IMG/VR virus record: IMGVR_UViG_3300031867_000049 | Location: 274 to 64,273 of that record | DNA length: 64,000 bases | Strand: one strand, 5' to 3' | Source: a virus | Lineage: Duplodnaviria > Caudoviricetes | Shown here: positions 1-64,000 of the stretch, one piece after another | Position numbering within the stretch: the first letter of the stretch is position 1 | Layout of the letters: every line of letters starts with the position of its first letter | The notes under the pieces: model-generated | Seen by the model: only the letters and a program-made list of their open reading frames with translations | Database searches by the model: none | What the model was told of the DNA's origin: nothing | Translations under genes and position numbers: made by a program

Positions 1-2
1 CC

Positions 3-296
3 ACCACTCAAGAAGGCAGAGAGGCTCAATTGGTGGCTCTGGCATACGATAGAGTTGAGCAGCGTCTTTTGGATGGAACCGCATCCGGTCAAGAGATCAC
101 CGCTCTAATTAAACTCGGTTCGGAGAAAGCTAAGCTCGAGCGAGAGAAGCTTCGCAATGAAACCGAGGTACTTAAATCAAAGAAAGAAGTTCTCGATGCA
201 AGTAAGAGGACAGATGAAATGTATGAAAAGGCTCTGGCGGCAATGAGAGCCTACAGTGGTATTGAGGAGATGGAAGATGATCCGTACTTACTCTGA
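3..296 (+). CDS. Probable terminase small subunit, 5'-truncated by window edge
   Basis: Frame is open from base 3 (TTQEGREAQLVALA...); helical protein upstream of HNH and TerL. Confidence 0.55.
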   Translation, partial: TTQEGREAQLVALAYDRVEQRLLDGTASGQEITALIKLGSEKAKLEREKLRNETEVLKSKKEVLDASKRTDEMYEKALAAMRAYSGIEEMEDDPYLL

Positions 297-702
297 ATTA
301 ATCACGATACCGACATTCATTGAAAGGTATCGATATTTAAAACTAGGTGATAGAGTCGGAGAAGAAACATTCGGCTTTGACAGATACATCAATCAAGCAT
401 TCTACCATTCAAAGGAATGGAAGCAGCTTAGATCACAAATCATAGCAAGAGATTTAGGATGCGATTTGGCGTTCCCGACAAGAGAGATTCCAAAAGGTGT
501 AAAAGTATTTATTCACCATATGAATCCAATCGACGTGAACGATCTTTTATGCTCTTCGGATTATCTTGCAAATCCGGAGTACCTTATTACAACAATTAAA
601 GTAACGCACGATGCAATTCATTACGGAGACGAGTCCCTTCTTTTCGAAGAAGAGCCTGTGATTCGTACTCCAAATGACACTTGTCCTTGGAGGTTGCAAT
701 GA
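277..702 (+). CDS. HNH endonuclease (packaging-associated)
   Basis: RDLGCDL...IHHMNP...THDAIH motifs; RBS GAGGAG before ATG277. Confidence 0.85.
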   Translation: MIRTYSELITIPTFIERYRYLKLGDRVGEETFGFDRYINQAFYHSKEWKQLRSQIIARDLGCDLAFPTREIPKGVKVFIHHMNPIDVNDLLCSSDYLANPEYLITTIKVTHDAIHYGDESLLFEEEPVIRTPNDTCPWRLQ

Positions 703-1061
703 GTGATTTAAACACAGAAGATAGCATCTTGCTATCAATCAAGAAACTGATAGGCGGACTTGATGAAGAAGATACGAGTTTCGATATGGATCTCATAGTT
801 TTCATTAATTCTACCTTTACAGTTTTAGCCCAGGTTGGAGTAGGCCCTGCCGAACCATTTAGGATTTCAGATAAAACCGCTAAATGGTCCGACTTCGACT
901 ATGATGATCTTGAGGCGGTTAAAGAGTATATGTTTCTAAAAGTTAAGATGACATTTGATCCACCACTAAATGGTTCTGTTATGGATGCCTATAGGCAAAG
1001 AGCAAATGAACTTGAGTGGAGACTGAATGTTTTCTCGGAGGAACTACATGATGAAGAATAA
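699..1061 (+). CDS. Putative head-tail adaptor
   Basis: SILLSIKKLIG...KMTFDPP...EWRL; size and position in head module. Confidence 0.5.
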   Translation: MSDLNTEDSILLSIKKLIGGLDEEDTSFDMDLIVFINSTFTVLAQVGVGPAEPFRISDKTAKWSDFDYDDLEAVKEYMFLKVKMTFDPPLNGSVMDAYRQRANELEWRLNVFSEELHDEE

Positions 1062-2214
1062 ACCTGTTACAGAACTCGATAATGAACTTTATCATTATGG
1101 AGTTCTCGGAATGCATTGGGGAATAAGGCGTTTTCAGCCATATTCTCTTATACCTAGAAAGAGTGGTAAAGGCGGCAAGGAAACAGGGCAGGCAAAGAAA
1201 GCATCCAAATCAAGAGTTACTACGTCAGTTACTAAAACGGTAAGTAAACTCAAGAATGGAAAGGTAACAACTAAATCAACAAAGAAAGTTTCAGAGCTTA
1301 AAGAAGTATCGGAGCCAAAGAAGAGCAGAAATCAGAAATCTGCAGAAGCAAAAGCAGCTGTAGAAGCTCAGGCGAAAACAGCAAGGCAGAGAAAAGAAGA
1401 ACTTGATAATCTTGTTCGAACAGGAACGGCTACTGAGATTTATAATCATAGAAGCGAACTTACTAAATCGCAGCTTAATGATGCAGTAAATCGTCTTAAT
1501 ACAGAGAAAACGCTTCGAGCATTAGTTGCCGAAGAAAACCCTACAAAGATGCAAAAGCTTATCAAAGAACTTGATAATGTTAATGATCTTACTAAGAAAG
1601 GCCTTAACTATTACGATACAGTAAGTAAGGTGAAGAAGAATGTTGACGACATTAAGAAGGACATTAGTGACAAAGAGAAAGCTGACTTTTTAAAGAATGC
1701 AACGTTAGATGAAATAATGGAGCGACGTAAAGATTTCTCGAATAGCGATCTTACGGAGGCTAAGAACAAAGAAGCGACAGTTAAATCGTACTATGATGAT
1801 AAGTTCTTAAAGAATGCTTCATATGATGAAGTAATGAAACGTAGTAATGACTTCTCAGTGAAGCAATTAAGTGAATCAAAAGCTCATCAGAAATTTTATG
1901 ATGAGTATAAGGCTGATGTCGAGCAGAAGAAAGCGGCAGAAGCAGAAAAAAGAAGAATGAGAAATGAAGCTTTAGGAAAGAAGGCTAAAGAGAAATTTAA
2001 TAAAGATAATCCTTTTGATTATGTTTCTCCAGAATTTAAGAAAGAGCGTACCGATGCTGAGCGTCGTAATTATTTGAAGAAATCAATTAATGAAATCGAA
2101 AGTGGTAATTACGATCATGCAGAAGCAAAACGTCAAGGAGAGCAGAGGAAACTCTTTGATGAATACTTTGAATCTGAAGTAGCAAAAACTCAGCAAAAGA
2201 AAAAGAAGAAGTAA
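1048..2214 (+). CDS. Lys-rich putative internal head protein with LYH|YGVLGMHWG leader
   Basis: RBS GGAGGA at 1037; HYG..GM.WG motif; internal FLKNA..DE.M.R..DFS repeat; ends in KKKKK. Confidence 0.7.
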   Translation: MMKNKPVTELDNELYHYGVLGMHWGIRRFQPYSLIPRKSGKGGKETGQAKKASKSRVTTSVTKTVSKLKNGKVTTKSTKKVSELKEVSEPKKSRNQKSAEAKAAVEAQAKTARQRKEELDNLVRTGTATEIYNHRSELTKSQLNDAVNRLNTEKTLRALVAEENPTKMQKLIKELDNVNDLTKKGLNYYDTVSKVKKNVDDIKKDISDKEKADFLKNATLDEIMERRKDFSNSDLTEAKNKEATVKSYYDDKFLKNASYDEVMKRSNDFSVKQLSESKAHQKFYDEYKADVEQKKAAEAEKRRMRNEALGKKAKEKFNKDNPFDYVSPEFKKERTDAERRNYLKKSINEIESGNYDHAEAKRQGEQRKLFDEYFESEVAKTQQKKKKK

Positions 2215-2243
2215 TGATGTGTACTGTAGCATTTATGACTATT

Positions 2244-2274
2244 TTAGCTAGGTTACCAACTAGCTAATTTTTTT
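2244..2274 (+). terminator. Intrinsic terminator-like hairpin before terL
   Basis: TTAGCTAG-gttaccaa-CTAGCTAA followed by T-tract. Confidence 0.75.
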
Positions 2275-2288
2275 ATTTTGGAGGTATT

Positions 2289-4037
2289 ATGTCTTTATCA
2301 AACACAGCAACTCCATACTATTATGGCCTATTTAGAGATGCTGTAATACGAGGAGACATACCTGTAAACCGTGAGATTTCAATGGAGATGAATCGAATAG
2401 ATGCACTGATTGAAAATCCTGCAGTTTACTATGATGAAGATGCCATTAAAGGATGGGTTAAGTATTGTGAAAGCGAATTGACACTAACTGATGGCACAGA
2501 TCTTCATCTATTAGATACTTTTAAGTTATGGGGCGAGCAAATCTTCGGATGGTACTATTTTGTCGAGAAAGAAGTACCAGTTCCAGATGAAGAGGGAAGC
2601 GGTGTCCATTATGAGAGAAAGATTATTAAGAAGAGACTTGTTAATAAGCAGTTTCTGATAGTAGCAAGAGGTGCTGCAAAATCAATGTACGCGTCTTGTT
2701 TACAAAGTTTCTTTCTTAATGTCGACACATCAACGACTCATCAGATTACTACTGCTCCAACAATGAAACTTTCAGAAGAAGTATTGTCACCAATAAGGAC
2801 TTCTATTATCAGATCCCGAGGCCCGTTGTTCAAGTTCTTAACGGAGGGATCTTTACAGAATACTACGGGATCCAAAGCGAATCGAACAAAACTGGCATCT
2901 ACAAAGAAGGGTATTGAGAACTTTCTTACAGGATCGTTATTAGAGATTCGTCCGATGAGTATTAACAAGCTTCAAGGTCTTCGATGTAAAGTCGCTACAG
3001 TTGATGAGTGGCTTTCTGGAGATCTAAGAGAAGATCCAATTGGCGCTATAGAGCAGGGCGCCTCCAAGATAGATGATTATCTAATCGTAGCTACTAGTTC
3101 TGAGGGTACGGTTCGTAATGGGTCGGGAGACACAATCAAAATGGAGCTAATGAAGATTCTTAAAGGAGAATATGAGAATCTTCATGTGTCCATTTGGTAT
3201 TACAGACTCGACGATATTAAAGAGGTTGACGAACCTGAAGCATGGATTAAGGCCAATCCAAATCTCGGAAAGACAGTAAGCTATGAAACATATCAGCTTG
3301 ACGTTGAAAGAGCAGAGAATGCTCCTGCAGCAAGAAACGATATATTAGCAAAACGTTTTGGTATACCTATGGAAGGGTATACCTATTTCTTTACATATGA
3401 AGAAACGCTTCCTCATAAGCGTAAGCGAAATTTTTGGAAAATGTCATGTGCACTTGGAGCTGACCTTTCACAGGGTGATGACTTTTGTGCATTTACATTT
3501 TTATTCCCGTTGTCTAATGGATTATTTGGAGTTAAAACACGAAGCTACATAACAAGGCTTACTCTTGATAACCTCCCTTTGGCTATGAGGCTAAAGTATC
3601 AGGATTTTATGCAAGAAGGGAGCCTTATCGTTCTCGAAGGAAAAGTTCTCGATATGATGGAAGTTTATGAGGACCTTGAGCAGCACATAATTGATAAAGA
3701 TTACGATGTTGCTGCTTTTGGTTATGACCCTTATAATGCCAAAGAGTTTGTTGAGAGATGGGAAACCGAGAATGGTCCATTTGGCATCGAGAAAGTTCCT
3801 CAGGGATCAAAGACCGAATCAGTTCCTCTTGGAGAACTTAAGATTTTAGCTTCTGAAAGAGCACTTTTGTTTGACGAGGAACTTATGTCTTTTGCCATGG
3901 GTAATTGTATAACTCTTGAAGATACTAATGGGAACAGAAAGCTTCTTAAGAAGCGGCATGAGATGAAAATCGACAATGTTGCAGCGCTTATGGATGCTTA
4001 CATTGCTTATAAGGCTAATAAGGATGCGTTTGAATAA
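2289..4037 (+). CDS. terL: Terminase large subunit
   Basis: Walker A-like ARGAAKS, Walker B VATVDE, nuclease GADLS and KIDNVAA motifs. Confidence 0.95.
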   Translation: MSLSNTATPYYYGLFRDAVIRGDIPVNREISMEMNRIDALIENPAVYYDEDAIKGWVKYCESELTLTDGTDLHLLDTFKLWGEQIFGWYYFVEKEVPVPDEEGSGVHYERKIIKKRLVNKQFLIVARGAAKSMYASCLQSFFLNVDTSTTHQITTAPTMKLSEEVLSPIRTSIIRSRGPLFKFLTEGSLQNTTGSKANRTKLASTKKGIENFLTGSLLEIRPMSINKLQGLRCKVATVDEWLSGDLREDPIGAIEQGASKIDDYLIVATSSEGTVRNGSGDTIKMELMKILKGEYENLHVSIWYYRLDDIKEVDEPEAWIKANPNLGKTVSYETYQLDVERAENAPAARNDILAKRFGIPMEGYTYFFTYEETLPHKRKRNFWKMSCALGADLSQGDDFCAFTFLFPLSNGLFGVKTRSYITRLTLDNLPLAMRLKYQDFMQEGSLIVLEGKVLDMMEVYEDLEQHIIDKDYDVAAFGYDPYNAKEFVERWETENGPFGIEKVPQGSKTESVPLGELKILASERALLFDEELMSFAMGNCITLEDTNGNRKLLKKRHEMKIDNVAALMDAYIAYKANKDAFE

Positions 4038-4048
4038 TGGAGGTAATC

Positions 4049-4654
4049 ATGTACAGTAAAAACGATTACAGATATTACCTTGAAAGCCGTCTTGAAGAAT
4101 CGGATGATTACCTTGCTCATTACGGCGTGAAAGGTATGAAGTGGCATAAACATAAGTCCGGAGTAAAGGATTGGTTAAAAAGTCAGTTTAGTTTAAATAC
4201 TCCGATTGCGCAGAATACAAAAGTGGTTGATAATGTTCAAACCAAAAATAAACAAATTCAGTCGACAGGGCAGGATGTAAACAATATTCTTGTGGGCTCA
4301 ATAAGAAGGCAAAATAGGCCATTAAGTAGACTTAAGAGAACTGCTAAGATGTTTACAACTAGGGAGCCAAGCCTTGAAGAACGAAAGCTTAATAATATGC
4401 GTAAAAATGTCAATGCGACTGCCAATAATAAAACGGCGCATGGAAGAATTGATCACATAGCAAAGAAAGCTGCGTATAATACAGAGCTGAAAAATTATGC
4501 TGATTCTCAGAAGCCAAAGAAACGTAAAAAGAAACAAACAATAGAAACTCTTAATACACACAAGCGTTCCAAAAAAGAGGCTAAATGGAATAAAGAGATG
4601 CAAAGCTATGGAAAGGAATACCTTGCTAGCCAAAGTAAAAAGAAAAGGAGGTAA
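4049..4654 (+). CDS. Basic putative internal head protein A (LAH|YGVKGMKW leader)
   Basis: RBS GGAGGT at 4039; very Lys/Arg-rich; lies between terL and portal. Confidence 0.7.
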   Translation: MYSKNDYRYYLESRLEESDDYLAHYGVKGMKWHKHKSGVKDWLKSQFSLNTPIAQNTKVVDNVQTKNKQIQSTGQDVNNILVGSIRRQNRPLSRLKRTAKMFTTREPSLEERKLNNMRKNVNATANNKTAHGRIDHIAKKAAYNTELKNYADSQKPKKRKKKQTIETLNTHKRSKKEAKWNKEMQSYGKEYLASQSKKKRR

Positions 4655-4656
4655 CT

Positions 4657-5055
4657 ATGTATAGTAAAAACGACTATAGATATTACCTCGAGCATCGTCT
4701 TTCTAACTCTGATGATTATTTAGCCCATTATGGTGTCAAAGGCATGAAATGGAACAAACGAAAAGCTACCAGGACTATTGGCGATACAGCGCAATTTGTT
4801 TCCGATAAAGGCTTTCTTAGTTATGTCGATGCTGAGAAGAAGTCTAAAAAAGCATCTGCTAAATTGGCAAAAAAGCTTCGTATGGACAAAGTTGGCGAGT
4901 CTGCAAAAAAATCAGCTGAGAATGCGAAGATGCTCAGAAGAAAAGCTCCGCAGATTAAAGCCGCCTCAAGGCTACTTGTAGCTGAAACTGCTAATGCCGC
5001 TGAAAGTGGTATTAAAGGTGCGATTAAAACTAAAAGAAAGAAGAGGAGGCGTTAA
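4657..5055 (+). CDS. Basic putative internal head protein B (LAH|YGVKGMKW leader)
   Basis: First ~32 aa nearly identical to 4049 ORF; ends in KRKKRRR. Confidence 0.7.
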   Translation: MYSKNDYRYYLEHRLSNSDDYLAHYGVKGMKWNKRKATRTIGDTAQFVSDKGFLSYVDAEKKSKKASAKLAKKLRMDKVGESAKKSAENAKMLRRKAPQIKAASRLLVAETANAAESGIKGAIKTKRKKRRR

Positions 5056-6344
5056 TGGAATATAAATTTTCGGATCGCCTCCAGCATGCCTGGAGTGCTT
5101 TAACTAGAGCTCCGACGCCACCAACCCAGATCACATATGGCGAATCATCGTCATATCGACCGGATAGGCGAAGGCTTACACGAGGTAATGAGAGGTCTAT
5201 TGTGACCTCAATATACAACAGAATAGCAATGGATGTAGCGGCTGTTGACATTAAGCATGTAAGGCTTGATGAAAATGACCGCTTTTTAGATGAAATGGAT
5301 ACAGGTCTTAATGAGGCCTTAACTCTTAGTGCAAATATAGATCAGACAGGAAGAGCCTTTATTCAGGATGTTGTTATGTCAATGTTCGATGAAGGCGTAG
5401 TTGCTATTATGCCGACTGAGACAACAGTAACACCAAACGAAACAGGTTCTTTTGATGTCCTTTCGTTCCGTACTGCAAAGATTGTTTCCTGGTATCCACA
5501 GCATGTAAAACTTCGTTTTTATAATGAAGTAACTGGAAAACCAGCCGAAATAATCATGCACAAAAAGAGTGTTGGTATTATTGAGAATCCATTTTATGCA
5601 GTAATGAATGAGCCAAACTCCACTTATCAGAGACTCGTTAGGAAGCTCAATCTTCTTGATGCTGTTGATGAACAGAGCGGAGCTGGCAAACTTGATATTA
5701 TTATCCAACTTCCTTACACCGTTAAGAATGATACCAGAAGGAATCAGGCTGAAAAGCGTCGTAAGGATATAGAAACGCAACTTGCCGGATCTAAATACGG
5801 AATAGCATACGTTGACGCAACTGAAAAGATTACTCAGCTTAATCGTCCTGTTGAGAACAATCTTATGAAGCAAATCGAGTATCTAACGAGTACACTATAT
5901 GGGCAGTTAGGGATTACCGAGGAGATTCTTAAGGGAACGGCGGACGAGAAGACCATGCTGAATTACTACAATTCAACCATTGAGCCGATCCTTTCAGCTA
6001 TTACTAATGAGCTTAAACGTAAGTTCCTAACCAAGACTGCCAGAACTCGCGGTCAGTCTATTGAATTCTTCAGAGATCCGTTCAGGTTGGTACCAGTTAA
6101 TAGTATTGCTGACATTGCTGATAAGTTTACAAGAAACGAAGTCATGACGTCGAATGAAATCAGACAGGTTATTGGCATTAAGCCTTCTGATGATCCGAAG
6201 GCAGACATGCTTGTTAATAGTAATCTTAATCAGTCGCCAGAGCAGCTCGCAATGCAAATGGGTGTTCAACCAGGAATGTCTATGCAGGATGAAACAGTTG
6301 GAGCAGATTATGATCCGATGCAAACGCCTGTCAGCGAACTATAA
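5055..6344 (+). CDS. Portal protein (HK97-like)
   Basis: 429 aa, directly before protease/capsid; typical portal segments (LSANIDQTG, PIL.AI..EL.RKFL). Confidence 0.9.
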   Translation: MEYKFSDRLQHAWSALTRAPTPPTQITYGESSSYRPDRRRLTRGNERSIVTSIYNRIAMDVAAVDIKHVRLDENDRFLDEMDTGLNEALTLSANIDQTGRAFIQDVVMSMFDEGVVAIMPTETTVTPNETGSFDVLSFRTAKIVSWYPQHVKLRFYNEVTGKPAEIIMHKKSVGIIENPFYAVMNEPNSTYQRLVRKLNLLDAVDEQSGAGKLDIIIQLPYTVKNDTRRNQAEKRRKDIETQLAGSKYGIAYVDATEKITQLNRPVENNLMKQIEYLTSTLYGQLGITEEILKGTADEKTMLNYYNSTIEPILSAITNELKRKFLTKTARTRGQSIEFFRDPFRLVPVNSIADIADKFTRNEVMTSNEIRQVIGIKPSDDPKADMLVNSNLNQSPEQLAMQMGVQPGMSMQDETVGADYDPMQTPVSEL

Positions 6345-6367
6345 CAAACTTTTAAGGAGAATTCAAA

Positions 6368-8218
6368 ATGGCAAAGAAAACTTATGACTTTAGTGGCTGG
6401 GCTACTAAATTCAACATTAAGTGTGCCGATGGAAGAACAATCCGAGAGTCTGCTTTCAAACAGAATGATGGAAAAGTTGTACCGCTTGTATATATGCATG
6501 ACCATTACGATCCAGAAAATGTTCTCGGTCATGCGCTTCTAGAGTATAGACCTCCGGAAGGAGTTTATGCTTATGGAAAATTTAACAATACATCAAGAGG
6601 ACAGCATGCAAAAGAGATGGTACGAAACGATGACGTACTGTCTCTTTCTATTTATGCCAATAACTTGAAAGAAGACAAGACTACTGGGGAAGTTTTCCAC
6701 GGTGCAATCAGAGAACTCAGTCTTGTTCTTGCAGGGGCAAATCCTGAAGCTAGGATAGACATGCCTTATCTTGAACATGCTGATGGCGAATCTTTTGAAG
6801 CTGAAATTTTCTGCGGTGAACAAGAGCTTGAACTCTATCACTCAGAAGAAGCGGCAGAGAGTGAAGAAGGAGAAGATATGGCAAAGGATAACACCGAAGA
6901 AAGAACAGTTCAGGATGTTCTGGACGAGATGAGTGAAGAGCAGCAGAAAGTGGTCGCTTACCTGCTCGATGAAAAGGAAAAGGAAGTTCTCGAGTCTCTC
7001 GAAGATGAAGAAGAGTACGAAGACGATGAGGACTATGAAGACGAAGAAGACGATGAAGAAGAATATGATGATTCCGAAGAGGAGGAAGAAATGAAGCACA
7101 ACGCATTTGATTCTGCAACAAGAACCGATAACTATCTGAGCCACGATGACATGAAGGCTATCATTGATTCAGCAGTTCGTGGCAAAACATCGCTTAGAGA
7201 TACTGTTGAGGCTCATATTGAGGATGGCATCCTCTCGCACGCTGTTCCTATGGACGGAATGGTAGGCCCTTCGAGTGAAACAGCTAGCCAGACTTATGGT
7301 GTAAGAGATCTTGATATGCTCTTCCCAGAGCCAAAGTCACTTAACAATCCGCCTGAGTGGATCAAGAGAGAAACCGGCTGGGTTGACGTAGTTATGAATG
7401 GTGTTCACCACACACCTTTCTCGAGAATTAAGTCCCAGTATGCAAACATTACCGAGGATGATGCTCGCGCAAGGGGTTACATTAAGGGTAAGCAGAAGAA
7501 GGAAGAGGTCTTCACGCTGCTCAAGAGAACAACCACACCGCAGACAATCTACAAGAAGCAGAGACTGGATAGAGATGACATTACTGACATCACTGACTTC
7601 GATGTAGTAGCTTGGATCAAGGGCGAGATGAGAATGATGCTCGATGAGGAAATCGCAAGAGCTATTCTTATCGGTGACGGCAGAGAGTCAGATTCCGATG
7701 ACAAGATTCACGAGCTGAACGTAAGACCTATTGCTACAGATGTTGATCTCTTCAACATTAAGGCTTCTGTTAATGTTAAGGCTGACGCTACTGATGATGT
7801 TGTTGCTAAGACATTCATCGACACAGTAATAAGATCCAGAAAGAAGTATAAGGGATCCGGTAACCCTGTTATGTTTACAACAGCTGACATGCTGACTGAG
7901 ATGCTTCTGCTTGAGGACGGAATTGGTCACAAGCTGTATAAGTCCGTTGCTGAGCTGACAACTGCTCTGAGAGTATCAAGAATCGTTGAGGTTGAAGTAA
8001 TGGAAGGACAGACTATCAATGACAAGCCGCTTGCAGCTATTATCGTTAACCTTCAGGACTACAATGTTGGTGCTGATAAGGGTGGCGCTGTATCGCTGTT
8101 CGATGACTTCGACATCGATTACAACCAGTACAAGTACCTCATCGAGACACGTTGCTCTGGCGCTCTGATCAAGCCGTTCTCAGCTATCACAGTTACTGTT
8201 AACAGAGTAAGTGCGTAA
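6368..8218 (+). CDS. Prohead protease + acidic scaffold + major capsid protein fusion
   Basis: N-terminal HK97-type protease (YMHDH, ELSLV), Glu/Asp-rich linker at ~aa160-241, capsid-sized C-terminal domain ending ETRCSGAL. Confidence 0.9.
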   Translation: MAKKTYDFSGWATKFNIKCADGRTIRESAFKQNDGKVVPLVYMHDHYDPENVLGHALLEYRPPEGVYAYGKFNNTSRGQHAKEMVRNDDVLSLSIYANNLKEDKTTGEVFHGAIRELSLVLAGANPEARIDMPYLEHADGESFEAEIFCGEQELELYHSEEAAESEEGEDMAKDNTEERTVQDVLDEMSEEQQKVVAYLLDEKEKEVLESLEDEEEYEDDEDYEDEEDDEEEYDDSEEEEEMKHNAFDSATRTDNYLSHDDMKAIIDSAVRGKTSLRDTVEAHIEDGILSHAVPMDGMVGPSSETASQTYGVRDLDMLFPEPKSLNNPPEWIKRETGWVDVVMNGVHHTPFSRIKSQYANITEDDARARGYIKGKQKKEEVFTLLKRTTTPQTIYKKQRLDRDDITDITDFDVVAWIKGEMRMMLDEEIARAILIGDGRESDSDDKIHELNVRPIATDVDLFNIKASVNVKADATDDVVAKTFIDTVIRSRKKYKGSGNPVMFTTADMLTEMLLLEDGIGHKLYKSVAELTTALRVSRIVEVEVMEGQTINDKPLAAIIVNLQDYNVGADKGGAVSLFDDFDIDYNQYKYLIETRCSGALIKPFSAITVTVNRVSA

Positions 8219-8237
8219 TTAATCGGAGGAATTCAAA

Positions 8238-8570
8238 ATGGCCAAATTTCATGGAATAGTTGGCTACGTAAAGACTGAAGAAATTAGGCCTGGAGTATGG
8301 GAACCAGTCATTGCTGAAAAGGTGTACTTTGGTGAATTTAATAGACTTTCAAAGAGCTGGCAAAACGGTGCAAAAGTTAATTCCGATATCGTCATCAGAG
8401 CAGAAGTAAGTATCGTAGCCGACCCATACTTAATCAGCCATAAGCATAACATCAGGTATGTTGTGATTGATGGAACGCCTTGGGAGGTCTCGTCGATTGA
8501 GCCGAATCACCCAAGGCTTATTCTTAATTTGGGAGGTGTTTACAATGGCAAACGACCTGGAGACGAGTAG
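8238..8570 (+). CDS. Head-tail stopper (head closure)
   Basis: Follows capsid gene; IRYVVIDGTPWEVSSIE beta-rich pattern. Confidence 0.7.
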   Translation: MAKFHGIVGYVKTEEIRPGVWEPVIAEKVYFGEFNRLSKSWQNGAKVNSDIVIRAEVSIVADPYLISHKHNIRYVVIDGTPWEVSSIEPNHPRLILNLGGVYNGKRPGDE

Positions 8571-8871
8571 ACTTAAGCTTCATGAAGAGCTTGAGACTAA
8601 ACTCGGAATTAATAATCGTTACTTTCAGCCTCCTGAATCCGTTAAGCTCAAATACCCGGCAGTTATTTATGATCTTTATAGGCTGAATCAAAGATTTGCC
8701 AATGATGCTCCATATCGAAAGCTTCCATGCTATTCGGTATCAATTATAACCAGATCAGCAGATATCGATTACATAAGCAAGATGCTTGACAGTTTTAGAT
8801 ACTGCTCTCTGGAAAGAGTATATGTGGCAGACAACTTACAACATTACAATTTTATACTTTACTATTTATAA
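8545..8871 (+). CDS. Tail terminator
   Basis: YFQPPESVKLKYPAVIY motif; directly before major tail gene; start refined to ATG8545. Confidence 0.65.
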   Translation: MANDLETSRLKLHEELETKLGINNRYFQPPESVKLKYPAVIYDLYRLNQRFANDAPYRKLPCYSVSIITRSADIDYISKMLDSFRYCSLERVYVADNLQHYNFILYYL

Positions 8872-8885
8872 TAGGAGGAATACAC

Positions 8886-9542
8886 ATGGCTAGACTTGTA
8901 TGGGATAAAACAGGTGAGCGTTTCTATGAAACTGGTGTGAAGAACGGTGTTCTTTATCCGGTTGTTAATGGTTCATACCCTAAGGGTGTTGTATGGAATG
9001 GTCTTACATCTGTATCAGAGAGCCCTTCTGGTGCTGATGCTAATGCTATTTATGCTGACGACATCAAGTACCTCGAGCTGAGAGCTGCTGAGGAATTTGG
9101 TGCTACAGTTGAAGCATATACATATCCTGACGAATTCGCAGTATGCGACGGTTCTGCTTCTGTAGCTGAGGGTGTTACGATTGGACAGCAGGCAAGACAG
9201 CCATTTGGTCTTTGCTACAGAACTGTTCTTGGTAACGATTCTAAGAGAGATGAGTATGGTTATAAGCTCCACCTCATCTACAACGCTACAGCATCTCCTT
9301 CGGAGAGAAGCTATCAGACAATCAATGATTCGCCTGAAGCTATTACATTCAGCTGGGAGATGACAACTACACCTGTAGCTGTTGAAGGCTATAAGCCGAC
9401 TGCTTGCATGATTATCGATTCTACAAAGGCTGACGCTGCTAAGCTGAAGGCTCTCGAGGACATTCTGTATGGAACAGAGGAGAATGAAGCAAGACTCCCT
9501 CTTCCAGACGAAGTAATCACACTGATGAAGAAGACTGCTTAA
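8886..9542 (+). CDS. Major tail protein
   Basis: RLVWD..GERFYETGV..GVLY; position; followed by a terminator. Confidence 0.85.
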   Translation: MARLVWDKTGERFYETGVKNGVLYPVVNGSYPKGVVWNGLTSVSESPSGADANAIYADDIKYLELRAAEEFGATVEAYTYPDEFAVCDGSASVAEGVTIGQQARQPFGLCYRTVLGNDSKRDEYGYKLHLIYNATASPSERSYQTINDSPEAITFSWEMTTTPVAVEGYKPTACMIIDSTKADAAKLKALEDILYGTEENEARLPLPDEVITLMKKTA

Positions 9543-9561
9543 GTCTAATTAGTTATATTTT

Positions 9562-9587
9562 GGGGCTCTTTCAAGGGCCCCTTTTTT
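9562..9587 (+). terminator. Intrinsic terminator after major tail gene
   Basis: GGGGCTCT-ttca-AGGGCCCC + T6. Confidence 0.8.
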
Positions 9588-9606
9588 ATATGAAAGGAGT
9601 AACAAC

Positions 9607-10032
9607 ATGCTTAAGAAGACTATCAAGTATGTAGATTTTAATGGCGATGAGCAGACTGATGAGTGCTATTTCAACCTCTCAAAGACAGAGCTCACAGAAA
9701 TGGAAGCATCCGAAAAGGGCGGATTTGAGAATTACATCAACGCTCTGATTGCTGAAAAGGATACAAAGAAGATATTCGCCCTTTTCAAGGAAATCGTTCT
9801 TATGAGCTACGGACAGAAGTCTGCAGATGGAACGAAATTTGTTAAGAAGAAAGTCGTTGATGGCCAGATGATAAGACTCAGAGATGAATTTGAGCAGTCT
9901 ATAGCTTTCGACGAACTTATGATGGAGCTTATTAATGGTGGAGATTCTGCAGTAAGTGACTTTATTTCTAAGGTAATTCCTAAGGAAGTCTCAGAGCAGG
10001 TCGCAAAGCAGATGGCGTCCACTAAGGCCTAA
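9607..10032 (+). CDS. Tail assembly chaperone 1
   Basis: Between major tail and tape measure genes; MLKKTIKYVDFNG. Confidence 0.75.
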   Translation: MLKKTIKYVDFNGDEQTDECYFNLSKTELTEMEASEKGGFENYINALIAEKDTKKIFALFKEIVLMSYGQKSADGTKFVKKKVVDGQMIRLRDEFEQSIAFDELMMELINGGDSAVSDFISKVIPKEVSEQVAKQMASTKA

Positions 10033-10053
10033 CTTTTGCATGGAGGGACTAAA

Positions 10054-10596
10054 ATGCTTACAATCACAGTCCCTGGTATGGAATCATATGATCCATTAAC
10101 CGAAACATTCTTCACTACGAAGGAGCAAAAGTTAACATTAGAGCACTCGTTGCTGTCTATAGCCAAATGGGAGGCTAAATGGGGGAAGCCTTTTCTAGAC
10201 CGGAAGGCACCAAAGACACTTGAAGAGAGTAGAGACTATATAAGGTGCATGACAGTAACACAAAATGTTGATCCGCTTGTGTATCTTGCTCTTACAGAGC
10301 AAAACTACAATGATATTTTGGCATATATGGAAAATCCAATGACAGCAACGTGGTTCTCTCAAGACAATAGGCCGCCTGGAAGAGAAATAGTGACCGCCGA
10401 GGTCATTTATTATTATATGGTAGCTCTTCAAATCCCATTTACTTGTGAAAAATGGCATTTCAATAGACTTATGACTTTGATTCGAGTATGTAATGAAAAG
10501 AATAAGCCTCCTAAGAAAATGGGTAAGAAAGCAATAATGTCGAAGAATCAAGCATTAAATGCTGCTAGAAGACAACGTTTAGGTTCTATGGGGTAG
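10054..10596 (+). CDS. Tail assembly chaperone 2
   Basis: Own RBS GGAGGG; LEHSLLSIAKWE...WHFNRLMTLI. Confidence 0.65.
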   Translation: MLTITVPGMESYDPLTETFFTTKEQKLTLEHSLLSIAKWEAKWGKPFLDRKAPKTLEESRDYIRCMTVTQNVDPLVYLALTEQNYNDILAYMENPMTATWFSQDNRPPGREIVTAEVIYYYMVALQIPFTCEKWHFNRLMTLIRVCNEKNKPPKKMGKKAIMSKNQALNAARRQRLGSMG

Positions 10597-10600
10597 CTTA

Positions 10601-10984
10601 ATGTCGTTTATAAAATTTGAACATAAAGGAGATTTCTCTAAAACAGAGAAGTTTCTTAAAAATGCTAAGAATGCAGAATTCTATAAGCATATGGAGCAAT
10701 ATGCTCAGATGGGGGTAGAGGCTTTACGGGAAGCAACCCCGATAGATTCAGGAGAAACAGCAAATAGTTGGACATATGAAATAGATGTTTCAAAGAATTC
10801 TGCTGAAATAACCTGGATCAATACACATACAAATAAAGGTGAGAATATAGCCATCCTTATTCAGTACGGACATGGTACTGGTACGGGTGGCTATGTTTCT
10901 GGTCAGGATTATATCAATCCTGCAATGAAGTCAGTATTTGACAAAATTATAGAGGGTATTTGGAAGGAGGTAACTGAGCTATGA
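10601..10984 (+). CDS. HK97 gp10-like tail completion/neck protein
   Basis: TPIDSGETANSW and QYGHGT motifs. Confidence 0.65.
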   Translation: MSFIKFEHKGDFSKTEKFLKNAKNAEFYKHMEQYAQMGVEALREATPIDSGETANSWTYEIDVSKNSAEITWINTHTNKGENIAILIQYGHGTGTGGYVSGQDYINPAMKSVFDKIIEGIWKEVTEL

Positions 10985-13900
10985 ATAATGTTGAGAATCG
11001 AATAGTTGAGATGAAATTCGACAACGAGCAGTTCGAAGCTGCAGTTGCCAAAACTATGGATACTCTTGACAAATTTAAGCAGAAATTAAATTTTGAAGAT
11101 GCCGGAAAGGGCATGGAAAAGCTTGGTAAAGCCAGCAGTAATTATCAGTATTCTTTGAACGATATTGGTCAGTCGCTTGACCAGCTTAATGGCAGATTTT
11201 CTGCTATGGGCACAATCGGTCGAAGGGTTCTTGAGAACTTGACCGATAAAGCTGTAAATTTCGCCACTAAAGGAATAGGCGGAATGTTTAGTGGAATAAC
11301 ATCTGGAGGTCTTTCAAGAGCGATGAATCTTGAACAGGCCCGTTTCCAGATGCAAGGTATCTATAAAGATGCTAGTAAGGTTAAAAGCGTCATTTATGAT
11401 GATATTTTACCAGAACTGCAGGGAACACCATATTCATTGGACCAGGCCGCTGTTGTAATTGGTCAGCTTGGAGCGTCAGGAATTCAGTCATCTGAAAAAA
11501 TCAGAGAGGCAACAAGAGCCATTGCCGGTCTTGCTGCTATGTCAGGAAGAGGATTTGATGAAGTAGGTCGTATTTTCTCGAAAGTGGCAGGTCAGGGCAA
11601 CATGATGGGAGGAGAGCTACAACAGCTTTCTTCTTATGGTATTAATGCTGCTGCTGATATTTCTAAATATTTTAAGCAGGTTGATAAAGGAACCGCAAGT
11701 GCGAGTGATAGTGTAAAGCAGCACATTGCTGAAATAGCAGACGCTTATGGCGATCTTTCAGAAGGAACCATAAGAGAAGCGGCGTCAAAGCGAATGATCC
11801 ATTATGAGGATATGGCTGCTGCTATGGATACTCTTTATGGCGAGCACGCTAAGAAGTCTACAGAAATGTATACTGGTGCTCTTGAAGACCTTAAAGCGGC
11901 GCTTGCAAGAATTGGCGCTGAGCCAGCTGCTGTTGGGCTTGAAGTTCTTAGAAATGCATTTAATGCTCTTGTTCCAGCTGTTGATGCTGTAAATGCAGTA
12001 CTTAAACCGTTTACAAACGCAACAAAAGGTATTGTTAAGGATGCCAATGGCGATGATATATTTGGCGGCCAGATGTACGGTAAACTTGCAAAAGAGGTTC
12101 AAGGTCTTGGTATTCAGTTTGCTAATCTTTTCGTTCAAATGGATGAAAATGGAAAGATTACCAGATGGACTGACGATAGCATCAAGCAGTTTACTAAAAC
12201 AGTAACTGATGCTGACGGTGCTGTGCATAATATGACCGAGTGGGGCCAAGATGTATCCTCTGGTGACGCAATCATGAATCCTGCTATGTGGCGTACAATT
12301 ACTGCTTCAACTCAGTCATTTGTTAACGTTTTAAAAGCTGTTAGAAATGTTATCGAGCCAATAGCAAGAGGAATAGCTGGTGCATTTCCTAAACTTACGT
12401 TAGAGACAATTGCTAATATGACTGAAGGAATCGAAAGATTTACAAGCCATCTTATTTTAAGCGGAGACAATATGGAGCGCCTTAGGTGGATAACTCAAGG
12501 AATATTTACTCCTATTAGTCTTGCTTTCCAAGGTCTTGTAGCATTAGCCAAAGGTCTTATTAAAGTTCTTGCTAATGTCTATCAGGTTATTTCTCCGGTA
12601 TTAAATGCTATGTTTGCCTTCGCTGCTTCTGTTGGCAAAACGATTTCCGGAATGGGAGATGCGATAAAGTATTTAGTAGGTGATACAGCGGGATTCGCTA
12701 AGTTCGTAGCAAAAATCGCTGTGGGAATTGCTCAATTCTTGCGCTTAGATAAGGCTTTAGGCTTAATCCTTTTTGGTTTTAGCAAGTTAGCTTCGATATT
12801 TGATACCGCAGGAGATAGAATACGGAATTTCGTAAGCAATGCAATTCCTAGGATTCATGATTTTATTAAGAGTGCTGGCGAGATGCTTCGTGTTAAAGAA
12901 GCAGTCAACGCTGTTAAAACTATATTTGAAAACTTAAGATCAAGTCTATCCAAAGCTTTTCATATAGAAGGCATTTCCAAAGGTTTTAAACAGTTTACTG
13001 ACGCACTTAAAGATTTATTTAAAACGGATAATTTATTCGGGAAATTACTTGAAAATCTTCAGAATTTCTTGAAATGGCTTGGTGATCGTATACCGTATCA
13101 GAAAATAGTAGAGAAAGTTAGTAGCGCATTTGACAGACTGGCAACATCAGTAGGAAGACTTACTAAGAAGCCTGCTGGAGCTATCAAGCAATTCTTTATT
13201 GACTGGGCTAATGATATTAAGGAATTTATAAAGAATCTTGATAAAGGTAATGCTTTCCAGGTTCTTGCTAAGAGTATGATTCCTGTCTATAAATCATTTA
13301 AAAATATACAGAGCAATTTTAAACAAATAATAAAGCCTCTTGGAAAGTCGATAGCCGAATTAATTCCTAAACTGTTTGGTTTTAAAACTTTTGGGGATAT
13401 GGTGCAGACAGTTGCATCAAAAATAGCATCGGCTATAAAAGTGTTCCTAGAATTTATTGGCATTCTTGGAGGCATAGCTCGCGCAAAAACAAGTGAGCAG
13501 GTATCGAAACTATCGGATAGTCTTAGTAACCTTTTCGACACCAAGATTCTTGCAGGAGCTAAAGCATTAGGTAAGTCATTAAGCATGACTGGAGAAGGCT
13601 TTGCCGCCGGACTTGTAAAAGTAGGTGAATGGATCAGAGACACTCTTACTAATATGTCTCCAGCTTCTGTTAAGAAATTTATTTATACTGTAACGCTTCT
13701 TATACTTGCATACCGATATATGGGCATGCTTCGCTCACTTAAATGGGCAGGAGAAGCATTTGCAGGCCTTCTAAAGGATTTTGGTAGCTTAATGAATGGA
13801 TTAGCAGGCGGCTTTGGACTTAGAAGTTTAGCCACAGCTATTGCAAATACAGTAAAGCTTACTGGTTTAGCTACTGCTTTACTTATATTTGCAGGAGCAG

Positions 13901-16788
13901 TATTCGTCCTTGGCAAGATGGACTGGCAGACAGTTCTCGTCGGAAGCGGTATATTATTGGCCGCTATGCTTAGTTATTTAGGAATTATGCAAGTCCTGAA
14001 TAAAATGGATCTCAATAAAGGTGGTGCCGAGAAAGTCCGAAATCTTGCTTTATCTATGGCAGCAATTGGCGGAGGATGCCTCCTGCTCGTAGAGGCTATT
14101 AAGCAACTTTCAAGCGTGTGGGATCGAGAGCACCCGGACAAATTAATAGCTCCGATTATTTCGATTACATGGTTAATGATTGCTTTTGTTGCAGCCGCTC
14201 GAGTACTTGGTGGTATTGATGGTGCAAAGAACACAGTAGCACTTGGCAAAGCATCGTTTGCTATTATCGGTATTGCTCAGGGTATGAAAATGATGGCTGA
14301 AGCTTGTCAGGAATTCGGCGAGGTTGATCCTGATCATTTTGAGCAGGGGCTTGAAGCAATCATCATGATTATGGCTTTCTTCTCATTATTTGCTGTATCT
14401 GTAAGATCAGGAGCAAAAGTGTTCTCGGCTGCCGCAGGTATGATGGTTTTGGCGGCAACGCTGATGGTTATACAGAAAGTTCTTGACACTTTCGGGAATA
14501 TGAAGCCAAAGGTGTTGGAACAGGGAGGAAATGCCATAGGAACAATTCTTGCGGGTCTTACAGCATTTTCATTAGTTGCCGGTAGAGCTGAGAAAGGTAT
14601 ATTTGGCGCTGCTGTTGGAATGGTGGCAGTTGCTGGTTCGATAATGATAATAGCTGATGCTATGAATAAGATTGGGTCATTAGATGAAGGCCAATTTGCT
14701 CAGGCATTAGCTACATTAATAGCTATATTTGTTGGCTTTGCTGTTATATCTAGTAAAGCCGGAGGTGTACAAGGAGCGGCTGCAGGTGGAAGTTTCCTTC
14801 TTATGGCGGCTGGAATTTTAGCATTAGCATATGCATTCCAGGTTCTTGCATCTGTTAATCCGCTTCAAATACTTGCAGGCATGGGTGAGATGCTTGCAAT
14901 TTGCTGGGCGGTTGCTCAGGGAATAATTATTCTTAAGGCTGCGATTGAGTCGTTAGATCTTGAGGATGCTGCCAATTTAACATTAATTGGCGCAGGCTTA
15001 TTCTTATTAGCTAATGCAATTGGTATATTAGCCGGAATCCCAATTGCTGCATTTGCTATAGCGATTTTAGGACTTGCCGGAGCATTAGTTGTTTTAGGAC
15101 TTGGCATGAGCCTTTTCACTGCTATAGCTCCGGGGCTTTTGGTTGTAGCGGGCGCATTTGCACTTCTTGGTGTTGGCGCATTATTTGTTGGTGCCGGTTT
15201 GATGTTCTTGACGCTTGCATTAGCATCGCTTATACCGCTTTTATTATCGCTAAGTGTTGTTGACCAGCAGGCGCTTGTTCAGGGACTTCAAGTACTTGGA
15301 ACGGTGGCTAAGAGTCTGGCTGAAATGTTCTTTACTTTAGCTAAGGGCGTTCTTGCATTTGGTGCTGCATGCATTGTTTCTGGTATAGGATTAGTTCTGA
15401 TCGGTGCCGGACTTGCAGCGATCGGTGTCGGTGCAGGTCTTGCTGCTTTAGGTGTTGCGTTATTTGCAGGCGCTTTAGCATTACTTGCAATAACGATTCA
15501 GAAGTTCTTTGGCGGTGGCTTACTTGAGATGATTTCTGGCGGATTCGAATCATTTGCCGGAGGCTTCGGAAGTCTTGTTAAAGGCCTTTGGCAGAAAATC
15601 AAAGGTGATTCAGTTACAGAGGCTGGAACAACCGGCGAGGAAATGGGCAAAGCAATGCAGGATGGCGCCGTAAAGGGAGCAACGTCTAAGCAAGATAAAG
15701 TCAAAGATACATTAACAAGTGGACCTGAAGATGCACTTTCCGAAATTAAAGGAATGTATCCGGAATTTTCTACATCCGGAGGCGATTTAAATGCGATGCT
15801 TGCTGAAGGTTATGGCGATGGTACGCCGCTTTCGGATGCACTTGGTGGCGATTTAACGGAATTTAGCAAGCTCCTTGGCAATCAGGAATTGGATGCTTAT
15901 ATGAAATCTAATGGCATTTCCGGTGCCCTTGGCAAAGGTTATGATTCTTCAGAGTTTCTTAAGCAAATCGATCAAACTAAGAAGGATACGGCTAGTAAGC
16001 TTGGAACAATTCCTGGAATTGCCAGTAAGCAGGGAAGTAACACTGGTTCGAGTCTTGCTTCAGGAGAAAGAAGTAAACGCGGTGATGTTGCTTCCGCAAC
16101 TGCTTCTCTTAACAGTGCGGCAAAGCCTGCTGACCAGTCCGGTAAAGCATACAATATAGGTAGTGGTATCGCCAGCGGACTTGCTAGTGGTATTAATAGT
16201 GGTTCTTGGGCTGTTAAATCTGCAGCAACAACTGCGGTTAACAATGCTATTGCAGCAGCTAAAGCAGCTGCCCAAGTAAACTCACCTTCAAAGAGAACGA
16301 TTCCAATTGGTAGTGCTATTGGTGAGGGACTTGCTGTCGGTATGAATCGTAGCCAAAGAATGGTATCGCATGCCGCTACCGATTTGACCAATGAAGGCGT
16401 CAATGCCGTTGCGACAGCTATGCAGCAAGCTGCTAGTCTTTTCGACACAGACATGGATTTCAATCCGACAATTACCCCGGTGGTAGATTTGTCAGAAGTC
16501 CGCCAAAGCGCTAATAGTATTGGATCCATGCTTGGAGGAAACTTTGGATTAACAACACCGTATTCTGGTTTTGTTAATGCTCAGATGGCTGCTTCAACAT
16601 TTCAAAATGGATCTAATTCTCCAGAGTTTGATGCTATTAATAAGCTTGCAAAGGAAATCGGTTCCATGAACGAAACTATGAATGCTCGTCAGCTTGTAAA
16701 TAATATCCATATCGAAGGCTCTGAAGACCCAGACGCCTTTGCCGATAGATTAACACGTAGATTTAGATTGAATGCGAGGACAATATAA
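10981..16788 (+). CDS. Tape measure protein
   Basis: 1935 aa, Ala/Gly-rich helical with long hydrophobic central region; follows chaperones. Confidence 0.95.
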   Translation: MNNVENRIVEMKFDNEQFEAAVAKTMDTLDKFKQKLNFEDAGKGMEKLGKASSNYQYSLNDIGQSLDQLNGRFSAMGTIGRRVLENLTDKAVNFATKGIGGMFSGITSGGLSRAMNLEQARFQMQGIYKDASKVKSVIYDDILPELQGTPYSLDQAAVVIGQLGASGIQSSEKIREATRAIAGLAAMSGRGFDEVGRIFSKVAGQGNMMGGELQQLSSYGINAAADISKYFKQVDKGTASASDSVKQHIAEIADAYGDLSEGTIREAASKRMIHYEDMAAAMDTLYGEHAKKSTEMYTGALEDLKAALARIGAEPAAVGLEVLRNAFNALVPAVDAVNAVLKPFTNATKGIVKDANGDDIFGGQMYGKLAKEVQGLGIQFANLFVQMDENGKITRWTDDSIKQFTKTVTDADGAVHNMTEWGQDVSSGDAIMNPAMWRTITASTQSFVNVLKAVRNVIEPIARGIAGAFPKLTLETIANMTEGIERFTSHLILSGDNMERLRWITQGIFTPISLAFQGLVALAKGLIKVLANVYQVISPVLNAMFAFAASVGKTISGMGDAIKYLVGDTAGFAKFVAKIAVGIAQFLRLDKALGLILFGFSKLASIFDTAGDRIRNFVSNAIPRIHDFIKSAGEMLRVKEAVNAVKTIFENLRSSLSKAFHIEGISKGFKQFTDALKDLFKTDNLFGKLLENLQNFLKWLGDRIPYQKIVEKVSSAFDRLATSVGRLTKKPAGAIKQFFIDWANDIKEFIKNLDKGNAFQVLAKSMIPVYKSFKNIQSNFKQIIKPLGKSIAELIPKLFGFKTFGDMVQTVASKIASAIKVFLEFIGILGGIARAKTSEQVSKLSDSLSNLFDTKILAGAKALGKSLSMTGEGFAAGLVKVGEWIRDTLTNMSPASVKKFIYTVTLLILAYRYMGMLRSLKWAGEAFAGLLKDFGSLMNGLAGGFGLRSLATAIANTVKLTGLATALLIFAGAVFVLGKMDWQTVLVGSGILLAAMLSYLGIMQVLNKMDLNKGGAEKVRNLALSMAAIGGGCLLLVEAIKQLSSVWDREHPDKLIAPIISITWLMIAFVAAARVLGGIDGAKNTVALGKASFAIIGIAQGMKMMAEACQEFGEVDPDHFEQGLEAIIMIMAFFSLFAVSVRSGAKVFSAAAGMMVLAATLMVIQKVLDTFGNMKPKVLEQGGNAIGTILAGLTAFSLVAGRAEKGIFGAAVGMVAVAGSIMIIADAMNKIGSLDEGQFAQALATLIAIFVGFAVISSKAGGVQGAAAGGSFLLMAAGILALAYAFQVLASVNPLQILAGMGEMLAICWAVAQGIIILKAAIESLDLEDAANLTLIGAGLFLLANAIGILAGIPIAAFAIAILGLAGALVVLGLGMSLFTAIAPGLLVVAGAFALLGVGALFVGAGLMFLTLALASLIPLLLSLSVVDQQALVQGLQVLGTVAKSLAEMFFTLAKGVLAFGAACIVSGIGLVLIGAGLAAIGVGAGLAALGVALFAGALALLAITIQKFFGGGLLEMISGGFESFAGGFGSLVKGLWQKIKGDSVTEAGTTGEEMGKAMQDGAVKGATSKQDKVKDTLTSGPEDALSEIKGMYPEFSTSGGDLNAMLAEGYGDGTPLSDALGGDLTEFSKLLGNQELDAYMKSNGISGALGKGYDSSEFLKQIDQTKKDTASKLGTIPGIASKQGSNTGSSLASGERSKRGDVASATASLNSAAKPADQSGKAYNIGSGIASGLASGINSGSWAVKSAATTAVNNAIAAAKAAAQVNSPSKRTIPIGSAIGEGLAVGMNRSQRMVSHAATDLTNEGVNAVATAMQQAASLFDTDMDFNPTITPVVDLSEVRQSANSIGSMLGGNFGLTTPYSGFVNAQMAASTFQNGSNSPEFDAINKLAKEIGSMNETMNARQLVNNIHIEGSEDPDAFADRLTRRFRLNARTI

Positions 16789-19700
16789 TGGCTAAAAAAC
16801 CAACTGTTGTTGCGACAAAGAAGCCAACCGGCATGAGTATAACTCGCAACGGAAATGTTTTTACGTTTTCCTGGAAAATCGGCGATTCGGATTATGATGA
16901 TGGGCAGATGTTCTATTGGAATCTGAATAATAAGCGCCAGTGGGGAGCAAAGAAAATAGGTGTTAAAACAACAACATATGTGACGAAGATAGATTTGAGC
17001 AAGGTAGCGTGCAGAACTATTCGATTTGCAGTTCAGGGAAATAAAAAGAAACAAAAAAAGAGTAATCCTGGATGGTCGGGTTATCAAGTCAAAGACTATA
17101 CTATGCATCCTCCTAAAAACCCAAGAGTTACATATACTCTTGATTCGGAAAATGCATATTGTGGTACTTTTTCATGGGAAATTCCAGATGTTAACACGAC
17201 CAATAGTTATCATTTTAGAAAATATGAATGGCAATCAATTCTTGTTTCTAAATGGAATAGCAAAGATCCACCGGTAAAATGGACAGCAGAAGCTTCAGCA
17301 GATGGCCAAATCTTTAAGAATGAGGGTAGTGGCGTTTCTGGCAGTAAATTAATAAAAGAAAATAGTGCTCGTTGGAATAATATCGATGCTTCATATTCAA
17401 GATGGTTTAGAGTCAGAGCGATTGGCGCAGGCGGGACTACAGAATGGAAGTACTCGTATCATGTATATGCACTACCGAGAGCTTCAGAAAATGTTACTGC
17501 TATAGCAACACCTACATCTGGAGACTCTGGTTATACTATTACCGCACGGTGGACGGCACCTGAAAGTATACCATATCCAATCGAAAACGATTTGATTATG
17601 TATGCCATTGTTAAACCGAGAACCGCAGTTACAAAATCTGGCGATACTATGGTTACAACAATGGACTACCCTGTCGAAAGCCCTAGTTGGACTCAGGCAG
17701 GCATGATTCGTGATACGGGTGACGGAGATGCAATGACCTTTTCTATACCAGAAGTTCTATCAGATGATGAGTGCATATTTGTAAAAATTGATACAAAACA
17801 TGATTCATTTATCACTTCTGGCGCTCCTGTACTAGTAGAAAATGGCGTTGGCAATCTTCCGGATCCGGTAGTTACTTCAATAACATCTAATCCATCTACT
17901 CATAGAATCACCGTTTCTGCGCAGAATACTTCAGACCTCGAAGCATCTTTCTTAGCTATATATTATAGAACAGAAGATGCTCCTGATGCGTATCAGACAA
18001 TTGGTGTTTTAAAGCACTCCGAACAGCAGGGGACATTTCAGTGCCCTAATTGGGGTGATAAAGCATTTTCGATTGGTATTCAGTCGTTTATTGCGGACTA
18101 TTCTCCTGCTGAAAAAGCGTCAAGCGGAATCACAAATTATACAATAACAAACATTCGTATGACGTCAGACATCATATGGGATGAAGGTTCTGTTCCAAAG
18201 CCCCCAAAATCAGTAGAACTTTTGCCGATTAATTCGACCACAATCCGAGTTCTTTGGGATTGGACCTGGACAGAAGCAAATAAAGCTGAAATTTCATGGG
18301 CCGATCATGCTGATGCTTGGGAGTCGACCGATGGGCCTCAGACTTACGAGGTTACAAATGTTCATACAGGAGCATGGAATATCGCAGGACTTTCTGTTGG
18401 TACTTGGTATGTTAGAGTTCGATTGATTCGTGAGCAGGAAAACAGTACCATATATGGCTTATATTCCGATGCTAAGACCATAAAGCTTTCATCTGCTCCG
18501 GCTATTCCATCATTGGTTCTTTCTAGTGGCGTTGTGGCTGAAGATGGAGAGGTAACGTGCTACTGGGCTTATACGTCGACGGATGGAACTGCTCAGATGC
18601 AGGCTGATATTTGTGAAGCAACTTACGATGAAACCACACAAAAGTATTCCTATGGCGACATAATTGATAAAACCGCATCTGCTCAGCACATTACATTATC
18701 TATATCAAGGCTGGGATGGCATGCAGGAGAGCTTCACTATCTTGCAGTTAGAGTTATTTCTGCTTCTGGAGAACAGTCTCAGGGTTGGTCCTCACCAGTA
18801 CCTGTACGTGTAGCAGAGCCTTTAACTGTTGCATTCGATAGTACATCTCTGGTAAACAAGACGATAGTTATTGACGAAGAAACATCAGCTTCTGAGTTAT
18901 CGCTGACACAACTTCCTCTGACTTTTACTGTCAATAGCAATGGAGCGTGCAGTAGTATTACCGTTGTGATAGAACGTTCTGAAGATTATCATATGGATCG
19001 TCCTGATGAAAGTAATTTCGATGGCTACGAGGGAGAAATGGTAGTGACTAAGACCTTTGAAGGCGATGGAAATTATGAAATAGCAGTAGAGGATCTTATA
19101 GGCTATCTTGATGATAACGCTAAATATCGTTTAATTGCGATGGGTAAGGATGCATACGGTCAAGCAGCAACATCTGAACCAATAAACTTTACAGTTCATT
19201 GGGACCATCAGGCTGTTGTTCCGTCTGCTCAGTGTGAAATGGACAATCAGCATTATGCGTCCATTCTTACTCCGCTTTTGCCTGAGGGATATGAAAAGCA
19301 GCCCGGAGATGTTTGTGATATTTATAGGTTATCCATTGACGCCCCGGAACTTATTTATGAGAATGCTGAATTTGGTGAGAGATATGTTGACCCGTATCCT
19401 ACTATTGGAGATATGGGTGGACATAGGTTCGTATTTAAGACGGCAAATGGTGACTACACAACAGAGGATAACACAATCGCGTGGTATGATACTCGAAATG
19501 ACGATGGCGACTTTCTTGATATTTTTACAGTGCTTATAGATTATAATGGTGAACAAGTCTCGTTGCCATTTAATGTTCAGCTTTCAAATAGATGGGCTAA
19601 AGATTTCCAGCAAACAAACTATCTTGGCGGATCAACGCAAGGCGATTGGAATCCGGCAGTCAATAGAACAGGATCTGTTACTACTGTTGGAATCGTAACG

Positions 19701-19955
19701 GATGAATTCGGCGATGAAGAATTAGATGGCACTATAGAATCAGTAAGGCGTCTTGCTACATATCCTGGTATATGTCATGTAAGAACTCCGGATGGATCCA
19801 GCTATTCGGCGAATATTAATGTAACTGAAGACAGAGAAGAAAAGATGATAAATAAATTAGCCAAATACTCGCTTGAGATAACAGCCGTTGACTCTCAGGA
19901 GCTTGACGGAGTTACTTATGAGGTTTGGCAGGAAATGCACCAAGGAGAAGAATAA
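16788..19955 (+). CDS. Minor tail protein with fibronectin-III/Ig-like domains
   Basis: 1055 aa, Trp/Tyr beta-strand repeats (IRVLWDW, WYVRVR); directly after TMP. Confidence 0.75.
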   Translation: MAKKPTVVATKKPTGMSITRNGNVFTFSWKIGDSDYDDGQMFYWNLNNKRQWGAKKIGVKTTTYVTKIDLSKVACRTIRFAVQGNKKKQKKSNPGWSGYQVKDYTMHPPKNPRVTYTLDSENAYCGTFSWEIPDVNTTNSYHFRKYEWQSILVSKWNSKDPPVKWTAEASADGQIFKNEGSGVSGSKLIKENSARWNNIDASYSRWFRVRAIGAGGTTEWKYSYHVYALPRASENVTAIATPTSGDSGYTITARWTAPESIPYPIENDLIMYAIVKPRTAVTKSGDTMVTTMDYPVESPSWTQAGMIRDTGDGDAMTFSIPEVLSDDECIFVKIDTKHDSFITSGAPVLVENGVGNLPDPVVTSITSNPSTHRITVSAQNTSDLEASFLAIYYRTEDAPDAYQTIGVLKHSEQQGTFQCPNWGDKAFSIGIQSFIADYSPAEKASSGITNYTITNIRMTSDIIWDEGSVPKPPKSVELLPINSTTIRVLWDWTWTEANKAEISWADHADAWESTDGPQTYEVTNVHTGAWNIAGLSVGTWYVRVRLIREQENSTIYGLYSDAKTIKLSSAPAIPSLVLSSGVVAEDGEVTCYWAYTSTDGTAQMQADICEATYDETTQKYSYGDIIDKTASAQHITLSISRLGWHAGELHYLAVRVISASGEQSQGWSSPVPVRVAEPLTVAFDSTSLVNKTIVIDEETSASELSLTQLPLTFTVNSNGACSSITVVIERSEDYHMDRPDESNFDGYEGEMVVTKTFEGDGNYEIAVEDLIGYLDDNAKYRLIAMGKDAYGQAATSEPINFTVHWDHQAVVPSAQCEMDNQHYASILTPLLPEGYEKQPGDVCDIYRLSIDAPELIYENAEFGERYVDPYPTIGDMGGHRFVFKTANGDYTTEDNTIAWYDTRNDDGDFLDIFTVLIDYNGEQVSLPFNVQLSNRWAKDFQQTNYLGGSTQGDWNPAVNRTGSVTTVGIVTDEFGDEELDGTIESVRRLATYPGICHVRTPDGSSYSANINVTEDREEKMINKLAKYSLEITAVDSQELDGVTYEVWQEMHQGEE

Positions 19956-19958
19956 TAA

Positions 19959-20978
19959 ATGGACTGGCGAAAAGGATTTAGCTCCCGGTATTACATCACA
20001 ATAGTTGATCAAGATACCTGGAAAGATATCAAGAGACTCGAGATTACTGGGGGCTCAATCAGGCGGTCCTCAACTGATCTTAGGCATTCCGCAGATTTAA
20101 CTGTAGTCAATTACAATGAAACCGGAGAAAAACTTATAAGAGTATGGTTTGACGCTAAGCAGAATAGCGAATCAAGCCATACTCCTTTGTTTACAGGGTA
20201 TGCGACATCTCCCGGACGTGACATTAATGGGATGCGCGTGAGTAACTCACTTCAGTGTTACTCTGTTTTAAAAGCGGCAGATGATGTACGACTTCCAAAG
20301 GGCTGGTACGCTCCTGCAGGAGCAAGCGCTGTTTGGCAAATACAGGAGCTTTTAAAGGTCACAAAAGCCCCGGTGAGAATTTTGGGAAATACCTCTGATC
20401 TCTCTAAAATTAATTTAAAGAAAGCCATTGTTGCTGAGCAAAACGAGACAAACCTATCAATGATTGAAGTTCTCTTAAAAACTATAAACTGGAGAATGAC
20501 ATTAACAGGGCAAGGTGAAATAGTCTTAGATAATTATCCGAAAGAGGCGGCCGTTGTGTTCGACTCGAGGGAACATGACGTGTTGGAACCGTCATTATCA
20601 GATGATTACGACTGGTTTGATTGCCCTAATGTATTTAGAGCAGTAATGGATGATGATTATGCTGAAGCTCGAGATGAAGATCCGAATTCTCCTTTATCAA
20701 TTCAAAATAGAGGAAGAGAAGTATGGGCAGAAGAAAGTTCATGCAGTTTGAATGAGAATGAAACTCTAGCTGAATATGCACGAAGACGATTAAAAGAACT
20801 TCAAAAGGTAGGAAGAGTTGTCAGCTATGACAGAAGATTCAGACCCGATCTAACAGTAACAGACCTTGTAAGACTTAATTATCCAGCTCAGAAAATTACA
20901 GGGACTTTTGTTGTCACATCACAGGGAATCGATCTTGGTTTTGGAGCTAAGACAAGTGAGGAGGTAATGCAGGTATGA
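19959..20978 (+). CDS. Minor tail/baseplate hub protein
   Basis: 339 aa; position in tail tip module. Confidence 0.6.
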   Translation: MDWRKGFSSRYYITIVDQDTWKDIKRLEITGGSIRRSSTDLRHSADLTVVNYNETGEKLIRVWFDAKQNSESSHTPLFTGYATSPGRDINGMRVSNSLQCYSVLKAADDVRLPKGWYAPAGASAVWQIQELLKVTKAPVRILGNTSDLSKINLKKAIVAEQNETNLSMIEVLLKTINWRMTLTGQGEIVLDNYPKEAAVVFDSREHDVLEPSLSDDYDWFDCPNVFRAVMDDDYAEARDEDPNSPLSIQNRGREVWAEESSCSLNENETLAEYARRRLKELQKVGRVVSYDRRFRPDLTVTDLVRLNYPAQKITGTFVVTSQGIDLGFGAKTSEEVMQV

Positions 20979-23575
20979 GTACTGGAATAGATAAGCTTGC
21001 CTCTGAACTACAGAAAGTTATAGAGGAAAAAGACAGTAAAAAGAAGTCACCATATGAATCTGAAGCGAAAGTTTTACGAGTAGAAGATGATACCGTATGG
21101 GTAAAAATCCCTGGGGGGACTGACGAGACACCTGCTCAGAGGACCATCGATGCTAAACCTGGTGATTCTGTAAAGGTAAGAGTATCAAATAATAGTACTT
21201 ATATTCTCGGCAATGCAACAAGTCCTCCAACAGACGACACAACAGCCTACATTGCAATTGATAATGCCCGAGACGCCAATCAGAATGCTACCGCTGCTGG
21301 AATTGCCGCAGAACAAGCTATAAATAGTGCGACAATCGCAAATGAAAAAGCGACAGAAGCTATATCTGATGCTGCAGATGCTCATCAAGCAGCGCAGGAA
21401 GCTAAGGCCGATGCGGCAGATGCTAAAACAGCTGCTACACAGGCCCGGACGGATGCTGATGCTGCTAATACGGCAGCCACACAAGCCAAACGAGATGCTG
21501 CGGATGCCAAAACAGCTGCTGCACAGGCTCAGATAGATGCTGCGGATGCAAAAACAGCTTCTTCTGAAGCTAAAACTGCCGCTAATGAAGCAAAAGCAGA
21601 TGCGACGCAGGCTAAACAAGATGCAGCAGATGCTAAAACGGCTTCGACACAAGCTAAACAAGATGCTGCGGACGCTAAAACAGCTTCGACCGAAGCTAAG
21701 GCTGATGCCGCTGACGCTAAAGAAGCTGCTACACAGGCCCAGGCAGATGCCTCTGATGCTAAAGAAGCTGCTACATCTGCGAGTCAGTCTGCCGAAAGTG
21801 CCGCCTCAAGTGCTAGCGCTGCTTCGACGTCAGCAAGTCAGGCTGCAACAAGAGCATCAAATGCTGAAGCATCAGCGCAGGCAGCAGAATCATCTGCTCA
21901 GTCGGCTCAAACATCGGCAAGCACTGCTGGTGAGAATGCATCAAGAGCTCAGGCTGCTTCTGAAGCAGCTCAAGCCGCCGCTTTATCATCTATAACAAGT
22001 GATACTTTACATTATCTTGCCACTAATCGATCTGAAGGTGTTAAAAAGACGGACGCTGGCTGGACTACTACTGTACAGACGATCGATTCTACGAATAGAT
22101 ATTTATGGACATACCATACATATACCGCAGCAAATGGAACCTCAACTGATACAAATCCTGTTATATCCGGTGTATATGGAGATCCAGGACAAGCGGGCGG
22201 TAAAGGTGATAAAGGAGATCCTGGTGAAACAGGACCTTCAGGTGATGACGGTGTAGGTGTTACATCTGTTCAGCCGCAGTACTATCTTTCGACATCAGAT
22301 TCAGTGGCAACTGGAGGTTCCTGGAGCAATTCACTTCAGTATGTTCCTGGAAAGTATATTTGGACCAGAGACATGGTGTCCTATGATGATGGGACAAGTA
22401 AATCATCTACAGAAATTTACAATCAGGCTCTGACACAGTCATGCAAAGATGCAGCAGAAGCACTTGGATTGGTTCAAGAGCAGCAGGAATATTTCTGGCA
22501 TGATTCTCAAGGAGCACATGTGCTGTCAAGTACAGATGCAAGCGGAACGCGCTACAGGCTCGATATGGTTGGCTCTGGTACGACGATTACACAGCTTAAA
22601 TCTAATGGAACAGAAAGTGTAATAGCCACATTTGGTGAAAATATTAACTTCAGCTCGGATCATGCCCAGTATATCGGAAACCAGAATGCTTACGTTATAT
22701 TTGATCCGACAGGAAATGGTGGACAAGGTTCTCTGACAATAGGCGGCTCATCAATTCAGATGGGTAACAGAACTCTTGACGATGTCCTCGGAAAGACGCT
22801 TATTTACGATCATACATATGAGTATGTTCGAGATTCAAATAATAAGCCTATAAGCGCAAACTTTACAGCATTTTTATACCGAGGTGGAGTCGACGTAAAA
22901 ACTGAATACGAACCATCTAATTTTACTTGGTACCTTAAGAAAGAGGAAAAAGGCACTGGTGCAATCAGCGAAATTCTTATAGCAACCGGCTATACATGCA
23001 GCGTTAATTTAAGCGACTGTGGCTATGGCGCTGAAATTGTCGGAAAGTTTACTATCGCTGATGATGCTTATGCGCTTAACGCAAATGGTGACAATCTTAC
23101 GGACGCAAGCAATATGCCAATGTCTGTAAGATCTACAGGCGAATCTGTAAGAGTAAGAGACCTGTCAACAAGTTCAACTATATTTCCAACAGACAAGATA
23201 ATGATTGTTGGAGGGGAAGATGAGCATCTTGTAAGTATTCAGACGCTTCAGGATTATCTGAATGCTAATCTCGATAAGCAAGTTATATTTGACACAACCG
23301 CCGGATGGTCTGCTCAGACATCGCTTGTATCGAAGAAGGATACTTTGTATGTTTATACGGATCATCAGACTGACGCTCAGGGCAACAAAGTAGCCGGTAT
23401 AAAGGCAGGTGATGGTCTTGCTTATGTGGTTGACCTGCCGTTTACCGATACTATTTGCACAGAGCATATAGCCGATAACACAAGGCACATAACGCAAACC
23501 GAAAGAGATTTTTGGAATAACAAGGTGCGCTGCTATTATGCGGGCACAGAGCAACTGATATTTACGACAGCATAA
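20975..23575 (+). CDS. Tail fibre/spike with Ala-rich coiled coil and short collagen segment
   Basis: DAADAK repeats, GxY run (GDPGQAGGKGDKGDPGETGPSGDDG), Ig-like domain. Confidence 0.75.
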   Translation: MSTGIDKLASELQKVIEEKDSKKKSPYESEAKVLRVEDDTVWVKIPGGTDETPAQRTIDAKPGDSVKVRVSNNSTYILGNATSPPTDDTTAYIAIDNARDANQNATAAGIAAEQAINSATIANEKATEAISDAADAHQAAQEAKADAADAKTAATQARTDADAANTAATQAKRDAADAKTAAAQAQIDAADAKTASSEAKTAANEAKADATQAKQDAADAKTASTQAKQDAADAKTASTEAKADAADAKEAATQAQADASDAKEAATSASQSAESAASSASAASTSASQAATRASNAEASAQAAESSAQSAQTSASTAGENASRAQAASEAAQAAALSSITSDTLHYLATNRSEGVKKTDAGWTTTVQTIDSTNRYLWTYHTYTAANGTSTDTNPVISGVYGDPGQAGGKGDKGDPGETGPSGDDGVGVTSVQPQYYLSTSDSVATGGSWSNSLQYVPGKYIWTRDMVSYDDGTSKSSTEIYNQALTQSCKDAAEALGLVQEQQEYFWHDSQGAHVLSSTDASGTRYRLDMVGSGTTITQLKSNGTESVIATFGENINFSSDHAQYIGNQNAYVIFDPTGNGGQGSLTIGGSSIQMGNRTLDDVLGKTLIYDHTYEYVRDSNNKPISANFTAFLYRGGVDVKTEYEPSNFTWYLKKEEKGTGAISEILIATGYTCSVNLSDCGYGAEIVGKFTIADDAYALNANGDNLTDASNMPMSVRSTGESVRVRDLSTSSTIFPTDKIMIVGGEDEHLVSIQTLQDYLNANLDKQVIFDTTAGWSAQTSLVSKKDTLYVYTDHQTDAQGNKVAGIKAGDGLAYVVDLPFTDTICTEHIADNTRHITQTERDFWNNKVRCYYAGTEQLIFTTA
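21368..21787 (+). repeat. 10 x 42-bp (14-aa) DAADAKTAxTQAKx tandem repeat
   Basis: Read directly from the translation. Confidence 0.85.
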
Positions 23576-23588
23576 AGGAGATTGATTA

Positions 23589-24845
23589 ATGGCAGATATA
23601 TCTAAAATCACGTTGCCTTCTGGAACAACGTACAATATAAAGGATGCGCATGCCAGGGAGCTGATTGACGAGATGTCAGGGTACACCGATTTCCTTGGCG
23701 TAACTACAACAGCTCTATCTGATGGCGCAACAACAAATCCAATTAAGATAAATAATGCAGATGTCACTGCTAAAAAGGGCAATATTGCTACATACGGTAG
23801 TGCTGAGTTCATATTCAATGGAACTGCTTGGCAAGCGTTCGGTGATTTGTCTGGGCTTGGTTCACTTGCCTATAAAAATTCAGCTTCTGGTAGCACAACT
23901 GTTGCTGTCCCAAAATCTTATACAACGACAGTAACGCCTAAAGCAAAGGATGTATCAGTTTCTGGTACAACAACAGGCTCGGTAAGTGTTACCAAAGGAA
24001 CTGTGACGGTAAGCAAGGCTTCGAGCGGTACAGCTACATATACACCGGCAGGAACAAATGCTGCGTCAAGTGTGAGTGGTTCTTGTACAGTAACTCCGAG
24101 TGGTTCTATAAGCACCGGGACCGGTACAGCTAACTACACACCGGCCGGGTCAAATGCGAGCTCGAGCGTAAGTGGTTCTTGCTCGGTTACTCCAAAAGGT
24201 TCTATCAGTACAGGCACTGGAACTGCGAATTACACGCCAGCTGGAACTGTAAGCACACCGACTATCACAGTAACACCAAACACAGCTACAAAGTATGTTG
24301 CATCAAGTTCTACTGGTGGCGGTTCTGTTACTGCTGGAAAAGCAGCAAGCTGTACATTACCATCGCTGACAACATCTGTAGCAAATGAGACGCTGACTAT
24401 CGGATGGTCTGCTGGAAGTTTCACGGCAAACACGCCGACAGCCGTAACTCTTCCATCATTTGCAAGCCAGACGATTGCGACGGGAATAAAGTCGGCAACA
24501 TCGAGTCAGCCGTCATTCACAGGTACTGGTGCTGAGCTTAAGTTTACAGGCTCATCAAGCAGTGGAACTATATCTGGAACAGCAGCGGCTCAGACCTTCA
24601 CAGGCACTGGCGCAGAGCTTAAGTTTACAGGTTCGTCAAGCACAGGAACCATATCCGGCACAGCGGCTGCTCAGAAATTCACTGGAACAGGAGCAAGGCT
24701 TGTAACTGATAGCGAGGTTGCTACAGGTGCATCATTTGTCGGCGCTTCTATGACTTCTACAGGATCATATACACCAGCGACTCCAACGGCTTCTACAACC
24801 ACAGCAACAACCGAGAATAAGACTGTTAGCATTACTGTATCGTAA
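23589..24845 (+). CDS. Ser/Thr/Gly-rich fibre protein with YTPAG and FTGT repeats
   Basis: Internal ~32-aa and ~27-aa repeats. Confidence 0.7.
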   Translation: MADISKITLPSGTTYNIKDAHARELIDEMSGYTDFLGVTTTALSDGATTNPIKINNADVTAKKGNIATYGSAEFIFNGTAWQAFGDLSGLGSLAYKNSASGSTTVAVPKSYTTTVTPKAKDVSVSGTTTGSVSVTKGTVTVSKASSGTATYTPAGTNAASSVSGSCTVTPSGSISTGTGTANYTPAGSNASSSVSGSCSVTPKGSISTGTGTANYTPAGTVSTPTITVTPNTATKYVASSSTGGGSVTAGKAASCTLPSLTTSVANETLTIGWSAGSFTANTPTAVTLPSFASQTIATGIKSATSSQPSFTGTGAELKFTGSSSSGTISGTAAAQTFTGTGAELKFTGSSSTGTISGTAAAQKFTGTGARLVTDSEVATGASFVGASMTSTGSYTPATPTASTTTATTENKTVSITVS

Positions 24846-24856
24846 GGAGGTGACTT

Positions 24857-26857
24857 ATGGCGGACATAAGTAAAGTTAAACTTCCTGATGGTAGTGTGTA
24901 TGATATTAAGGACGCAAAGGCATTACCGAAGACCACGTACGAATACAACAAGGAAATATCGTTCGGTGGTTCTGGAAAATTGCTGATTGGAAAGTTCAAA
25001 TGCTATGACTCTAACGTTACTATAGAAATCAACTCGACAACAGCTACAACTTATCATGCTGTAGCGATATTGGCCACACAGAACATAAATACGTCACATG
25101 GCGGGAGCATGACATGGAATGTCTATGGCGATGACAGTAATACAGTTGCATCTAATCTGTACCTATATTACCCGTCTAACAGCCAATGGATAGAGATATA
25201 TTTTTCGCCGTCAAGTTGGAGTAAGAACTTAATACATATACAATGCATGGGGATTCAAGCCGAAGCAACCAACGTATGTGAAAATGTCTCGGCAATTCCA
25301 GAAACGGCTACAGTAAAGCCAACGAACATATCAAGAGGCGCTTATGTTCTGAAGGCTGGAGATACAATGACCGGTGCATTAGCGGTAGATGGGTTCAACA
25401 TAAAACGGACTATGATTCCGACCAATACGTATTGCGTAGTTGGGTGGTATAGGATAGCCAAAATATATTCCGCGACCGATGCAACTAAAGGTGGATATCC
25501 TAATTTCCTTTTGTTTTACGGAGGACGATATAATAACTCTAATCCGTCCAATTGGATTGTTAGCATAAATGCAAATTATACAGTTGCATATCTTAACCAG
25601 CTAAATGGATATTTGAACGGGTGTTTTAGTAAGGTTCGGTTAGTCAAGATTTCAAATGGTTCATACTATGTCGATGCATATCAAAATGCGGATGCCCCTA
25701 CAAAAACGTTAGGGTATCAGCACTTTACTTTTATAGGAATGGGCACCGTAGAAACGTATTCGCCAACAGCGCCATTAGAAACCGAAGAAACGGCAGTTGC
25801 CTCTATAGATATTGCGACTAACAGAATCGTTTCCGATGTCGTAGGAAATGTAAGCGGACGTGCGAATGGTCTTGAAATCAACAGCGTGACAGGGGCAACC
25901 GTTGATGACTTTCGAGGTGATTCTTTAAGACATGCTAAAATCAGTAGCTATACCGATGTTGGCCTAGCTGGGAACGACGGATGTATCATTTGGGTTCCGT
26001 ATAGCGATAAATATGGCAGACAATTCCTTCTTGACGATACAGGGTATCTAATAAAGTCTCGATGCTATAGCAATGGCAACTGGTCATCTTGGAACGAACT
26101 TGCATTTAAGGACAAAGCAAGCGCAAACACGCTGATGAACACGCTTGACACTGGAAGTTCTACTCCAGTTGATGCCGACTATTATATTTCCCAGTATGTA
26201 GGAGGAGGCACATCCACCACGACTTATCATCGTAGACCGATGTCAGCATTGTGGGAGTATATAAAGGGCAAAATCAGTTCAATTTTGGGGCTTACTGCAT
26301 CAAATTATGGAGGTACTTCTGCAAAAGCAACGGCAGACGCAAGTGGAAATACAATTACGACTTATTACGCTCCAAAGTCTACGGTAGTAACGAATGTTGC
26401 CCTTGCAACGAACAAGATTACCAAGACCATAAACGGTACGACCACAGACGTTGTAACGGCGGCTACTACCTCGGGATATGGCATAACAAAACTCTCGACG
26501 GCTACTAACAGTACGGCTGTCGATGTAGCGGCAACGCCTTCCGCTGTCAAAACCGCATATGACCTCGCCAACTCAGCAAACACTACCGCTAACACAGCAT
26601 TGTCTGGGGTTAACGGTAATTTAATTTATGATCAAACCTTCACGATATCTAACGGAGTTGCAACCTTTACTCCGCATGTATATCAGAAGGGCGCTGAGGT
26701 TACGACAAACTATGCAGCAAGTTGCTTCAAATGGAAGTATAGGCTGATAGATGGTTCTGAGGTGAGTCTTACTACAAACAGTAACAGAGGTTGCACAGTA
26801 ACTATATCTGGAATGGGCTATGGCGGACATGTCATAGGTATATTTACACCGGCATAG
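24857..26857 (+). CDS. Tail fibre protein
   Basis: N-terminus paralogous to 23589 ORF; YYISQYVGGG..TTYHRRP segment; ATPSAVKTAYDLA fibre motif. Confidence 0.75.
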   Translation: MADISKVKLPDGSVYDIKDAKALPKTTYEYNKEISFGGSGKLLIGKFKCYDSNVTIEINSTTATTYHAVAILATQNINTSHGGSMTWNVYGDDSNTVASNLYLYYPSNSQWIEIYFSPSSWSKNLIHIQCMGIQAEATNVCENVSAIPETATVKPTNISRGAYVLKAGDTMTGALAVDGFNIKRTMIPTNTYCVVGWYRIAKIYSATDATKGGYPNFLLFYGGRYNNSNPSNWIVSINANYTVAYLNQLNGYLNGCFSKVRLVKISNGSYYVDAYQNADAPTKTLGYQHFTFIGMGTVETYSPTAPLETEETAVASIDIATNRIVSDVVGNVSGRANGLEINSVTGATVDDFRGDSLRHAKISSYTDVGLAGNDGCIIWVPYSDKYGRQFLLDDTGYLIKSRCYSNGNWSSWNELAFKDKASANTLMNTLDTGSSTPVDADYYISQYVGGGTSTTTYHRRPMSALWEYIKGKISSILGLTASNYGGTSAKATADASGNTITTYYAPKSTVVTNVALATNKITKTINGTTTDVVTAATTSGYGITKLSTATNSTAVDVAATPSAVKTAYDLANSANTTANTALSGVNGNLIYDQTFTISNGVATFTPHVYQKGAEVTTNYAASCFKWKYRLIDGSEVSLTTNSNRGCTVTISGMGYGGHVIGIFTPA

Positions 26858-26869
26858 AAAGGAGGCACA

Positions 26870-28702
26870 ATGGCAACATATACAAAAGAAACAGCCCTTT
26901 ATGACACTGCAGCTATTGCAGGTGATATTCAGGAGGCTGGAACTACTGCAAGCAAGTATATTGCGGCAGACAGCACAGGCATCATGGTCTATGACGGAAC
27001 AAGCGGTGCTCAGACTCCAAGTGCAGTTTCAGATGGCACTAACAACGTATTTATCGATGACGATTCTGTAGATGTACGAACAGGGAGCGATGTAAAAGCA
27101 TCCTTCGGCTCTATAACTACAATAGGCCCAGAAGATGCCGCACATGCTGAAATACAGAGCGATTCATTTACTATTTATAACGGGGTTCCAACAGAATGTT
27201 TTTCTATAGAATCGAGTGCTACTGAAGTATCGTCAGAGCGACAATACCCATACACTGATAGTACAAGTGGAATTACATTTACTGGGGCTGGGACAAAAAC
27301 AAGAACATATACTGCATTAAAAGATGTTGCTAATAAAGTTTCGATTACAGTAGCGCATGCTGGTTCCTTAGCGACAGCGACCAGAGTAGTTACTTCGAAC
27401 AGTCAGACGTTTACTTTCTCTTTCCCGAAAGATAGCACTGGAAATACCTTAAGAATCAAATTGACTGCTATATGGAATAAAAGTACGGGGGTGCTTTCCA
27501 TAACGTTACCTTCGGATTATATAGTATCGGGGCAAAGAAAAGGCATAATACGAATACGCATTTCAAAAAGTTGGCAGACCCTTGTGCAACCAGCACCAGC
27601 TATGCTTTTCGGAGAACTAAGTGGGTCTATTGGAGGATATTCTACTGCGATGGGAAAAAGTGTTTCGGCAAGCGGAGATTATTCTCATGCAGAAGGTTAT
27701 GACGTAATTGTATCCGGAAGTTATTCGCATGCAGAGGGTCAGTATACAAGGGCTAGCGGAAATGCTTCTCATGCAGAGGGGCAGTCTACACAAGCGAGTG
27801 GTACTTACGGTGCTCATGCAGAAGGCGGCACTACAACTGCCAGCGGAAATTATTCGCACGCAGAGGGGCAATATACAACTGCAAGCGATTTTGCTTCTCA
27901 TGCAGAAGGCTTTTATACCACTGCGAGTGAACGTCATTCTCATGCAGAAGGCTTCTATACAACTGCAAATGGGTTTTGTTCTCATGCCCAAAACTATCAT
28001 ACAACCGCTGGATATTCAAGCCAAACAGCCATTGGAAAGTACAATAATAATTTAGAATCTAATGCCTTTGAAATAGGTAATGGCGATAGTACCACGCCAT
28101 CCAACGCGTTTTCTGTTGATTGGGATGGACGCATCTCCTGTGGTGATTACAATGGTAATTTTAAATCGATTTTCGATGTATTTTACCCAGTGGGTTCATG
28201 CTATACAACAAACACAAACACAAACCCATCCACTTGGCTTGGCGGAACATGGGTATTAGTCGATAAAAGATTCACTCCGAGTAATGGTGAGAACGGAATA
28301 ACTTGGAATGATACGAATACAAAAACGGAGAGGACTTTTGCGTGGATTAGAAACGATCATGATATTTGGCTCCGTTTCCGGTGGACAAATAAGGTAGCTT
28401 TTTCCGACACAGAGCAAGCAATATGCACGATTAACATGGCAACGCTTGGTTTTAAAAGTGGGGAATCTGGTTATTATCAGTGGATTACTGGTGCTTGCGA
28501 CGGTATCAATGCGGCACTTCTAATGAACTTATCATGGTCTGGATCGACTGGAACAGTGTATATACAAGATGTTGTAACGCGAGCCACAACTGTTCCAACT
28601 ACTACGAGCCAGCCTGCATACGCTACAATGCTTGTTAAATGTGACTTAAGTCATATGGATGATAGTGCATGCAATCAGTTTATATGGAAGAGAACAGCAT
28701 AG
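26870..28702 (+). CDS. Tail fibre/receptor-binding protein with YadA-head-like repeats
   Basis: ~9 x 14-aa (A)SG..SHAEG..T repeats at ~27655-28000; FYPVGSCY...NP...GGTW baseplate-fibre motif. Confidence 0.75.
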   Translation: MATYTKETALYDTAAIAGDIQEAGTTASKYIAADSTGIMVYDGTSGAQTPSAVSDGTNNVFIDDDSVDVRTGSDVKASFGSITTIGPEDAAHAEIQSDSFTIYNGVPTECFSIESSATEVSSERQYPYTDSTSGITFTGAGTKTRTYTALKDVANKVSITVAHAGSLATATRVVTSNSQTFTFSFPKDSTGNTLRIKLTAIWNKSTGVLSITLPSDYIVSGQRKGIIRIRISKSWQTLVQPAPAMLFGELSGSIGGYSTAMGKSVSASGDYSHAEGYDVIVSGSYSHAEGQYTRASGNASHAEGQSTQASGTYGAHAEGGTTTASGNYSHAEGQYTTASDFASHAEGFYTTASERHSHAEGFYTTANGFCSHAQNYHTTAGYSSQTAIGKYNNNLESNAFEIGNGDSTTPSNAFSVDWDGRISCGDYNGNFKSIFDVFYPVGSCYTTNTNTNPSTWLGGTWVLVDKRFTPSNGENGITWNDTNTKTERTFAWIRNDHDIWLRFRWTNKVAFSDTEQAICTINMATLGFKSGESGYYQWITGACDGINAALLMNLSWSGSTGTVYIQDVVTRATTVPTTTSQPAYATMLVKCDLSHMDDSACNQFIWKRTA

Positions 28703-28715
28703 AAAGGTGAAAACA

Positions 28716-29042
28716 ATGAATAAAGAGACAATACTCAGAACAATTGCGAGAATCGCATTCTCGATTTATACAGCCTTTTGCATATGGCAGGTGTCTATAG
28801 GGGAGCTTAGTAAACTTCTCAATGCGCCTGTCTTAGCTGTTATATTTACATGTGTAATCGTTCTTTGCGGGATCATCGTAGATGCCATCACGACCTATTT
28901 TAATAATGACTATACAAAAATAGCGGCTCAGCATACAGCAGAAATGAGACAGCATAAGGCTGAACTTAAAGAAGATTACGTTGGTGACAGATTCTTTACT
29001 GAGGAGGTGCCGGATGAATACGAAGATATTCAGACAGTATGA
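28716..29042 (+). CDS. Holin
   Basis: Two hydrophobic segments, charged C-terminus, overlaps endolysin start. Confidence 0.7.
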   Translation: MNKETILRTIARIAFSIYTAFCIWQVSIGELSKLLNAPVLAVIFTCVIVLCGIIVDAITTYFNNDYTKIAAQHTAEMRQHKAELKEDYVGDRFFTEEVPDEYEDIQTV

Positions 29043-30459
29043 TGGACCATGGGCTAAGAAGCCATATCCTACAAGAGGCTGCACAGTATCCGGTGCTGGT
29101 TGCGGACTTGTGGCTCTGACTCACATAGCAATTGAGCAGGACAGTAAAAAGAACTGGACACCGGAAACACTCAGACCATATATGCTGAAGCATGGCTATG
29201 CTATAGCCGGTCAGGGAACGACCTGGAATGGTATGACTCAGACGCTTCACTACCTTGGTTATGAGAATGTACGTTATATTACAGAAGCAACACCAATGAA
29301 AGATGCCTTTGCGGAGCTCAATAAGGGTAACCGCATAGGCATTATTCTTTTCTATGGCGGATATTCTAAGCGCTATAAGAAATGGTATAGGACTCCGGAC
29401 GGAACTGTATGGACGGCAAGCGGCCATTATATTATGTTCGGAAGTTACAAATACGAAAACGGTAAGCATTGGTTCTATCTGAAGGATTCGGGCGGACGTA
29501 AGCACGATGGATGGTACAGTTATGAAACCTCTATGAAGGGCTGCGTTGGTCAGATGTGGATCGTAGAGAGAACCGGTGTGCAGACCACTCCTGCTAAGGC
29601 TACAACCGCAGACGGAAAGCTTGTGGTTGATGGCATTGGCGGAACCGGAACTGTTAAAGCTCTTCAGAAATTCCTCGGGGTTACAGCTGATGGAATTATA
29701 TCTTCACAGGATAAGAATCTTAAGAAATACTATCCGGCTCTTAAATCCGTATCATTTGCTGACAAGCCAATTGGCTCTGTGACAGTAAGGATGCTGCAAA
29801 AGTGGCTCGGAATTTCCCCGGATGGACTTTTGGGAAAACAGTCTGTAACTACTCTTCAGAAGAAGCTTGGCGTGACTGCTGACGGAGTACTTGGAGCAGC
29901 AACGATGAAGGCTCTGCAGAAATACCTGAATGAGCATACAAAGGCGGTGTATCCCAAACTAACCATGGTTCAGAAGATCATGCAGGCATGTGTTGAGCAG
30001 TCTGTATGGATGAAGAATTCTAAATATGGCTGGGAAGGTGATCCGACTGTAGCAAAGTCAAAATTTAAAGCGACTTGTGTAACTTATGTTGCTTGCGTTC
30101 TTCAGAGACTCGGCATACTCAAGCCTGGCGAATTTATTTGGCAGAGTGGCAGAGGCTATGGAACAGGCAAGGTTTACGGCACAAATAGCAAAATGAAAGT
30201 GACTTATATGGGCAATAAGACTCTTAAATCACTTAAAAATCAGCTTAAAGCCGGCGACATAATTCTTCTTGACGATAACAAAAGTGGAAAGAAAGGCAGT
30301 GGTGGACATATATTCATTCTCGAAGGAAGATGGACAAAAGATGGCGATCCTTATATTTGGGATAATGAAACTGCTTATAAGAACCGCCGATCGAGAGTTT
30401 ATGATGGAAACAGAAAAGTTCTTGCCAGGGTAAGAATTGATGAACAGGCGGTGAAGTAA
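29014..30459 (+). CDS. Endolysin: C39-like Cys peptidase + peptidoglycan-binding repeats + second Cys/His domain
   Basis: GAGCG...SGHY; ALQKFLGVTADG repeats; TCVTYVACVL...GHIFI. Confidence 0.8.
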   Translation: MNTKIFRQYDGPWAKKPYPTRGCTVSGAGCGLVALTHIAIEQDSKKNWTPETLRPYMLKHGYAIAGQGTTWNGMTQTLHYLGYENVRYITEATPMKDAFAELNKGNRIGIILFYGGYSKRYKKWYRTPDGTVWTASGHYIMFGSYKYENGKHWFYLKDSGGRKHDGWYSYETSMKGCVGQMWIVERTGVQTTPAKATTADGKLVVDGIGGTGTVKALQKFLGVTADGIISSQDKNLKKYYPALKSVSFADKPIGSVTVRMLQKWLGISPDGLLGKQSVTTLQKKLGVTADGVLGAATMKALQKYLNEHTKAVYPKLTMVQKIMQACVEQSVWMKNSKYGWEGDPTVAKSKFKATCVTYVACVLQRLGILKPGEFIWQSGRGYGTGKVYGTNSKMKVTYMGNKTLKSLKNQLKAGDIILLDDNKSGKKGSGGHIFILEGRWTKDGDPYIWDNETAYKNRRSRVYDGNRKVLARVRIDEQAVK

Positions 30460-30815
30460 TGGAAAACTGGACAGTTGAACAAATCGCTACAGCAATAGCG
30501 CTGATGGTAGCTGTTGTATCGGGGGTAACATATTTGACAAAGCAGCTTAAAGACTGGATCGAGAAGCTTCTTGACAGCAAATTTAAGGATCTCGGTATCA
30601 GAATTGACTCGATAGAAGCTAAGATCGATAAGGTCGATATGGAAACATGCAAGAATTTTCTCGTACGTTTTTTAGCTGATGTCGAAAATGGTGCCGTGAT
30701 CCTTGACGCTGAGAAGCAGAGATTCTGGGAAGAATACGAACATTATATTTCGGCCGGGGGCAACTCTTATGTTAAAGAGTGGGTCGATAGATTAAAGAAA
30801 AAGGGGTTGATATAG
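30459..30815 (+). CDS. Membrane protein (second holin or lysis accessory)
   Basis: One N-terminal TM + coiled coil; ISAGGNSYV motif; in lysis cassette. Confidence 0.55.
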   Translation: MENWTVEQIATAIALMVAVVSGVTYLTKQLKDWIEKLLDSKFKDLGIRIDSIEAKIDKVDMETCKNFLVRFLADVENGAVILDAEKQRFWEEYEHYISAGGNSYVKEWVDRLKKKGLI

Positions 30816-30998
30816 ATGCGGTATAAAAAGGTAGAAACTTATCAATTCTCAGTGCCCCAGGAATTTAAGGCATATCTTGATTTTAAGAACGATCTGACCG
30901 CTTCAGGCGTAACGTTCACTGAGGATGGCGGATCGCATTATCAGACAATAACGCTCGTAACCACGGGCAATTTTGATAAAACGGAGGAGGTTAAGTAA
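30816..30998 (+). CDS. Hypothetical protein
   Basis: Tiles between flanking genes. Confidence 0.45.
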   Translation: MRYKKVETYQFSVPQEFKAYLDFKNDLTASGVTFTEDGGSHYQTITLVTTGNFDKTEEVK

Positions 30999-31708
30999 TG
31001 GCACAGACAATTGCTGAAAAACTCGCAGAAAAATATGATGTAACTCCTAGCACAACCATTGCTGGGACTCTTAAGAAGATCACGAACGATGAGACCGGTG
31101 ATGTCAACATTGCTAGCCTCATAAGTAAGATGGAAGCTGGTGGAGATGAAACGTTCGCCAACTTTTTAATGGTTCCTGACGAAACAATTTTGCCAAAAGG
31201 CATAACAAATATTACTAGTGATTTTAATGCTATTATGAAAGCCGCAGGCATTGTAGATATAGAAATTCCGGGAGATTTCTGCAACGGTATTGTTAATGGA
31301 TTTACTACTTGCAACCAATTAACTAGAGTTAAAATTGGTGACGGAATTAATAAGATTGGAGACGAAGCTTTTATGTCTTGTACAAATCTAACAAACGTAA
31401 TACTTCCACAGTCATTAACTATTGTTTCTGGTTATGCGTTTCAGAGTTGCACTACATTATCGACTATCGATTTTCCAGGACATATTAATAAAGTAATGAA
31501 TCGTGCTTTCTATGGATGCAGTAGTCTGTCACGCGTTATATTTAGATATGTAGAACCGCCAACAACTGTTGGAAGTAATGCCTTTACCGGATGCTCAGAT
31601 TCACTGACTTTCTATGTTCCTGATGAAGCAGTGGACGCGTATAAGGCAGTTAGCGGTCTTTCTTCATTTGTAAATAAGATATTACCAATTTCAGCATTGG
31701 AGGCATAA
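30998..31708 (+). CDS. BspA-type leucine-rich-repeat protein
   Basis: IGDEAFMSCTNLTNVILPQSLTIVSGYAFQSCTTLSTIDFP repeats. Confidence 0.85.
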   Translation: MAQTIAEKLAEKYDVTPSTTIAGTLKKITNDETGDVNIASLISKMEAGGDETFANFLMVPDETILPKGITNITSDFNAIMKAAGIVDIEIPGDFCNGIVNGFTTCNQLTRVKIGDGINKIGDEAFMSCTNLTNVILPQSLTIVSGYAFQSCTTLSTIDFPGHINKVMNRAFYGCSSLSRVIFRYVEPPTTVGSNAFTGCSDSLTFYVPDEAVDAYKAVSGLSSFVNKILPISALEA

Positions 31709-31709
31709 T

Positions 31710-33641
31710 ATGGCAGGAGGAACAACAATAGTTGACAGACTAAATAAACTGTCAGGAAAAGATGCCACCACTATCGCTAAGGCTCTTGAGAATGTAGAAG
31801 AGGCTGGTGTTGGTGGAGAGGTCAATTTGCCAATGGACCTATCTGATTTGTTGGACCGTTCTTATTATGGATCATATTCATCATCGGCACCACGCCTCGG
31901 TGCGAGATCTATTTCAACAAATCGAGAAGCTGGCATTTCTATGGAGTTTGCTCCTGAATGCCATGTCGATTACAAGAACAATAAAATATATGGAAGCGGC
32001 TATATACCACAAGTAACTTCAGAAGGCAGCATTGATTACTTCCTAAAAGCTTGGACGAATGATTATAAAATAACCCATACTACATTAAATAGCATTGATG
32101 ACTTGCCTTATTCGTCTAATAATTTTGGAATATATGCATATGGAACATATAAGGATAAAGATGGAAATAAAAAAACCTGGAGTACATCTCTAACCGATAA
32201 TCTTAATGGAAAAATATTACGTATCGATCGATACAAAAAGACATCGGATATGCTTCGAGATGGCTACAAAGTATCTTTTGGTGATTCATATTTTGTAACC
32301 TCTGCAACAAACATTTTTACACGTGAAGATGAATATGGAAAGAAATATTACCAGTATTTGAAATACGAACTTCCAATCTATTTTCCTGATGATGCATCAG
32401 ATGTTTACCTTACTGGCATAGGAGTTGTCCCGCTAATTTCAAAAATACGTACGGATTATATACCTTTTAAAGAACATAACATTCTGTTTTTATGGGACAA
32501 CGATTTTGTCGATGGCGTTCCAAACATTAGCAACCCAGATAAAACTGCTATATATATTCACAATGTCGCCGGAGAAGCAGGTAATGTATATGAAGAATGG
32601 GTGTTTATTAAAGGTAGTTGGGAAAAACTTGGAACAACCAATATGAAATTCCCTGCTCCGGATTGGAACGTAAATGATGAAAACGATCCATCCTACATTA
32701 AAAACAAACCATGTTATTATGTCGATAACAGTGAAATATTATATGAAGGTGATTTATCCTTTACTAGCAATGCTGGCACAAACTATTATGGGCAAAGCAA
32801 TGTGGAATTTTCTCGCAGCGTTGAATTTGGAACAGCCATAACTTTAAATATTGATGGCTTAGAGTATACAGATACTGTAACTAGTAGCCATATGTATGTA
32901 GGAGCAGCGAATCCTGGTGATAGCGCTATCACAACTACTAAAGTTGGTGCACAAATGTTTCAAAACGGAGCCAATACATTTGGCGGCATGTATATGCGTA
33001 TGGTTTCCAGTAGTGAACGTGGTTCAGGAACATATCACGTTAAAGTATTCATAAAAGCTGAGCCGATTATTAAACAAATTGACGATATATATCTTAAAAA
33101 TAGTAATATTAAAAACGGAACTGGAAACTATTCGGTTCAACACGGTTATTCTGGAACAGCTTCAGGAGATAACTCTCATGCAGAAGGCAGCGGTACAACA
33201 GCTTCAGGAATCCAATCTCATGCTGAAGGAAATGGGACAATTGCAAATGGCAGGAACAGCCATGCAGAGGGATGGTCGACGGTAGCATTCGGAAGTAATA
33301 CGCATTCCGAAGGTTCTGGAACTCACGCAAAGGGAACGGATAGCCATGCCGAAGGGTACTATACAATAGCTAAGAATAAGGCTCAACATGTATTTGGAAG
33401 ATTTAACGAACAAGATCCTTCATCTTATGATTCCGAGAGATACGGAAAGTATGTTGAGATAGTAGGGAATGGCGACACTAATACTCGTTCTAATTGTCGA
33501 ACATTAGACTGGAGTGGTAATGAAACTTTGGCTGGATATCTTATGATAGGAGGTTCACTAATATTAGGAAATGGCACCGAAGATAAAGTCACAGTTACTG
33601 CAGCCCAGCTTAAAGCGCTTCTGGCGCTTCTTGATGCATAA
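31710..33641 (+). CDS. Adhesin-like protein with YadA-head-like repeats
   Basis: ASG..SHAEG..T repeats at ~33140-33370; DWNVNDENDPSYIKNKP linker. Confidence 0.7.
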   Translation: MAGGTTIVDRLNKLSGKDATTIAKALENVEEAGVGGEVNLPMDLSDLLDRSYYGSYSSSAPRLGARSISTNREAGISMEFAPECHVDYKNNKIYGSGYIPQVTSEGSIDYFLKAWTNDYKITHTTLNSIDDLPYSSNNFGIYAYGTYKDKDGNKKTWSTSLTDNLNGKILRIDRYKKTSDMLRDGYKVSFGDSYFVTSATNIFTREDEYGKKYYQYLKYELPIYFPDDASDVYLTGIGVVPLISKIRTDYIPFKEHNILFLWDNDFVDGVPNISNPDKTAIYIHNVAGEAGNVYEEWVFIKGSWEKLGTTNMKFPAPDWNVNDENDPSYIKNKPCYYVDNSEILYEGDLSFTSNAGTNYYGQSNVEFSRSVEFGTAITLNIDGLEYTDTVTSSHMYVGAANPGDSAITTTKVGAQMFQNGANTFGGMYMRMVSSSERGSGTYHVKVFIKAEPIIKQIDDIYLKNSNIKNGTGNYSVQHGYSGTASGDNSHAEGSGTTASGIQSHAEGNGTIANGRNSHAEGWSTVAFGSNTHSEGSGTHAKGTDSHAEGYYTIAKNKAQHVFGRFNEQDPSSYDSERYGKYVEIVGNGDTNTRSNCRTLDWSGNETLAGYLMIGGSLILGNGTEDKVTVTAAQLKALLALLDA

Positions 33642-33887
33642 GGAGGATTATATTTATGTCAGAAAACTTAAACGAACCTCAAAGCAGAACACCACCCGGT
33701 GCAAAAATGGTGCGCAAAGGTAGAAAAAGAAGTAAAAATAAAGATCAGGGTCGACCAATATGGAAAGCCCTGATCTGTGTATGTTGTTGGTATAACAGTG
33801 TGTTCTTTGTTTTCTTTTAACTTCTTTAATACCTATACGTTGAAGAGGAAATGAACTATATATTTCCTCAAATTTCAACACTTATAA

Positions 33888-34994
33888 TTAGAATAATGCA
33901 TCCATGGTGCAGATGGCTTTTTGTTTCTGCTCCGCCATTACATCCTGGTAGATATTCATGGTAGTGATGACATTCTTATGACCTAAAATACTACTAACCA
34001 CTTTCACATCTATACCAGATTCCAGCGCTCTGGTTGCAAAGGTATGCCTCAGCGCATGCATACCTTTATATTCTAATCCATTCTTAATACAGAAATTCTT
34101 CCAGGCGAGGATCGCATTCTGCTGATTTATGATGTTATACCGCATGTTCGGGAACACCAGATTTCGGTAGTTTGCATCCTCGTCTAAAGTGGTCTTATGA
34201 CGTCTGAGCCACTCAAGAGTTGTCGGTGCTAAGTAAATTGTACGGACGCCGGCTTTAGTCTTAGGATGCTCTTGAATAGTCATGCTGCCATGGATGGCTA
34301 CGGCTGTCTTGTGTATATTTACTTCTCCGGTTTCAAGATCCACATCATCCCACGTCAGGGCAGTAGCTTCTCCGAAACGCATACCCGTGCTGATCAGAAA
34401 GTAAAAAAGCTTTTGGTTCGCCTCCTTTCCCTCTTTACATTTATCTACTATCCTCTTCTGGTCGGCACTGGCATACGCTTCGATCTTCTTAGGTGGTCTA
34501 AGTTTGTGAAGCTCAACGCCATTATGCGGATTCTTTCCGATGATATTTCGATCGACTGCAAATTGGAGGCACTTTTTCATCTGTACAGATAATCCGTTTA
34601 CTGTGGAATGAGAGTAGGTTTTGATTTGGTAATTTTTCCCGGTTGGTTTTTTCAGAAAAACTTTTGCATACATCTCTTCCAAAATAAATGGCGTCAGATC
34701 CGTCAGCTTTAATTCTCCGATATAAGGGTATATGTGGTTTTTAAACTGGGCTTCTAATCGGATAAACGACTGCTCAGTTAATGCAGGCTCTTTACGTGTC
34801 TTAAGCCAGTACTCACACCACTCTCTGACAGTTATATTTGATTCTTCTAAAGGCAGACCGCCGTTAGCCTGCACTCTTAATTCTGCTAGCTTTTGCTCAA
34901 CCTCCTTTTTAGTCCTGCCTGATACACTCTTACGTTTACCATTAAGTGATATTTGGCCCCTCCAAGAGTTGCCTCTTTTGTAAATGCTACCCAT
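33888..34994 (-). CDS. int: Tyrosine integrase
   Basis: N-terminal arm-binding domain; catalytic R (TGMRFGE), K, HxxR (HALRHT), H (LGH), Y. Confidence 0.95.
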   Translation of the reverse strand: MGSIYKRGNSWRGQISLNGKRKSVSGRTKKEVEQKLAELRVQANGGLPLEESNITVREWCEYWLKTRKEPALTEQSFIRLEAQFKNHIYPYIGELKLTDLTPFILEEMYAKVFLKKPTGKNYQIKTYSHSTVNGLSVQMKKCLQFAVDRNIIGKNPHNGVELHKLRPPKKIEAYASADQKRIVDKCKEGKEANQKLFYFLISTGMRFGEATALTWDDVDLETGEVNIHKTAVAIHGSMTIQEHPKTKAGVRTIYLAPTTLEWLRRHKTTLDEDANYRNLVFPNMRYNIINQQNAILAWKNFCIKNGLEYKGMHALRHTFATRALESGIDVKVVSSILGHKNVITTMNIYQDVMAEQKQKAICTMDALF

Positions 34995-35110
34995 TATTTC
35001 TCCTTTCTAACTCGCGTTTAAAACATGGTCTCTCGTTTTTTGCCTGGTCTAAATAAAGTGCATTGTGTGCTTATATTTGCCAAGCTTTTCGAACGTTTAA
35101 CGCTGTGTTT

Positions 35111-35164
35111 CATCCTGCTCCATCCTTTGCGGGATTGTGCCATCCTGTCACTTTGACCCATCCT
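35111..35164 (+). repeat. Phased CATCCT repeats (35111, 35121, 35141, 35159) between int and xis
   Basis: Read directly; first three lie on a 10-bp register. Confidence 0.7.
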
Positions 35165-35181
35165 CCTTTCGGCGTTATATT
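35153..35181 (+). promoter_or_regulatory. Host sigmaA-type promoter for xis
   Basis: TTGACC-17 nt-TATATT, upstream of RBS AGGAGG. Confidence 0.6.
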
Positions 35182-35216
35182 TTGTCTCACCGATAACTAT
35201 GCCTAGGAGGTAAAGA

Positions 35217-35402
35217 ATGGAAACAGATATTGAAATAATAGGTATTAAAGAAGTAACACAATTATACGGCTTTTCCAGAAAAGAAGCAACGAGGCTATTA
35301 AATACGAGGGGGTGCCCGGTGCTGCCTAGAACATCCGGTCAGCCGTATAGAATAGTAAAGGAGGAATTTGAGAATTGGCTGAGAAGCAGACGAGCTATGT
35401 GA
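35217..35402 (+). CDS. xis: Excisionase-like HTH protein
   Basis: 61 aa winged-HTH pattern (IGIKEVTQLYG...YRIVKEEFENWL); divergent from int. Confidence 0.75.
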   Translation: METDIEIIGIKEVTQLYGFSRKEATRLLNTRGCPVLPRTSGQPYRIVKEEFENWLRSRRAM

Positions 35403-35605
35403 CGAAGGAGCATGCTGTGGCTCCGGACGAGAAGATGCTAGAGGAACTATATGAGCTTCTTGGGTTATATTTTGGGATAGAGATCGGAAACGGCATAGTA
35501 AAGCCGGGAGAACGAGTAGACATAGAACCTCAGCTTGACAGGGTTATATTTCGTGAAGAGATTCTCGCACGGATTACAGCGCTGATAGTAGGAGGTGAGA
35601 AATAA
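35375..35605 (+). CDS. Hypothetical protein
   Basis: Tiles after xis; possible GTG start at 35417 after AAGGAG. Confidence 0.45.
   Translation: MAEKQTSYVTKEHAVAPDEKMLEELYELLGLYFGIEIGNGIVKPGERVDIEPQLDRVIFREEILARITALIVGGEK
35564..35591 (+). promoter_or_regulatory. Phage promoter motif copy 1
   Basis: CTCGCA-cggatt-ACA-gcgctga-TAGT|AG. Confidence 0.75.
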
Positions 35606-35823
35606 TGAATAAGACTCTTTATGTATTAATCGTGATTGATGACTGCGTGTATCAACCTAGTATTGTGGGGATATTCGAAACTGAGCAGGACGCTAAAAAC
35701 GTAATTGAGCGAATTGAACAGAACGAACACTCTGAATTAGGTCATGCATGCTTGGAAATCGAGAAGCACGAACTTAATGCTATTGATGAGGAATTACTTG
35801 GTTATAATAATCTCTTTATCTAA
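35605..35823 (+). CDS. Early cassette protein, hypothetical
   Basis: RBS AGGAGGT starting at motif +1. Confidence 0.75.
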   Translation: MNKTLYVLIVIDDCVYQPSIVGIFETEQDAKNVIERIEQNEHSELGHACLEIEKHELNAIDEELLGYNNLFI

Positions 35824-35844
35824 AAATCGTGAGGTCTACATGGC

Positions 35845-35872
35845 CTCGCATTTTTTGCAACCTCTAGTATAG
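35845..35872 (+). promoter_or_regulatory. Phage promoter motif copy 2 (fused with terminator hairpin 35829-35856)
   Basis: CTCGCA-tttttt-GCA-acctcta-GTAT|AG. Confidence 0.8.
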
Positions 35873-35885
35873 GAGGTGAGAAATA

Positions 35886-36176
35886 ATGAATAAATACACA
35901 AAAAAGCAGCAAGAGCAAATAAACATGTGGTCAAAAGTGGAAGAAGAACTTACTAATAAACTTATAGAAGTAAATGAGGAATTACGCATATTATACGGTC
36001 ATAGTATGAATATTTATAATAGCGATGAAATTCTCGAATTTACTGATTTAAGAAAAAAGATAGTAAATAGACTTCATTTTGCAAGTAAACGACGTGAAGA
36101 AGCAATGCAAGCAAAAACTTTGTATGAAAAAAAGAAAATGGAACTCGCCGAGATAAAAGAAAAATGGGGCTTTTAA
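35886..36176 (+). CDS. Early cassette protein, coiled-coil hypothetical
   Basis: RBS + ORF between motif copies. Confidence 0.75.
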   Translation: MNKYTKKQQEQINMWSKVEEELTNKLIEVNEELRILYGHSMNIYNSDEILEFTDLRKKIVNRLHFASKRREEAMQAKTLYEKKKMELAEIKEKWGF

Positions 36177-36190
36177 TAGCCTCTTTTTTT
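36166..36190 (+). terminator. Cassette terminator
   Basis: GGGGC-ttttaata-GCCTC + T7. Confidence 0.7.
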
Positions 36191-36216
36191 CGCATAATGA
36201 ACAACCTCTAGTATAG
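36189..36216 (+). promoter_or_regulatory. Phage promoter motif copy 3
   Basis: TTCGCA-taatga-ACA-acctcta-GTAT|AG. Confidence 0.8.
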
Positions 36217-36229
36217 GAGGTGAATAGAT

Positions 36230-36436
36230 ATGATTCTAAATATTTTAAACACTTATGACGAATTAAATGATTGCACTAAAGAAGAACTAATAAAAATGGT
36301 AATTGCATTAGATCAGGTTGCTGATGAAGCAAAAAATACAATCAACAAATTGACCGATTGCAATAACGCATTATTAGGTGAACTTGGATATGATGATTTA
36401 AAAGTAAGTCAAAGGTTAGAATGGAAGGAATGTTAA
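36230..36436 (+). CDS. Early cassette protein, hypothetical
   Basis: RBS + ORF. Confidence 0.75.
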   Translation: MILNILNTYDELNDCTKEELIKMVIALDQVADEAKNTINKLTDCNNALLGELGYDDLKVSQRLEWKEC

Positions 36437-36467
36437 AAACCTATGAAAATCGCGAGGCATACAAGTC

Positions 36468-36495
36468 CTCGCATTTTTTACAGCCTCTATAATAG
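36468..36495 (+). promoter_or_regulatory. Phage promoter motif copy 4 (fused with hairpin 36452-36479)
   Basis: CTCGCA-tttttt-ACA-gcctcta-TAAT|AG. Confidence 0.8.
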
Positions 36496-36511
36496 CAGGA
36501 GGTATAAAACT

Positions 36512-36697
36512 ATGAATAAAGCAGTTATATTTAGATTTATTGCAGGCTTAATGCTTGTAGCACAGGGAATAGAGTTAGGAAGAACCCTAACGACTAGGAA
36601 ATATTGCTACGATGCAGAAAAGTACGGACATGGAATCATAACGTACACTGATATTCACGGTGTAGATCACCATGCAGTAGTAGAGGCTTATAAATAG
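36512..36697 (+). CDS. Early cassette protein with N-terminal hydrophobic segment
   Basis: Start refined to ATG36512 after AGGAGGT. Confidence 0.7.
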   Translation: MNKAVIFRFIAGLMLVAQGIELGRTLTTRKYCYDAEKYGHGIITYTDIHGVDHHAVVEAYK

Positions 36698-36709
36698 CCT
36701 CTATTTTTT
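36682..36709 (+). terminator. Cassette terminator
   Basis: AGAGGCT-tataaat-AGCCTCT + AT6. Confidence 0.75.
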
Positions 36710-36735
36710 CGCATTTTTTACATCTTTCTTAATAG
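36708..36735 (+). promoter_or_regulatory. Phage promoter motif copy 5
   Basis: TTCGCA-tttttt-ACA-tctttct-TAAT|AG. Confidence 0.8.
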
Positions 36736-36753
36736 AAAGGAAGGTGACTTATC

Positions 36754-37008
36754 ATGAAGGAATATAAAGTAAGTCTTGATATTAAATGTAGTTCTAAAAA
36801 TGAGGCATCGGACATAAAACGAATGATTACTGAATTGGGAGTCGAGTTTGGATATAGGAATTTGGAGATTGCTATATGCAAACCGTTAATCGATGATACG
36901 TATATGATTTCGGTTCAAACCGACGCTAAAACAAAAAAGAAGATTATTAAATATTTAGGATTAACAAAAGAACGTAAAGGTATATCACTATTCGTAATGG
37001 GGGCTTAG
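36754..37008 (+). CDS. Early cassette protein, hypothetical
   Basis: RBS + ORF. Confidence 0.75.
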   Translation: MKEYKVSLDIKCSSKNEASDIKRMITELGVEFGYRNLEIAICKPLIDDTYMISVQTDAKTKKKIIKYLGLTKERKGISLFVMGA

Positions 37009-37022
37009 GCCCTCTATTTTTT
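36999..37022 (+). terminator. Cassette terminator
   Basis: GGGGGC-ttag-GCCCTC + T-tract. Confidence 0.7.
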
Positions 37023-37048
37023 CGCACGAAACACATGTTCTATTATAG
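37021..37048 (+). promoter_or_regulatory. Phage promoter motif copy 6
   Basis: TTCGCA-cgaaac-ACA-tgttcta-TTAT|AG. Confidence 0.8.
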
Positions 37049-37060
37049 GAGGTGATAGAC

Positions 37061-37171
37061 ATGTTAAAAGGTTATTATGTACCGGCAGGATATATGGGCT
37101 GGGTTGGCAATGGATGGATGCTATTCGCAACCGAACAGGATTATTATGAGTATATGAATAGGAGTTTATAA
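37061..37171 (+). CDS. 36-aa microprotein MLKGYYVPAGYMGWVGNGWMLFATEQDYYEYMNRSL
   Basis: Hand-translated (below track cut-off); RBS AGGAGGT. Confidence 0.75.
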   Translation: MLKGYYVPAGYMGWVGNGWMLFATEQDYYEYMNRSL

Positions 37172-37172
37172 A

Positions 37173-37301
37173 ATGGACGAACATAAATACTTGATAAGAG
37201 ATGATTGGAAATGGATAGCAAGAGCAGCCAAAGTCACCAGAATTATATTCTACCCTATATTACTAATTTGGCATCTATTTGATCCAGAAGTAGAGCTCTA
37301 A
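37173..37301 (+). CDS. 42-aa putative membrane microprotein
   Basis: Hand-translated MDEHKYL...IIFYPILLIWHLFDPEVEL; RBS AGGAG. Confidence 0.55.
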   Translation: MDEHKYLIRDDWKWIARAAKVTRIIFYPILLIWHLFDPEVEL

Positions 37302-37318
37302 CAAGGGCTCTTTTTTTT
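37292..37318 (+). terminator. Cassette terminator
   Basis: AGAGCTCT-aaca-AGGGCTCT + T-tract. Confidence 0.75.
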
Positions 37319-37346
37319 CTCGCACCAAAAACACCTCGGTTAGTAG
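37319..37346 (+). promoter_or_regulatory. Phage promoter motif copy 7
   Basis: CTCGCA-ccaaaa-ACA-cctcggt-TAGT|AG. Confidence 0.8.
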
Positions 37347-37359
37347 GAGGTACACTATT

Positions 37360-37716
37360 ATGAACATTAACGAACTTAAAACAAAAGCTAATGTAAAAAT
37401 CACAGGCTGGAAGTGGAAGGCCAAGGTAAAGACTCAGGAGATTAAGAAATGGTGTAAAGAGAATCCTGAATCTGCACTGATTATTGGCGGAGGAATTCTT
37501 GGAGCAGCGAAATATATTGGAAAAGCTGCAATCAAGAGATCCAACATCAATAAGGAAGAGCAGATCAAGACTCATTACTGCTATGACAGATCTTTAGGTC
37601 ATTACTGGTCATTGAAACGCGAGCTTACGAACAGAGAATGGCTTGAGATTGACAAAAGGAAACGTGATGGAGAAAAAATGGCAGACATCCTGGATAGTAT
37701 GAAAGTACTGAAATAA
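37360..37716 (+). CDS. Early cassette protein with Gly/Ala-rich hydrophobic segment
   Basis: ALIIGGGILGAAKYIG; RBS. Confidence 0.8.
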   Translation: MNINELKTKANVKITGWKWKAKVKTQEIKKWCKENPESALIIGGGILGAAKYIGKAAIKRSNINKEEQIKTHYCYDRSLGHYWSLKRELTNREWLEIDKRKRDGEKMADILDSMKVLK

Positions 37717-37738
37717 GAAATCGCGAGGGCAATATGCT

Positions 37739-37766
37739 CTCGCATTTTTTTCAGCCCCTAATATAG
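37739..37766 (+). promoter_or_regulatory. Phage promoter motif copy 8 (fused with hairpin 37723-37751)
   Basis: CTCGCA-tttttt-TCA-gccccta-ATAT|AG. Confidence 0.75.
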
Positions 37767-37778
37767 GAGGTGAAAGAA

Positions 37779-38162
37779 ATGAATATACGAATTTTAGAAA
37801 GGAAACTGCCAGCAGAAATTAAGTACACTAAACGGAATCCTAATGAAACAAAATTCATGACACTCGACGAACTTAATAATGATTTTATCGTTTTACAATG
37901 GTCGAAAACGAGTCTTATGGTTTCTGAAGATTTAGCTAATGGATTATTTAACACCAGCAAAATTGGTGAAAAAGGTAATAGAATAGTATTTCTTGAAGAG
38001 ATTTTAGAGATTATTTTCGGCATAGATGTGGATCTTGATAAACCATATTATTATGAAGAAGGTGAAAGAATTGAATGGGATTATGAATTAATAGGGCTTA
38101 AAACTGGATCGGTATTTATTGAAAGAGCATATGTAATTAGATTTCATCCAACACATTATTAA
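37779..38162 (+). CDS. Early cassette protein, hypothetical
   Basis: RBS + ORF; start refined. Confidence 0.75.
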   Translation: MNIRILERKLPAEIKYTKRNPNETKFMTLDELNNDFIVLQWSKTSLMVSEDLANGLFNTSKIGEKGNRIVFLEEILEIIFGIDVDLDKPYYYEEGERIEWDYELIGLKTGSVFIERAYVIRFHPTHY

Positions 38163-38166
38163 AAGT

Positions 38167-38196
38167 AGGAGGCGCAATGCCTCTTATTTTTTTTTT
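38167..38196 (+). terminator. Cassette terminator
   Basis: AGGAGGC-gcaat-GCCTCTT + T-tract. Confidence 0.75.
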
Positions 38197-38222
38197 CGCA
38201 CTGGATACATGCTCTCTAATGA
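38195..38222 (+). promoter_or_regulatory. Phage promoter motif copy 9
   Basis: TTCGCA-ctggat-ACA-tgctctc-TAAT|GA. Confidence 0.8.
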
Positions 38223-38256
38223 AAGTTATAGGCAGCTATTAGAAAGGAGAAATGAT

Positions 38257-38736
38257 ATGGCTGAAATGTATAACGAAGCTTATGAAGGCGAGTTATTTAT
38301 TACTGAAGGTTTGGACGATGAAGTAGAAAGATACAACCTACTTGAAGATGGGACCGAAAAGAAATTAAATGCCGCTAAAGCGCTGCAAATAAGGCACACA
38401 CTTGGAATCGAAGAGTTTAAAGCCGGTCAGCAGGCAGAAGACATGGCAGAACGCAGACAACTTGAGCGTGAAAGATTAGAACTGGAGCGTGCAAAGATGG
38501 AAGCAGAAGCTGATGAACGAGCTATGCAGGCTAGAGCAGAAGCAAAACGAGAAAAGTTTAGAAACGGAGTAGCGATTGGCGGATTTATATTCACAGGAGC
38601 CCTTCAGATAATAGGACTTGTATTGGATCATGGACATGCGTTCCAGGATACTATCAGGAATAGAAACGCTGAAAATGAAGCGAAGGATACAAGAAGAGCT
38701 TTAGAAAGATTAACTGACAGAATAGCAAACCGCTAA
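38257..38736 (+). CDS. Coiled-coil protein with C-terminal TM
   Basis: Start refined after AAAGGAG; GVAIGGFIFTGALQIIGLVL. Confidence 0.75.
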   Translation: MAEMYNEAYEGELFITEGLDDEVERYNLLEDGTEKKLNAAKALQIRHTLGIEEFKAGQQAEDMAERRQLERERLELERAKMEAEADERAMQARAEAKREKFRNGVAIGGFIFTGALQIIGLVLDHGHAFQDTIRNRNAENEAKDTRRALERLTDRIANR

Positions 38737-38742
38737 CTTTAA

Positions 38743-38781
38743 ATGGGGAGTTCGTGTTAAATACATGGGCTCTCATTTTTT
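38743..38781 (+). terminator. Cassette terminator
   Basis: ATGGGGAGTTCGTGT-taaat-ACATGGGCTCTCAT + T-tract. Confidence 0.7.
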
Positions 38782-38807
38782 CGCATATTTTACACCTCGG
38801 ATTATAG
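38780..38807 (+). promoter_or_regulatory. Phage promoter motif copy 10
   Basis: TTCGCA-tatttt-ACA-cctcgga-TTAT|AG. Confidence 0.8.
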
Positions 38808-38820
38808 GAGGTACAAAGAT

Positions 38821-39072
38821 ATGATTAGACGTAAAAAATACAACAAAAACGTAAATCTACCAATGGATCGAGAAGAGAAACTTGTAAAGGATGTTTGGGA
38901 TGATGTTGCGGAAATGATGATGTCATTACAGGAACTCGAGGGAGATGAAGAAGTAATAGAACATATTGCTGATGGAATCCACGAGTTAGCTGATTTGATA
39001 GAAGCAATCGCATATCAGGGGCAACTCCCTAAGAAACTTAAAAGACCATGGAGAATAAAGGAAATGAGCTAA
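38821..39072 (+). CDS. Early cassette protein, acidic hypothetical
   Basis: RBS + ORF. Confidence 0.75.
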   Translation: MIRRKKYNKNVNLPMDREEKLVKDVWDDVAEMMMSLQELEGDEEVIEHIADGIHELADLIEAIAYQGQLPKKLKRPWRIKEMS

Positions 39073-39123
39073 TAGTTATATTTGAGTATTATTAACCGCG
39101 GGGCTAACATGGCCTCGTATTTT

Positions 39124-39151
39124 TTCGCATGCTTTACAGGTTCTATAGTAG
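39124..39151 (+). promoter_or_regulatory. Phage promoter motif copy 11
   Basis: TTCGCA-tgcttt-ACA-ggttcta-TAGT|AG, preceded by hairpin 39098-39118 and T-tract. Confidence 0.8.
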
Positions 39152-39195
39152 AAATAACACTGTTATTGTAAAGTATATTCAAAGGAGGAACTAAT

Positions 39196-39510
39196 ATGGA
39201 TACTCGTAAGAATTATGAAGAACTTGGAATGGCAATAGTCGAACAGGCAGCGACGGACTACCACAATGCAAGATTCTTTCTTGAAACTGAAGACTTGAGG
39301 TCATATAAAGATACTGCAAGTAAAAACAGTAGACATAATATGGCGAAAAAGACTTTGGCGGAAATAGAAAGTTTCTTTCATAGTGAATGGTTTCGAACAG
39401 TATGCCCGGATCTTGACGGAAAAAAAGCATTTGAAGCTTTGAAAGAAACTTACGACAGAGAAGTTAGGGACGATAAAATGGAAAAATTTATGCGTAACAG
39501 AAATAATTAA
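39196..39510 (+). CDS. Conserved phage hypothetical protein
   Basis: YEELGMAIVEQAATDY...EIESFFHSEWF; RBS AAGGAGG. Confidence 0.8.
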   Translation: MDTRKNYEELGMAIVEQAATDYHNARFFLETEDLRSYKDTASKNSRHNMAKKTLAEIESFFHSEWFRTVCPDLDGKKAFEALKETYDREVRDDKMEKFMRNRNN

Positions 39511-39516
39511 GAATAT

Positions 39517-39550
39517 GAGTTCTTGTAGAAATACAAGGACTCTATTTTTT
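39517..39550 (+). terminator. GAAA-tetraloop terminator with no promoter after it
   Basis: GAGTTCTTGTA-gaaa-TACAAGGACTC + T-tract. Confidence 0.8.
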
Positions 39551-39555
39551 GCCTT

Positions 39556-39894
39556 ATGAAATACTACTACGAAAAACCAACTGAATACACCGTTACAAAA
39601 GCTAAGACGATCCATACGGATGATAAGTTATATTCTGAATGCACTCTTTATGAGGTTGATGGTAAAGGACTCAAAGTAGTGCAGCTCAGATTCAACCCCA
39701 AGCTAAAAGTTTTCTTTTACGGCCCAATAAATCCTTGGCTTATTGATGATATTTTCTCCAGAGAAGGATTTTTAGAAAACCTCTCAGATCCTCCGTATCC
39801 TACTATGACCGTACGGACGCTTATGTGGAAACTTCGGATGAAACCCCTTAAAAAAGAATGGTGGGAAAACTCGCAAATTTTACATAGTAGATAA
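39556..39894 (+). CDS. Hypothetical protein
   Basis: 112-aa ORF; no clear RBS. Confidence 0.6.
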   Translation: MKYYYEKPTEYTVTKAKTIHTDDKLYSECTLYEVDGKGLKVVQLRFNPKLKVFFYGPINPWLIDDIFSREGFLENLSDPPYPTMTVRTLMWKLRMKPLKKEWWENSQILHSR

Positions 39895-39897
39895 TGA
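39870..39897 (+). promoter_or_regulatory. Phage promoter motif copy 12
   Basis: CTCGCA-aatttt-ACA-tagtaga-TAAT|GA, inside 3' end of upstream ORF. Confidence 0.75.
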
Positions 39898-39926
39898 AAA
39901 GTACAGGAGAATTGAGGAGGTGTATT

Positions 39927-40136
39927 ATGAATAACAACATTAAGAATTATGTGTTACTTTACCTTATGCTTATGAAGGCACATGCAGAACTAGTAGTAGA
40001 TATAGTTAAAAATAGTTACGGCAAGACTAAATTGCTGAACCTATTATTAGCTATACCATTTCTGGTTCACTCAGTATTCTATAACATTTGGTGGATAATA
40101 AAATTCGGAAAAAAGTATAAGCCAATCTTTGATTAA
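39927..40136 (+). CDS. Small membrane protein
   Basis: RBS GAGGAGG; hydrophobic segments. Confidence 0.7.
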   Translation: MNNNIKNYVLLYLMLMKAHAELVVDIVKNSYGKTKLLNLLLAIPFLVHSVFYNIWWIIKFGKKYKPIFD

Positions 40137-40145
40137 ATGTATTGC

Positions 40146-40175
40146 ATAAAGGTCGAACAACGGCCTTTATTTTTT
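40146..40175 (+). terminator. Cassette terminator
   Basis: ATAAAGGTCG-aacaa-CGGCCTTTAT + T-tract. Confidence 0.75.
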
Positions 40176-40201
40176 CGCAAATATTACAGCCCATATAATG
40201 A
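40174..40201 (+). promoter_or_regulatory. Phage promoter motif copy 13
   Basis: TTCGCA-aatatt-ACA-gcccata-TAAT|GA. Confidence 0.8.
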
Positions 40202-40232
40202 AAAATACCGGAGATCATGAAAGGAGAAAATC

Positions 40233-40544
40233 ATGGGTATTGTTAATAAAATAAGGGCGATTAGAAAAGGAACAGAGAAAGTTAAAGATTTTGATAACGC
40301 AAAGACAGAAAAACACAATGTTCATTATTCGAGATATATAGCATCTTGGATTAATGCTGGTGGAGATTTGTCAACGTTAGACGGATGGTACAGCTTTGCA
40401 TTTTGGCTGGATACACTTGGACTGACGGCTGATGAAATCTATCACATTAGAGTGATGGCTACAAACGGAAAACTTGAACTTGAAAATTCTGCAAAAGAAT
40501 TTATCAAAAGAGCAAACGAGATTTCTCTCGGACTTAAGGGCTAA
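40233..40544 (+). CDS. Early cassette protein, hypothetical
   Basis: RBS AAAGGAG + ORF. Confidence 0.8.
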   Translation: MGIVNKIRAIRKGTEKVKDFDNAKTEKHNVHYSRYIASWINAGGDLSTLDGWYSFAFWLDTLGLTADEIYHIRVMATNGKLELENSAKEFIKRANEISLGLKG

Positions 40545-40562
40545 TCAGCCCTTTTATTTTTT
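40536..40562 (+). terminator. Cassette terminator
   Basis: AAGGGCT-aatc-AGCCCTT + T-tract. Confidence 0.75.
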
Positions 40563-40588
40563 CGCATTTTTTACATCTACTATAATGG
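40561..40588 (+). promoter_or_regulatory. Phage promoter motif copy 14
   Basis: TTCGCA-tttttt-ACA-tctacta-TAAT|GG. Confidence 0.8.
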
Positions 40589-40621
40589 AACGTAGTGCTA
40601 AGAAGTGAAAGGAGTACGGAA

Positions 40622-40774
40622 ATGAAAAAAGCACTCATAATTACAACACTGGCTTATGAAGTAGCGTATATAGTAGTAGCTATATATGCACTGAAGAATC
40701 CGGAGAAGTATGGTGAATGGAATGCTAAATTTATTGGCAGTATGACAAGCACACTTGAGAAACTAGGTTTATAA
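40622..40774 (+). CDS. 50-aa membrane microprotein
   Basis: Hand-translated MKKALIITTLAYEVAYIVVAIYALK...; RBS AAAGGAG. Confidence 0.65.
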   Translation: MKKALIITTLAYEVAYIVVAIYALKNPEKYGEWNAKFIGSMTSTLEKLGL

Positions 40775-40789
40775 AGGAGGAAGAATCAA

Positions 40790-40903
40790 ATGATGACAGT
40801 ATGGAATGTAATTAAAGGTATATGCACGATTACTGGAGCATACGTTTGGATCAAAGCAATCAAAGAAACGATTGAAGAATACAACGAAGCTCCAGAGAAG
40901 TAA
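40790..40903 (+). CDS. 37-aa microprotein
   Basis: Hand-translated MMTVWNVIKGICTITGAYVWIKAIKE...; RBS AAGGAGG. Confidence 0.6.
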   Translation: MMTVWNVIKGICTITGAYVWIKAIKETIEEYNEAPEK

Positions 40904-40923
40904 ATATAGCTAAAGCAAGCCAT

Positions 40924-40950
40924 AGGGGAGCCATTTGGTTCCTCTTTTTT
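40924..40950 (+). terminator. Cassette terminator
   Basis: AGGGGAGCC-attt-GGTTCCTCT + T5. Confidence 0.75.
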
Positions 40951-40963
40951 CTCTGAACATATG

Positions 40964-40991
40964 TTCGCAAAATTTACATCTTCTTTAATGA
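40964..40991 (+). promoter_or_regulatory. Phage promoter motif copy 15
   Basis: TTCGCA-aaattt-ACA-tcttctt-TAAT|GA. Confidence 0.8.
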
Positions 40992-41016
40992 GAAATCAGA
41001 AAAGGAGGATGGACTG

Positions 41017-41184
41017 ATGATATCGTTTGAATTAATATTATACGTTATAGTTTATGGATTTGAATTCTTCATACTCGCACTGATGGGTATAGGATTATTC
41101 GGATTTATATGCGGTAAGTTTAATAATGAGACGTTACAGGCGGTTCACGACTACATATTCGTGATTGACGACGAGGAGCTTTAA
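41017..41184 (+). CDS. 55-aa membrane microprotein
   Basis: Hand-translated MISFELILYVIVYGFEFFILALMGIGLFGFICG...; RBS AAGGAGG. Confidence 0.65.
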   Translation: MISFELILYVIVYGFEFFILALMGIGLFGFICGKFNNETLQAVHDYIFVIDDEEL

Positions 41185-41198
41185 GGCTCCTTTTTTTT
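41174..41198 (+). terminator. Terminator with no promoter after it
   Basis: AGGAGC-tttaag-GCTCCT + T7. Confidence 0.75.
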
Positions 41199-41212
41199 CT
41201 AAGGAGGAAGAA

Positions 41213-41443
41213 ATGGGAAACGATCTTAATAATAGGCCATATGAACAGCCACGCTTAATGCATGTCTATTTAACATCGGGAAGACCGGAACTTATATTTG
41301 GATACCCATCGGCAATAGCCCAAATGATGCGGGTGATGTATGGCTATGATAGTTTAAAGGCTGTAAGGGTTTTGAAATTATGGAAGCCGACAGAGGTAAC
41401 GCGATATGAAGCGCAGTCATCATGGTCATCTACGCTAGGATAA
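41213..41443 (+). CDS. Hypothetical protein
   Basis: RBS AAGGAGG; start refined. Confidence 0.6.
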   Translation: MGNDLNNRPYEQPRLMHVYLTSGRPELIFGYPSAIAQMMRVMYGYDSLKAVRVLKLWKPTEVTRYEAQSSWSSTLG

Positions 41444-41458
41444 AAAAGGTGAAGAATT

Positions 41459-41782
41459 ATGAAGCAACTTTTATATGTGTATAGCTGGGACCCGACCAGA
41501 AGAAAGATACATGAGTACACAGGTTATTATTACCCAGCTTGGCCTGCGCCACTTCTTACACGACTGCCAGATGCGCATGATACGTGGTTCAGAAAGATAC
41601 CAGAACATTGCGGCGAGTTCTATGGAAATGCAGTATGGTTTTTGGAACCTAATCCTAAAAAGGCGCAACTTATATTTATTGAAGCTGAGCTTAAGAAGAT
41701 AGACGCATGCAAAGAAATTATAAGAAAAGGAGAAGAAAACATACGATATTTGTCGTCATATACATATGAAGAAGAATATTAG
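41459..41782 (+). CDS. Hypothetical protein
   Basis: Tiles in operon. Confidence 0.65.
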   Translation: MKQLLYVYSWDPTRRKIHEYTGYYYPAWPAPLLTRLPDAHDTWFRKIPEHCGEFYGNAVWFLEPNPKKAQLIFIEAELKKIDACKEIIRKGEENIRYLSSYTYEEEY

Positions 41783-41792
41783 AATCCTTATT

Positions 41793-41820
41793 CTCGCAGT
41801 ATTTACAACCTATGTTATAG
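41793..41820 (+). promoter_or_regulatory. Phage promoter motif copy 16
   Basis: CTCGCA-gtattt-ACA-acctatg-TTAT|AG. Confidence 0.8.
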
Positions 41821-41837
41821 CAAAGGAGGTAAATGCT

Positions 41838-42122
41838 ATGAAGATTTTTGACAACTCAGAAAGATGGTACCTAATTAGAATGACACAGGAAGGTGCATTG
41901 AAATGGACGTCAATTCTGAATCAGAGATATGCTAATGGGCATTTTGCGCTTGTAACAACGCAGGAGACCTATTCGGACAATGTTGAAGAGATCAGGAAAA
42001 GAGATGTGATATTTCACTTGTACACCACGCCTAGAGACATGAAGGCATTAGAAGTACTACTGAAAGATTTTATAGTCAAATATGGAGAATTGGCAAAACC
42101 AGTAAAGGCAGAGGTTAGATGA
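41838..42122 (+). CDS. Early cassette protein, hypothetical
   Basis: RBS AAGGAGGT; start refined. Confidence 0.75.
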   Translation: MKIFDNSERWYLIRMTQEGALKWTSILNQRYANGHFALVTTQETYSDNVEEIRKRDVIFHLYTTPRDMKALEVLLKDFIVKYGELAKPVKAEVR

Positions 42123-42131
42123 TAACCGATA

Positions 42132-42165
42132 AGAAGGTCAGCGAAAGTTGGCCTTTTATTTTTTT
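42132..42165 (+). terminator. GAAA-tetraloop terminator with no promoter after it
   Basis: AAGGTCAGC-gaaa-GTTGGCCTT + T-tract. Confidence 0.8.
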
Positions 42166-42188
42166 AACTTTTGAAAGGAGCAACTAAA

Positions 42189-42446
42189 ATGGCAAACTAC
42201 ACACCGAGACAGAAGAGCGAGATCGAGTACCTTATCAATAAGGGGAAGGCAGTCTATAAAAGACTCACAAATAAAAAGAATATGGCTGAATCAGAAAAGC
42301 TTAATGATGAGCTCAACCAGATCAAGATGCAGCTTAATGAAGCTCTTAATGCAGAGGCTATGTATAGAGCGCATCTTAGAGCAGCCGAAGAGCATATCAG
42401 AGCAGCTGAAGCGCTTAGAGATAAATGGGTGAAAGGAGAAATGTAA
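42189..42446 (+). CDS. Coiled-coil hypothetical protein
   Basis: RBS AAAGGAG; start refined. Confidence 0.7.
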   Translation: MANYTPRQKSEIEYLINKGKAVYKRLTNKKNMAESEKLNDELNQIKMQLNEALNAEAMYRAHLRAAEEHIRAAEALRDKWVKGEM

Positions 42447-42613
42447 TGGATTATATTTTTAAGGAAGTCTATTTCGACAATTTTTGTGCAAAATGCGTGC
42501 ATAAGGAAAAAGAAGAATGGGAAGAGCCATGTGATGAATGTCTGGAAAATCCCGTAAATGAATATTCTCACACACCTGTAAAATTTGTTTTGAAAGAAGG
42601 AAAAGATGATTAA
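42446..42613 (+). CDS. Small Cys-rich (Zn-binding) protein
   Basis: CAKCVH...CDEC. Confidence 0.65.
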   Translation: MDYIFKEVYFDNFCAKCVHKEKEEWEEPCDECLENPVNEYSHTPVKFVLKEGKDD

Positions 42614-42875
42614 GTATTTTGAGATCATACCGTACGAGCCGGGATTCAAAGATCCATTTCATGAAATAGCAAGAAGGACGCATATGTCAGATAACGAACT
42701 TGCTAAAGCTATGGGCTTTAAAGACGAGAACGACCGCTTTTCAAATCTTATATTTGAGGATATGAGCGATCCGGCATACATCCGTAGAATGAATAAGTTT
42801 TTAAAGGAGAAAAATCTCCCGCTTAGAATTTCTCAGACAATGCTGAAAAGGAGATACTATGACAAAGCTAACTAA
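42606..42875 (+). CDS. Hypothetical protein, possible HTH
   Basis: MSDNELAKAMGF segment. Confidence 0.6.
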   Translation: MIKYFEIIPYEPGFKDPFHEIARRTHMSDNELAKAMGFKDENDRFSNLIFEDMSDPAYIRRMNKFLKEKNLPLRISQTMLKRRYYDKAN

Positions 42876-43215
42876 GAATGGTGATATTTTGTTCCGGGAG
42901 TCATTTTGCGGCACATTCTTTAAATCCAGTCCTTTAGCGGTTCTGGAGGCCGAATATGAGTTCAATAGAAAATATGCGCTGGGCGAAGGAGATGAAAGCC
43001 TGGCGCTTTTTTATTCTCTATTAGACTTAGAGCCTCCAAAACAGTCTAAAGATGTTGGCTGGTGCTATGACTACATGTCCGCAGAGTGGGAAACTATGTG
43101 GATTGATTTTATCCATAGGCCAATGATGACAAAAGAAGGACAACCATACACAGAAATTTATTATCCAATCCCGCCGGTAAGTTTGTATTACGAGGTGGAC
43201 AATCCGTTTATGTAA
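42859..43215 (+). CDS. Stand-alone copy of the C-terminal domain of the DUF6353-like paralogues
   Basis: EAEYEFNR...SL..FY.LL.L....VGW pattern shared with 48132, 49260 and 52243 ORFs. Confidence 0.6.
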   Translation: MTKLTKNGDILFRESFCGTFFKSSPLAVLEAEYEFNRKYALGEGDESLALFYSLLDLEPPKQSKDVGWCYDYMSAEWETMWIDFIHRPMMTKEGQPYTEIYYPIPPVSLYYEVDNPFM

Positions 43216-43227
43216 AGGAGAGAAAAG

Positions 43228-43578
43228 ATGGTTCTACGTGCTGAACAGACATTCGACAAGGTGTATCTCGATAGAGAACATCCTTCAGATTTTATAGATT
43301 ATATTTCCCATGCCGTTGAAAGAGAATTGGTTAGTAAGTTTATAGATCAACTCGAAGATCACAAGCTTCATGTTGTTGTTCTGAAAGAGCCTGAGTTTAT
43401 AGAAGATGCACCAGGATCATGGTGGAATCAGAGCGCTTATAGACAGAGTCTGGAATATATTGAGGTTGTTCAATGTAAAAACTGTAGAATGCATTTTCCA
43501 TGGTGCCATAAATTTAGAGAGGAACTAGGAGGAAATGGATTCTGTCCGTATGGAAAGGAGATAGAAGATGGAAGATAA
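43228..43578 (+). CDS. Hypothetical protein with C-terminal Cys cluster
   Basis: CKNC..C...FC. Confidence 0.65.
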   Translation: MVLRAEQTFDKVYLDREHPSDFIDYISHAVERELVSKFIDQLEDHKLHVVVLKEPEFIEDAPGSWWNQSAYRQSLEYIEVVQCKNCRMHFPWCHKFREELGGNGFCPYGKEIEDGR

Positions 43579-43828
43579 AGCAATAGCAATTGTCCGTAAT
43601 TACATACTTAATCATCTGGATAAATCGGATGATATTCCTGCGTTTGATGTATACACAGTATGGAAATGCAAGGCTTTGCAAAACTGGAAGTTCCTCATAT
43701 CCAGCACACTCCTGGATGGAATGTACTATGAGGTGACGTTCAACGGGGATAAGCAGGAGTGGTATCTTGATGCTTATAAGAAGTTTGAGAATAAGGTTAT
43801 TGCTGATTGGAAATATATGAAGCGATGA
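43568..43828 (+). CDS. DUF6275-like phage protein
   Basis: VYTVWKCKALQNWK.L.S....DGMYYEVTFNGDKQEWYLDAYKK recognised. Confidence 0.7.
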   Translation: MEDKAIAIVRNYILNHLDKSDDIPAFDVYTVWKCKALQNWKFLISSTLLDGMYYEVTFNGDKQEWYLDAYKKFENKVIADWKYMKR

Positions 43829-43844
43829 TAGAAAGGAGCAATAA

Positions 43845-44135
43845 ATGATTATAAACATACCACTAAACATAGATGATGAACTCTGGGCAAGTGCATTGGC
43901 CAGAGATTATGAATCGAAAGTAACTGAACGACTGACGGCCGAAGTTCGAAAGGCTATCTGCGATCATGATGTGTACAAGGATCAAAGACGTGGAATGCAG
44001 ACATGGGTTGGCGATAAGATCGATAATATTTTGAAGGAGTATAAAGATGAAATTATTGACGCCGCAGCAGAGAAGCTGGCTGAGAGACTTGCACGAACAA
44101 AGAGAGGAAAGGAGATACTCAATGAGACTTTATGA
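43845..44135 (+). CDS. Hypothetical protein
   Basis: RBS AAAGGAG. Confidence 0.7.
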   Translation: MIINIPLNIDDELWASALARDYESKVTERLTAEVRKAICDHDVYKDQRRGMQTWVGDKIDNILKEYKDEIIDAAAEKLAERLARTKRGKEILNETL

Positions 44136-44691
44136 TTTTGATGAATGTGTTCTTCTGGATAACAAAGGGAAAAATACAGTTAAGGTAGAGCCTACAGAAA
44201 TATCTATAGGATATGACATGTGTTCCGCTACAGAGATTGAAATACGGGGAATAGTACGAGATGACGATTGGAGACCTAATAATTTTCATTTCGAACCAGC
44301 GCGTAGAAAAGGTAGAAAAGTCGATTATAGCAAACTGTATTTGTCTATATTTGGGGATATGCCGAAAATCAAGGACGTTATATTTAATGACCCAGCGACT
44401 ATAGTATTCTGGGCCGACAGAACCAAAACTGTAGTACAGTGTCAGGACGGTGATATTTTCGATCCTGAGAAAGGTCTCGCTATGGCGATTTCTAAAAAAG
44501 CTCTAGGAAATAAGGGCAATTATAGCAACGAGCTTAAAAAGTGGCTGCCGAAAGATAAAGATGTGACATTGGAATACACACTGAATACGTCAGTGACATC
44601 AACATCGATAAACGATATGGGACAGAGCATAGTCGACGCAGTCAACAAGATGATGAATCAGCTTGAAAGAGGGCCAGTAAATGAACGATGA
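44122..44691 (+). CDS. Conserved phage protein
   Basis: IKDVIFNDPATIVFWAD.TKTVV...FDPEKGLAMAI motif; start refined. Confidence 0.7.
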   Translation: MRLYDFDECVLLDNKGKNTVKVEPTEISIGYDMCSATEIEIRGIVRDDDWRPNNFHFEPARRKGRKVDYSKLYLSIFGDMPKIKDVIFNDPATIVFWADRTKTVVQCQDGDIFDPEKGLAMAISKKALGNKGNYSNELKKWLPKDKDVTLEYTLNTSVTSTSINDMGQSIVDAVNKMMNQLERGPVNER

Positions 44692-44885
44692 GTAACGCAA
44701 ACAAAATAATAGAACATTGCCGTAAAACAGCAGGGTTAAGTGCAAAAGAGCTATCAGATAAAACAGGTATAGCATATACCACAATTCGCAAATATGAACG
44801 AGGATTAATTGACCCTACGTACGGAAAAATGGAGCAAATACTTAAAGCATGCGGATGCAAACTATATGTAAAAAGGAGCGAATGA
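44688..44885 (+). CDS. XRE/Cro-type HTH transcriptional regulator
   Basis: CRKTAGLSAKELSDKTGIAYTTIRKYERG..DP. Confidence 0.85.
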   Translation: MSNANKIIEHCRKTAGLSAKELSDKTGIAYTTIRKYERGLIDPTYGKMEQILKACGCKLYVKRSE

Positions 44886-45022
44886 TGTCACGTTATATTT
44901 TCGATCTAAAGAAATGCCCTAAGTGCGGAAGATTCATGATGGATGATTCCATGCGCATTCAGGGTGGATGGAAGATAAGATGGTACTGCTTATGCGGATA
45001 CCAAGTGGAGGAAGAGAAATAA
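44882..45022 (+). CDS. 46-aa Zn-ribbon microprotein
   Basis: Hand-translated: KKCPKCG...WYCLCGY. Confidence 0.6.
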   Translation: MMSRYIFDLKKCPKCGRFMMDDSMRIQGGWKIRWYCLCGYQVEEEK

Positions 45023-45231
45023 TGTTCATTATTAAAATAGTGGTGACCTTCTTTCTTATTCTTTGTTTCTATTGGGGCGCAATTGAACTTCTTTGGGAAG
45101 AAGATAAGATTAGCGACGAATGGCATGACTTTATTCAAGCAATAGGAACTTCATGCATGGCTTTGTTCTTTATTGGAGGAATAGTAGCAGTTGGGCTCAT
45201 GCTTATTTGGTGCCTATGGAAAGGAGTTTGA
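45022..45231 (+). CDS. Two-TM membrane protein
   Basis: Hydrophobic segments; start refined. Confidence 0.65.
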   Translation: MFIIKIVVTFFLILCFYWGAIELLWEEDKISDEWHDFIQAIGTSCMALFFIGGIVAVGLMLIWCLWKGV

Positions 45232-45245
45232 GTAGGTGATTATAT

Positions 45246-45485
45246 ATGATCGATATTTCAAGAATAGATAAAGTAAAGAGAGTTATAAAAGACAGATATA
45301 ACGATGCAGATTGTGGTCTATTCTTTACTCCGAATTGGGCTGGTGATCCAATGTCAACGATTTGGGAAGAAGACGGAGTGACTATAGATATATGCTATAA
45401 CTATCAGTATTTTGAGGTCTTTGGGCTTACAGAGAAAGAAGAAAATGAACTTTTAGCATTCTATAACTCTCTGATTGTGAGGTGA
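45246..45485 (+). CDS. Hypothetical protein
   Basis: RBS AGGTGA; tiles. Confidence 0.65.
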   Translation: MIDISRIDKVKRVIKDRYNDADCGLFFTPNWAGDPMSTIWEEDGVTIDICYNYQYFEVFGLTEKEENELLAFYNSLIVR

Positions 45486-45491
45486 TTATGT

Positions 45492-46157
45492 ATGATACCA
45501 GAAACATATTACAAACTGTACCCATATAATTTGGCAAAACACATGTTTGACGACATAGTAACTTTAGAAATGATTCTTCCAGGAAAGCTCATTGAAGAAG
45601 TTGAGATCTCGCTTACGGAACGTGAATCCAAGTGTATCAAGCTTCGATATTCTGAAGGGATGACTCTCGATCAGATAGCCGCCGAGTTCAAAGTAACCAG
45701 GGAGAGAATTCGTCAGATCATAGCAAAAGCGGAGCGAAAACTTAAGAGTGTTGCACGCACAAGCCGATATTTTGCAACAACCGCCGAATCATTGAAGAAA
45801 GCTCAACTTGAGATCATCGAGCTAAAGCAGTATATCAAAGCCAATGAGAATATTGATCCAACGCTTGAGTTAGCCTGGGCAGCAACCCCAATAGATGAGC
45901 TTGAGTTATCCGTTAGATCTTATAACTGCCTGAAACGTGCTGGATTTAACGTACTTGGTAAGTTTAAGGGCGTAAAGATACGTGACATAGCAAGAATAAG
46001 AAATCTCGGACCTAGGAGCTTTAGTGAAATAATGGGTAAGCTTTCTGATGTTGGTTTTATGGCTTCGAACGGAACTGATATTTATCCGATTAATGATTGG
46101 ATTGATTACTTCAGCGATGACACTCTTGTATGGATTGTAGATAAGGAAAATGAGTGA
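45492..46157 (+). CDS. Sigma70 region-4 HTH fused to RNA polymerase alpha-CTD-like domain
   Basis: LTERE..CIKLRY..GMTLDQIAAEFKVTRERIRQI; TPIDELELSVRSYNCLKRAG...RNLGPRSFSEI. Confidence 0.85.
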   Translation: MIPETYYKLYPYNLAKHMFDDIVTLEMILPGKLIEEVEISLTERESKCIKLRYSEGMTLDQIAAEFKVTRERIRQIIAKAERKLKSVARTSRYFATTAESLKKAQLEIIELKQYIKANENIDPTLELAWAATPIDELELSVRSYNCLKRAGFNVLGKFKGVKIRDIARIRNLGPRSFSEIMGKLSDVGFMASNGTDIYPINDWIDYFSDDTLVWIVDKENE

Positions 46158-46872
46158 GGTGATGTTTATGTACAACATGGTTAATACTGATGTAATTTGC
46201 CCTAACTGCGGAGAAGGTTTTATGGTCCGCGAAGAGCCAAAAGTTATAAAATCCAACACAGAGAGATATGCATATTTATGCCCAATTTGTGGATTTGTAC
46301 ATACGGCCAGATCTGACGAAGATATGAAGGAATGGATCAATAGTCTTGATAAACCAGTCTGTTATACTGAAGCACCTCAGAAATGTTTGAACGAACATTG
46401 TGAGCATGCTGAGGTATTCAAAGATAAACTTATGTGTACACGTCATAATAAATGGTTCGATTTAACACCGGTTGAGAAAGGAGAAACAGATTACCATGCC
46501 AAACAAGACTACGGAAAAGCCAAGCTGTCTCTCGTACCTAGACGAATCATCTGGGATGTGGCAGCCATTAGGGAATATGGAAACAATAAATACCCTGACG
46601 GAGGACCTGATAACTGGAGAGGAGTCGAACCAGAACGATATAGAGATGCGGCTTACAGACACTTTCTCAGGTACCTTGACGATCCAAAATCCGTTGACTC
46701 TGAGTCAGGTTTACCACATCTTTGGCATCTGGCCTGCAACATTGCTTTTCTTTGCGAGATGGAAGACAGGTATCTCAGCAAAGATCCGGAAGTGGCGGAG
46801 AGACTAAAGAAAGAATTTCGAGGCTATCAGCCACCAAGCGAGGAAGGAGAAGAGGGATTAAGCAATGAATGA
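46150..46872 (+). CDS. Zn-ribbon + dATP/dGTP diphosphohydrolase (DUF5664-like)
   Basis: CPNC/CPIC; KQDYGKAKLSLVP...YG..KY...NW...RH...DSESGLPHLWHLACN. Confidence 0.8.
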   Translation: MSEVMFMYNMVNTDVICPNCGEGFMVREEPKVIKSNTERYAYLCPICGFVHTARSDEDMKEWINSLDKPVCYTEAPQKCLNEHCEHAEVFKDKLMCTRHNKWFDLTPVEKGETDYHAKQDYGKAKLSLVPRRIIWDVAAIREYGNNKYPDGGPDNWRGVEPERYRDAAYRHFLRYLDDPKSVDSESGLPHLWHLACNIAFLCEMEDRYLSKDPEVAERLKKEFRGYQPPSEEGEEGLSNE

Positions 46873-47089
46873 TATTTTCAAATGGGTTGCGGACCATCCG
46901 GACGTTGAGCTAATGATGGCAATGCATCGTGAATCTTTTATTGTCCAGCTAACGCATGTGGACAGCCGATATAGGCTCAAGCATGCGTTTTATGTTGAGC
47001 AGATGGAGCCTTATATTTTGGATGTTCTTTACGATGAGCTTATGCGCCGTATAGGACAAGTAGTGTTTATGGAGGAAAGTGATGATTAA
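46865..47089 (+). CDS. Hypothetical protein
   Basis: Tiles. Confidence 0.6.
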   Translation: MNDIFKWVADHPDVELMMAMHRESFIVQLTHVDSRYRLKHAFYVEQMEPYILDVLYDELMRRIGQVVFMEESDD

Positions 47090-47345
47090 GATAGCATATC
47101 TTTGTGACCAATGCAGACGATGCTCAGGATATAAAAGTTGCGGTAATGAATGCACACATACATTTGATGAATTCCATACTCTCAACGGAATAATCCATAA
47201 CGTAGATGAACTTGAAACTGAGAGATTCAGAAAAGTATGCAGTGTGAATGAAGACACATATTATGAGGAGGTAGACGGATGGTCAAATACTATTGCGACA
47301 GATGTGGAAAAGAAAGAAAACAACACGAGCAGCTCTTCACAGTGA
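47079..47345 (+). CDS. Cys-rich hypothetical protein
   Basis: CDQC..C...C..ECTHT. Confidence 0.6.
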   Translation: MMIKIAYLCDQCRRCSGYKSCGNECTHTFDEFHTLNGIIHNVDELETERFRKVCSVNEDTYYEEVDGWSNTIATDVEKKENNTSSSSQ

Positions 47346-47473
47346 CGATCACGCCGCCGGAAGTATGGGCCTATAGCGATCCTATGGCTGAATACTATGA
47401 AGGAGATCTACACTTCTGCACAAAATGTATGCAGGAAATAACAAATTTTATAAATGCGGAGGAAACAGAATGA
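47279..47473 (+). CDS. Zn-finger protein
   Basis: YYCDRCGKE...HFCTKC; RBS GAGGAGGT. Confidence 0.7.
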   Translation: MVKYYCDRCGKERKQHEQLFTVTITPPEVWAYSDPMAEYYEGDLHFCTKCMQEITNFINAEETE

Positions 47474-47748
47474 AAATTATACCACACGTTAAGCTGTTCA
47501 CTTCTACAAAAGCTACACTGTTAGAAGATAGAATTGAGCAGGAAATGAAAAAGCTTCAGGATGAGGATTATATTATCGACTGCGTCACAAGCAACATATC
47601 ATTCGCTGGAAAAGAAGGCTATATGATACTTGCGCAAATGGATTATCACGAGGAGGTTATGGATGACGACATTCAGATTGGTTTTGATATTGGCTCTGAT
47701 ACTGGCATGCATTTTGATTGCCCTTCTACTTCGGTTCCTGAGGCCTAA
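47470..47748 (+). CDS. Hypothetical protein
   Basis: Tiles; start refined. Confidence 0.5.
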   Translation: MKIIPHVKLFTSTKATLLEDRIEQEMKKLQDEDYIIDCVTSNISFAGKEGYMILAQMDYHEEVMDDDIQIGFDIGSDTGMHFDCPSTSVPEA

Positions 47749-47905
47749 CGGATTACTGCATATCGACGAGTATTTGGATAAAGATTTCTACAGAATGTTA
47801 TATTTTACCCCGATTGAAGACATCAAGAAATACCGCTGGGTGGTTCTTAAGGTCGAGAGGCAAAGCTGGGGTACCAATTCAAATGACTATGAGGAGGATT
47901 ATTGA
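47663..47905 (+). CDS. Membrane protein (N-terminal TM)
   Basis: RBS GAGGAGGT; LVLILALILACILIALLL. Confidence 0.6.
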   Translation: MTTFRLVLILALILACILIALLLRFLRPNGLLHIDEYLDKDFYRMLYFTPIEDIKKYRWVVLKVERQSWGTNSNDYEEDY

Positions 47906-48000
47906 TGAAAATACTTGGAGGGTTTATCACAATATGGCTCACAGTATTCACAGTGGCTTCTGCAGTATTAGCAGCCATGAAGATATTCGGTGTGATCTAG
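47905..48000 (+). CDS. 31-aa membrane microprotein
   Basis: Hand-translated MKILGGFITIWLTVFTVASAVLAAMKIFGVI; RBS GAGGAGG. Confidence 0.55.
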   Translation: MKILGGFITIWLTVFTVASAVLAAMKIFGVI

Positions 48001-48028
48001 TTCGCAAAAATTACAGACCATATAATAG
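48001..48028 (+). promoter_or_regulatory. Phage promoter motif copy 17
   Basis: TTCGCA-aaaatt-ACA-gaccata-TAAT|AG; +1 is first base of tRNA-like element. Confidence 0.8.
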
Positions 48029-48096
48029 AGAAGTAGCTTAATGGTAAAGCATCTGGTGAAAGCCAGTTGATAGAGGTTCGATTCCTCTCTTCTTTT
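48027..48096 (+). tRNA. Atypical tRNA-Phe(GAA)-like element, 6-nt anticodon loop, no CCA
   Basis: Acceptor AGAGAAG/CTTCTTT; D-arm GCTT-aatggta-AAGC; T-arm AGAGG-TTCGATT-CCTCT; anticodon arm CTGG-tgaaag-CCAG. Confidence 0.6.
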
Positions 48097-48131
48097 TATT
48101 TTTTGTTTTTTAAGTAAAAAGGAGGAAGAAC

Positions 48132-48989
48132 ATGAATTTAGGAATTGTAGGAAATGCACTTAAAAAAGTGACAAGAGTGGTTTCTAAAAACAGCCCTACG
48201 ATCCTGACAGGCCTTGCGGTCGGTGGTGTTGTAGCAACCGGCATAATGGCTGTAAAGGGAGACAGAAAAGCTCAGGATATGAAAGTTGCTCATGAAATGG
48301 ATTCCGAGCTTCTTGTAGAAGGTCAGGCAATATTCGATGAGGATGGTGTAACTGAGCAGAAACCCTGCAGATTCAGAGAAAGAACAACAGCAGAAACAAT
48401 CAAGCTTACCTGGAGATGTTATGTTCCAGCGGGGCTTATGGGAATGGCAACAATCTGTTGCATCGTCGGAGCTAATACGATCAATGTCAAACGGAACGTT
48501 GCTTTAGCTACGGCATATTCTTTATCTGAAGAAGCAGCAAAAGAATTCAAAGATAAAGTGAAAGAAACCGTCGGGGAAAAGAAAGTCCAGAAGATGGAAA
48601 ATGAGATAATGCAGGAAAAAGTAAATAATAATCCTGCACCTGACGATGAAAATATATGCTATACAGGTAAAGGTGACCAGCTTATGTATGATGCATGGTC
48701 AGGAAGATATTTCAAATCCGGTCAGATGGAAGTAGAAAAGGCTGTAAATGTTCTGAATAAGATGATGATTGCGAAAAAGCAGTCCGTATCGATGAATGAA
48801 TATTATGAAATGATCGGCCTGCCGCTTCTGTCAAATGCTGTTGGTGATGAATTTGGATGGAATTTCCACCAGTTTAATGAGGGTGAGGATATTACCGTGG
48901 ACTTCTATCCGGTATTCAGTAATGACCAGACGCCATGCATAGGCGTAAAATTCGAACCGGAGCTTCTCTACACGTATGGAGAGGTGTAA
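48132..48989 (+). CDS. DUF6353-like protein (paralogue 1)
   Basis: KNSPTIL.GLAVGGVVATG...A.K hydrophobic N-terminus; NVLNK...SMNEYY..IG...GW. Confidence 0.7.
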   Translation: MNLGIVGNALKKVTRVVSKNSPTILTGLAVGGVVATGIMAVKGDRKAQDMKVAHEMDSELLVEGQAIFDEDGVTEQKPCRFRERTTAETIKLTWRCYVPAGLMGMATICCIVGANTINVKRNVALATAYSLSEEAAKEFKDKVKETVGEKKVQKMENEIMQEKVNNNPAPDDENICYTGKGDQLMYDAWSGRYFKSGQMEVEKAVNVLNKMMIAKKQSVSMNEYYEMIGLPLLSNAVGDEFGWNFHQFNEGEDITVDFYPVFSNDQTPCIGVKFEPELLYTYGEV

Positions 48990-48991
48990 AG

Positions 48992-49273
48992 ATGCGGGCA
49001 ATGGCTAAAAACAAACTGGAAAGAGCACTCGAGTCGAAAGGCTGGGTGCTCTTAAACGAGTCTGAAAAAGGCTTCGAATATATTAAAAAGTATGGTGAAT
49101 ACGGCGGAGTACAGAGCGTAAGGTATAACCCGGAAAACGGATTTATAAGTTTGGATCCGGGCATACCGTCATATACAGGCACAGGTTACTCAGCCGCGCC
49201 AATAAATGACGAAGACTTAATGCTTTTTTACAAGAGGATAAAAGAATGGAGACGAACTTATGGTGAAATTTAA
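48992..49273 (+). CDS. Hypothetical protein
   Basis: RBS GAGGT; start refined. Confidence 0.6.
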   Translation: MRAMAKNKLERALESKGWVLLNESEKGFEYIKKYGEYGGVQSVRYNPENGFISLDPGIPSYTGTGYSAAPINDEDLMLFYKRIKEWRRTYGEI

Positions 49274-50135
49274 ATTCATTTCCTTCCTTTCTAAGAAAGC
49301 CGTAAAGCACGCCCCTGCAATATGTGTGGGGGTTGGTGCTTTCGGCGTAGCAGTCGGAGCAGGACTCATTGCTAAGGCTACATATGATCACAAGGAAGAG
49401 ATAGAGGAATGCAAAAATAATATTGAGGTAGTAAAAGAATGGGCATCGACTACGGAGAGCTCGGAAAAAGAACAAAAGAAAGAGATTGCGAAATCTTACG
49501 GAAATTTCGCGAAGTCTATGGCGAAGATATACCTGCCTGGCAGTACGTGTATGTGTGCTGGGTTGTGCAGCATTATATTTGGCCACAGGATACTAAGCAA
49601 AAGATATGTTGCCGTGATTGCAGCTTACGAATCCGTAAATAAAAGCTATAAAAACTACCGTACGAACATCCGGGAAAAGTATGGCAAAGAAGAAGATATC
49701 GAAACCGCGTATGATCTGAAGGCTGAAAAGCTGAATGACGAAACTGTTTATGTCCCAAAAGATGATATTTTCATTCCGGACAGAGATCTAAGTGACTTCG
49801 CTGTATTCTTTGGTTCTGGGTATTCAACACTTATTGACAGTGACACAAATCCTGAAAATGACCCGGAAAGAAACAGAGAAATACTACGAGACATCGAGGA
49901 TATGGCTAATGACATATTCAATCAGCAAGGATATCTGTTTCTGAGTGATGTTTATTCTATGCTTGGCATGATTTACAAATACCCGCCGGACGGAATTGGA
50001 TGGGTCAAAGGTCGTGGTGATGATTTTGTAAGTTTTGGAATATTTGACGTACGAAATGCCAATGCAATAAGCGGTGACGAAGACATATTTCTTCTCGACT
50101 TCAATCATGACGGATATATCCTGCCATATATTTGA
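49260..50135 (+). CDS. DUF6353-like protein (paralogue 2)
   Basis: KHAPAICVGVG...; AN.IFNQQGYLFLSDVY..LG...IGW...F.LDFNHDG. Confidence 0.7.
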   Translation: MVKFKFISFLSKKAVKHAPAICVGVGAFGVAVGAGLIAKATYDHKEEIEECKNNIEVVKEWASTTESSEKEQKKEIAKSYGNFAKSMAKIYLPGSTCMCAGLCSIIFGHRILSKRYVAVIAAYESVNKSYKNYRTNIREKYGKEEDIETAYDLKAEKLNDETVYVPKDDIFIPDRDLSDFAVFFGSGYSTLIDSDTNPENDPERNREILRDIEDMANDIFNQQGYLFLSDVYSMLGMIYKYPPDGIGWVKGRGDDFVSFGIFDVRNANAISGDEDIFLLDFNHDGYILPYI

Positions 50136-50158
50136 ATGGCAGGGTTAAATGCTCCTAA

Positions 50159-50186
50159 TTCGCACGAAATACAGCCTCTATAGTAG
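50159..50186 (+). promoter_or_regulatory. Phage promoter motif copy 18
   Basis: TTCGCA-cgaaat-ACA-gcctcta-TAGT|AG. Confidence 0.8.
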
Positions 50187-50199
50187 GAGGTACACTATT

Positions 50200-50358
50200 A
50201 TGTTTAAGAAAATATTAACAGTATTAGGAGCAATAGCTTTGGCAGGAGCCGTAGCAGCACTTATAGCAGTGCTTCTACCGGTGATATCGGTGCTTATTGT
50301 TCCGGTGATCTTAATAGGAATCGGAATATTAATAGGTAAATTCTTGTTGAAAAAGTAA
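50200..50358 (+). CDS. 52-aa two-TM membrane protein
   Basis: RBS at motif +1; almost entirely hydrophobic. Confidence 0.7.
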   Translation: MFKKILTVLGAIALAGAVAALIAVLLPVISVLIVPVILIGIGILIGKFLLKK

Positions 50359-50370
50359 AGGAGGAATGAA

Positions 50371-50460
50371 ATGCTAACAGTATTTTGTGGAGGCGGCTTT
50401 ATCGCCGTTGGAGTTGCATTGATTGTAAGAGAAATCATGCGCAAAGACGACGATAAGTAA
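50371..50460 (+). CDS. 29-aa membrane microprotein
   Basis: Hand-translated MLTVFCGGGFIAVGVALIVREIMRKDDDK; RBS AAGGAGG. Confidence 0.55.
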   Translation: MLTVFCGGGFIAVGVALIVREIMRKDDDK

Positions 50461-50466
50461 CTTGAC

Positions 50467-50507
50467 AAAAGGCGAAGGGGTTTCAGCTCCTTTGCTTTTT
50501 ATTTTTT
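50467..50507 (+). terminator. Cassette terminator
   Basis: AAAAGGCGAAGGGG...CTCCTTTGCTTTTT + T-tract. Confidence 0.65.
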
Positions 50508-50533
50508 CGCAGTTTTTACAACCCATATTATAG
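50506..50533 (+). promoter_or_regulatory. Phage promoter motif copy 19
   Basis: TTCGCA-gttttt-ACA-acccata-TTAT|AG. Confidence 0.8.
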
Positions 50534-50574
50534 GATTAAATCTCAACCATATAATTTAAAAGGAGGAAAATGAG

Positions 50575-50892
50575 ATGGCAGATGAAATCAGAACAGAAGA
50601 TATTGTTGTAACTGAACTTGAGGCAACTGACGACGTGAAGGAAGGTCTTGAGCTTAAGGATTACGCAATTCTTGGCGGAATTATGGCCGCGGGAGCTGTA
50701 ATTTACGAAGGAGGTAAGAAGGTTTACAAACTTGGTAAAGAGAAGGGACTCCCATGGGTCAAGGAACACAACCCGTTCAAGAAGAAGGAATCCAAAGCTG
50801 AAGAAACTCCGGAGCATGAGGCTGAATCTAAGAAGGATACAGGCAAATCCAAAGGGAAGAAATCGGAAACCAAGGAGTCTACCGAAAAGTAG
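50575..50892 (+). CDS. Membrane-anchored protein with charged tail
   Basis: YAILGGIMAAGAVIY; RBS AAGGAGG. Confidence 0.75.
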   Translation: MADEIRTEDIVVTELEATDDVKEGLELKDYAILGGIMAAGAVIYEGGKKVYKLGKEKGLPWVKEHNPFKKKESKAEETPEHEAESKKDTGKSKGKKSETKESTEK

Positions 50893-50916
50893 ATTAATGG
50901 GAAGATGAAACTGAAA

Positions 50917-50950
50917 TGAGGGATCATGGAAACATGGTCCTTTATTTTTT
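50917..50950 (+). terminator. GAAA-tetraloop terminator with no promoter after it
   Basis: AGGGATCATG-gaaa-CATGGTCCTT + T-tract. Confidence 0.8.
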
Positions 50951-50973
50951 GTCTTGAGTTGAAAGGAGCAACA

Positions 50974-51183
50974 ATGACGGATGTATTTAATATATTTAAG
51001 CTCGGAAAAGTGGCAATGATAGGGCTTAAAAAAGGTGAAAAATTCATTCCGCTGGCAAAATCGCTTGGAAAACCTATGGGCGTTTTATTTGCAAGTGGAG
51101 TAATTGATAGTGCAATGGATGATGTTGTAAGTTATTACACTAAAAAATTAGAGGAGAATAACGATGGCGGAAGTGAATCCTGA
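50974..51183 (+). CDS. Hypothetical protein
   Basis: RBS AAAGGAG; start refined. Confidence 0.65.
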   Translation: MTDVFNIFKLGKVAMIGLKKGEKFIPLAKSLGKPMGVLFASGVIDSAMDDVVSYYTKKLEENNDGGSES

Positions 51184-51775
51184 AAAATATAAATCAAACT
51201 CTTATCGGTCTAAGGCAGAGGCTGAAGAGAAGAAAGCTAATGAAAAAGTAATAAAAGGCTCGGCAAAAATCCATCAGAAAACCACAGGAGAGAAGCTTAA
51301 AGAAACATTATTCGGAGAAGGCGTAGATAATGTTGGCGATTATGTCATATTTGATGTAATCATTCCTACCTTAAAAGAAATGGTAGTCAATTCTGTCAGC
51401 GATGGAATAAATATGCTTCTCTTTGGTGAAACAAAACGCGGAAGAAGCAGTAACAGAAATAATAGAAGCGGATATGTTCAGTACGAATCATATTCCAGAA
51501 ATAGAGATCGTGATTCCGGCAGAAGAGCGCAGTTCGATTTTTCAGATATTGAATTTGAGACTCGTGCCGATGCTATAGATGTTCTGGATGCAATTGAGGA
51601 TACGATATCCATGTATGATGTCGCGTCTGTATCAGATTTATATGAATTTGCCGGTATAACGCCTCGCCCTACGGATAATAATTACGGCTGGACGAGCGTA
51701 AATACTGCTGAGATCCTGATGAAGAGGAATGGCAGTTATATTCTGTCAATGCCGAGACCGAAGCCACTTAGATAA
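51164..51775 (+). CDS. Conserved phage protein (C-terminus resembles DUF6353-like C-domain)
   Basis: VLD.I...I..Y..ASVSDLYEFAGI....DNNYGW. Confidence 0.7.
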   Translation: MAEVNPEKYKSNSYRSKAEAEEKKANEKVIKGSAKIHQKTTGEKLKETLFGEGVDNVGDYVIFDVIIPTLKEMVVNSVSDGINMLLFGETKRGRSSNRNNRSGYVQYESYSRNRDRDSGRRAQFDFSDIEFETRADAIDVLDAIEDTISMYDVASVSDLYEFAGITPRPTDNNYGWTSVNTAEILMKRNGSYILSMPRPKPLR

Positions 51776-51776
51776 T

Positions 51777-51947
51777 ATGACAAGAAAAGAATATTGTATC
51801 TCCAAAGGCTTAATGTTCGAAGGGTTGGTCGAACCGGATAAGGAGGCTGACCCTTCTTTCATTAAGCATTTAGAGGCTATTGAAAAAGCTATGGACGAAT
51901 TTGAGTATCACTATCTGGAAGGAGATAGGGATAAGTATTTAAGTTAG
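51777..51947 (+). CDS. Hypothetical protein
   Basis: Start refined; tiles. Confidence 0.5.
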   Translation: MTRKEYCISKGLMFEGLVEPDKEADPSFIKHLEAIEKAMDEFEYHYLEGDRDKYLS

Positions 51948-51955
51948 GAGAAATT

Positions 51956-52240
51956 ATGAGGTACAGAAGAAAGCCCAAATATGTCGATGCCATAAAATGG
52001 ACCGGCGAAAACTATTCGGAAATAAAGGAATTCGCAGAGGATAATATCCATTCATACGGCGGCTGCTTATTTCTTCACACAAGTGGAATAAGAGGAAGTA
52101 TTGACAGTGCTGTTGTGAATCAGGGTGACTATATCGTAAAAGGAGAAAATGGTCACTTTTATTCGCTGGATGATAAGGCTTTTAACACAAGTTATGAGCC
52201 GGATGAGAAAAAGAAGGCAAAGCAAAATAAGGAGGTTTAA
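51956..52240 (+). CDS. Conserved phage protein
   Basis: YRRKP..VDAIKWTG...GDYIVKGENGHFY....F..SY. Confidence 0.75.
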   Translation: MRYRRKPKYVDAIKWTGENYSEIKEFAEDNIHSYGGCLFLHTSGIRGSIDSAVVNQGDYIVKGENGHFYSLDDKAFNTSYEPDEKKKAKQNKEV

Positions 52241-52242
52241 GC

Positions 52243-53079
52243 ATGGTTTTTGAGACTGTGGGTAAAATTGGTCTGATGGTAGGAAAAAGTCTCTCTAAGG
52301 GCAAATTTTGGGCTTGTAAGCATGCTCCAGAGCTACTACAGATAGCAGGCACGGCTGGAGTGATTGGAACAGCTGCTTTGGCATGCAAAGGAACCAAGGA
52401 AATAATGGAAAAAGAAGAGCCTGAAGTAAAGGATTATGCTAAGGCGTATGCGCCTACGGCTATTTGCGGTATCGGCACTGTTGGATGCTTTACGGGCGGA
52501 CATTATATTCTGAAGAAGAGAAATATTGCTCTCGCATGTGCATATAAAATGATCGATGACAGCTACAAAAATTACAGGAGTAATGTCATCGAGAAATACG
52601 GCGAGGAAGAAGACTTCAGACTTAAAAATAATGTGCATACAGAGAAAATCGCTGTTACTGAAGTCGGTGAAGATGGTAAAAAGCATAAGAAAAAGGTCGA
52701 TGTAGATATCCTTGATGATGATCCTGATGCATACACATTTATATATGATGATAAGCACTCGATGAAAAGCGTCATTGATTCCGTCACAGCAAGAAATGAC
52801 CTTGTGATAGCTGAAAATAATGCCAATAGAATTCTTCTTGGAAGAGGATATATTACTCTTAATGAGGTTCTAAGAGGTCTTGGCCTTCATGAAACATCGG
52901 TAGGTCAGATCGTAGGCTGGCAGACAAAAGGAAATGGTGACGGATATGTTAAATTAAATGTTAAGCAAATAAGAACTGCTATGGATCCTGAAGGTGTAGC
53001 ATTTGCTGTTGAATTTAATGTCGATGGGCCTATTTATCAGGATATCGATAAATACACAAGAATGTGGGGTGAGCAGTAG
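52243..53079 (+). CDS. DUF6353-like protein (paralogue 3)
   Basis: KHAPELL.IAG..GVIG.A..A.KGT; AN.IL..RGYITLNEV...LG....GW...EFNVDG. Confidence 0.75.
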   Translation: MVFETVGKIGLMVGKSLSKGKFWACKHAPELLQIAGTAGVIGTAALACKGTKEIMEKEEPEVKDYAKAYAPTAICGIGTVGCFTGGHYILKKRNIALACAYKMIDDSYKNYRSNVIEKYGEEEDFRLKNNVHTEKIAVTEVGEDGKKHKKKVDVDILDDDPDAYTFIYDDKHSMKSVIDSVTARNDLVIAENNANRILLGRGYITLNEVLRGLGLHETSVGQIVGWQTKGNGDGYVKLNVKQIRTAMDPEGVAFAVEFNVDGPIYQDIDKYTRMWGEQ

Positions 53080-53681
53080 TGAAATTCTTGAAAGGGGCAA
53101 TTATCTTTGCTTGTGGAGCCGGGATTGGATTTGCAGGCGGAATGGCGTTTGCTAAAAACAAATATGAAGACAAATTCAATTCCGAAATGTCAGATATGAG
53201 GCAGCATTATCAGGAGAAATTAAATAATCTCGAAGAAAAGATAGATATTGCCAAATCGAAAAAGGCCGCAGCAGAGATAATCACGCAGGAGAAATATGTT
53301 AGCTATGACCGTATGAATGAAACGGAGGTCAGAGATAGAGTGAAAACGATAATGGAGAAAGCTGTGAATGGCGATAAGCCTCCTGAAGATTATCCGGACG
53401 AGCCGTTTATTATAACGGAGGAGGATTTCTCAGAGAGGGAGTTATATTTCGAGAAAATCGAATGTGATTATTATCTCGGAGATGGAGCTCTCGTCGATGA
53501 GGCAGATGAACTTCTGAACATCGACGATACTATAGGATATGACAATCTTGAGAGCTTTATAAATAGTGATGAGAGTGTAATATACATAAGAAATGCACAT
53601 CTCTCTACAGATTATTTGGTTACTAAAATGGGCGGTAACTACAGTGAAATAATTGGAGTAGGAGGTGATGACGAAGAGTAG
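53079..53681 (+). CDS. Membrane-anchored acidic protein
   Basis: IIFACGAGIGFAGGMAFA; PFIITEEDF. Confidence 0.75.
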   Translation: MKFLKGAIIFACGAGIGFAGGMAFAKNKYEDKFNSEMSDMRQHYQEKLNNLEEKIDIAKSKKAAAEIITQEKYVSYDRMNETEVRDRVKTIMEKAVNGDKPPEDYPDEPFIITEEDFSERELYFEKIECDYYLGDGALVDEADELLNIDDTIGYDNLESFINSDESVIYIRNAHLSTDYLVTKMGGNYSEIIGVGGDDEE

Positions 53682-53691
53682 GAGGTAAGAA

Positions 53692-54189
53692 ATGAGTAAC
53701 TATATAGTGGACACTGAATATTATCAGTGGCTGCTTGATCAGATAGATTATTACGAAGGTGACGGATTTGATGAAGCACTGGAAATAATGTTCGAAACAC
53801 CGTTCGAGTGGGATATTCCGAATGATGATAACCGTGCGGAAGATGGGATAGGGCTTAGAGCAATATTTATGGATGAGGAAAATTGGCATACAGAACCTCT
53901 GTTTGAGAAGGAATGCAACACCCTCGAAATGTTTGTTGCTCTGGCTATGCGTATCGAAAATGACATCATGTGGGATGGAGAAACCGACCGGACGAGTGAG
54001 TGGTTTTGGATGATGATCCGTAATATGGGCATAAAAAGAGGTGATTTACCTGGATATGTTTACGGTAAATTAGAGGATTTTATGCATCATAGGGGTGTTA
54101 CGCCGTTTCCGCTTCGTGAAAAGAGCAAAAAACCATGCGAAATATGGTTTCAGGCGCAGCAATATTTGATGGAAAAGTATGACTTCTAA
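53692..54189 (+). CDS. Conserved phage hypothetical protein
   Basis: DDNRAEDG..LR...LEM.VALA.RI motif; RBS AGGAGGT. Confidence 0.75.
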   Translation: MSNYIVDTEYYQWLLDQIDYYEGDGFDEALEIMFETPFEWDIPNDDNRAEDGIGLRAIFMDEENWHTEPLFEKECNTLEMFVALAMRIENDIMWDGETDRTSEWFWMMIRNMGIKRGDLPGYVYGKLEDFMHHRGVTPFPLREKSKKPCEIWFQAQQYLMEKYDF

Positions 54190-54228
54190 AAGGACGATTT
54201 TTGGTGATTTTTTTCCAAAAAGTGGTCT

Positions 54229-54396
54229 TGGACCAGTTTTGGACCAGTTTTGGACCAGTTTTTAGAGGCCTCAACCCCAGTAATTGCAAGGGTTTGACCA
54301 GTTTACCAGTTTTTTTCGCTCTGTTAATAGAAAAAGTGTAAAAAAAGTCATAAATAATAATATAAAGTAAGAAAAATTTCTGGTTTTCTGGTCCAA
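54229..54396. repeat. Candidate replication origin: 3 x TGGACCAGTTT iterons, partial copies, AT-rich stretch, inverted copies
   Basis: 54229-54261 tandem 11-mers; ACCAGTTT copies at 54295-54312; inverted TGGACCAGAAAACCAGAA at 54379-54396; directly upstream of replicase gene. Confidence 0.65.
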
Positions 54397-54424
54397 CGAT
54401 AGGAAAGGGGGAATTTAATGAAAA

Positions 54425-57400
54425 ATGTATGATTTCTTTAAAATTTGCACTAAAGAAGTCGAAAAAAGAGGCAGATTGGAGTCCGTGACAATATATCCTA
54501 AGTTCATTATTAATGGCCGCTCTAAAGATCTTATGATACGGGGCGGCGATTTTTATGCAGTTTGGGATGTTGATGCAGGGCTTTGGTCTACCGAGGAAGA
54601 TACAGTTAGTGAGATAATAGACCGCGAAATAAGAAAAACGGTCGAGGAGCTAAAGAATAAATACCCGGAGACGGTGAAAATAGTACCACAATATATGTGG
54701 GACTCGGATTCCGGCAGTATTGACAAATGGCATAAATATGTTCAGAAGCAATTACGTGATAGATATGTCCAGCTGGATAATAAAGTTATCTTTCAGAATA
54801 CTGATGTCAAAAAAGAAGACTACGCCAGTAAGAAATTAGGATACTCGATAGTTGAATCTGAGATACCTGCTTACGACGAACTTATGTCGACATTATATTC
54901 CGATGATGAAAGAGCTAAATTAGAATGGGCTATTGGGTCAATAATAAATGGTGACTCGAAACATATTCAGAAGTTTATAGTTTTGTATGGTTCAGCAGGA
55001 ACAGGAAAGTCGACAGTACTGAATATTATTCAGGAACTATTTGATGGATATTGTGCTACGTTTAATGCTAAGTCTTTAGCTTCTTCAAATAATGATTTTG
55101 CGCTTGAAGATTTTAAGTCCAATCCTCTAATTGCTATTCAGCATGATGGTGATTTAAGCAGAATCGCTGATAATACAAAATTAAACAGCATTGTATCTCA
55201 TGAAACTATGGTGGTGAATGAGAAATTCAAAAGCAAATACAGTGCTAAGTTTGATTCGTTCATATTTATGGGCACAAATAAGCCGGTTAAAATAACGGAA
55301 GCAAGATCCGGACTTTTAAGAAGGCTTATCGATGTAAGACCCACCGGTGAGAAATTGTCATTTACAAAATACAATAGGCTTACAAAAGCTATTAAATATG
55401 AGCTTGGTGGAATCGCATATCATTGCCTGAAAGTTTATGAGGATATGGGTGAGGATTATTACAACAGCTATATTCCAAAAGATATGATGTCAGTAACAAA
55501 TGATTTCTACGACTTTATCGATGAATATCTTGATCAGTTTATGGTGAAAGATCCAATGCTTTTAACCTGGGCATGGACAAAGTATAAGGAATATTGTGAA
55601 TCAGCGAACATATCTTATCCAATGCCAAGAAAGAATTTTAAAGAGGAGCTTAAGAACTACTATAAAAGGTATGATGACCGAACAAGAATTGATGGAGAGT
55701 ATAACCGGAATGTATATTCGGACTTTAAGTACAATATGTTTATCGGTGGTACTGAGAAAAAACAAGAAGTAGATAGCGAGTTTGAATTAAAAGAACAGCC
55801 ATCTATTTTTGATTCTTATTGTTCCGGTTGTCCTGCACAGTATGCTTCTAAAAGAGAAACACCACTTAAGAAATGGGACGATGTTACTACCAAGCTTGAG
55901 GATATTGATACTTCGCAGCTTCATTATGTGAAACTACCAGAGAATCATATTGTTATTGATTTTGATCTAAAAGATGATAATGGCGAGAAATGCTTTGAAA
56001 AGAATTTAAAGGCTATTTCAAACTGGCCGGCAACATATGCTGAAGTAAGTAAAGGTGGAGCCGGAATTCATTTGCATTACATCTATGATGGTGATACATC
56101 GAAGCTTAGCAGCATATTTGCACCTAATATCGAGGTGAAAACATTTCTTGGGAAGTCATCATTAAGAAGAAAGCTGACAAAATGCAATAATCTTCCGATA
56201 GCGCATATTAATTCGAATCTTCCACTAAAGGAGGAGAAAGTGGTTAATTATGACATAGTGAAAGACGAGAAGCATCTTCGGAATATTATTAAGAAATGCC
56301 TTAAAAAAGAGAATCATGGCGCCACTGCACCGGAAATCGATCTTATTAAGAAAGTTCTTGACGATGCGTATAATTCCGGAATGGAATATGACGTGTCTGA
56401 TATGAAGCAAAACGTTATGGCTTTTGCTATTAAAAGCACCCATCAGGCACAGAAATGTATGAAACAAGTCCGGAATATGCATTTTATGTCTGAAGATAAA
56501 GAGGTCGAGGCAACGAGTTTATCAGATAATCAATATAAATCTGACAAGCTCGTCTTTTTTGATGTGGAAGTATTTCCTAATTTCTTCGGAGTATGCTGGA
56601 AATTCGAGGATGATGAGCATGTGACTAAGATGTTTAATCCTACACCTGAAGAGATACGAGATATTCTGGATTACAAATTAGTAGGCTTTAATAACCGAAG
56701 ATATGATAACCATATTCTTTATGCAAGGCTGCAAGGATTTAGCAATGCAGAATTATTTAATTTGTCGCAGAGGATTGTCGATAAAGGTGACAAAAATGCA
56801 TTTTTTAGAGAAGCATACAACTTGTCATATACTGACATCTATGATTTCGCTGCTACAAAGCAGAGCCTAAAGAAGTGGGAAATAGAACTTGGCATACACC
56901 ATCAGGAATTAGGAATGAAATGGGATGAGCCAGTTCCTGAAGAAATGTGGGATCTTGTCATGGATTATTGTGCAAACGATGTAATTGCAACAGAAGCTGT
57001 ATTTAAGCATTTAAGTGCTGACTTCGAAGCCAGGGAAATATTATGTGCAATAACAGGTAGTTCGCTGAATACAACTACAAATCAGAATACAACAAAATTG
57101 ATTGTTGGAAATGATAAAAATCCACAAAGTTCATTTGTTTATACTGATTTAAGTGAAATATTTCCTGGATATACGTTTGAAAATGGCAAATCCATATATA
57201 AAGGTGAAGAAGTTGGGGAAGGAGGATATGTTTATTCAGAACCAGGAATGTATACAAATATTGCCTTACTGGATATTGCAAGTATGCATCCTAATAGTGC
57301 AATTAACCTTAACATATTTGGCCCATATACCAAGAATTTCCAAGAGCTTGTTAATGCTCGTCTTTACATTAAACACGGTGACTACGATTCTGCTGGCAAG

Positions 57401-58228
57401 CTATTTGATGGAAAGTTAAAGCCGTATCTTAAAGATAAAGACCAGGCTAAAAGATTGGCATATGCATTAAAGATAGCTATCAATTCTGTATACGGATTAA
57501 CCGCTGCCAAATTCGACAATAAATTAAGAGATCCTCGTAATGTAGATAATATCGTTGCAAAGCGAGGAGCTTTATTTATGGTCAATTTGAAAGAGGAGGT
57601 CCAGAAACGTGGATACACAGTCGCTCATATTAAAACCGATTCTATTAAGATTCCAAATGCCGATCAAAAGATTATTGATTTTGTTATGGAATATGGTAAG
57701 AAATATGGCTATACATTCGAGCATGAAGCAACATATGACAGAATGTGTCTTATCAATAAATCCGTATATATTGCCAAAGATGCAGCAGATGGGCATTGGT
57801 CAGCTACTGGTGCACAGTTCCAAGTACCATATGTCTTTAAAACATTATTCAGTCACGAGCCGATTGAGCTTAAGGATAAATGCGAAACCAAAACTGTTAC
57901 TTCTGCTTTGTATTTGGATATGAATGAAGAACTTGGTGAAGGCGAACATAATTATCAATTCGTTGGAAAAGCTGGTTCATTCTGTCCGATTAAACCGGGA
58001 TGCGGTGGCGGATTATTAATGCGTGAATCTGAAGGCAAATTTGATGCGGCAACAGGAACTAAAGGATATCGCTGGCTCGAATCTGAAACAGTGCAAGCAT
58101 TAAATAAAGAAGATGACATTGACGTATCTTATTATAACAAACTAGTTGATGAAGCTGTTTATGTTATTTCCAAATATGGAGATGCAGAATGGTTTATTTA
58201 TAGTGACGATGATGAAAGGAGCAACTAA
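54425..58228 (+). CDS. SF3 helicase - AEP primase - 3'-5' exonuclease - family B DNA polymerase fusion
   Basis: GSAGTGKST; IVIDFD and SKGGAGIHLHY; FFDVE, GFNN..YD, YCANDV; DIASMHPNS, KIAINSVYG, IKTDS. Confidence 0.9.
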   Translation: MYDFFKICTKEVEKRGRLESVTIYPKFIINGRSKDLMIRGGDFYAVWDVDAGLWSTEEDTVSEIIDREIRKTVEELKNKYPETVKIVPQYMWDSDSGSIDKWHKYVQKQLRDRYVQLDNKVIFQNTDVKKEDYASKKLGYSIVESEIPAYDELMSTLYSDDERAKLEWAIGSIINGDSKHIQKFIVLYGSAGTGKSTVLNIIQELFDGYCATFNAKSLASSNNDFALEDFKSNPLIAIQHDGDLSRIADNTKLNSIVSHETMVVNEKFKSKYSAKFDSFIFMGTNKPVKITEARSGLLRRLIDVRPTGEKLSFTKYNRLTKAIKYELGGIAYHCLKVYEDMGEDYYNSYIPKDMMSVTNDFYDFIDEYLDQFMVKDPMLLTWAWTKYKEYCESANISYPMPRKNFKEELKNYYKRYDDRTRIDGEYNRNVYSDFKYNMFIGGTEKKQEVDSEFELKEQPSIFDSYCSGCPAQYASKRETPLKKWDDVTTKLEDIDTSQLHYVKLPENHIVIDFDLKDDNGEKCFEKNLKAISNWPATYAEVSKGGAGIHLHYIYDGDTSKLSSIFAPNIEVKTFLGKSSLRRKLTKCNNLPIAHINSNLPLKEEKVVNYDIVKDEKHLRNIIKKCLKKENHGATAPEIDLIKKVLDDAYNSGMEYDVSDMKQNVMAFAIKSTHQAQKCMKQVRNMHFMSEDKEVEATSLSDNQYKSDKLVFFDVEVFPNFFGVCWKFEDDEHVTKMFNPTPEEIRDILDYKLVGFNNRRYDNHILYARLQGFSNAELFNLSQRIVDKGDKNAFFREAYNLSYTDIYDFAATKQSLKKWEIELGIHHQELGMKWDEPVPEEMWDLVMDYCANDVIATEAVFKHLSADFEAREILCAITGSSLNTTTNQNTTKLIVGNDKNPQSSFVYTDLSEIFPGYTFENGKSIYKGEEVGEGGYVYSEPGMYTNIALLDIASMHPNSAINLNIFGPYTKNFQELVNARLYIKHGDYDSAGKLFDGKLKPYLKDKDQAKRLAYALKIAINSVYGLTAAKFDNKLRDPRNVDNIVAKRGALFMVNLKEEVQKRGYTVAHIKTDSIKIPNADQKIIDFVMEYGKKYGYTFEHEATYDRMCLINKSVYIAKDAADGHWSATGAQFQVPYVFKTLFSHEPIELKDKCETKTVTSALYLDMNEELGEGEHNYQFVGKAGSFCPIKPGCGGGLLMRESEGKFDAATGTKGYRWLESETVQALNKEDDIDVSYYNKLVDEAVYVISKYGDAEWFIYSDDDERSN

Positions 58229-58722
58229 TGGAAAATAATCAGACTATTACAATTTGGGATGCTAAGCTTTATTTCAAGAACTTTGCAGGTGCAGAAGGTA
58301 GATATAACCAGAAAGGAGACAGAAACTTTGGAGTATTCATCGATGATGAAACAGCAAAGCAGCTTGAAGAAGATGGATGGAATGTAAAATACACAAAGCC
58401 GAATGAGGATGGATATCAGAGGCCTTATCTCAAAGTTAAGGTGAGCTATAAGGGTTATCAGAAGCCTAGACTTTATCTCGAGGATGAAGAAGGGCATAAG
58501 GTAATACTCAAAGAAGAAGATGTTGCAGACCTCGATGAGTATGTGTTTGACAAAATCGATCTTAAGATTCGCCATGCATATCTTAAGAATTATGATGTGT
58601 GGACACAGTATCTTGATAAAGGATATTTCGTAATGGTTGAAGACGAGATTGATAAGGCTCATGGAAATAATCCTGCAATGTCAGGTCCTATCGAAGACGA
58701 TCTGGATGACATTCCATTTTAG
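58228..58722 (+). CDS. ssb: Single-stranded DNA-binding protein
   Basis: FKNFAG...GDRNF; acidic C-terminus DDLDDIPF. Confidence 0.8.
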   Translation: MENNQTITIWDAKLYFKNFAGAEGRYNQKGDRNFGVFIDDETAKQLEEDGWNVKYTKPNEDGYQRPYLKVKVSYKGYQKPRLYLEDEEGHKVILKEEDVADLDEYVFDKIDLKIRHAYLKNYDVWTQYLDKGYFVMVEDEIDKAHGNNPAMSGPIEDDLDDIPF

Positions 58723-58725
58723 GAG

Positions 58726-59925
58726 GTGAAAACGGTGTCCGTAGAATTATATGAACACCAAAAGCTCGCAGTTCCTAAATTAAAAAATGGATCAATATTA
58801 TGTGGCGGGGTCGGCTCTGGTAAATCCAGAACGGCCCTTGCCTATTTTTTGGAAAAGGAATTGGATGGATCATTAGAAACATTAAAAGTAAAAAAGCATA
58901 AAGACTTATATATAATAACTACTGCTAGAAAAAGAGATACTAATGAATGGCTTGATGAATGTACTCCGTTCGAATTTCCAAAAGAAATAAACATAGTTAT
59001 TGATTCTTGGAATAACATAAGAAAATATACTAATGTGTGCAATGCCTTTTTTATTTTCGATGAGCAACGAGTAGTTGGATATGGAGCATGGACAAAAGCA
59101 TTCTTGCAAATAACAAAAAAAAATCGATGGATTTTACTTAGTGCAACTCCTGGCGATACATGGTCTGACTATATTCCGGTGTTTATTGCAAATGGGTTCT
59201 ATAAGAATAAAACAGAATTTGTAAGAAGACATATTGTGTATAATCGCTTTTCTAAATTTCCAAAAGTTGATAGATACCTTGATACTGGGAGACTTATGAA
59301 ATTAAGAAAAGACATTTTGGTTAATATGAAATTTATGAAACCGACACAGGTTCATCATAAAACATTAATAGCCAAATATGACACAGCAGCATATTCTTAT
59401 GTGACAACCGAAAGAAAGAACTATTACACAAAAGAGCCATTTAAGAATATGGGAGCGCTTTGTTTGAATTTAAGACAAATAGTGAATTCCGATCAAGACA
59501 GGGTTGCGCTTCTTAGAATGCTTATTTTGCAAAATCCAAAAGTAATTGTTTTTTATAACTTTGATTATGAGTTAGAAATACTAAGAGAATTAGGAAAAGA
59601 GCTTGAAATTAAAACTGCTGAATGGAATGGGCATATTCATGAGCCGATACCAGATGAGAAATATTCTGAGTGGATGTATTTAGTTCAGTATACTGCCGGA
59701 GCCGAAGGGTGGAATTGTATAGAAACGAATGTCATAATTTTTTATTCACAAAACTATTCTTATAAAATAATGACTCAGGCGGCCGGAAGAATAGATAGAT
59801 TAAATACTCCATTTTCAGACTTGTATTATTATCATCTACGTTCTAATTCGAGCATAGATATTTCAATCATGCGGGCTTTAAGGAAAAAGAAAAATTTTAA
59901 TGCAAGCGGTTTTTCATTAGATTAA
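58726..59925 (+). CDS. SF2 (SNF2/DEAD-like) helicase
   Basis: GGVGSGKS, FDEQR, LSATPG, QAAGRIDR. Confidence 0.9.
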   Translation: MKTVSVELYEHQKLAVPKLKNGSILCGGVGSGKSRTALAYFLEKELDGSLETLKVKKHKDLYIITTARKRDTNEWLDECTPFEFPKEINIVIDSWNNIRKYTNVCNAFFIFDEQRVVGYGAWTKAFLQITKKNRWILLSATPGDTWSDYIPVFIANGFYKNKTEFVRRHIVYNRFSKFPKVDRYLDTGRLMKLRKDILVNMKFMKPTQVHHKTLIAKYDTAAYSYVTTERKNYYTKEPFKNMGALCLNLRQIVNSDQDRVALLRMLILQNPKVIVFYNFDYELEILRELGKELEIKTAEWNGHIHEPIPDEKYSEWMYLVQYTAGAEGWNCIETNVIIFYSQNYSYKIMTQAAGRIDRLNTPFSDLYYYHLRSNSSIDISIMRALRKKKNFNASGFSLD

Positions 59926-59948
59926 CATTTACAAGGCTTCTTTCAAAA

Positions 59949-59976
59949 TTCGCGCGAAAAACAAGGACTCTAATAG
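59949..59976 (+). promoter_or_regulatory. Phage promoter motif copy 20
   Basis: TTCGCG-cgaaaa-ACA-aggactc-TAAT|AG. Confidence 0.7.
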
Positions 59977-60005
59977 AAGGAGAAGAGTAACTCCTTCTTT
60001 TTTTT
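59975..60005 (+). terminator. Terminator/attenuator beginning exactly at predicted +1
   Basis: AGAAGGAG-aagagtaa-CTCCTTCT + T7. Confidence 0.8.
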
Positions 60006-60023
60006 GTGCGAAAGGAGTAACCA

Positions 60024-60317
60024 ATGGCTAAAGAAAATAAATTTCAAGCCAATCTTATTAAGGAATTAGAAAAAGAATTTCCAGGATCTATTATTACAAA
60101 ATTAGATCCTAATCATATCCAAGGAATTCCAGATCTTTTAATTCTTTATAAAGATAAATGGGCAACTCTTGAATGTAAGAAGTCATCTAATGCTAAACAT
60201 CAGCCAAATCAGGATGACTATGTGGAGAGAATGAATGAGATGTCATTCTCTTCTTTTATTTGTCCTGAAAATAAGGAGGAAGTATTAAATGAACTTCAAC
60301 ACGCATTACGAGATTAA
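60024..60317 (+). CDS. VRR-NUC-like PD-(D/E)XK nuclease (Holliday junction resolvase-like)
   Basis: GIPDLLIL...LECK...Q. Confidence 0.85.
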   Translation: MAKENKFQANLIKELEKEFPGSIITKLDPNHIQGIPDLLILYKDKWATLECKKSSNAKHQPNQDDYVERMNEMSFSSFICPENKEEVLNELQHALRD

Positions 60318-60846
60318 AGATAAGCATGCGTTTTTGAGTCCAAGCAAACATTACTGGATCAATTGGGATATCGAAAAATTAAGAACTTCATTTAAAAATG
60401 CTCAAGCTGCAGAAAGAGGGACAAGACTTCATGCGTTAGCAGCAGAATGCATTTCCCTTGGCGTAAAACTGCAAAACAACAAAACAACTTTGAGCATGTA
60501 TGTAAATGATGCGCTTGGCTACAAAATGACTGCTGAAGTTCCATTATTTTATTCTTCAAACTGTTTTGGTCATGCTGATGCTTTGTCATTCAATCGAAAG
60601 TTATTAAGGATTTTCGATTTAAAAACGGGAACCGTGTCTCAAGGGTCAATGGATCAGCTTCTTATTTATGCTGCATTATTTTGCCTTGAATACCATATCG
60701 ATCCACGAACCATCAAATATGATTTACGAATTTACCAATTTGATAAAGCGGTCTGTTATGAACCAAGCGGCGAAGAAATAAATGAAATTATGGACATTAT
60801 TATCGAACTTGATACTTACCTTGAAGAAATGAAAGTTGAGGAGTAA
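60289..60846 (+). CDS. PD-(D/E)XK (Cas4/RecB-like) exonuclease
   Basis: AFLSPS..HW; GTRLH; AEVPL; GHADAL; IFDLKTG; QL.IYA. Confidence 0.8.
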   Translation: MNFNTHYEIKDKHAFLSPSKHYWINWDIEKLRTSFKNAQAAERGTRLHALAAECISLGVKLQNNKTTLSMYVNDALGYKMTAEVPLFYSSNCFGHADALSFNRKLLRIFDLKTGTVSQGSMDQLLIYAALFCLEYHIDPRTIKYDLRIYQFDKAVCYEPSGEEINEIMDIIIELDTYLEEMKVEE

Positions 60847-60848
60847 TT

Positions 60849-63596
60849 ATGGAAAAAGACGAATTAATGCACTATGGTACTCCTCGGCATTCTGGGAGAT
60901 ATCCGTGGGGCTCAGGAGAAAATCCTTATCAGCATAGTTATGGAGGTTTTTTAGGGCAATACGAATATTACAAGAAATCCGGTGAATTTAAGAATAATAC
61001 TGAAATTGCTCGTGCTATGGGTATGAGCACAACAGAATTCAGAGATAAGCTGTCTAATGCAAAATCTGAAAAAAGAGCTGCTGATAGAGCAAAAGCCATC
61101 GAATTACTAAATCAACAGAAAAATGCTTCTGCTGATGGAAAAGCCAATGTTTCACAAATTGCTCGAGAAATGGGCTTAAATGAGTCTTCAGTAAGAAATC
61201 TTTTGAAAGATACTCTTAATGAAAGAGCTCAAATTACTAAAAATACAGCAGAATTGCTAAAAAAGAACGTTGACGAAAAAAAGTATATCGATGTTGGTAC
61301 TGGCGTTGAAAATCATTTGGGAATAAGCCAAACAAAATTAAGAGCTGCTATAGATCAACTTAAATCTGAAGGCTATCACGTAGAAAATGTATATGTTGAG
61401 CAAGTAGGCACAGGAAAACAGACAACTGTTAAAGTGCTTGTTGGACCAAAATGCACATGGAGTGAAGTTAACAGAAATAAAGATCAAATACAGCTCATAA
61501 ATGGCTATTCTGAAGATAAAGGCAGAACTTTTCTTAATATTGAGCCTCCAGTAAGTGTCGATTCTAGCAGAATAAAAATTAATTATGATTCGCCTAAAGA
61601 TGGAGTAATTGAACTTCGAAGAGGTGTTGATGACATATCTTTAGGAAATGCTAGTTATGCACAAGTTCGAATTGCTGTAGATGGAACGCATTATTTAAAA
61701 GGAATGGCTATGTATTCCGATAATATGCCAAAAGGTGTTGACATTATGTTCAACACAAATAAGCATGAAGGAACGCCAATGATGGCACCAAATAAAGATG
61801 ATAAACAAGTATTAAAAATGCTTAAAACAAACAAAGACAATGTATTTGGTGCAACTATCAAAAATGATGAGGATGTTATTCTGACTCAAAGACACTATAT
61901 TGATAAAGATGGCGTTAGAAGACAGTCAGCAATAAACGTTGTTAATGAAGAAGGAGATTGGGGAAAATGGTCTAAGAGCCTATCTTCACAATTTCTTTCT
62001 AAACAATCGCCAATGCTAGCAAAAAAGCAGCTTGAAATAACATCAACACAGCAAAGAGCTGAATTAGATGAAATAAAGAGCCTTACGAATCCAGTAGTTA
62101 AACAAAAGCTACTGGATTCTTTTGCTAATGACTGTGATTCTAAAGCAGTACATTTAAAAGCAGCAAATTTACCAAGACAAGCAAGCCATGTAATTCTTCC
62201 TTTCCCTAATATGAAAGAGAATGAAGTATATGCTCCAAATTATAGAGATGGAGAAAACGTAGTCCTGATTCGTTATCCTCATGGAGGTAAATTTGAAATT
62301 CCACAGTTAAAAGTAAATAACAATAATAAAGAGGCTAGAAGTTTATTAGGAAATGCACCAGATGCTATTGGAATAAATCCAAAAGTAGCAGGTAAATTAT
62401 CTGGTGCTGACTTTGATGGTGATACAGTTCTTGTTATTCCTGTAAATAATAGAGTTAAAGTTCAAACACAGAATTCGCCAGCATTTAAAGCTCTTCAAAC
62501 CTTCGATCCACAAGAAAGTTATCCAGGATATGAAGGCATGAAGAAAATGACAGCCCATCAAAAGCAAATAGAAATGGGTAAAGTATCGAATCTTATTACA
62601 GATATGACACTTTACAGAGCTAGTGATGATGAAATAGTGCGCGCTGTTAAACATTCTATGGTAGTTATTGATGCTGAGAAGCATGGTCTTAACTGGAAGC
62701 AATCAGAAATAGATAATGGAATTCCTCAGCTTAAAAAGAAATACCAAGGAAAAGAAACTGGTGGTGCTGCCACTCTTATTTCGAGAGCCAAGTCTGAGTC
62801 AAGACCTAATGAAAGAAAAGAAATATTTAATACTAGCCGCATGACCCCTGAACAACTAGCTGATTGGAAGGCTGGTAAAAAAGTATATGTTGATACTGGT
62901 AAATCATATGTGGATAAAAATGGAAATACTGTCGTTCGTAAAACAAAATCCACACAGATGGCAGAGACAGATGACGCATATAAAATAACAAGCGGGGGGT
63001 CTAAAAATAATCCAGGCACAGTTATGGAGTCTATATACGCCCAGCACGCCAATACCCTCAAGGGGATGGCGGATGAGGCACGCCGGGAGTCAAGGTCTAT
63101 AAAAGGAACGCCTTACAATCCTCAAGCAAAGAAAATATATGCTAACGAGGTGGCCTCCTTAGATGCTAAATTAGACCGGGCTATGAAAAATAAACCGTTA
63201 GAGAGACAGGCCCAGCTCATAGCAAATAAGACCATATCTGATCAGACTAAGGCCAATCCGGATATGTCTAAGGATGAGAAAAAAAGATTAAAACAGCAGG
63301 CCCTATCAGGGGCTAGATATAGAGTGGGTAAGGAGCCTTACACCATAAATATTACAGAAAAAGAATGGGATGCTATTCAATCTGGAGCTATTTCTAAGTC
63401 TAAACTCTCATCTATATTAGACAATGCGGATATGGATCAAGTTAAAAAATATGCAACTCCAAAACAATCAAAAGGATTATCACAAGCTAAAATAAGTAGA
63501 GCTAAAGCCTTACTTAATGCAGGCTTTACACAAGCAGAAGTCGCTGATGAATTAGGAATATCTACAACCACACTGTCGAGAAGTCTTAATAGTTAA
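60849..63596 (+). CDS. Putative single-chain two-barrel DNA-dependent RNA polymerase with HTH domains and LMH|YG leader
   Basis: VLIRYP (R475), IGINPKVAGKLSGADFDGD (D521-D525), YAQVRI...LKG (K284); HTHs at ~aa50-66, ~100-119, ~893-913. Confidence 0.8.
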   Translation: MEKDELMHYGTPRHSGRYPWGSGENPYQHSYGGFLGQYEYYKKSGEFKNNTEIARAMGMSTTEFRDKLSNAKSEKRAADRAKAIELLNQQKNASADGKANVSQIAREMGLNESSVRNLLKDTLNERAQITKNTAELLKKNVDEKKYIDVGTGVENHLGISQTKLRAAIDQLKSEGYHVENVYVEQVGTGKQTTVKVLVGPKCTWSEVNRNKDQIQLINGYSEDKGRTFLNIEPPVSVDSSRIKINYDSPKDGVIELRRGVDDISLGNASYAQVRIAVDGTHYLKGMAMYSDNMPKGVDIMFNTNKHEGTPMMAPNKDDKQVLKMLKTNKDNVFGATIKNDEDVILTQRHYIDKDGVRRQSAINVVNEEGDWGKWSKSLSSQFLSKQSPMLAKKQLEITSTQQRAELDEIKSLTNPVVKQKLLDSFANDCDSKAVHLKAANLPRQASHVILPFPNMKENEVYAPNYRDGENVVLIRYPHGGKFEIPQLKVNNNNKEARSLLGNAPDAIGINPKVAGKLSGADFDGDTVLVIPVNNRVKVQTQNSPAFKALQTFDPQESYPGYEGMKKMTAHQKQIEMGKVSNLITDMTLYRASDDEIVRAVKHSMVVIDAEKHGLNWKQSEIDNGIPQLKKKYQGKETGGAATLISRAKSESRPNERKEIFNTSRMTPEQLADWKAGKKVYVDTGKSYVDKNGNTVVRKTKSTQMAETDDAYKITSGGSKNNPGTVMESIYAQHANTLKGMADEARRESRSIKGTPYNPQAKKIYANEVASLDAKLDRAMKNKPLERQAQLIANKTISDQTKANPDMSKDEKKRLKQQALSGARYRVGKEPYTINITEKEWDAIQSGAISKSKLSSILDNADMDQVKKYATPKQSKGLSQAKISRAKALLNAGFTQAEVADELGISTTTLSRSLNS

Positions 63597-63673
63597 GAAG
63601 AAATATGCAGTGACTAAGTATGTACCTATGAGAACAATGGACAGTCGAATGAATCAAATGAAAGGAAAGTTTT

Positions 63674-63931
63674 ATGGCTTCAATGTTAACAACGATTGAC
63701 AATCCTTTTAATCCTTTCACTCAATACGATGAATGGTTCCAGTTTGATGAAGAAAAAGGTTACCATACGGCTCAGTTTCTTGCAAAGATTGCAAAGACTT
63801 CATCGAACATGAGTGATTCTGATTATGAAAAGGAAGTTGAGCGAGCAATAGATGAGATTGTTAAGTTTAATGTTCGCGGAATTGATAAGAAAGTTTCTGA
63901 TAATTCTGAAACGATATCAAATAAGGCATAG
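63674..63931 (+). CDS. Conserved small phage protein
   Basis: MLTTIDNPFNPFTQYDEW...GY.T...LA.IA..S. Confidence 0.75.
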   Translation: MASMLTTIDNPFNPFTQYDEWFQFDEEKGYHTAQFLAKIAKTSSNMSDSDYEKEVERAIDEIVKFNVRGIDKKVSDNSETISNKA

Positions 63932-63934
63932 GGT

Positions 63935-63997
63935 CTAAAATTTTAGGGGTAGAGGGGGGTATCTGTCAAAACACCCCCCTCCCTGCATCGCGGCCCT
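63935..63997. other. Candidate cos/packaging region
   Basis: Palindrome CTAAAATTTTAG, 9-bp G/C inverted repeat 63952-63981, GC-rich 9-mer CGCGGCCCT; lies just upstream (circularly) of terS and HNH. Confidence 0.4.
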
Positions 63998-64000
63998 CTT

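What the first reader, a model, noticed from the sequence alone, without database searches (positions are those of the whole stretch)
1048..7240. L-x-H as a probable prohead-protease cleavage site and capsid-targeting leader
L-x-H occurs at the N-termini of the 1048 (ELYH|YG), 4049 (YLAH|YG), 4657 (YLEH|R, YLAH|YG) and RNAP (ELMH|YG) proteins and in the portal (RLQH|A, aa 9-11). In the capsid polyprotein it falls at the domain junctions: after the protease (LEH137|A, LYH158|S) and between scaffold and capsid (LSH259|D, LSH291|A). This parallels T4 gp21, which cleaves after (I/L)-x-E to remove leaders from internal proteins and the scaffold, but with His at P1, which is unusual. It would give a function to the HYG..GM.WG motif (recalled as a DUF in such phages) and offer a tag for loading cargo into capsids.
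Basis: partly seen in the sequence, partly recalled or inferred. Interest (0 to 1): 0.82.

Follow-up and report, generated by a model that had tools for sequence, protein, structure and literature searches.

The report
Histidine cut-site tag on phage cargo
This phage puts one short peptide tag (Pfam DUF7211) on three very basic head-module proteins, and a variant of it on its own RNA polymerase; the tag opens with the same "hydrophobic-x-His" motif that studs the spacer cut out of the capsid precursor, so these proteins are probably loaded into the virus head and trimmed there, though no experiment has yet shown this.

Summary
The window is a complete 64-kb siphophage of the 1706 / Oengus / actinophage supercluster.

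**Capsid precursor.** It is a protease-spacer-capsid fusion. In the spacer of 83 distinct homologues, 90% of all His residues have L/I/V/M/F two residues before them, against 21% in shuffles. They are followed by a small residue, then an acidic one. A second, separate set of genomes gave 88%. A structure model places the sites in disordered stretches at domain borders.

**The tag.** The three H-Y-G proteins are DUF7211 members, with Leu at -2 in 94% of 140 distinct copies of the tag. The tag sits at N-termini and between modules of polyproteins. These carry acetyltransferase, ADP-ribosyltransferase, deamidase and 2H-phosphoesterase domains. At these junctions a spacer-type His site often lies 10-19 residues upstream of the tag. 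All 23 polymerase homologues keep a variant tag that is invariant yet predicted disordered.

- The portal site is not conserved.
- The conserved part of the tag lies after the His, so the variable leader is not the address.
- One site, M-K-H244, was missed.

Cleavage and packaging remain inferences. This scan reached the same reading earlier on another genome (e1-5954365).

The parts
1048..2214 (+). DUF7211 protein 1 (388 aa from the RBS-supported start). The leader is 16 aa and ends E-L-Y-H (His codon 1093-1095). The body is Lys-rich and coiled, with net charge +27 and a poly-Lys tail.
   Evidence: Pfam PF23847 33 bits (cut-off 27); RBS GGAGGA at 1036-1041; charge
4049..4654 (+). DUF7211 protein 2 (201 aa). 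The leader is 24 aa and ends Y-L-A-H (His codon 4118-4120). The body has net charge +32 and a basic tail.
   Evidence: Pfam 38 bits; RBS GGAGGT at 4039-4044
4657..5055 (+). DUF7211 protein 3 (132 aa). The leader is 24 aa and ends Y-L-A-H (His codon 4726-4728). A second, non-conserved L-E-H lies 11 residues upstream. The body has net charge +24.
   Evidence: Pfam 43.9 bits
5076..5087 (+). Portal residues 8-11 (R-L-Q-H). This is probably part of a conserved N-terminal helix and not a conserved His site.
   Evidence: His in 51 of 79 homologues, N/K/R/S in the rest; the neighbouring R8, A12, W13, A15 and F16 are better conserved
6368..6778 (+). Prohead protease domain of the polyprotein (aa 1-137), ending at the first site Y-L-E-H137.
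   Evidence: Pfam Peptidase_S78 22.2 bits (cut-off 21), PHROG 3270 E 4e-208; folded 4-133 at pLDDT about 90; H44 and S118 invariant
6779..7240 (+). Spacer / scaffold-like region (aa 138-291) with sites at H158, H244, H259 and H291. The predicted fragments are 21, 86 (net charge -40), 15 and 32 aa.
   Evidence: Disordered 134-179, 215-255 and 289-332; helices 181-212 and 259-285; site conservation; charges
7241..8218 (+). Predicted mature major capsid protein (aa 292-616, 36.4 kDa), HK97 fold.
   Evidence: Pfam Phage_capsid; Foldseek hits to GTA, Gordonia phage Cozz, HK97 and encapsulin shells. All 83 distinct homologues have a hydrophobic-x-His 3-32 aa before the invariant L-F-P of the N-arm
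60849..63596 (+). Single-subunit two-barrel RNA polymerase (915 aa) with an N-terminal variant tag, residues about 4-28 (E-L-M-H8-Y-G ... R-Y-P-W-G-S-G).
   Evidence: Pfam RdRP 24.5 bits (cut-off 23.8), PHROG 4291. Tag kept in 23 of 23 homologues. H8, G10, S15-Y18, G21-G23 and Q28 are invariant, yet residues 1-31 are disordered in the model

Best explanation
**The polyprotein.** The capsid precursor is one chain: an HK97-type (S78) prohead protease, an acidic scaffold-like spacer and an HK97-fold capsid protein. After procapsid assembly the protease most likely cuts after His in the motif (L/I/V/M)-x-His, followed by a small residue and an acidic one.
- The cuts fall at H137, H158, H244, H259 and H291.
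- They free a 36-kDa capsid protein starting at A292 and break the spacer into small acidic peptides that can leave the shell.

**The tag.** DUF7211 is a portable module, roughly (D/N)-(E/Y/F)-L-x-H-(Y/H)-G-V-x-G-M-K-W-G-V-R-R. Its first half looks like such a site. Its conserved second half is the likely docking element for the inside of this particular procapsid.

**The cargo.** Proteins that carry the tag are co-assembled into the head, trimmed or separated at the His, and delivered with the DNA. In this phage they are three strongly basic proteins of +24 to +32 net charge. In relatives they include acetyltransferases, an ADP-ribosyltransferase, deamidases, 2H phosphoesterases and multi-module polyproteins. 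The phage's own RNA polymerase carries a variant tag and is probably packaged too.

**Shown:** the motifs, their conservation, their positions, and their genomic linkage.

**Inferred:** the scissile bond, the docking, the packaging and the injection.
For: **Spacer sites.**
- 90% of 502 His in 83 distinct homologues have a hydrophobic residue at -2, against 21% in shuffles. S/A/N/G follows at +1 and D/E at +2.
- This was replicated at 88% in 37 further spacers.
- The number of sites varies from 3 to 9 per spacer, but the context is kept.

**Position of the sites.**
- The sites fall in low-confidence disordered stretches, directly after the protease fold and before the capsid N-arm.
- No homologue lacks a site just before the capsid N-arm.

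**The tag.**
- Leu at -2 occurs in 94% of 140 distinct copies, although the search pattern did not ask for it.
- The His mostly lies 5-25 aa after a start codon, and always on the capsid strand.

**Linkage to this capsid family.**
- A scan of 185,579 species genomes with the tag alone gave 73 loci. 54 of them have this same protease-capsid fusion downstream. The others checked share the terminase or tape-measure families, or are cut short.
- In the phage collection the tag was found only in this supercluster.

**Modularity.**
- 51,167 protein clusters match the tag profile. The top ones hold 2-5 tags per chain, about 215 aa apart.
- Gordonia phage Secretariat gp15 reads tag-GNAT-tag-deamidase.

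**Junctions.**
- In multi-module chains the spacer-type site occurs 114 times against 18 +/- 5 expected. 79 of 99 lie within 60 aa before the next tag.
- 128 of 227 internal tags have one upstream, most often 10-19 aa away.

**Kind of cargo.**
- GNAT, ADP-ribosyltransferase, glutamine deamidase, 2H phosphoesterase and Barstar domains occur behind the tag. Injected effectors such as T4 Alt are of this kind (my knowledge).
- Charges are complementary: cargo +24 to +32, spacer fragment -40.

**Virion evidence.**
- Lactococcus phage 1706 orf7 is annotated 'structural protein' and carries two tag-like motifs.
- ReqiPepy6 gp019 is annotated as a virion structural protein.

**Polymerase.**
- The variant tag is present in 23 of 23 homologues from actinophages, lactococcal phages and gut phages.
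- It is invariant yet unstructured in the model, as expected of a linear motif read by a partner.
Against: - No N-terminal or mass-spectrometry data could be read for any member of the group. The 1706 and ReqiPepy6 papers are not held.
- The residues after the His differ: aromatic-Gly in the tag, small-acidic in the spacer.
- Most of the tag's conservation lies after the proposed cut, unlike T4 leaders. The tag would therefore stay on the cargo.
- Single-module cargo bodies show neither enrichment nor avoidance of the motif (20% against 19%; 4 against 3.3 strict sites).
- Within-phage covariation between tag and spacer sites is weak (z 1.7 by identity, not significant by BLOSUM).
- The 1706 polymerase is not annotated as structural.
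- The Pfam model does not score the polymerase N-terminus. There is no hit here, and 14 bits against a cut-off of 27 in ReqiPepy6.
Confidence: 0.58

Rival explanations
1. The spacer sites are true protease sites, but DUF7211 is an uncut cargo-loading peptide. It would bind the inside of the procapsid (protease groove as a pseudo-substrate, scaffold helices or capsid shell), much as encapsulin cargo peptides do. Its L-x-H would be part of the binding surface only.
For: - The conserved core lies after the His.
- The residues after the His differ from those of the spacer sites.
- The capsid domain shares the HK97 fold with encapsulin shells.
- A tag that is invariant yet disordered is typical of a binding motif.
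Against: - Multi-module chains place a tag before each module, with a spacer-type His site 10-19 aa upstream. This is hard to explain unless the modules are separated.
- Leu at -2 and His are the best-kept positions on the N-terminal side of the tag.
Confidence: 0.22
2. DUF7211 proteins are substrates of the protease but are not kept in the particle. They would be auxiliary, basic scaffolding or charge-balancing proteins, or packaging helpers standing in for a small terminase. They would be degraded and expelled, or would act only in the cell.
For: - No small terminase was recognised, and the gene at 1048 sits where one is expected.
- The bodies are low-complexity and basic.
Against: - Enzyme cargo (GNAT, ADP-ribosyltransferase, deamidase, 2H phosphoesterase) has no use as scaffold.
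- The 1706 orf7 and ReqiPepy6 gp019 records call these proteins structural.
Confidence: 0.1
3. The conserved His residues are not cleavage sites at all. They could be metal- or pH-sensing residues of the scaffold region, or sites for a host protease. The resemblance to the tag would then be coincidental.
For: No direct cleavage data exist. As far as I know, His before the cut is not documented for this protease clan (my knowledge).
Against: - A hydrophobic residue two positions before the His is kept at 88-90%. This matches the P3/P1 logic of related proteases: T4 gp21 cuts after L/I-x-E and herpes assemblin after V/L/I-x-A (my knowledge). Metal binding would not require it.
- The hosts span Actinobacteria and Firmicutes, so a shared host protease is unlikely.
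- A fused protease must free the capsid domain somewhere in exactly these stretches.
Confidence: 0.07

Closest known systems
Phage T4 capsid-targeting sequences on internal proteins IPI-III and Alt, removed by prohead protease gp21 (S77)
   Same: - Short N-terminal element on small basic internal proteins and on an ADP-ribosyltransferase.
- Motif with a hydrophobic residue at P3 and a fixed residue at P1.
- The same motif is used in the scaffold and capsid precursor.
   Different: - His instead of Glu before the cut.
- The protease belongs to family S78 and is fused to the capsid protein.
- The conserved part of the tag lies after the cut, so the removed leader is not the address.
- The tag also occurs between modules of polyproteins.
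- The host range is Gram-positive siphophages.
Giant-phage propeptide processing (phiKZ gp175, SPN3US gp245; cut after S/A/G-x-E)
   Same: Many head and ejection proteins, including polymerase subunits, are processed by the prohead protease at a short consensus (PMC7411985, PMC10052503 abstracts).
   Different: - Different consensus.
- No shared conserved tag such as DUF7211.
- Myoviruses with very large capsids.
Herpesvirus assemblin and HK97 gp4 (same protease fold)
   Same: - Ser/His protease working inside the procapsid.
- Assemblin cuts after (V/L/I)-x-A before Ser: a hydrophobic P3 and a small residue after the cut, as in the spacer sites here (my knowledge).
   Different: - His before the cut.
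- HK97 delivers its protease by a C-terminal targeting tail (my knowledge), not by fusion to the capsid protein.
Encapsulin cargo-loading peptides
   Same: A short, conserved, flexible terminal peptide addresses diverse enzymes to the inside of an HK97-fold shell.
   Different: - Different consensus.
- Usually C-terminal and not cleaved.
- No protease is involved.
MuF-domain polymorphic toxins of temperate phages, and virion RNA polymerases of N4 and crAss-like phages
   Same: The idea that toxins, effectors or a polymerase ride in the capsid and enter with the DNA. The crAss-like virion polymerase is of the same two-barrel class.
   Different: - The address there is a whole head-protein domain (MuF) or is unknown.
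- Those with known polymerases are podoviruses.
- Packaging has not been shown for this polymerase.

Membership tests
Pfam DUF7211 (PF23847) | Score at or above the curated cut-off of 27 bits | tested here: met
   33, 38 and 43.9 bits for the proteins at 1048, 4049 and 4657. All 125 motif-picked relatives also pass.
Pfam DUF7211 (PF23847), polymerase N-terminus | Score at or above the curated cut-off | tested here: not met
   No hit at E <= 0.01. The ReqiPepy6 polymerase scores 14 bits. It shares L-x-H-Y-G and W-G with a 4-5 residue insertion, so it counts as a variant, not a member.
Peptidase S78 (HK97-type prohead protease) | Profile match above cut-off and conserved catalytic His and Ser | tested here: met
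   22.2 bits against a cut-off of 21 (marginal). PHROG 3270 'head maturation protease' E 4e-208. H44 and S118 are invariant in 50 sequences. That these two are the catalytic pair is inferred.
Peptidase S78 | Proteolytic activity and the exact bond cut | not testable with these tools
   No proteomic data could be read. The complex prediction gave no verdict.
HK97-fold major capsid protein | Profile match and fold | tested here: met
   Phage_capsid 32.8 bits against 24.2. Foldseek probability 1.00 to GTA, Cozz, HK97 and encapsulin shells.
T4-type capsid-targeting sequence / gp21 system | N-terminal element on internal head proteins | tested here: met
   The His lies 8-24 aa from the start here and 5-25 aa in most of 143 copies.
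T4-type capsid-targeting sequence / gp21 system | Cut after (L/I)-x-Glu by an S77 protease | tested here: not met
   His stands in place of Glu, and the protease profile is S78. It works like the T4 system but is not a member of it.
T4-type capsid-targeting sequence / gp21 system | The element is necessary and sufficient for packaging | not testable with these tools
   Needs fusion and packaging experiments.
Encapsulin cargo-loading peptide | Gly/Ser-Leu-type consensus that binds the inner face of the shell | tested here: not met
   The tag consensus is unrelated to it. Binding to the shell was not resolved.
Two-barrel single-subunit RNA polymerase (YonO / RdRP PF05183 class) | Profile match and catalytic D-x-D-G-D loop | tested here: met
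   RdRP 24.5 bits against 23.8. D521, D523, G524 and D525 are invariant. The same was noted for the group in bioRxiv 10.1101/842583.
Virion-packaged RNA polymerase (N4, crAss-like) | Presence of the enzyme in particles | not testable with these tools
   Only indirect: the tag variant and the gene's place at the junction of the replication and late modules.

The most novel reading that the evidence does not exclude
A prohead protease of the assemblin clan that cuts after histidine, together with one portable 'dock-and-cut' tag (DUF7211), defines the whole injected proteome of a very large group of Gram-positive siphophages. That proteome would hold basic DNA-coating proteins, toxin-like and anti-defence enzymes, and the phage's own RNA polymerase. 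The tag profile matches more than 50,000 protein clusters. The tag would then serve both as a catalogue key for injected effectors and as a handle for loading foreign proteins into capsids.
Probability: 0.4. Interest if true: 0.85.

Novelty: new variant of a known kind. Interest (0 to 1): 0.72.

Why it matters
**If true:**
- A very large domain of unknown function gets a job. The tag profile matched 51,167 clusters at 50% identity.
- A new cleavage specificity is added to the capsid-protease clan.
- Any protein behind the tag becomes a candidate injected effector. This gives a direct route to anti-defence and host-takeover factors in phages of Lactococcus, gut Clostridia, Actinomyces, Arthrobacter, Gordonia and Streptomyces.
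- These siphophages would bring their own RNA polymerase. So far this is known for N4-like and crAss-like podoviruses.
- The tag could be used to load cargo into capsids.

**Testability.** All of this can be tested with one virion N-terminomics run on phages already in culture collections.

Tried and rejected
**Runs that gave nothing usable**
- **Complex prediction** of the whole polyprotein with the first 50 residues of the 4657 protein: no verdict (score 0.00). It counts neither for nor against binding.
- **Within-phage covariation** between the residues before the His in tags and in spacer sites: weak (z 1.7 by identity, not significant by BLOSUM). The likeness is a shared consensus, not phage-specific tuning.
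- **Solved structures:** no sequence relative, with a single sequence or with a profile. No deposited mature N-terminus could be read off.
- **Word-indexed protein search** with the leader for longer proteins: only close relatives.

**Literature**
- No paper mentions DUF7211 or the motif strings.
- Nothing was found on packaged polymerases in this group.
- The papers with virion data on ReqiPepy6 (PMC3020559) and 1706 (Virology 2008) are not held.
- Two searches were too broad to help.

The genomic context of the top multi-tag polyproteins was therefore not seen. The genome-contig scan served instead.

**Sites rejected**
- The portal site is rejected as a conserved site.
- L-G-H55 is rejected as a junction site, because it lies in a confident strand of the protease fold.
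Full report
**What the window is.** The window is a complete 64,273-bp viral record with almost all genes on one strand.
- Its head module reads: HNH nuclease, connector, a 388-aa protein, large terminase, two small proteins, portal, then a 616-aa fusion of prohead protease, spacer and major capsid protein.
- A 915-aa two-barrel RNA polymerase lies at the right end.
- Protein searches place the phage in the supercluster of Lactococcus phage 1706, Faecalibacterium phage Oengus and actinophage clusters AU, AM, AW, DJ, BI, CC and EL. A preprint describes this supercluster (10.1101/842583). It predicted the polymerase but says nothing of tags or cleavage.

The His therefore lies at residue 16, 24, 24 and 8 of the four tagged proteins.
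- The three small proteins pass the Pfam DUF7211 cut-off.
- In the polyprotein the sites end at H137, H158, H259 and H291. I add M-K-H244.
- L-G-H55 lies in a confident strand of the protease fold and is not a junction site.

**The spacer sites are conserved far beyond chance.**
- In 120 homologues of 60-97% identity, H137 and H291 are invariant and H158 is kept in 119. The acidic stretches around them are poorly conserved.
- I then took 80 more distant viral contigs plus ReqiPepy6, P092 and Correa. In these, 450 of 502 His in the spacer of 83 distinct sequences have L, I, V, M or F two residues earlier. Shuffles of the same spacers give 21%.
- The next residue is mostly S, A, N or G, and the one after it D or E.
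- The number of sites per spacer ranges from 3 to 9, but the context is kept.
- A second set of 37 spacers, reached through a different query, gave 88% against 21%.
- No homologue lacks such a site within 3-32 residues before the invariant L-F-P of the capsid N-arm.

**The structure model agrees with the junction reading.** An AlphaFold model shows these segments:
- a folded protease at residues 4-133;
- disorder at 134-179;
- helices at 181-212;
- disorder at 215-255;
- helices at 259-285;
- disorder at 289-332;
- then the HK97 fold.

Four sites therefore lie in disordered junctions and one caps a helix. Cutting at the five sites would give a 15.5-kDa protease and peptides of 21, 86, 15 and 32 residues. 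The 86-mer has net charge -40. The capsid protein would be 36.4 kDa.

**The tag.**
- A motif scan of the relatives found 143 copies, all on the capsid strand. The His mostly lies 5-25 residues after a start codon.
- The consensus is (D/N)-(E/Y/F)-L-x-H-(Y/H/F)-G-(V/I)-x-G-M-(K/R)-W-G-(V/I)-R-(R/K). Leu at -2 occurs in 94%, although the pattern did not require it.
- ReqiPepy6 has eight such genes.
- The upstream leader is variable and can be as short as four or five residues. It cannot be the address; the conserved core after the His must be.

**The tag is tied to this capsid family.**
- In the phage collection the tag was found only in the supercluster (156 records).
- A scan of one genome for each of 185,579 species with the tag pattern alone gave 73 loci. 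The bins they belong to are assigned to Clostridia, Actinomycetota, Saccharibacteria, Bacteroidota and others.
- 54 of these loci have the same protease-capsid fusion downstream on the same strand.
- The others I checked are cut short, or place tag genes beside the same terminase or tape-measure families.

**The tag is modular and marks effector-like cargo.**
- A profile of the tag matched 51,167 clusters in the 1.84-billion-protein library. The top hits carry two to five tags per chain, about 215 residues apart.
- Gordonia phage Secretariat gp15 reads tag, GNAT acetyltransferase, tag, papain-fold glutamine deamidase. Its gp12 holds a 2H phosphoesterase and a tag.
- Elsewhere the tag precedes an ADP-ribosyltransferase, Barstar and CW_7 repeats. 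Most bodies are basic and have no Pfam match.
- In this window the three bodies have net charges of +27, +32 and +24 and end in poly-basic tails. This recalls the T4 internal proteins (my knowledge).

**The junctions of multi-tag chains are the strongest new argument for cleavage.**
- In the top 150 chains the spacer-type site (hydrophobic-x-H, then S/A/G/N, then D/E) occurs 114 times, against 18 +/- 5 in shuffles. 79 of 99 lie within 60 residues before the next tag.
- 128 of 227 internal tags have such a site upstream, most often 10-19 residues away.
- A junction thus reads: end of module, V-K-H, a short acidic spacer, F-L-E-H, then the tag core.
- The window's own 4657 protein has the same tandem arrangement (L-E-H13 and L-A-H24). 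At an N-terminus the upstream site has nothing to remove, which fits its decay in paralogues.
- Single-module proteins show no enrichment.

**The polymerase.**
- All 23 homologues examined keep (D/E)-x-(L/I)-x-H-(Y/V/I/E)-G, followed by S-G-R-Y-P-W-G-S-G, within some 8-46 residues of the start of the open frame. They include ReqiPepy6, P092 and Correa.
- H8, G10, S15-Y18, G21-G23 and Q28 are invariant.
- Residues 1-31 are nevertheless disordered and detached in the model. This is the signature of a linear motif read by a partner.
- Pfam does not score it as DUF7211, so I call it a variant.
- That the polymerase is packaged is the least secure step (about 0.45).
- A non-sigma-70-spaced element, TCGCA-N6-ACA, occurs 17 times against 1.6 expected. 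All copies are on the + strand. 14 lie in the region at 35.5-41.8 kb, just downstream of the integrase. This would fit a polymerase that arrives with the DNA, but it is only circumstantial.

**Virion evidence is indirect.**
- The 1706 record calls orf7 a structural protein. It sits where gene 1048 sits here, and it carries two tag-like motifs with R or K after the His.
- ReqiPepy6 gp019, a tagged protein, is annotated as a virion structural protein by likeness to it.
- I recall that the 1706 labels rest on gel and mass-spectrometry work, but I could not read the paper.

**What weakens the case.**
- No cleavage data exist.
- The residues after the His differ between tag and spacer.
- The tag core would remain on the cargo.
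- Covariation within phages is weak.
- The portal His is kept in only 65% of homologues.
- The complex prediction gave no verdict.

**Verdict.**
- I put about 0.8 on the spacer motif being the maturation site of the fused protease.
- I put about 0.6 on DUF7211 being a dock-and-cut tag for head cargo.
- I put about 0.45 on the polymerase being packaged.
- The system works like the T4 gp21 / capsid-targeting system but fails its membership tests: His instead of Glu, and S78 instead of S77. It is therefore a new variant of a known kind.
- An earlier report of this scan on another genome (e1-5954365) reached the same reading. It is not independent evidence.

Noticed in passing
window 35565-41807, 48002, 50160, 50507 (+ strand): The element TCGCA-N6-ACA, followed by a TATAAT-like box, occurs 17 times against 1.6 expected. 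All copies are on the + strand and often come right after a hairpin plus T-run. The spacing does not fit a standard sigma-70 promoter. These are candidate promoters of the phage polymerase.
   Followed up: partly
window 256-2214: No small terminase was recognised. An HNH nuclease and a connector protein precede the tagged 388-aa protein, which sits where a small terminase is usually found.
   Followed up: no
L116:5263-6816 and L116:1387-3087 (Gordonia phage Secretariat gp15, gp12): gp15 is a two-module chain: tag, GNAT acetyltransferase, tag, papain-fold glutamine deamidase. gp12 has an N-terminal 2H phosphoesterase and an internal tag. Both look like injected effectors.
   Followed up: partly
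L042:2315-4018: A Barstar (barnase inhibitor) domain lies between two DUF7211 tags in one 568-aa chain.
   Followed up: no
L159:6474-16085, L137:684-6398: In some relatives two tagged genes sit directly upstream of the tape-measure gene (same PHROG 4372 family as here) rather than around the terminase.
   Followed up: partly
L106-L113 (records G004, G011, G012, G016): Four polymerase homologues are 1020-1058 aa long and match the query in two pieces, leaving roughly 180-220 bases between them unmatched. This suggests an inserted segment near query residue 650-685.
   Followed up: no
L114:6971-9031 (Lactococcus phage 1706 orf10): The polyprotein of 1706 ends in a poly-Thr run followed by H-H-D, an extension absent from the window's protein.
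   Followed up: no
window 1048-2214: The body of the 388-aa tagged protein holds two similar 25-residue segments (L-K-N-A-x-x-D-E-[IV]-M-x-R ...). A related segment occurs in 1706 orf7. This may be a repeat unit of these basic proteins.
   Followed up: no
window 2646-4035: The nucleotide search found 71% identity over 1.4 kb between this 39% G+C terminase gene and terminase genes of Gordonia phages. This is striking DNA-level conservation between phages of different host phyla.
   Followed up: no

Follow-up and report, generated by a model that had tools for sequence, protein, structure and literature searches.

A few unusual phages, namely N4, the crAss-like phages, the jumbo phages and P23-45, are known to carry an RNA polymerase in the virion. 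Likened by description, crAss-like gp66 and the N4 virion RNA polymerase (vRNAP) resemble what is proposed for the enzyme considered here, since the virion ejects them and they then transcribe early genes, but they are giant proteins belonging to virulent phages of podovirus-like type, and the N4 vRNAP has a different fold. The Thermus siphoviruses P23-45 and P74-26 encode single-chain two-barrel polymerases, of which the virion-borne one transcribes the earliest genes (PMC10770324); this enzyme, gp96, is fused to the tape measure protein and is complemented by a second, non-virion enzyme (gp64/gp62). Another single-chain two-barrel DNA-dependent polymerase, again likened by description, is YonO of the temperate phage SPbeta (PMC5467207), which differs in that it is not reported to be virion-borne. 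The closest relatives are the HTH-flanked ‘RdRP-like’ proteins of PHROG 4291, encoded by Lactococcus phage 1706, Faecalibacterium phages and the actinophage supercluster. This family has already been predicted computationally to consist of two-barrel polymerases (PMC2919709, 2010; bioRxiv 10.1101/842583, 2021) and is itself not new, but neither paper describes a promoter, virion packaging or a leader. A search of the literature likewise found no description of the promoter-like motif or the leader/DUF7211 element discussed below, of their link, or of the biochemistry of this polymerase family.

The window, by which we mean the whole 64,000-nucleotide stretch of DNA analysed, derives from a 64-kb siphovirus with an integrase, a member of the large ‘1706-like / actinophage supercluster’ lineage (>8000 protein clusters). 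This lineage is common among soil actinophages. In human gut viromes, 1706-like sequences have been reported as abundant (PMC4002922). As the best explanation of the features described here, and one that we regard as moderately probable, the lineage carries its own transcription system, composed of a virion-loaded polymerase and a dedicated promoter. New here are the occurrence of the motif across relatives, the recovery of the lineage from IMG/VR by the motif alone, and the ‘structural protein’ label on the phage 1706 homologue of the polymerase.

The polymerase gene (60849..63596, plus strand, as are all features below whose coordinates are written with two dots) encodes a 915-aa protein that matches PHROG 4291 end to end in a profile search (E=0, 1207 bits). 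It shares 39-54% identity with its full-length homologues, whose genes likewise lie at the right genome end and which carry the same HTH at either terminus and the same DxDGD loop; it is a member of the family, and nothing essential differs. Residues 512-635 match the Pfam RdRP family PF05183 (24.5 bits against a cut-off of 23.8), and HTH matches lie at residues ~76-130 and 875-914. From the N-terminus, the protein comprises a helical/HTH region (aa 33-145, 60945..61283) recognised from the model and from HTH_23 and sigma-70 region-4-like matches; a first beta-barrel region (aa ~240-305, 61566..61763, boundaries approximate) defined by the strand pattern of the model and taken to be the beta-like barrel; a second, beta-prime-like barrel region (aa ~445-532, 62181..62444) assigned from the model, Foldseek and conservation; and a C-terminal HTH found by domain search (aa 875-914, 63471..63590). 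The second barrel holds R475-x-P477 and the DFDGD metal-binding loop (D521, D523, D525; 62409..62423). Across 45 homologues these three aspartates, R475 and P477 are invariant, as are K284, K305, D251, D262 and D298, which fall within the first barrel as placed on the predicted model.

The AF2 model (pLDDT 81.4) has as its top Foldseek match the Neurospora RNAi polymerase QDE-1 (E 8.5e-9, probability 1.0), followed by plant RDR2, P74-26 gp62, the gp64 RNA polymerase entry 8f72, P23-45 gp96 and then beta-prime/Rpb1 chains; at the level of the predicted model, the two-barrel (double-psi beta-barrel) RNA polymerase fold is thus confirmed. QDE-1 and RDR2, both PF05183 proteins, share the catalytic loop and are the best structural matches, but at 10-13% identity and a global TM-score of only ~0.3; they differ in lacking both HTH modules and a promoter and in serving eukaryotic silencing. 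The Thermus phages have two enzymes, the virion one being fused to another protein; in this phage the enzyme is single and free-standing, has HTHs fused to it and begins with a leader. PDB sequence and profile searches returned HTH look-alikes only, so that Pfam, PHROG and fold are the sole routes that reveal the relationship; megablast of the gene against the phage collection gave no match, its relatives being found at the protein level only. The initial annotation had credited this ORF with catalytic two-barrel motifs, and the DFDGD loop at residues 521-525, the PHROG 4291 match and the Foldseek fold matches bear this out.

The second component is a 27-nt promoter-like motif of ~30 bits, TCGCA-N6-ACA-N5-TATAAT-AG. 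It had been put forward as a tripartite, non-sigma70 signal before 20 transcription units, and a weight-matrix scan (>=20 bits) indeed finds exactly 20 copies between 35565 and 59950, all on the plus strand and with invariant spacing. The best background score is below 11 bits, random sequences give ~0.5 matches, and the same scan finds no copy in the 34-kb late region. The first sixteen copies lie at 35565..35591 (with a Shine-Dalgarno sequence directly after), 35846..35872, 36190..36216, 36469..36495 (the top score, 37.7 bits), 36709..36735, 37022..37048, 37320..37346, 37740..37766, 38196..38222, 38781..38807, 39125..39151, 39871..39897, 40175..40201, 40562..40588, 40965..40991 and 41794..41820. 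Copy 17 (48002..48028) abuts a tRNA-like gene (48027..48096; ARAGORN; Rfam tRNA, 55.8 bits), copies 18 and 19 lie at 50160..50186 and 50507..50533, and copy 20 (59950..59976), a TCGCG variant, lies upstream of the endonuclease-exonuclease-polymerase operon.

The small genes of this region are variable, and the copies coincide with the boundaries of their cassettes, as might be expected if the motif were not a promoter at all and acted instead as an RNA- or DNA-level signal, for instance to be processed, to be bound by a regulator or to promote recombination between cassettes as a hotspot. We consider this very improbable, given that the motif keeps strictly to one strand and directly precedes ribosome-binding sites. 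Moreover, a hairpin with a T-run precedes most copies and would end the upstream transcript, so that transcription would need to re-initiate at the motif. A terminator- or attenuator-like hairpin and T-run also stands right behind copy 20 (59975..60006).

If the motif is a promoter, its geometry bears on which enzyme reads it. A sigma-70-type promoter is defined by -35 and -10 hexamers 16-18 bp apart, or by a TG-extended -10, with transcription starting ~7 nt after the -10 element. Here the TCGCA box is 14 bp from TATAAT and there is no TG extension; by this definition the motif is not a sigma-70-type promoter, and a sigma-70 scan of 44100-64000 called none of the four copies in that interval. 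In nine copies AGGAGG begins right behind TATAAT, and the tRNA-like gene starts at motif position 26 of copy 17. These Shine-Dalgarno and tRNA positions place the transcription start at or before motif position 26 and exclude a start at +7 after the hexamer.

The universal -10 hexamer, TATAAT, stands in perfect form at the end of the motif, so that host sigma-A could nonetheless take part. The copies would then be sigma-A promoters with TATAAT as the -10 element and a lineage-specific activator bound to TCGCA/ACA, as in T4 middle promoters, in which the spacing of the MotA box resembles that of the upstream box at 14 bp. The two-barrel protein would on this account serve in RNA priming for replication or in virion DNA binding, in keeping with the position of its gene among replication genes and with the ability of QDE-1-type enzymes to copy single-stranded templates as well (PMC9508822). 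We judge such host-read promoters improbable: with a start 7 nt past the hexamer, nine cassettes would lose their Shine-Dalgarno sequence and the tRNA-like gene its 5' acceptor strand, phages of hosts from two phyla carry the identical motif, and an activator of the earliest genes would itself need virion delivery. Nor is there a conserved activator candidate of known type. An ORF combining sigma4 and alphaCTD elements (45492-46157) was weighed as the reader of the motif but discarded, being absent from phages 1706, Mudcat and ReqiPoco6.

The distribution of the motif among relatives provides a further line of evidence. Polymerase-bearing relatives from Lactococcus, Arthrobacter, Rhodococcus, Gordonia and Streptomyces carry the same motif in the same geometry, including phage 1706, Mudcat and ReqiPoco6; RosaAsantewaa, Crocheter, Qui and Namo have 5, 9, 37 and 12 forward matches against 0, 0, 2 and 0 in reverse, and TCGCA, TCGCG and TCGCT variants are mixed within single genomes. 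Scanning IMG/VR with the DNA motif alone returned almost only this lineage. The polymerase is encoded in 34 of the 50 records so selected, and in 21 of the 22 that are at least 90% complete. Polymerase-negative records also lack the neighbouring exonuclease gene and seven carry the lineage's tail protein, which identifies them as truncated fragments. The co-occurrence of motif and DFDGD protein that the initial annotation proposed to check is thus strongly upheld across the relatives, and no counter-example emerged among the motif-selected IMG/VR records and the named phages.

At the sequence level, this co-occurrence ties the motif to the lineage and not uniquely to the polymerase. Since it is lineage-wide, some other conserved protein could read the motif, such as the product of 51164-51775, the DUF6353 paralogues or the lineage-conserved 85-aa ORF of PHROG 4303 (63674..63931), the final gene before the right genome end. 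Of the genes that all four compared phages conserve, only the polymerase is of a transcription type or recognisably DNA-binding, and a motif copy also lies upstream of its gene in Mudcat and ReqiPoco6. We regard the pairing of this polymerase with this promoter as quite probable.

How the enzyme would reach its promoters is a separate matter. With the polymerase gene itself behind a motif copy, a first dose of enzyme is needed, which favours delivery with the virion. The N-terminal leader (aa 1-23, 60849..60917) reads L6-x-H8-Y-G10 ... W-G21-S-G23, is disordered in the model and is invariant in the 45 homologues. The same pattern, L-x-H-Y-G followed by W(G), opens three basic head-module proteins (1027..2214, 4037..4654 and 4657..5055; 23-27% Lys+Arg), which match the 25-residue Pfam model DUF7211 (PF23847) at 33, 38 and 43.9 bits against a cut-off of 27. 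The claim that the polymerase begins with the head-protein leader stands insofar as L-x-HYG...WG is common to all four proteins. It needs amending in that the polymerase carries a diverged form, with a longer HYG-to-WG spacing and no match to the DUF7211 model at E up to 1. Together with the common pattern, a 204-aa head-region ORF bearing the polymerase-type leader in one IMG/VR record (G016) bridges the two forms and argues for their relatedness. Short N-terminal tags of this general kind have a precedent in T4, in which IPI-III and Alt carry a capsid-targeting sequence on basic proteins that are packed into the prohead, whose protease trims them. The T4 sequence has no similarity to the present leader, and the likeness lies in a tag on basic proteins, here a putative one. 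Whether the leader acts as a packaging signal appears to us evenly balanced. The head module also encodes a fusion of prohead protease (S78), acidic scaffold and major capsid protein (6368..8218) enriched in hydrophobic-x-His sites; cleavage of the leader by this protease at L-x-H|YG seems doubtful.

For phage 1706, GenBank EU081845 labels as ‘structural protein’ both orf75, the polymerase homologue, and orf7, a DUF7211-like protein encoded beside TerL that is the positional equivalent of 1027..2214. The same label is given to two small leaderless proteins encoded among the replication genes, so contaminants may lie behind some of these assignments. On these sequence and annotation grounds, virion delivery of the polymerase is slightly favoured. 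Alternatively, the polymerase might read the motif without being packaged, following T7-like logic in which a host-read promoter supplies it after infection and its leader has another role. Consistent with this, its gene is located in the replication module after the exonuclease gene, away from the head genes, and, if lambda-type cos packaging is a guide, at the end of the genome expected to enter the cell first; its leader is unmatched by DUF7211, and the virion support is at annotation level. However, no enriched or well-placed sigma-70-type promoter was found upstream of the polymerase operon, where the motif copy is the sole signal; the leader is common to head-module proteins and exchanged with them in G016; and 1706 orf75 is labelled structural. 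We rate post-infection synthesis from a host promoter as unlikely.

In the transcription system that we favour, a single-chain two-barrel RNA polymerase of ~100 kDa, carrying fused DNA-binding HTH modules at its two ends, would itself recognise a 25-27-bp promoter, TCGCA-N6-ACA-N5-TATAAT-A/G, and would start transcription at or beside the last A/G. The 20 promoters would drive early and middle cassettes, the tRNA-like gene and the operon containing the polymerase gene. The enzyme would be loaded into the head via its conserved L-x-HYG...WG leader, a presumed variant of the DUF7211 tag, and be ejected with the DNA to fire the motif promoters without host RNA polymerase. In the initial annotation, the polymerase is a late product that the prohead protease matures and that, once injected, acts independently of host RNA polymerase; each of these steps is something that we, too, can only infer. 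Counting against the system as a whole, an integrase-bearing phage would need a source of polymerase on induction.

A broader reading, which we offer tentatively and rate at a little short of even, takes a compact, virion-packaged, sigma-free two-barrel polymerase with a 27-bp promoter to be a hallmark of a very large siphovirus lineage across Firmicutes and Actinobacteria, and the DUF7211 / hydrophobic-x-His leader to be a general head-loading or processing tag for the polymerase and other cargo. Integrase-bearing prophages such as that of this phage, in which no classical repressor was recognised among the 20 early ORFs examined, could then stay silent mainly through absence of the polymerase, as the host enzyme may not read the early promoters. 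If the favoured system is real, an ordinary-sized siphovirus lineage would rely on a single-chain two-barrel enzyme of 100 kDa that has promoter recognition built in. This would be the smallest two-barrel transcription system to be self-sufficient and have a defined promoter, and its freedom from host promoter specificity would allow one phage lineage to cross host phyla. Culturable relatives make every step testable, and the system would provide a tractable model for DNA recognition by an ancestral RNA polymerase core and possibly an orthogonal expression tool for Gram-positive bacteria.

The source IMG/VR record is 64,273 bp long and is rated 100% complete; the window covers its bases 274-64273 and has a GC content of 39.9%. 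Small ORFs at the left end are followed by genes for an HNH endonuclease (256-702), a connector-like protein (681-1061), a basic protein (1027-2214), the large terminase (2289-4037), two further basic proteins (4037-4654 and 4657-5055), the portal (5055-6344) and a prohead protease-scaffold-capsid fusion (6368-8218, +), then by tail genes that include a 1935-aa tape measure and by a lysis region. A tyrosine integrase gene on the minus strand (33888-34994) and the adjoining Xis-like ORF with an HTH_17 domain occupy 33888-35402, beyond which lie approximately 25 kb of small rightward genes. The replication block comprises primase-PolB (54425-58228), an annealing protein, a helicase, an endonuclease and an exonuclease, after which come P0001 (60849-63596, +; 915 aa), here termed the polymerase, and an 85-aa ORF ending 69 nt short of the record end. 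Given this gene order, integrase-carrying siphovirus is a fair label, and Pfam recognized no CI/Cro-type repressor among 20 early ORFs of the window. The window also encodes a zinc-ribbon protein (46150-46872, +) with a dATP/dGTP diphosphohydrolase N-terminal domain (80 bits), and from this domain it may act in nucleotide-pool manipulation or a modified-base pathway.

The polymerase bears a catalytic-type loop, D521-F-D-G-D525, and is covered from end to end by PHROG 4291 (‘RNA-dependent RNA polymerase’; E=0), while its match to the Pfam RdRP model PF05183 lies barely above threshold. HTH and sigma-70 region-4-like matches fall near residues 76-130 and 875-914. An AlphaFold2 model built from an alignment of 45 homologues has a mean pLDDT of 81.4, with residues 1-30 disordered, and its best Foldseek match in the PDB is QDE-1 (E 8.5e-9, probability 1.0), followed in order by plant RDR2, P74-26 gp62 and the gp64 RNA polymerase entry 8f72, P23-45 gp96 and, after these, beta-prime/Rpb1 chains from cellular polymerases. 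Residues D521, D523, D525, R475 and P477 are invariant across the alignment. Because loop, profile matches, fold matches and invariant residues agree, the two-barrel assignment made in the initial annotation is sound. Full-length homologues with 39-54% identity occur in 250 phage records, the gene lying a few hundred bases from the genome end in every record listed, and more than 8000 metagenome protein clusters match. The homologue of Lactococcus phage 1706 was already placed among five YonO-like families in 2010 (PMC2919709), and the HTH-flanked, DxDGD-bearing protein was described as a signature gene of the actinophage supercluster and the 1706/Faecalibacterium group (Koert et al., bioRxiv 10.1101/842583). 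One IMG/VR record, G043 (77,324 bp), holds two full-length homologues (345-3128 and 64062-66767) and could be a concatemer, a misassembly or a two-copy genome.

Repeat finding and an iterated weight matrix identified exactly 20 copies of a 27-nt motif, TCGCA-N6-(A)CA-N5-TATAAT-AG, in the window, all on the + strand between 35565 and 59950, confirming the number of promoter-like signals first reported. The information content is about 30 bits, and individual copies score 20.8-37.7 bits against a background maximum below 11 bits; the same scan found no copy in the 34-kb structural region. A hairpin and T-run precede most copies, and the early region thus forms a string of terminator-promoter-RBS-ORF cassettes. 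The claimed non-sigma70 geometry likewise holds, as TATAAT lacks a TG extension and 14 bp separate it from the upstream box. Scanning 44100-64000 for the sigma-70 consensus returned 57 sites, fewer than the 66 in shuffled sequence, and none of the motif copies there was called.

Features immediately downstream of the motif bear on where transcripts begin. In nine copies AGGAGG begins at the base right after TATAAT, and in two more it begins at most 5 nt after. A tRNA-like gene (48027-48096, +) starts at position 26 of copy 17 (48002-48028) and is followed by a T-run; it was called by ARAGORN and gives a full-length match to the Rfam tRNA model (55.8 bits). Its anticodon loop is one base shorter than that of the Rfam model, and ARAGORN reads it as a 4-nt ‘gaaa’. 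Since initiation about 7 nt downstream of a -10 hexamer would leave these ribosome-binding sites out of the transcript, along with the tRNA-like gene's 5' acceptor strand, transcription would have to start at or before position 26. In phage single-polymerase promoters the conserved block extends up to +1, and a motif with such a start has a matching arrangement. That the motif is not a promoter at all, the last-ranked of three alternatives we considered, is highly improbable. At copy 20 (59950-59976), which precedes the replication/polymerase operon, a hairpin and T-run follow the motif at once, within 59950-60006 (+). The equivalent site in 1706 has the ACA and TATAAT-AG boxes and then a hairpin and T-run, and that in Rhodococcus phage ReqiPoco6 has a full motif copy with a hairpin downstream; the sites compared in relatives' records were L002 ~40864-40930 and L004 45759-45830. 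Such a hairpin could be an attenuator gating the operon.

The motif recurs with identical spacing, on the coding strand only, at the opening of the early regions of 1706 (as a TATAGT-AG variant), Arthrobacter phage Mudcat (in a TCGCG form) and ReqiPoco6 (14 copies, including one that lies 6 nt ahead of a tRNA). In a wider phage scan allowing at most two mismatches, forward/reverse matches numbered 5/0 and 12/0 in Streptomyces phages RosaAsantewaa and Namo, 9/0 in Gordonia phage Crocheter and 37/2 in Arthrobacter phage Qui, with a single match in gut phage MT835495; hosts of the motif-bearing phages span two phyla. In the reverse test, 2.9 million IMG/VR contigs were scanned by DNA pattern alone and the matching records then checked for the polymerase. 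It was present in 34 of the 50 motif-selected records and in 21 of the 22 that were at least 90% complete, the exception being a provirus with one motif match, so that the co-occurrence anticipated at the outset was recovered. The exonuclease gene that lies just upstream of the polymerase was found in none of the 16 polymerase-negative records, seven of which carry the lineage's major tail protein, and these records are therefore fragments ending before the right end. No genome was found that has the motif array but lacks the polymerase, the case that the initial annotation had named as refuting its proposal. Because the polymerase is a lineage signature gene, this co-occurrence reflects lineage-wide co-inheritance rather than one-to-one pairing.

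Comparison of all window ORFs with 1706, Mudcat and ReqiPoco6 narrows the candidates for a dedicated reader of the motif. The non-structural genes common to all four phages are those for primase-PolB, annealing protein, helicase, endonuclease, exonuclease, polymerase and the 85-aa ORF, together with PHROG 4079 (51164-51775) and one DUF6353 paralogue (52243-53079), and among them only the polymerase has recognizable DNA-binding or transcription domains. DUF6353 (PHROG 2152), a family of unknown function kept in the relatives, has two other full paralogues in the window (48132-48989 and 49260-50135, +) and a partial one (42859-43215, +). A 221-aa protein (45492-46157, +) joins sigma-70 region 4 (57 bits) to the C-terminal domain of an RNA polymerase alpha subunit (63.5 bits). 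This protein lacks sigma region 2 and was rejected as reader of the motif, having no counterpart in 1706, Mudcat or ReqiPoco6; it could instead act on host RNA polymerase as a decoy or adaptor. The second-ranked alternative, a host sigma-A promoter used with a phage activator while the two-barrel protein serves replication, we regard as quite improbable. On these genomic comparisons, the polymerase probably pairs with the motif as its promoter.

Copy 20 precedes the polymerase operon, and a copy lies at the equivalent place in Mudcat and ReqiPoco6. If the polymerase transcribes the gene that encodes it, an initial supply must come from somewhere, and the initial annotation had it packaged by means of a leader shared with head proteins. 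The polymerase carries a diverged variant of that leader. The sequence L-x-H-Y-G, then W(G), does open ORFs 1027-2214, 4037-4654 and 4657-5055 as well as the polymerase, but the polymerase form has a longer HYG-to-WG spacing, and the DUF7211 model (PF23847), which matches the three head-module proteins (23-27% Lys+Arg) above threshold, does not recognize the polymerase N-terminus. We found no mention of DUF7211 in the literature searched. Phages 1706, Mudcat and ReqiPoco6 all keep the leader in their polymerases, after N-terminal extensions of varying length, and across the 45 homologues L6, H8, G10, S15-G-R17, G21 and G23 vary little or not at all, a conservation equal to that of the catalytic loop. 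In IMG/VR record G016, an ORF of 204 aa close to the left end of the genome has the polymerase-type leader and, by sequence, bridges the two variants.

Annotation gives independent support for presence in the virion: GenBank EU081845 (phage 1706) labels orf75, the polymerase homologue, a ‘structural protein’, as it does orf6 and orf7 just upstream of the terminase gene, and the ReqiPoco6 record repeats the label by similarity. The same label is given to two small leaderless replication-region proteins, and some carry-over in the 1706 proteomics is thus possible. The first-ranked alternative, a non-virion, T7-like polymerase, is unlikely in our estimate; delivery of the polymerase in the virion is modestly favored. 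The 1706 orf7 product (L005 2501-3889) has two DUF7211-like repeats, each with hydrophobic-x-His ahead of it, and resembles a polyprotein joining cargo modules that the window encodes as individual genes. Hydrophobic-x-His sites number 10 versus 4.4 expected in the protease-scaffold-capsid fusion (P ~0.002) and 12 versus 4.8 in that of 1706 (L005 6971-9031), concentrated in the acidic scaffold part. This excess fits the protease-site idea, short of proof, and cleavage of the leader at L-x-H|YG is a tentative suggestion. The spacer of the fusion is extremely acidic; the cargo proteins of the head module are strongly basic.

In the mechanism we propose, polymerase synthesized during infection would be taken into the prohead by its disordered N-terminal leader, together with the basic DUF7211 cargo, and would exit with the DNA at the next infection. 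Its fused HTH modules would bind the 27-bp promoters, the correspondence of three HTHs with a three-box promoter being suggestive, no more, and transcription would begin at about position 26 and end at the hairpin terminators. For the 34-kb late block, which lacks the motif, transcripts would presumably come either from read-through of the copy-20 operon over the joined cos ends or from host RNA polymerase. Both the protein family and the activity predicted for it have been published, and the concept of virion polymerases is well established; the conserved promoter, the leader and a connection between 1706 orf75 as a virion protein and its polymerase nature were not found in the literature searched. 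The case is well supported by genome comparison, and culturable relatives make it directly testable.

Follow-up and report, generated by a model that had tools for sequence, protein, structure and literature searches.

A repeated 27-base motif as the probable promoter of a phage-encoded two-barrel RNA polymerase

A 27-base pattern, YTCGCA-N6-ACA-N7-DWDT|R, recurs along one part of a complete 64-kb gut or rumen phage (the window, i.e., the whole stretch of 64,000 nucleotides analysed here), which raises the question of what reads these sites, and to what effect. Seventeen sites match the pattern exactly, every one of them on the + strand, and 100 shuffled sequences gave none; the core TCGCA-N6-ACA alone was observed 17 times, against 1.6 expected. 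A weight-matrix scan added exactly three near-exact copies, at 35845 (GCA in place of ACA), 37739 (TCA) and 59949 (TCGCG), the same three variants that a preliminary description of this DNA had named. That description had counted 20 copies, all on the + strand and none in the structural region, and had proposed a scan of both strands as a check. The scan bore the count out: the twentieth copy scores 16.3 and the next-best match on the + strand 6.5, the four matches on the minus strand (11.8–14.1) score lower than all 20 copies, and nothing convincing was found in the structural region (1–33.6 kb). The copies span 35564 to 59975.

Numbered from the purine that ends the motif, the boxes fall at −25..−21, −14..−12 and −4..−1, as originally placed. 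Position −1 is T and position +1 a purine (15 A, 5 G) in all 20 copies, again as described, and the gap between TCGCA and the TATAAT-like block is 14 nt in 20/20. Conservation extends to a TTT ahead of ACA, a C-rich stretch at −10..−7, purines at +2..+4 and an upstream T-run in which the preceding terminator ends. The motif contains no conserved inverted repeat of the kind expected of an N4-type hairpin promoter. Pairing between −14..−5 and +1..+12 is in marginal excess (mean 4.3, compared with 3.97 for permuted pairs; P about 0.04).

Most copies follow an intrinsic terminator and precede a ribosome-binding site. The interval from 33.5 to 51 kb holds 34 terminator-like sites (9.6 expected), about a dozen of which end only a few bases from a copy. 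At nine copies the predicted +1 coincides with the first A of AGGAGG, in line with the preliminary description, and in eight of these nine the start codon follows at +15 or +16. Copy 1 (35564..35590) is of this form, with A35590 as the first base of AGGAGG and an ORF start at 35605. The Shine-Dalgarno (SD) sequence is likewise flush with +1 at copies 2 (35845..35871; +1 = A35871; terminator 35829–35849 overlapping the 5' edge), 3 (36189..36215; terminator 36166–36183 directly upstream), 6 (37021..37047; 36999–37014), 7 (37319..37345; 37292–37311), 8 (37739..37765; 37723–37743), 10 (38780..38806; 38746–38774) and 18 (50159..50185). It lies at +4 in copies 4 (36468..36494) and 5 (36708..36734) and at +5 in copy 16 (41793..41819). 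Longer leaders follow copies 9 (38195..38221; 36 nt; terminator 38161–38191) and 11 (39124..39150; 46 nt; terminator 39098–39118). Copy 9 starts with G, as do copies 12 (39870..39896), 13 (40174..40200; terminator 40146–40170), 14 (40561..40587; terminator 40536–40553) and 15 (40964..40990; terminator 40924–40945). Copy 19 (50506..50532; terminator 50467–50500) heads a 9.4-kb replication operon encoding a primase-polymerase, an annealing protein and a helicase.

Two further copies abut RNA structures, both of which had been pointed out before. A tRNA-like gene whose anticodon loop is unusual (48027..48096, + strand; ARAGORN; Rfam RF00005, 55.8 bits, model positions 1–71) has as its position 1 the predicted +1 of copy 17 (48001..48027), A48027. 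The predicted +1 of copy 20 (59949..59975), A59975, is the first base of the stem of an 8-bp hairpin followed by a T-run (59975..60006, + strand). These alignments suggest that the purine is the exact +1, as read from sequence. The genes between 42190 and 47900 are preceded by a terminator and have no copy of the motif; since the structural genes lack copies as well, the motif does not account for all transcription of the phage.

The last large gene of the window, 60849..63596 on the + strand and about 900 nt downstream of copy 20, encodes a 915-aa protein that is our proposed reader of the motif. It matches phrog_4291 (E = 0) and the Pfam RdRP family (score 24.5, cutoff 23.8); sequence similarity was too low for any sequence match in the PDB. 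Its AlphaFold model (pLDDT 78.7) gave as best Foldseek matches QDE-1 (E = 7e-9), RDR2, the RNA polymerases of Thermus phages P74 (gp62) and P32 (gp64), P23-45 gp96 and then Pol II Rpb1, indicating that the single chain folds as a two-barrel polymerase of the QDE-1/YonO/P23-45 type. The catalytic loop GADFDGD (aa 519–525), invariant in 22 homologues, carries the DxDGD signature of two-barrel enzymes. Helix-turn-helix (HTH) modules lie at both ends of the model (aa ~45–200 and ~840–914), with matches of several HTH families to aa 76–130 and 875–914; near-invariant residues in the putative recognition helices are E112, S113, V115 and R116 at one end and G892, T894, A899, G903 and T908 at the other. 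Residues 1–31 form a disordered, conserved N-terminal leader. A promoter for a T7-like polymerase was rejected, the sole polymerase-like gene being predicted to fold as a two-barrel and not a Pol I-like enzyme; none of the proteins scanned was a T7-type polymerase.

The motif and the polymerase occur together well beyond this phage. All nine polymerase-bearing relatives examined carry the motif with the same boxes and spacing, and the same architecture was seen in Lactococcus phage 1706 (12 sites), RosaAsantewaa (6 sites), ReqiPoco6 (15 sites) and six IMG/VR contigs. Motif-bearing relatives include phages of Lactococcus, Clostridia, Streptomyces and Rhodococcus, as well as gut contigs; the hosts come from two phyla. 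Over 125 sites, C−24, G−23, C−22, C−13, T−4, T−1 and R+1 are near-invariant, in a consensus biased by the partial use of a window-seeded matrix to find the relatives' sites. The reverse comparison, with contigs picked by motif alone, found the polymerase encoded in 42 of 50, and in 24 of the 25 viral contigs that were at least 90% complete. At 80 loci in bacterial genomes (prophages), 106 copies of the motif shared the strand of the polymerase gene and 11 lay on the opposite one. The polymerase is the only obvious transcription component common to these phages.

We therefore consider it probable that the product of 60849–63596, a single-chain two-barrel RNA polymerase belonging to the phage itself, uses the 20 sites as its promoters. 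The enzyme would bind duplex DNA at TCGCR (−25..−21) and ACA (−14..−12). Being 10 bp apart, the two boxes would lie on the same side of the helix, and their probable readers are the N- and C-terminal HTH modules of the protein. The A+T-rich TATAAT-like block (−6..−1) would then be melted by the enzyme, and the first transcribed base would be the purine that follows the invariant T, with transcription proceeding into the purine-rich +1..+4. On this model, each of the small early genes would have its own terminator-promoter-SD-ORF cassette, and copies 16 to 20 would head longer units. A helper factor is probably not needed.

The TATAAT-like block, a perfect −10 consensus, also invites a different reading, in which the host's sigmaA recognises it as a −10 element, a phage activator at TCGCA (centred near −29 when counted that way) stands in for the −35 contact and transcripts start 6–8 nt past TATAAT. 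A conventional sigma-70/sigmaA promoter does not fit the spacing: matches with a 16–18-nt spacer are at or below the level of shuffles across the genome, number 39 in the region scanned (51.8 expected) and include 0/20 copies, whose spacer is 14 nt. The activated form resembles the middle promoters of T4, where a MotA box takes just such a place upstream of the −10 element; here, too, a conserved box precedes a −10-like hexamer by 14 nt and takes the place of a −35. In the actinophage relatives the SD is further downstream of the motif, far enough to allow starts 6–7 nt past TATAAT, and the ReqiPoco6 tRNA begins 7 nt past the predicted +1, i.e., past TATAAT. The announcement of Gordonia phage Vardy (cluster DJ) noticed a 50-bp motif, in five intergenic mid-genome copies containing TATAAT, and took it for a sigma-70 −10 box (PMC9671010). 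By its published description this is probably the same element, in a polymerase-carrying relative; that account describes neither the upstream boxes and their spacing nor conservation across phyla, and does not connect the motif with the polymerase (PMC9671010), and we found no link between motif and polymerase in the literature. T4, however, uses the host polymerase and starts about 7 nt past the −10, which conflicts with the positions of SD and tRNA in the window: a sigmaA start 5–9 nt past TATAAT would deprive nine genes of their AGGAGG and the tRNA of its acceptor stem. The argument of the preliminary description, that sigmaA would need a 14-nt spacer and would start inside or after the ribosome-binding site, is borne out by the sequence at these nine copies and the tRNA. 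Further, the motif is the same across phages of Clostridia, Lactococcus, Streptomyces and Rhodococcus despite the differing promoter preferences of these hosts, it tracks the polymerase gene, and the one sigma-region-4 protein identified in the window (45492–46157) has no homologue in five motif-bearing relatives. We regard appropriation of the host sigma factor as improbable; the earlier preference for a phage enzyme is supported by the negative sigma-70 scan, the SD and tRNA positions, the constancy of the motif across hosts and the reverse comparison.

Recognition of the promoters by the phage polymerase through a separate specificity factor, whether from phage or host, rather than through its fused HTH modules, is a more serious alternative, though still an unlikely one. 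A separate subunit for promoter recognition is used by multisubunit phage polymerases, that of AR9 among them. The way in which YonO finds its promoter was left unresolved by its discoverers, who allowed for a helper (PMC5467207). Against this, the terminal HTH modules are conserved family-wide, with near-invariant helix residues that parallel the conserved boxes, and no other DNA-binding gene was found common to all relatives (one candidate was checked). It is also conceivable, at a very low probability, that the sites are not starts at all, being either (i) operators for a repressor or other regulator, or (ii) junctions for the exchange of modules between phages. Related rumen contigs do swap cassettes exactly at motif copies (joints 37318 to 40571 and 36697 to 37011; loose ends at 37333, 37341 and 40557–40591), and a temperate phage needs some means of keeping its early genes silent. 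Where a promoter is present in many copies, however, recombination at them is to be expected as a side effect; an operator has no need to abut an SD or the 5' end of a tRNA exactly; and the single orientation, the fixed place between terminator and SD, and an A+T-rich block whose end is always a T-purine step all suit a start site. Moreover, about 20 terminator-insulated genes have no other promoter.

Promoters of the phage polymerase, as we interpret the sites, would resemble those of T7, T3 and SP6 in being compact (about 25 bp) and free of a sigma factor, with an upstream specificity region, an A+T-rich block (TATA) ending at −1, a purine start, purine-rich first bases and many copies in one direction. 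The enzyme, by contrast, is unrelated (two-barrel, not Pol I-like), the boxes and their sequences differ, and recognition is probably by fused HTH modules. In catalytic fold the enzyme belongs to the same superfamily as P23-45 gp96 (virion) and gp64 (non-virion), SPbeta YonO and gp66 of the crAss-like phage phi14:2, none of which is described as having terminal HTH modules. P23-45 has phage-specific motifs upstream of its early genes; these occur together with the enzyme in related phages, and their description goes no further than AT-rich and GC-rich (PMC10770324). The promoter sequence of YonO was left undetermined (PMC5467207). In the phage studied here and its relatives, whose hosts belong to two phyla, a single tripartite motif of 27 bp is conserved.

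Copy 20 and its hairpin stand ahead of the operon encoding a nuclease and the polymerase, and recur at the corresponding position in 45 related prophage loci. This copy would fire straight into the hairpin terminator, which would act as a gate. The arrangement is like that of lambda PR'-tR' under Q antitermination, in that a promoter is followed immediately by an intrinsic terminator before an operon leading into the late genes, and is conserved in relatives; unlike in lambda, the polymerase is the phage's own and no Q-like factor was identified.

A related proposal, for which the evidence is about evenly balanced, is that virions carry the enzyme and deliver it together with the DNA, allowing early transcription without the host polymerase. 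Established cases of virion delivery are gp96 and gp66. The phage 1706 homologue, orf75, was annotated by its depositors as a 'structural protein', a label copied for ReqiPoco6; the polymerase gene of the relatives is at the extreme right end, adjoining cos; and the N-terminal leader also occurs in three basic DUF7211 proteins whose genes lie among those for the head, and matches small proteins in relatives. Conversely, the operon of the polymerase is itself behind a promoter of the same type, and, as the phage encodes an integrase and its relatives are prophages, induction would need another first source of the enzyme.

Taken together, and more tentatively than the promoter assignment itself, these observations may describe a self-contained transcription system: a polymerase, carried in the virion by way of its N-terminal leader, would recognise its own 27-bp tripartite promoter through end-fused HTH modules, with neither sigma factor nor host enzyme, and would be responsible for the entire early programme of a temperate siphovirus, keeping its own operon and the late genes behind a promoter-terminator gate. 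Its code, CGC at −24..−22, C at −13, T at −1 and a purine start, would be conserved from phages of Actinobacteria to those of Clostridia. With motif and polymerase found together in phages of such different hosts, an uncharacterised transcription system becomes open to direct test.

The preliminary description listed 20 plus-strand copies of the motif YTCGCA-N6-ACA-N7-DWDT|R between 35564 and 59975, and this observation was confirmed. Its pattern yielded 17 exact matches, all on the plus strand, and none in 100 shuffled sequences; a weight matrix built from these 17 added just the copies at 35845, 37739, and 59949, restoring the reported total. When both strands of the window were scanned with this matrix, the 20th copy scored 16.3 and the next plus-strand match 6.5; four minus-strand matches (11.8-14.1) fell under every one of the 20 copies. 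No convincing site appeared in the structural region, as had been stated. The counts of variants, the positions of the boxes (box 1, TCGCA, at -25 to -21; ACA at -14 to -12; an A+T block ending at -1), and the invariant T followed by a purine, taken as +1, were likewise correct on recheck. Five copies (9, 12, 13, 14, and 15, numbered from the left) start with G (TAATG) and are grouped within 38195-40990; leaders are long (27-36 nt) at four of the five, most A-start copies are flush with the ribosome-binding site, and the G-start and A-start copies may represent two promoter classes.

The source record, of 64,273 bases, is rated 100% complete. Structural and lysis genes (1-33.6 kb) are followed by a minus-strand tyrosine integrase gene (33888-34994), a run of small genes (35.5-50.5 kb), a replication module (primase-polymerase, 54425-58228; annealing protein; helicase), two nuclease genes, and the gene encoding the 915-aa polymerase (60849-63596), which adjoins the right end. 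Lactococcus phage 1706 and Streptomyces phage RosaAsantewaa have the same gene order, and a megablast comparison of the early region with the phage collection returned no match. Three DUF6353 paralogues lie in the middle region (48132-48989, 49260-50135, and 52243-53079). The genome ends are similar to the cos ends of Rhodococcus phage ReqiPoco6, both on the right (…CCCCCCTC.CTGCATCGC.GCCCT, window 63940-64000) and on the left (…TCCGGGGG…, record bases 1-30; loci L184 and L185), which suggests that the cos region is conserved across host phyla.

Between 33.5 and 51 kb we counted 34 terminator-like hairpins versus 9.6 expected, and about 12 strong plus-strand terminators end a few bases 5' of a copy, the T-run merging into TTCGCA. 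At nine copies, an AGGAGG ribosome-binding site starts at the predicted +1, with the start codon at +15 or +16 in eight of the nine; leaders at the remaining copies are at most 49 nt, except at copy 17 (48001-48027), which heads a tRNA-like gene. ARAGORN places this gene at 48027-48096, with the predicted +1 as its first base, and it matches the Rfam tRNA model over the full length (model positions 1-71, 55.8 bits); the called anticodon has four bases (gaaa) and no amino-acid assignment. Because the AGGAGG sites have canonical start-codon spacing, they must be present in the RNA, which would put the start of transcription no further downstream than the purine after the invariant T. Pairing of the C-rich spacer with the ribosome-binding site, either as a DNA hairpin or as masking in read-through RNA, was marginal (P ~0.04), and we make no claim for it.

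Reading these sites as host sigmaA promoters was said to need a 14-nt spacer and to start transcripts inside or after the ribosome-binding site, and both objections held. With TATAAT as the -10 box, 14 nt separate it from TCGCA, and a sigmaA start would fall inside or after AGGAGG at nine genes, as well as inside the tRNA acceptor stem. None of the 20 copies was recovered when the genome was scanned for sigma-70-type promoters with spacers of 16-18 nt, and across all parts of the genome such matches did not exceed the shuffle level. Among the relatives, a tRNA stands behind a promoter only in ReqiPoco6, where it begins at +8 and fits both start readings; the four metatranscriptome or metagenome contigs compared with the window were short intragenic pieces, uninformative about starts. 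Another candidate reader of the motif, the 221-aa product of 45492-46157, contains sigma-70 region 4 (aa 40-85) and an RNA polymerase alpha C-terminal domain (aa 130-185); it was rejected, a search run without a positive control having found no homologue in five motif-bearing relatives, and its target may be the host polymerase.

Along its entire length the 915-aa protein aligns with phrog_4291; aa 512-635 score above the Pfam RdRP threshold, numerous HTH families are matched at aa 76-130 and 875-914, and the GADFDGD at aa 519-525 is invariant in 22 homologues. A structure model built on the homologue alignment (mean pLDDT 78.7) has helical HTH-like modules on both sides of the catalytic core; the first 31 residues are disordered yet conserved. 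Foldseek ranked Neurospora QDE-1 first (E = 7e-9) and plant RDR2 next, followed by the RNA polymerases of Thermus phages P74 (gp62) and P32 (gp64), P23-45 gp96, and then Pol II Rpb1; only this fold search succeeded, a sequence search of the PDB giving no match. Because of the family matches, the GADFDGD conservation, and the fold, the protein is, as judged from sequence and model, a single-chain two-barrel RNA polymerase, in agreement with an HHpred-based prediction for the family (Koert et al., bioRxiv 10.1101/842583).

GenBank has 250 phage genomes that encode homologues with 39-54% identity; the gene is almost always at the right end, and its product is still mostly annotated "HTH DNA-binding protein." The hosts are Arthrobacter, Gordonia, Streptomyces, Rhodococcus, Curtobacterium, Lactococcus, and Faecalibacterium; the phages include classroom-isolated Arthrobacter, Gordonia, and Streptomyces phages and the dairy phage 1706. 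In nine of nine relatives examined, the motif has the same architecture, lies on the polymerase strand, and is clustered in the equivalent early region. Phage 1706 has 12 sites (box 1 YCRCA, then N6-ACA-N7-TAGT|A), RosaAsantewaa six (TCGCA in five, TCGCG in one), and ReqiPoco6 15-16 (TCGCA). The polymerase-bearing IMG/VR contigs carry 13 sites in G002 (mostly TCGCG), 10 in G004 (TCGCA in four, TCGCG in two), eight in G005 (TCGYA), 13 in G008 (ACGCG; none on the other strand), about 20 in G012 (degenerate), and eight in G015 (TCGCA). Across 125 pooled sites, near-invariance was seen for C-24, G-23, C-22, C-13, T-4, T-1, and the +1 purine, with purines also at +2 and +3, a consensus biased toward the window in that sites were partly found with a window-seeded matrix. 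The motifs of 1706 and of ReqiPoco6 and G015 were also found independently by plain k-mer counts; the RosaAsantewaa sites were obtained with a simple pattern search and a k-mer count.

The association was also examined in reverse, with TCGCA-N6-ACA-N5-TATAATG as the sole criterion for selecting contigs from the viral collection, which were afterwards checked for the polymerase. It was encoded in 42 of 50 motif-selected contigs of at least 30 kb, and in 24 of the 25 rated at least 90% complete. The polymerase gene was located at 308 loci of species-representative bacterial genomes, many in Lachnospiraceae (gut) and other Clostridia, with isolates including [Ruminococcus] torques ATCC 27756 and Hungatella hathewayi; at the best 80 of these 308 loci, a loose form of the motif was counted 106 times on the strand of the polymerase gene and 11 times on the opposite one.

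That the motif travels with the polymerase supports the original preference for a phage enzyme over sigmaA, and on this comparative evidence the copies are probably promoters of the phage's own polymerase. A distance of 10 bp places the two upstream boxes on one face of the helix, and the terminal HTH modules, in whose putative recognition helices near-invariant residues parallel the conserved boxes, would read them. The A+T-rich block would end at -1, and the first transcribed bases would be purines. T7-type promoters follow the same logic, although the enzyme here is unrelated to that of T7.

At copy 20 (59949-59975, the TCGCG variant), an 8-bp hairpin with a T-run begins directly at +1 (59975-60006). 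Similarly, among related prophage loci in Clostridia and other bacteria (L187-L265, at ~8560-9100), 45 copies are followed at +1 to +3 by a hairpin and T-run, ~900-1400 nt 5' of the polymerase gene. This element may be a gate like that of lambda PR', requiring antitermination, or it may terminate upstream transcripts, with the start within its stem; the latter reading favours a start further downstream, and the gate is therefore not counted as evidence for +1. A strong terminator at 42132-42157 precedes ~5.7 kb of genes (42190-47900) with no promoter copy, which must need read-through or another signal. No copy able to drive late genes was found near the genome ends; a ReqiPoco6 match at 77900 was rejected as a genome-end copy, as it lacks the -4 to -1 block.

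Delivery of the polymerase in the virion is a reasonable sub-hypothesis. The depositors of the 1706 genome, according to the GenBank records alone, annotated the homologue "structural protein" while leaving most genes "unknown," and the polymerase gene adjoins cos. The polymerase has an N-terminal ELxHYG leader in common with three basic DUF7211 proteins whose genes lie among those for the head, and in relatives small proteins encoded elsewhere in the genome match the first 30-75 residues of the polymerase (E = 1e-9 to 3e-6). Arguing against such delivery, the phages are either temperate or prophages, and a promoter of the motif type precedes the polymerase's own operon. The DUF7211 leader (..L.HYGVKGMKW..) occurs in three lysine- and arginine-rich proteins (1027-2214, 4037-4654, and 4657-5055); the polymerase N-terminus (60849-60940) has in common with it only the short ELxHYG core, and gave no Pfam match to DUF7211 even at E = 10. 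This leader may serve as a signal for packaging or for cleavage.

Two further features of the genome were observed. In related rumen and gut contigs, cassettes join exactly at promoter copies (window 35400-42400), with joints linking 37318 to 40571 and 36697 to 37011 and loose ends at 37333, 37341, and 40557-40591; from these joints, it appears that small early genes are shuffled by crossing over at the repeated promoter. The most strand-biased 8-mer of the genome, [TG][TG]ATATTT, occurs 51 times on the plus strand and three times on the minus strand (window 9553-58628), mostly as TTATATTT or TGATATTT, often with G next. These sites (~1 per 1.25 kb) are mostly intragenic, in all three frames with varied encoded peptides, and the octamer is also enriched in the related gut contigs G008, G002, and G012; a role as a polar DNA signal, for example a Chi-like or primase site, is a speculative possibility.

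Among the papers searched, we found none linking the motif to the polymerase. The same argument from a motif and its enzyme, backed by TSS mapping, was made for P23-45 (PMC10770324), and the announcement of Gordonia phage Vardy describes a TATAAT-containing 50-bp motif, present in five intergenic copies and read as a sigma-70 promoter (PMC9671010). How YonO finds its promoters was left open by a study that gives no promoter sequence (PMC5467207); for this type of question the present family, a common one given its 250 phage genomes and 308 bacterial loci, supplies a defined 27-bp candidate promoter together with an enzyme bearing candidate built-in DNA-reading modules. The natural box 1 variants (TCGCA, TCGCG, ACGCG, TCGTA, and CCACA) could reveal the recognition code. 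If the proposed pairing is true, the sigma-70 reading of these sites would be corrected, and the family would offer a small orthogonal polymerase-promoter pair for Gram-positive bacteria.
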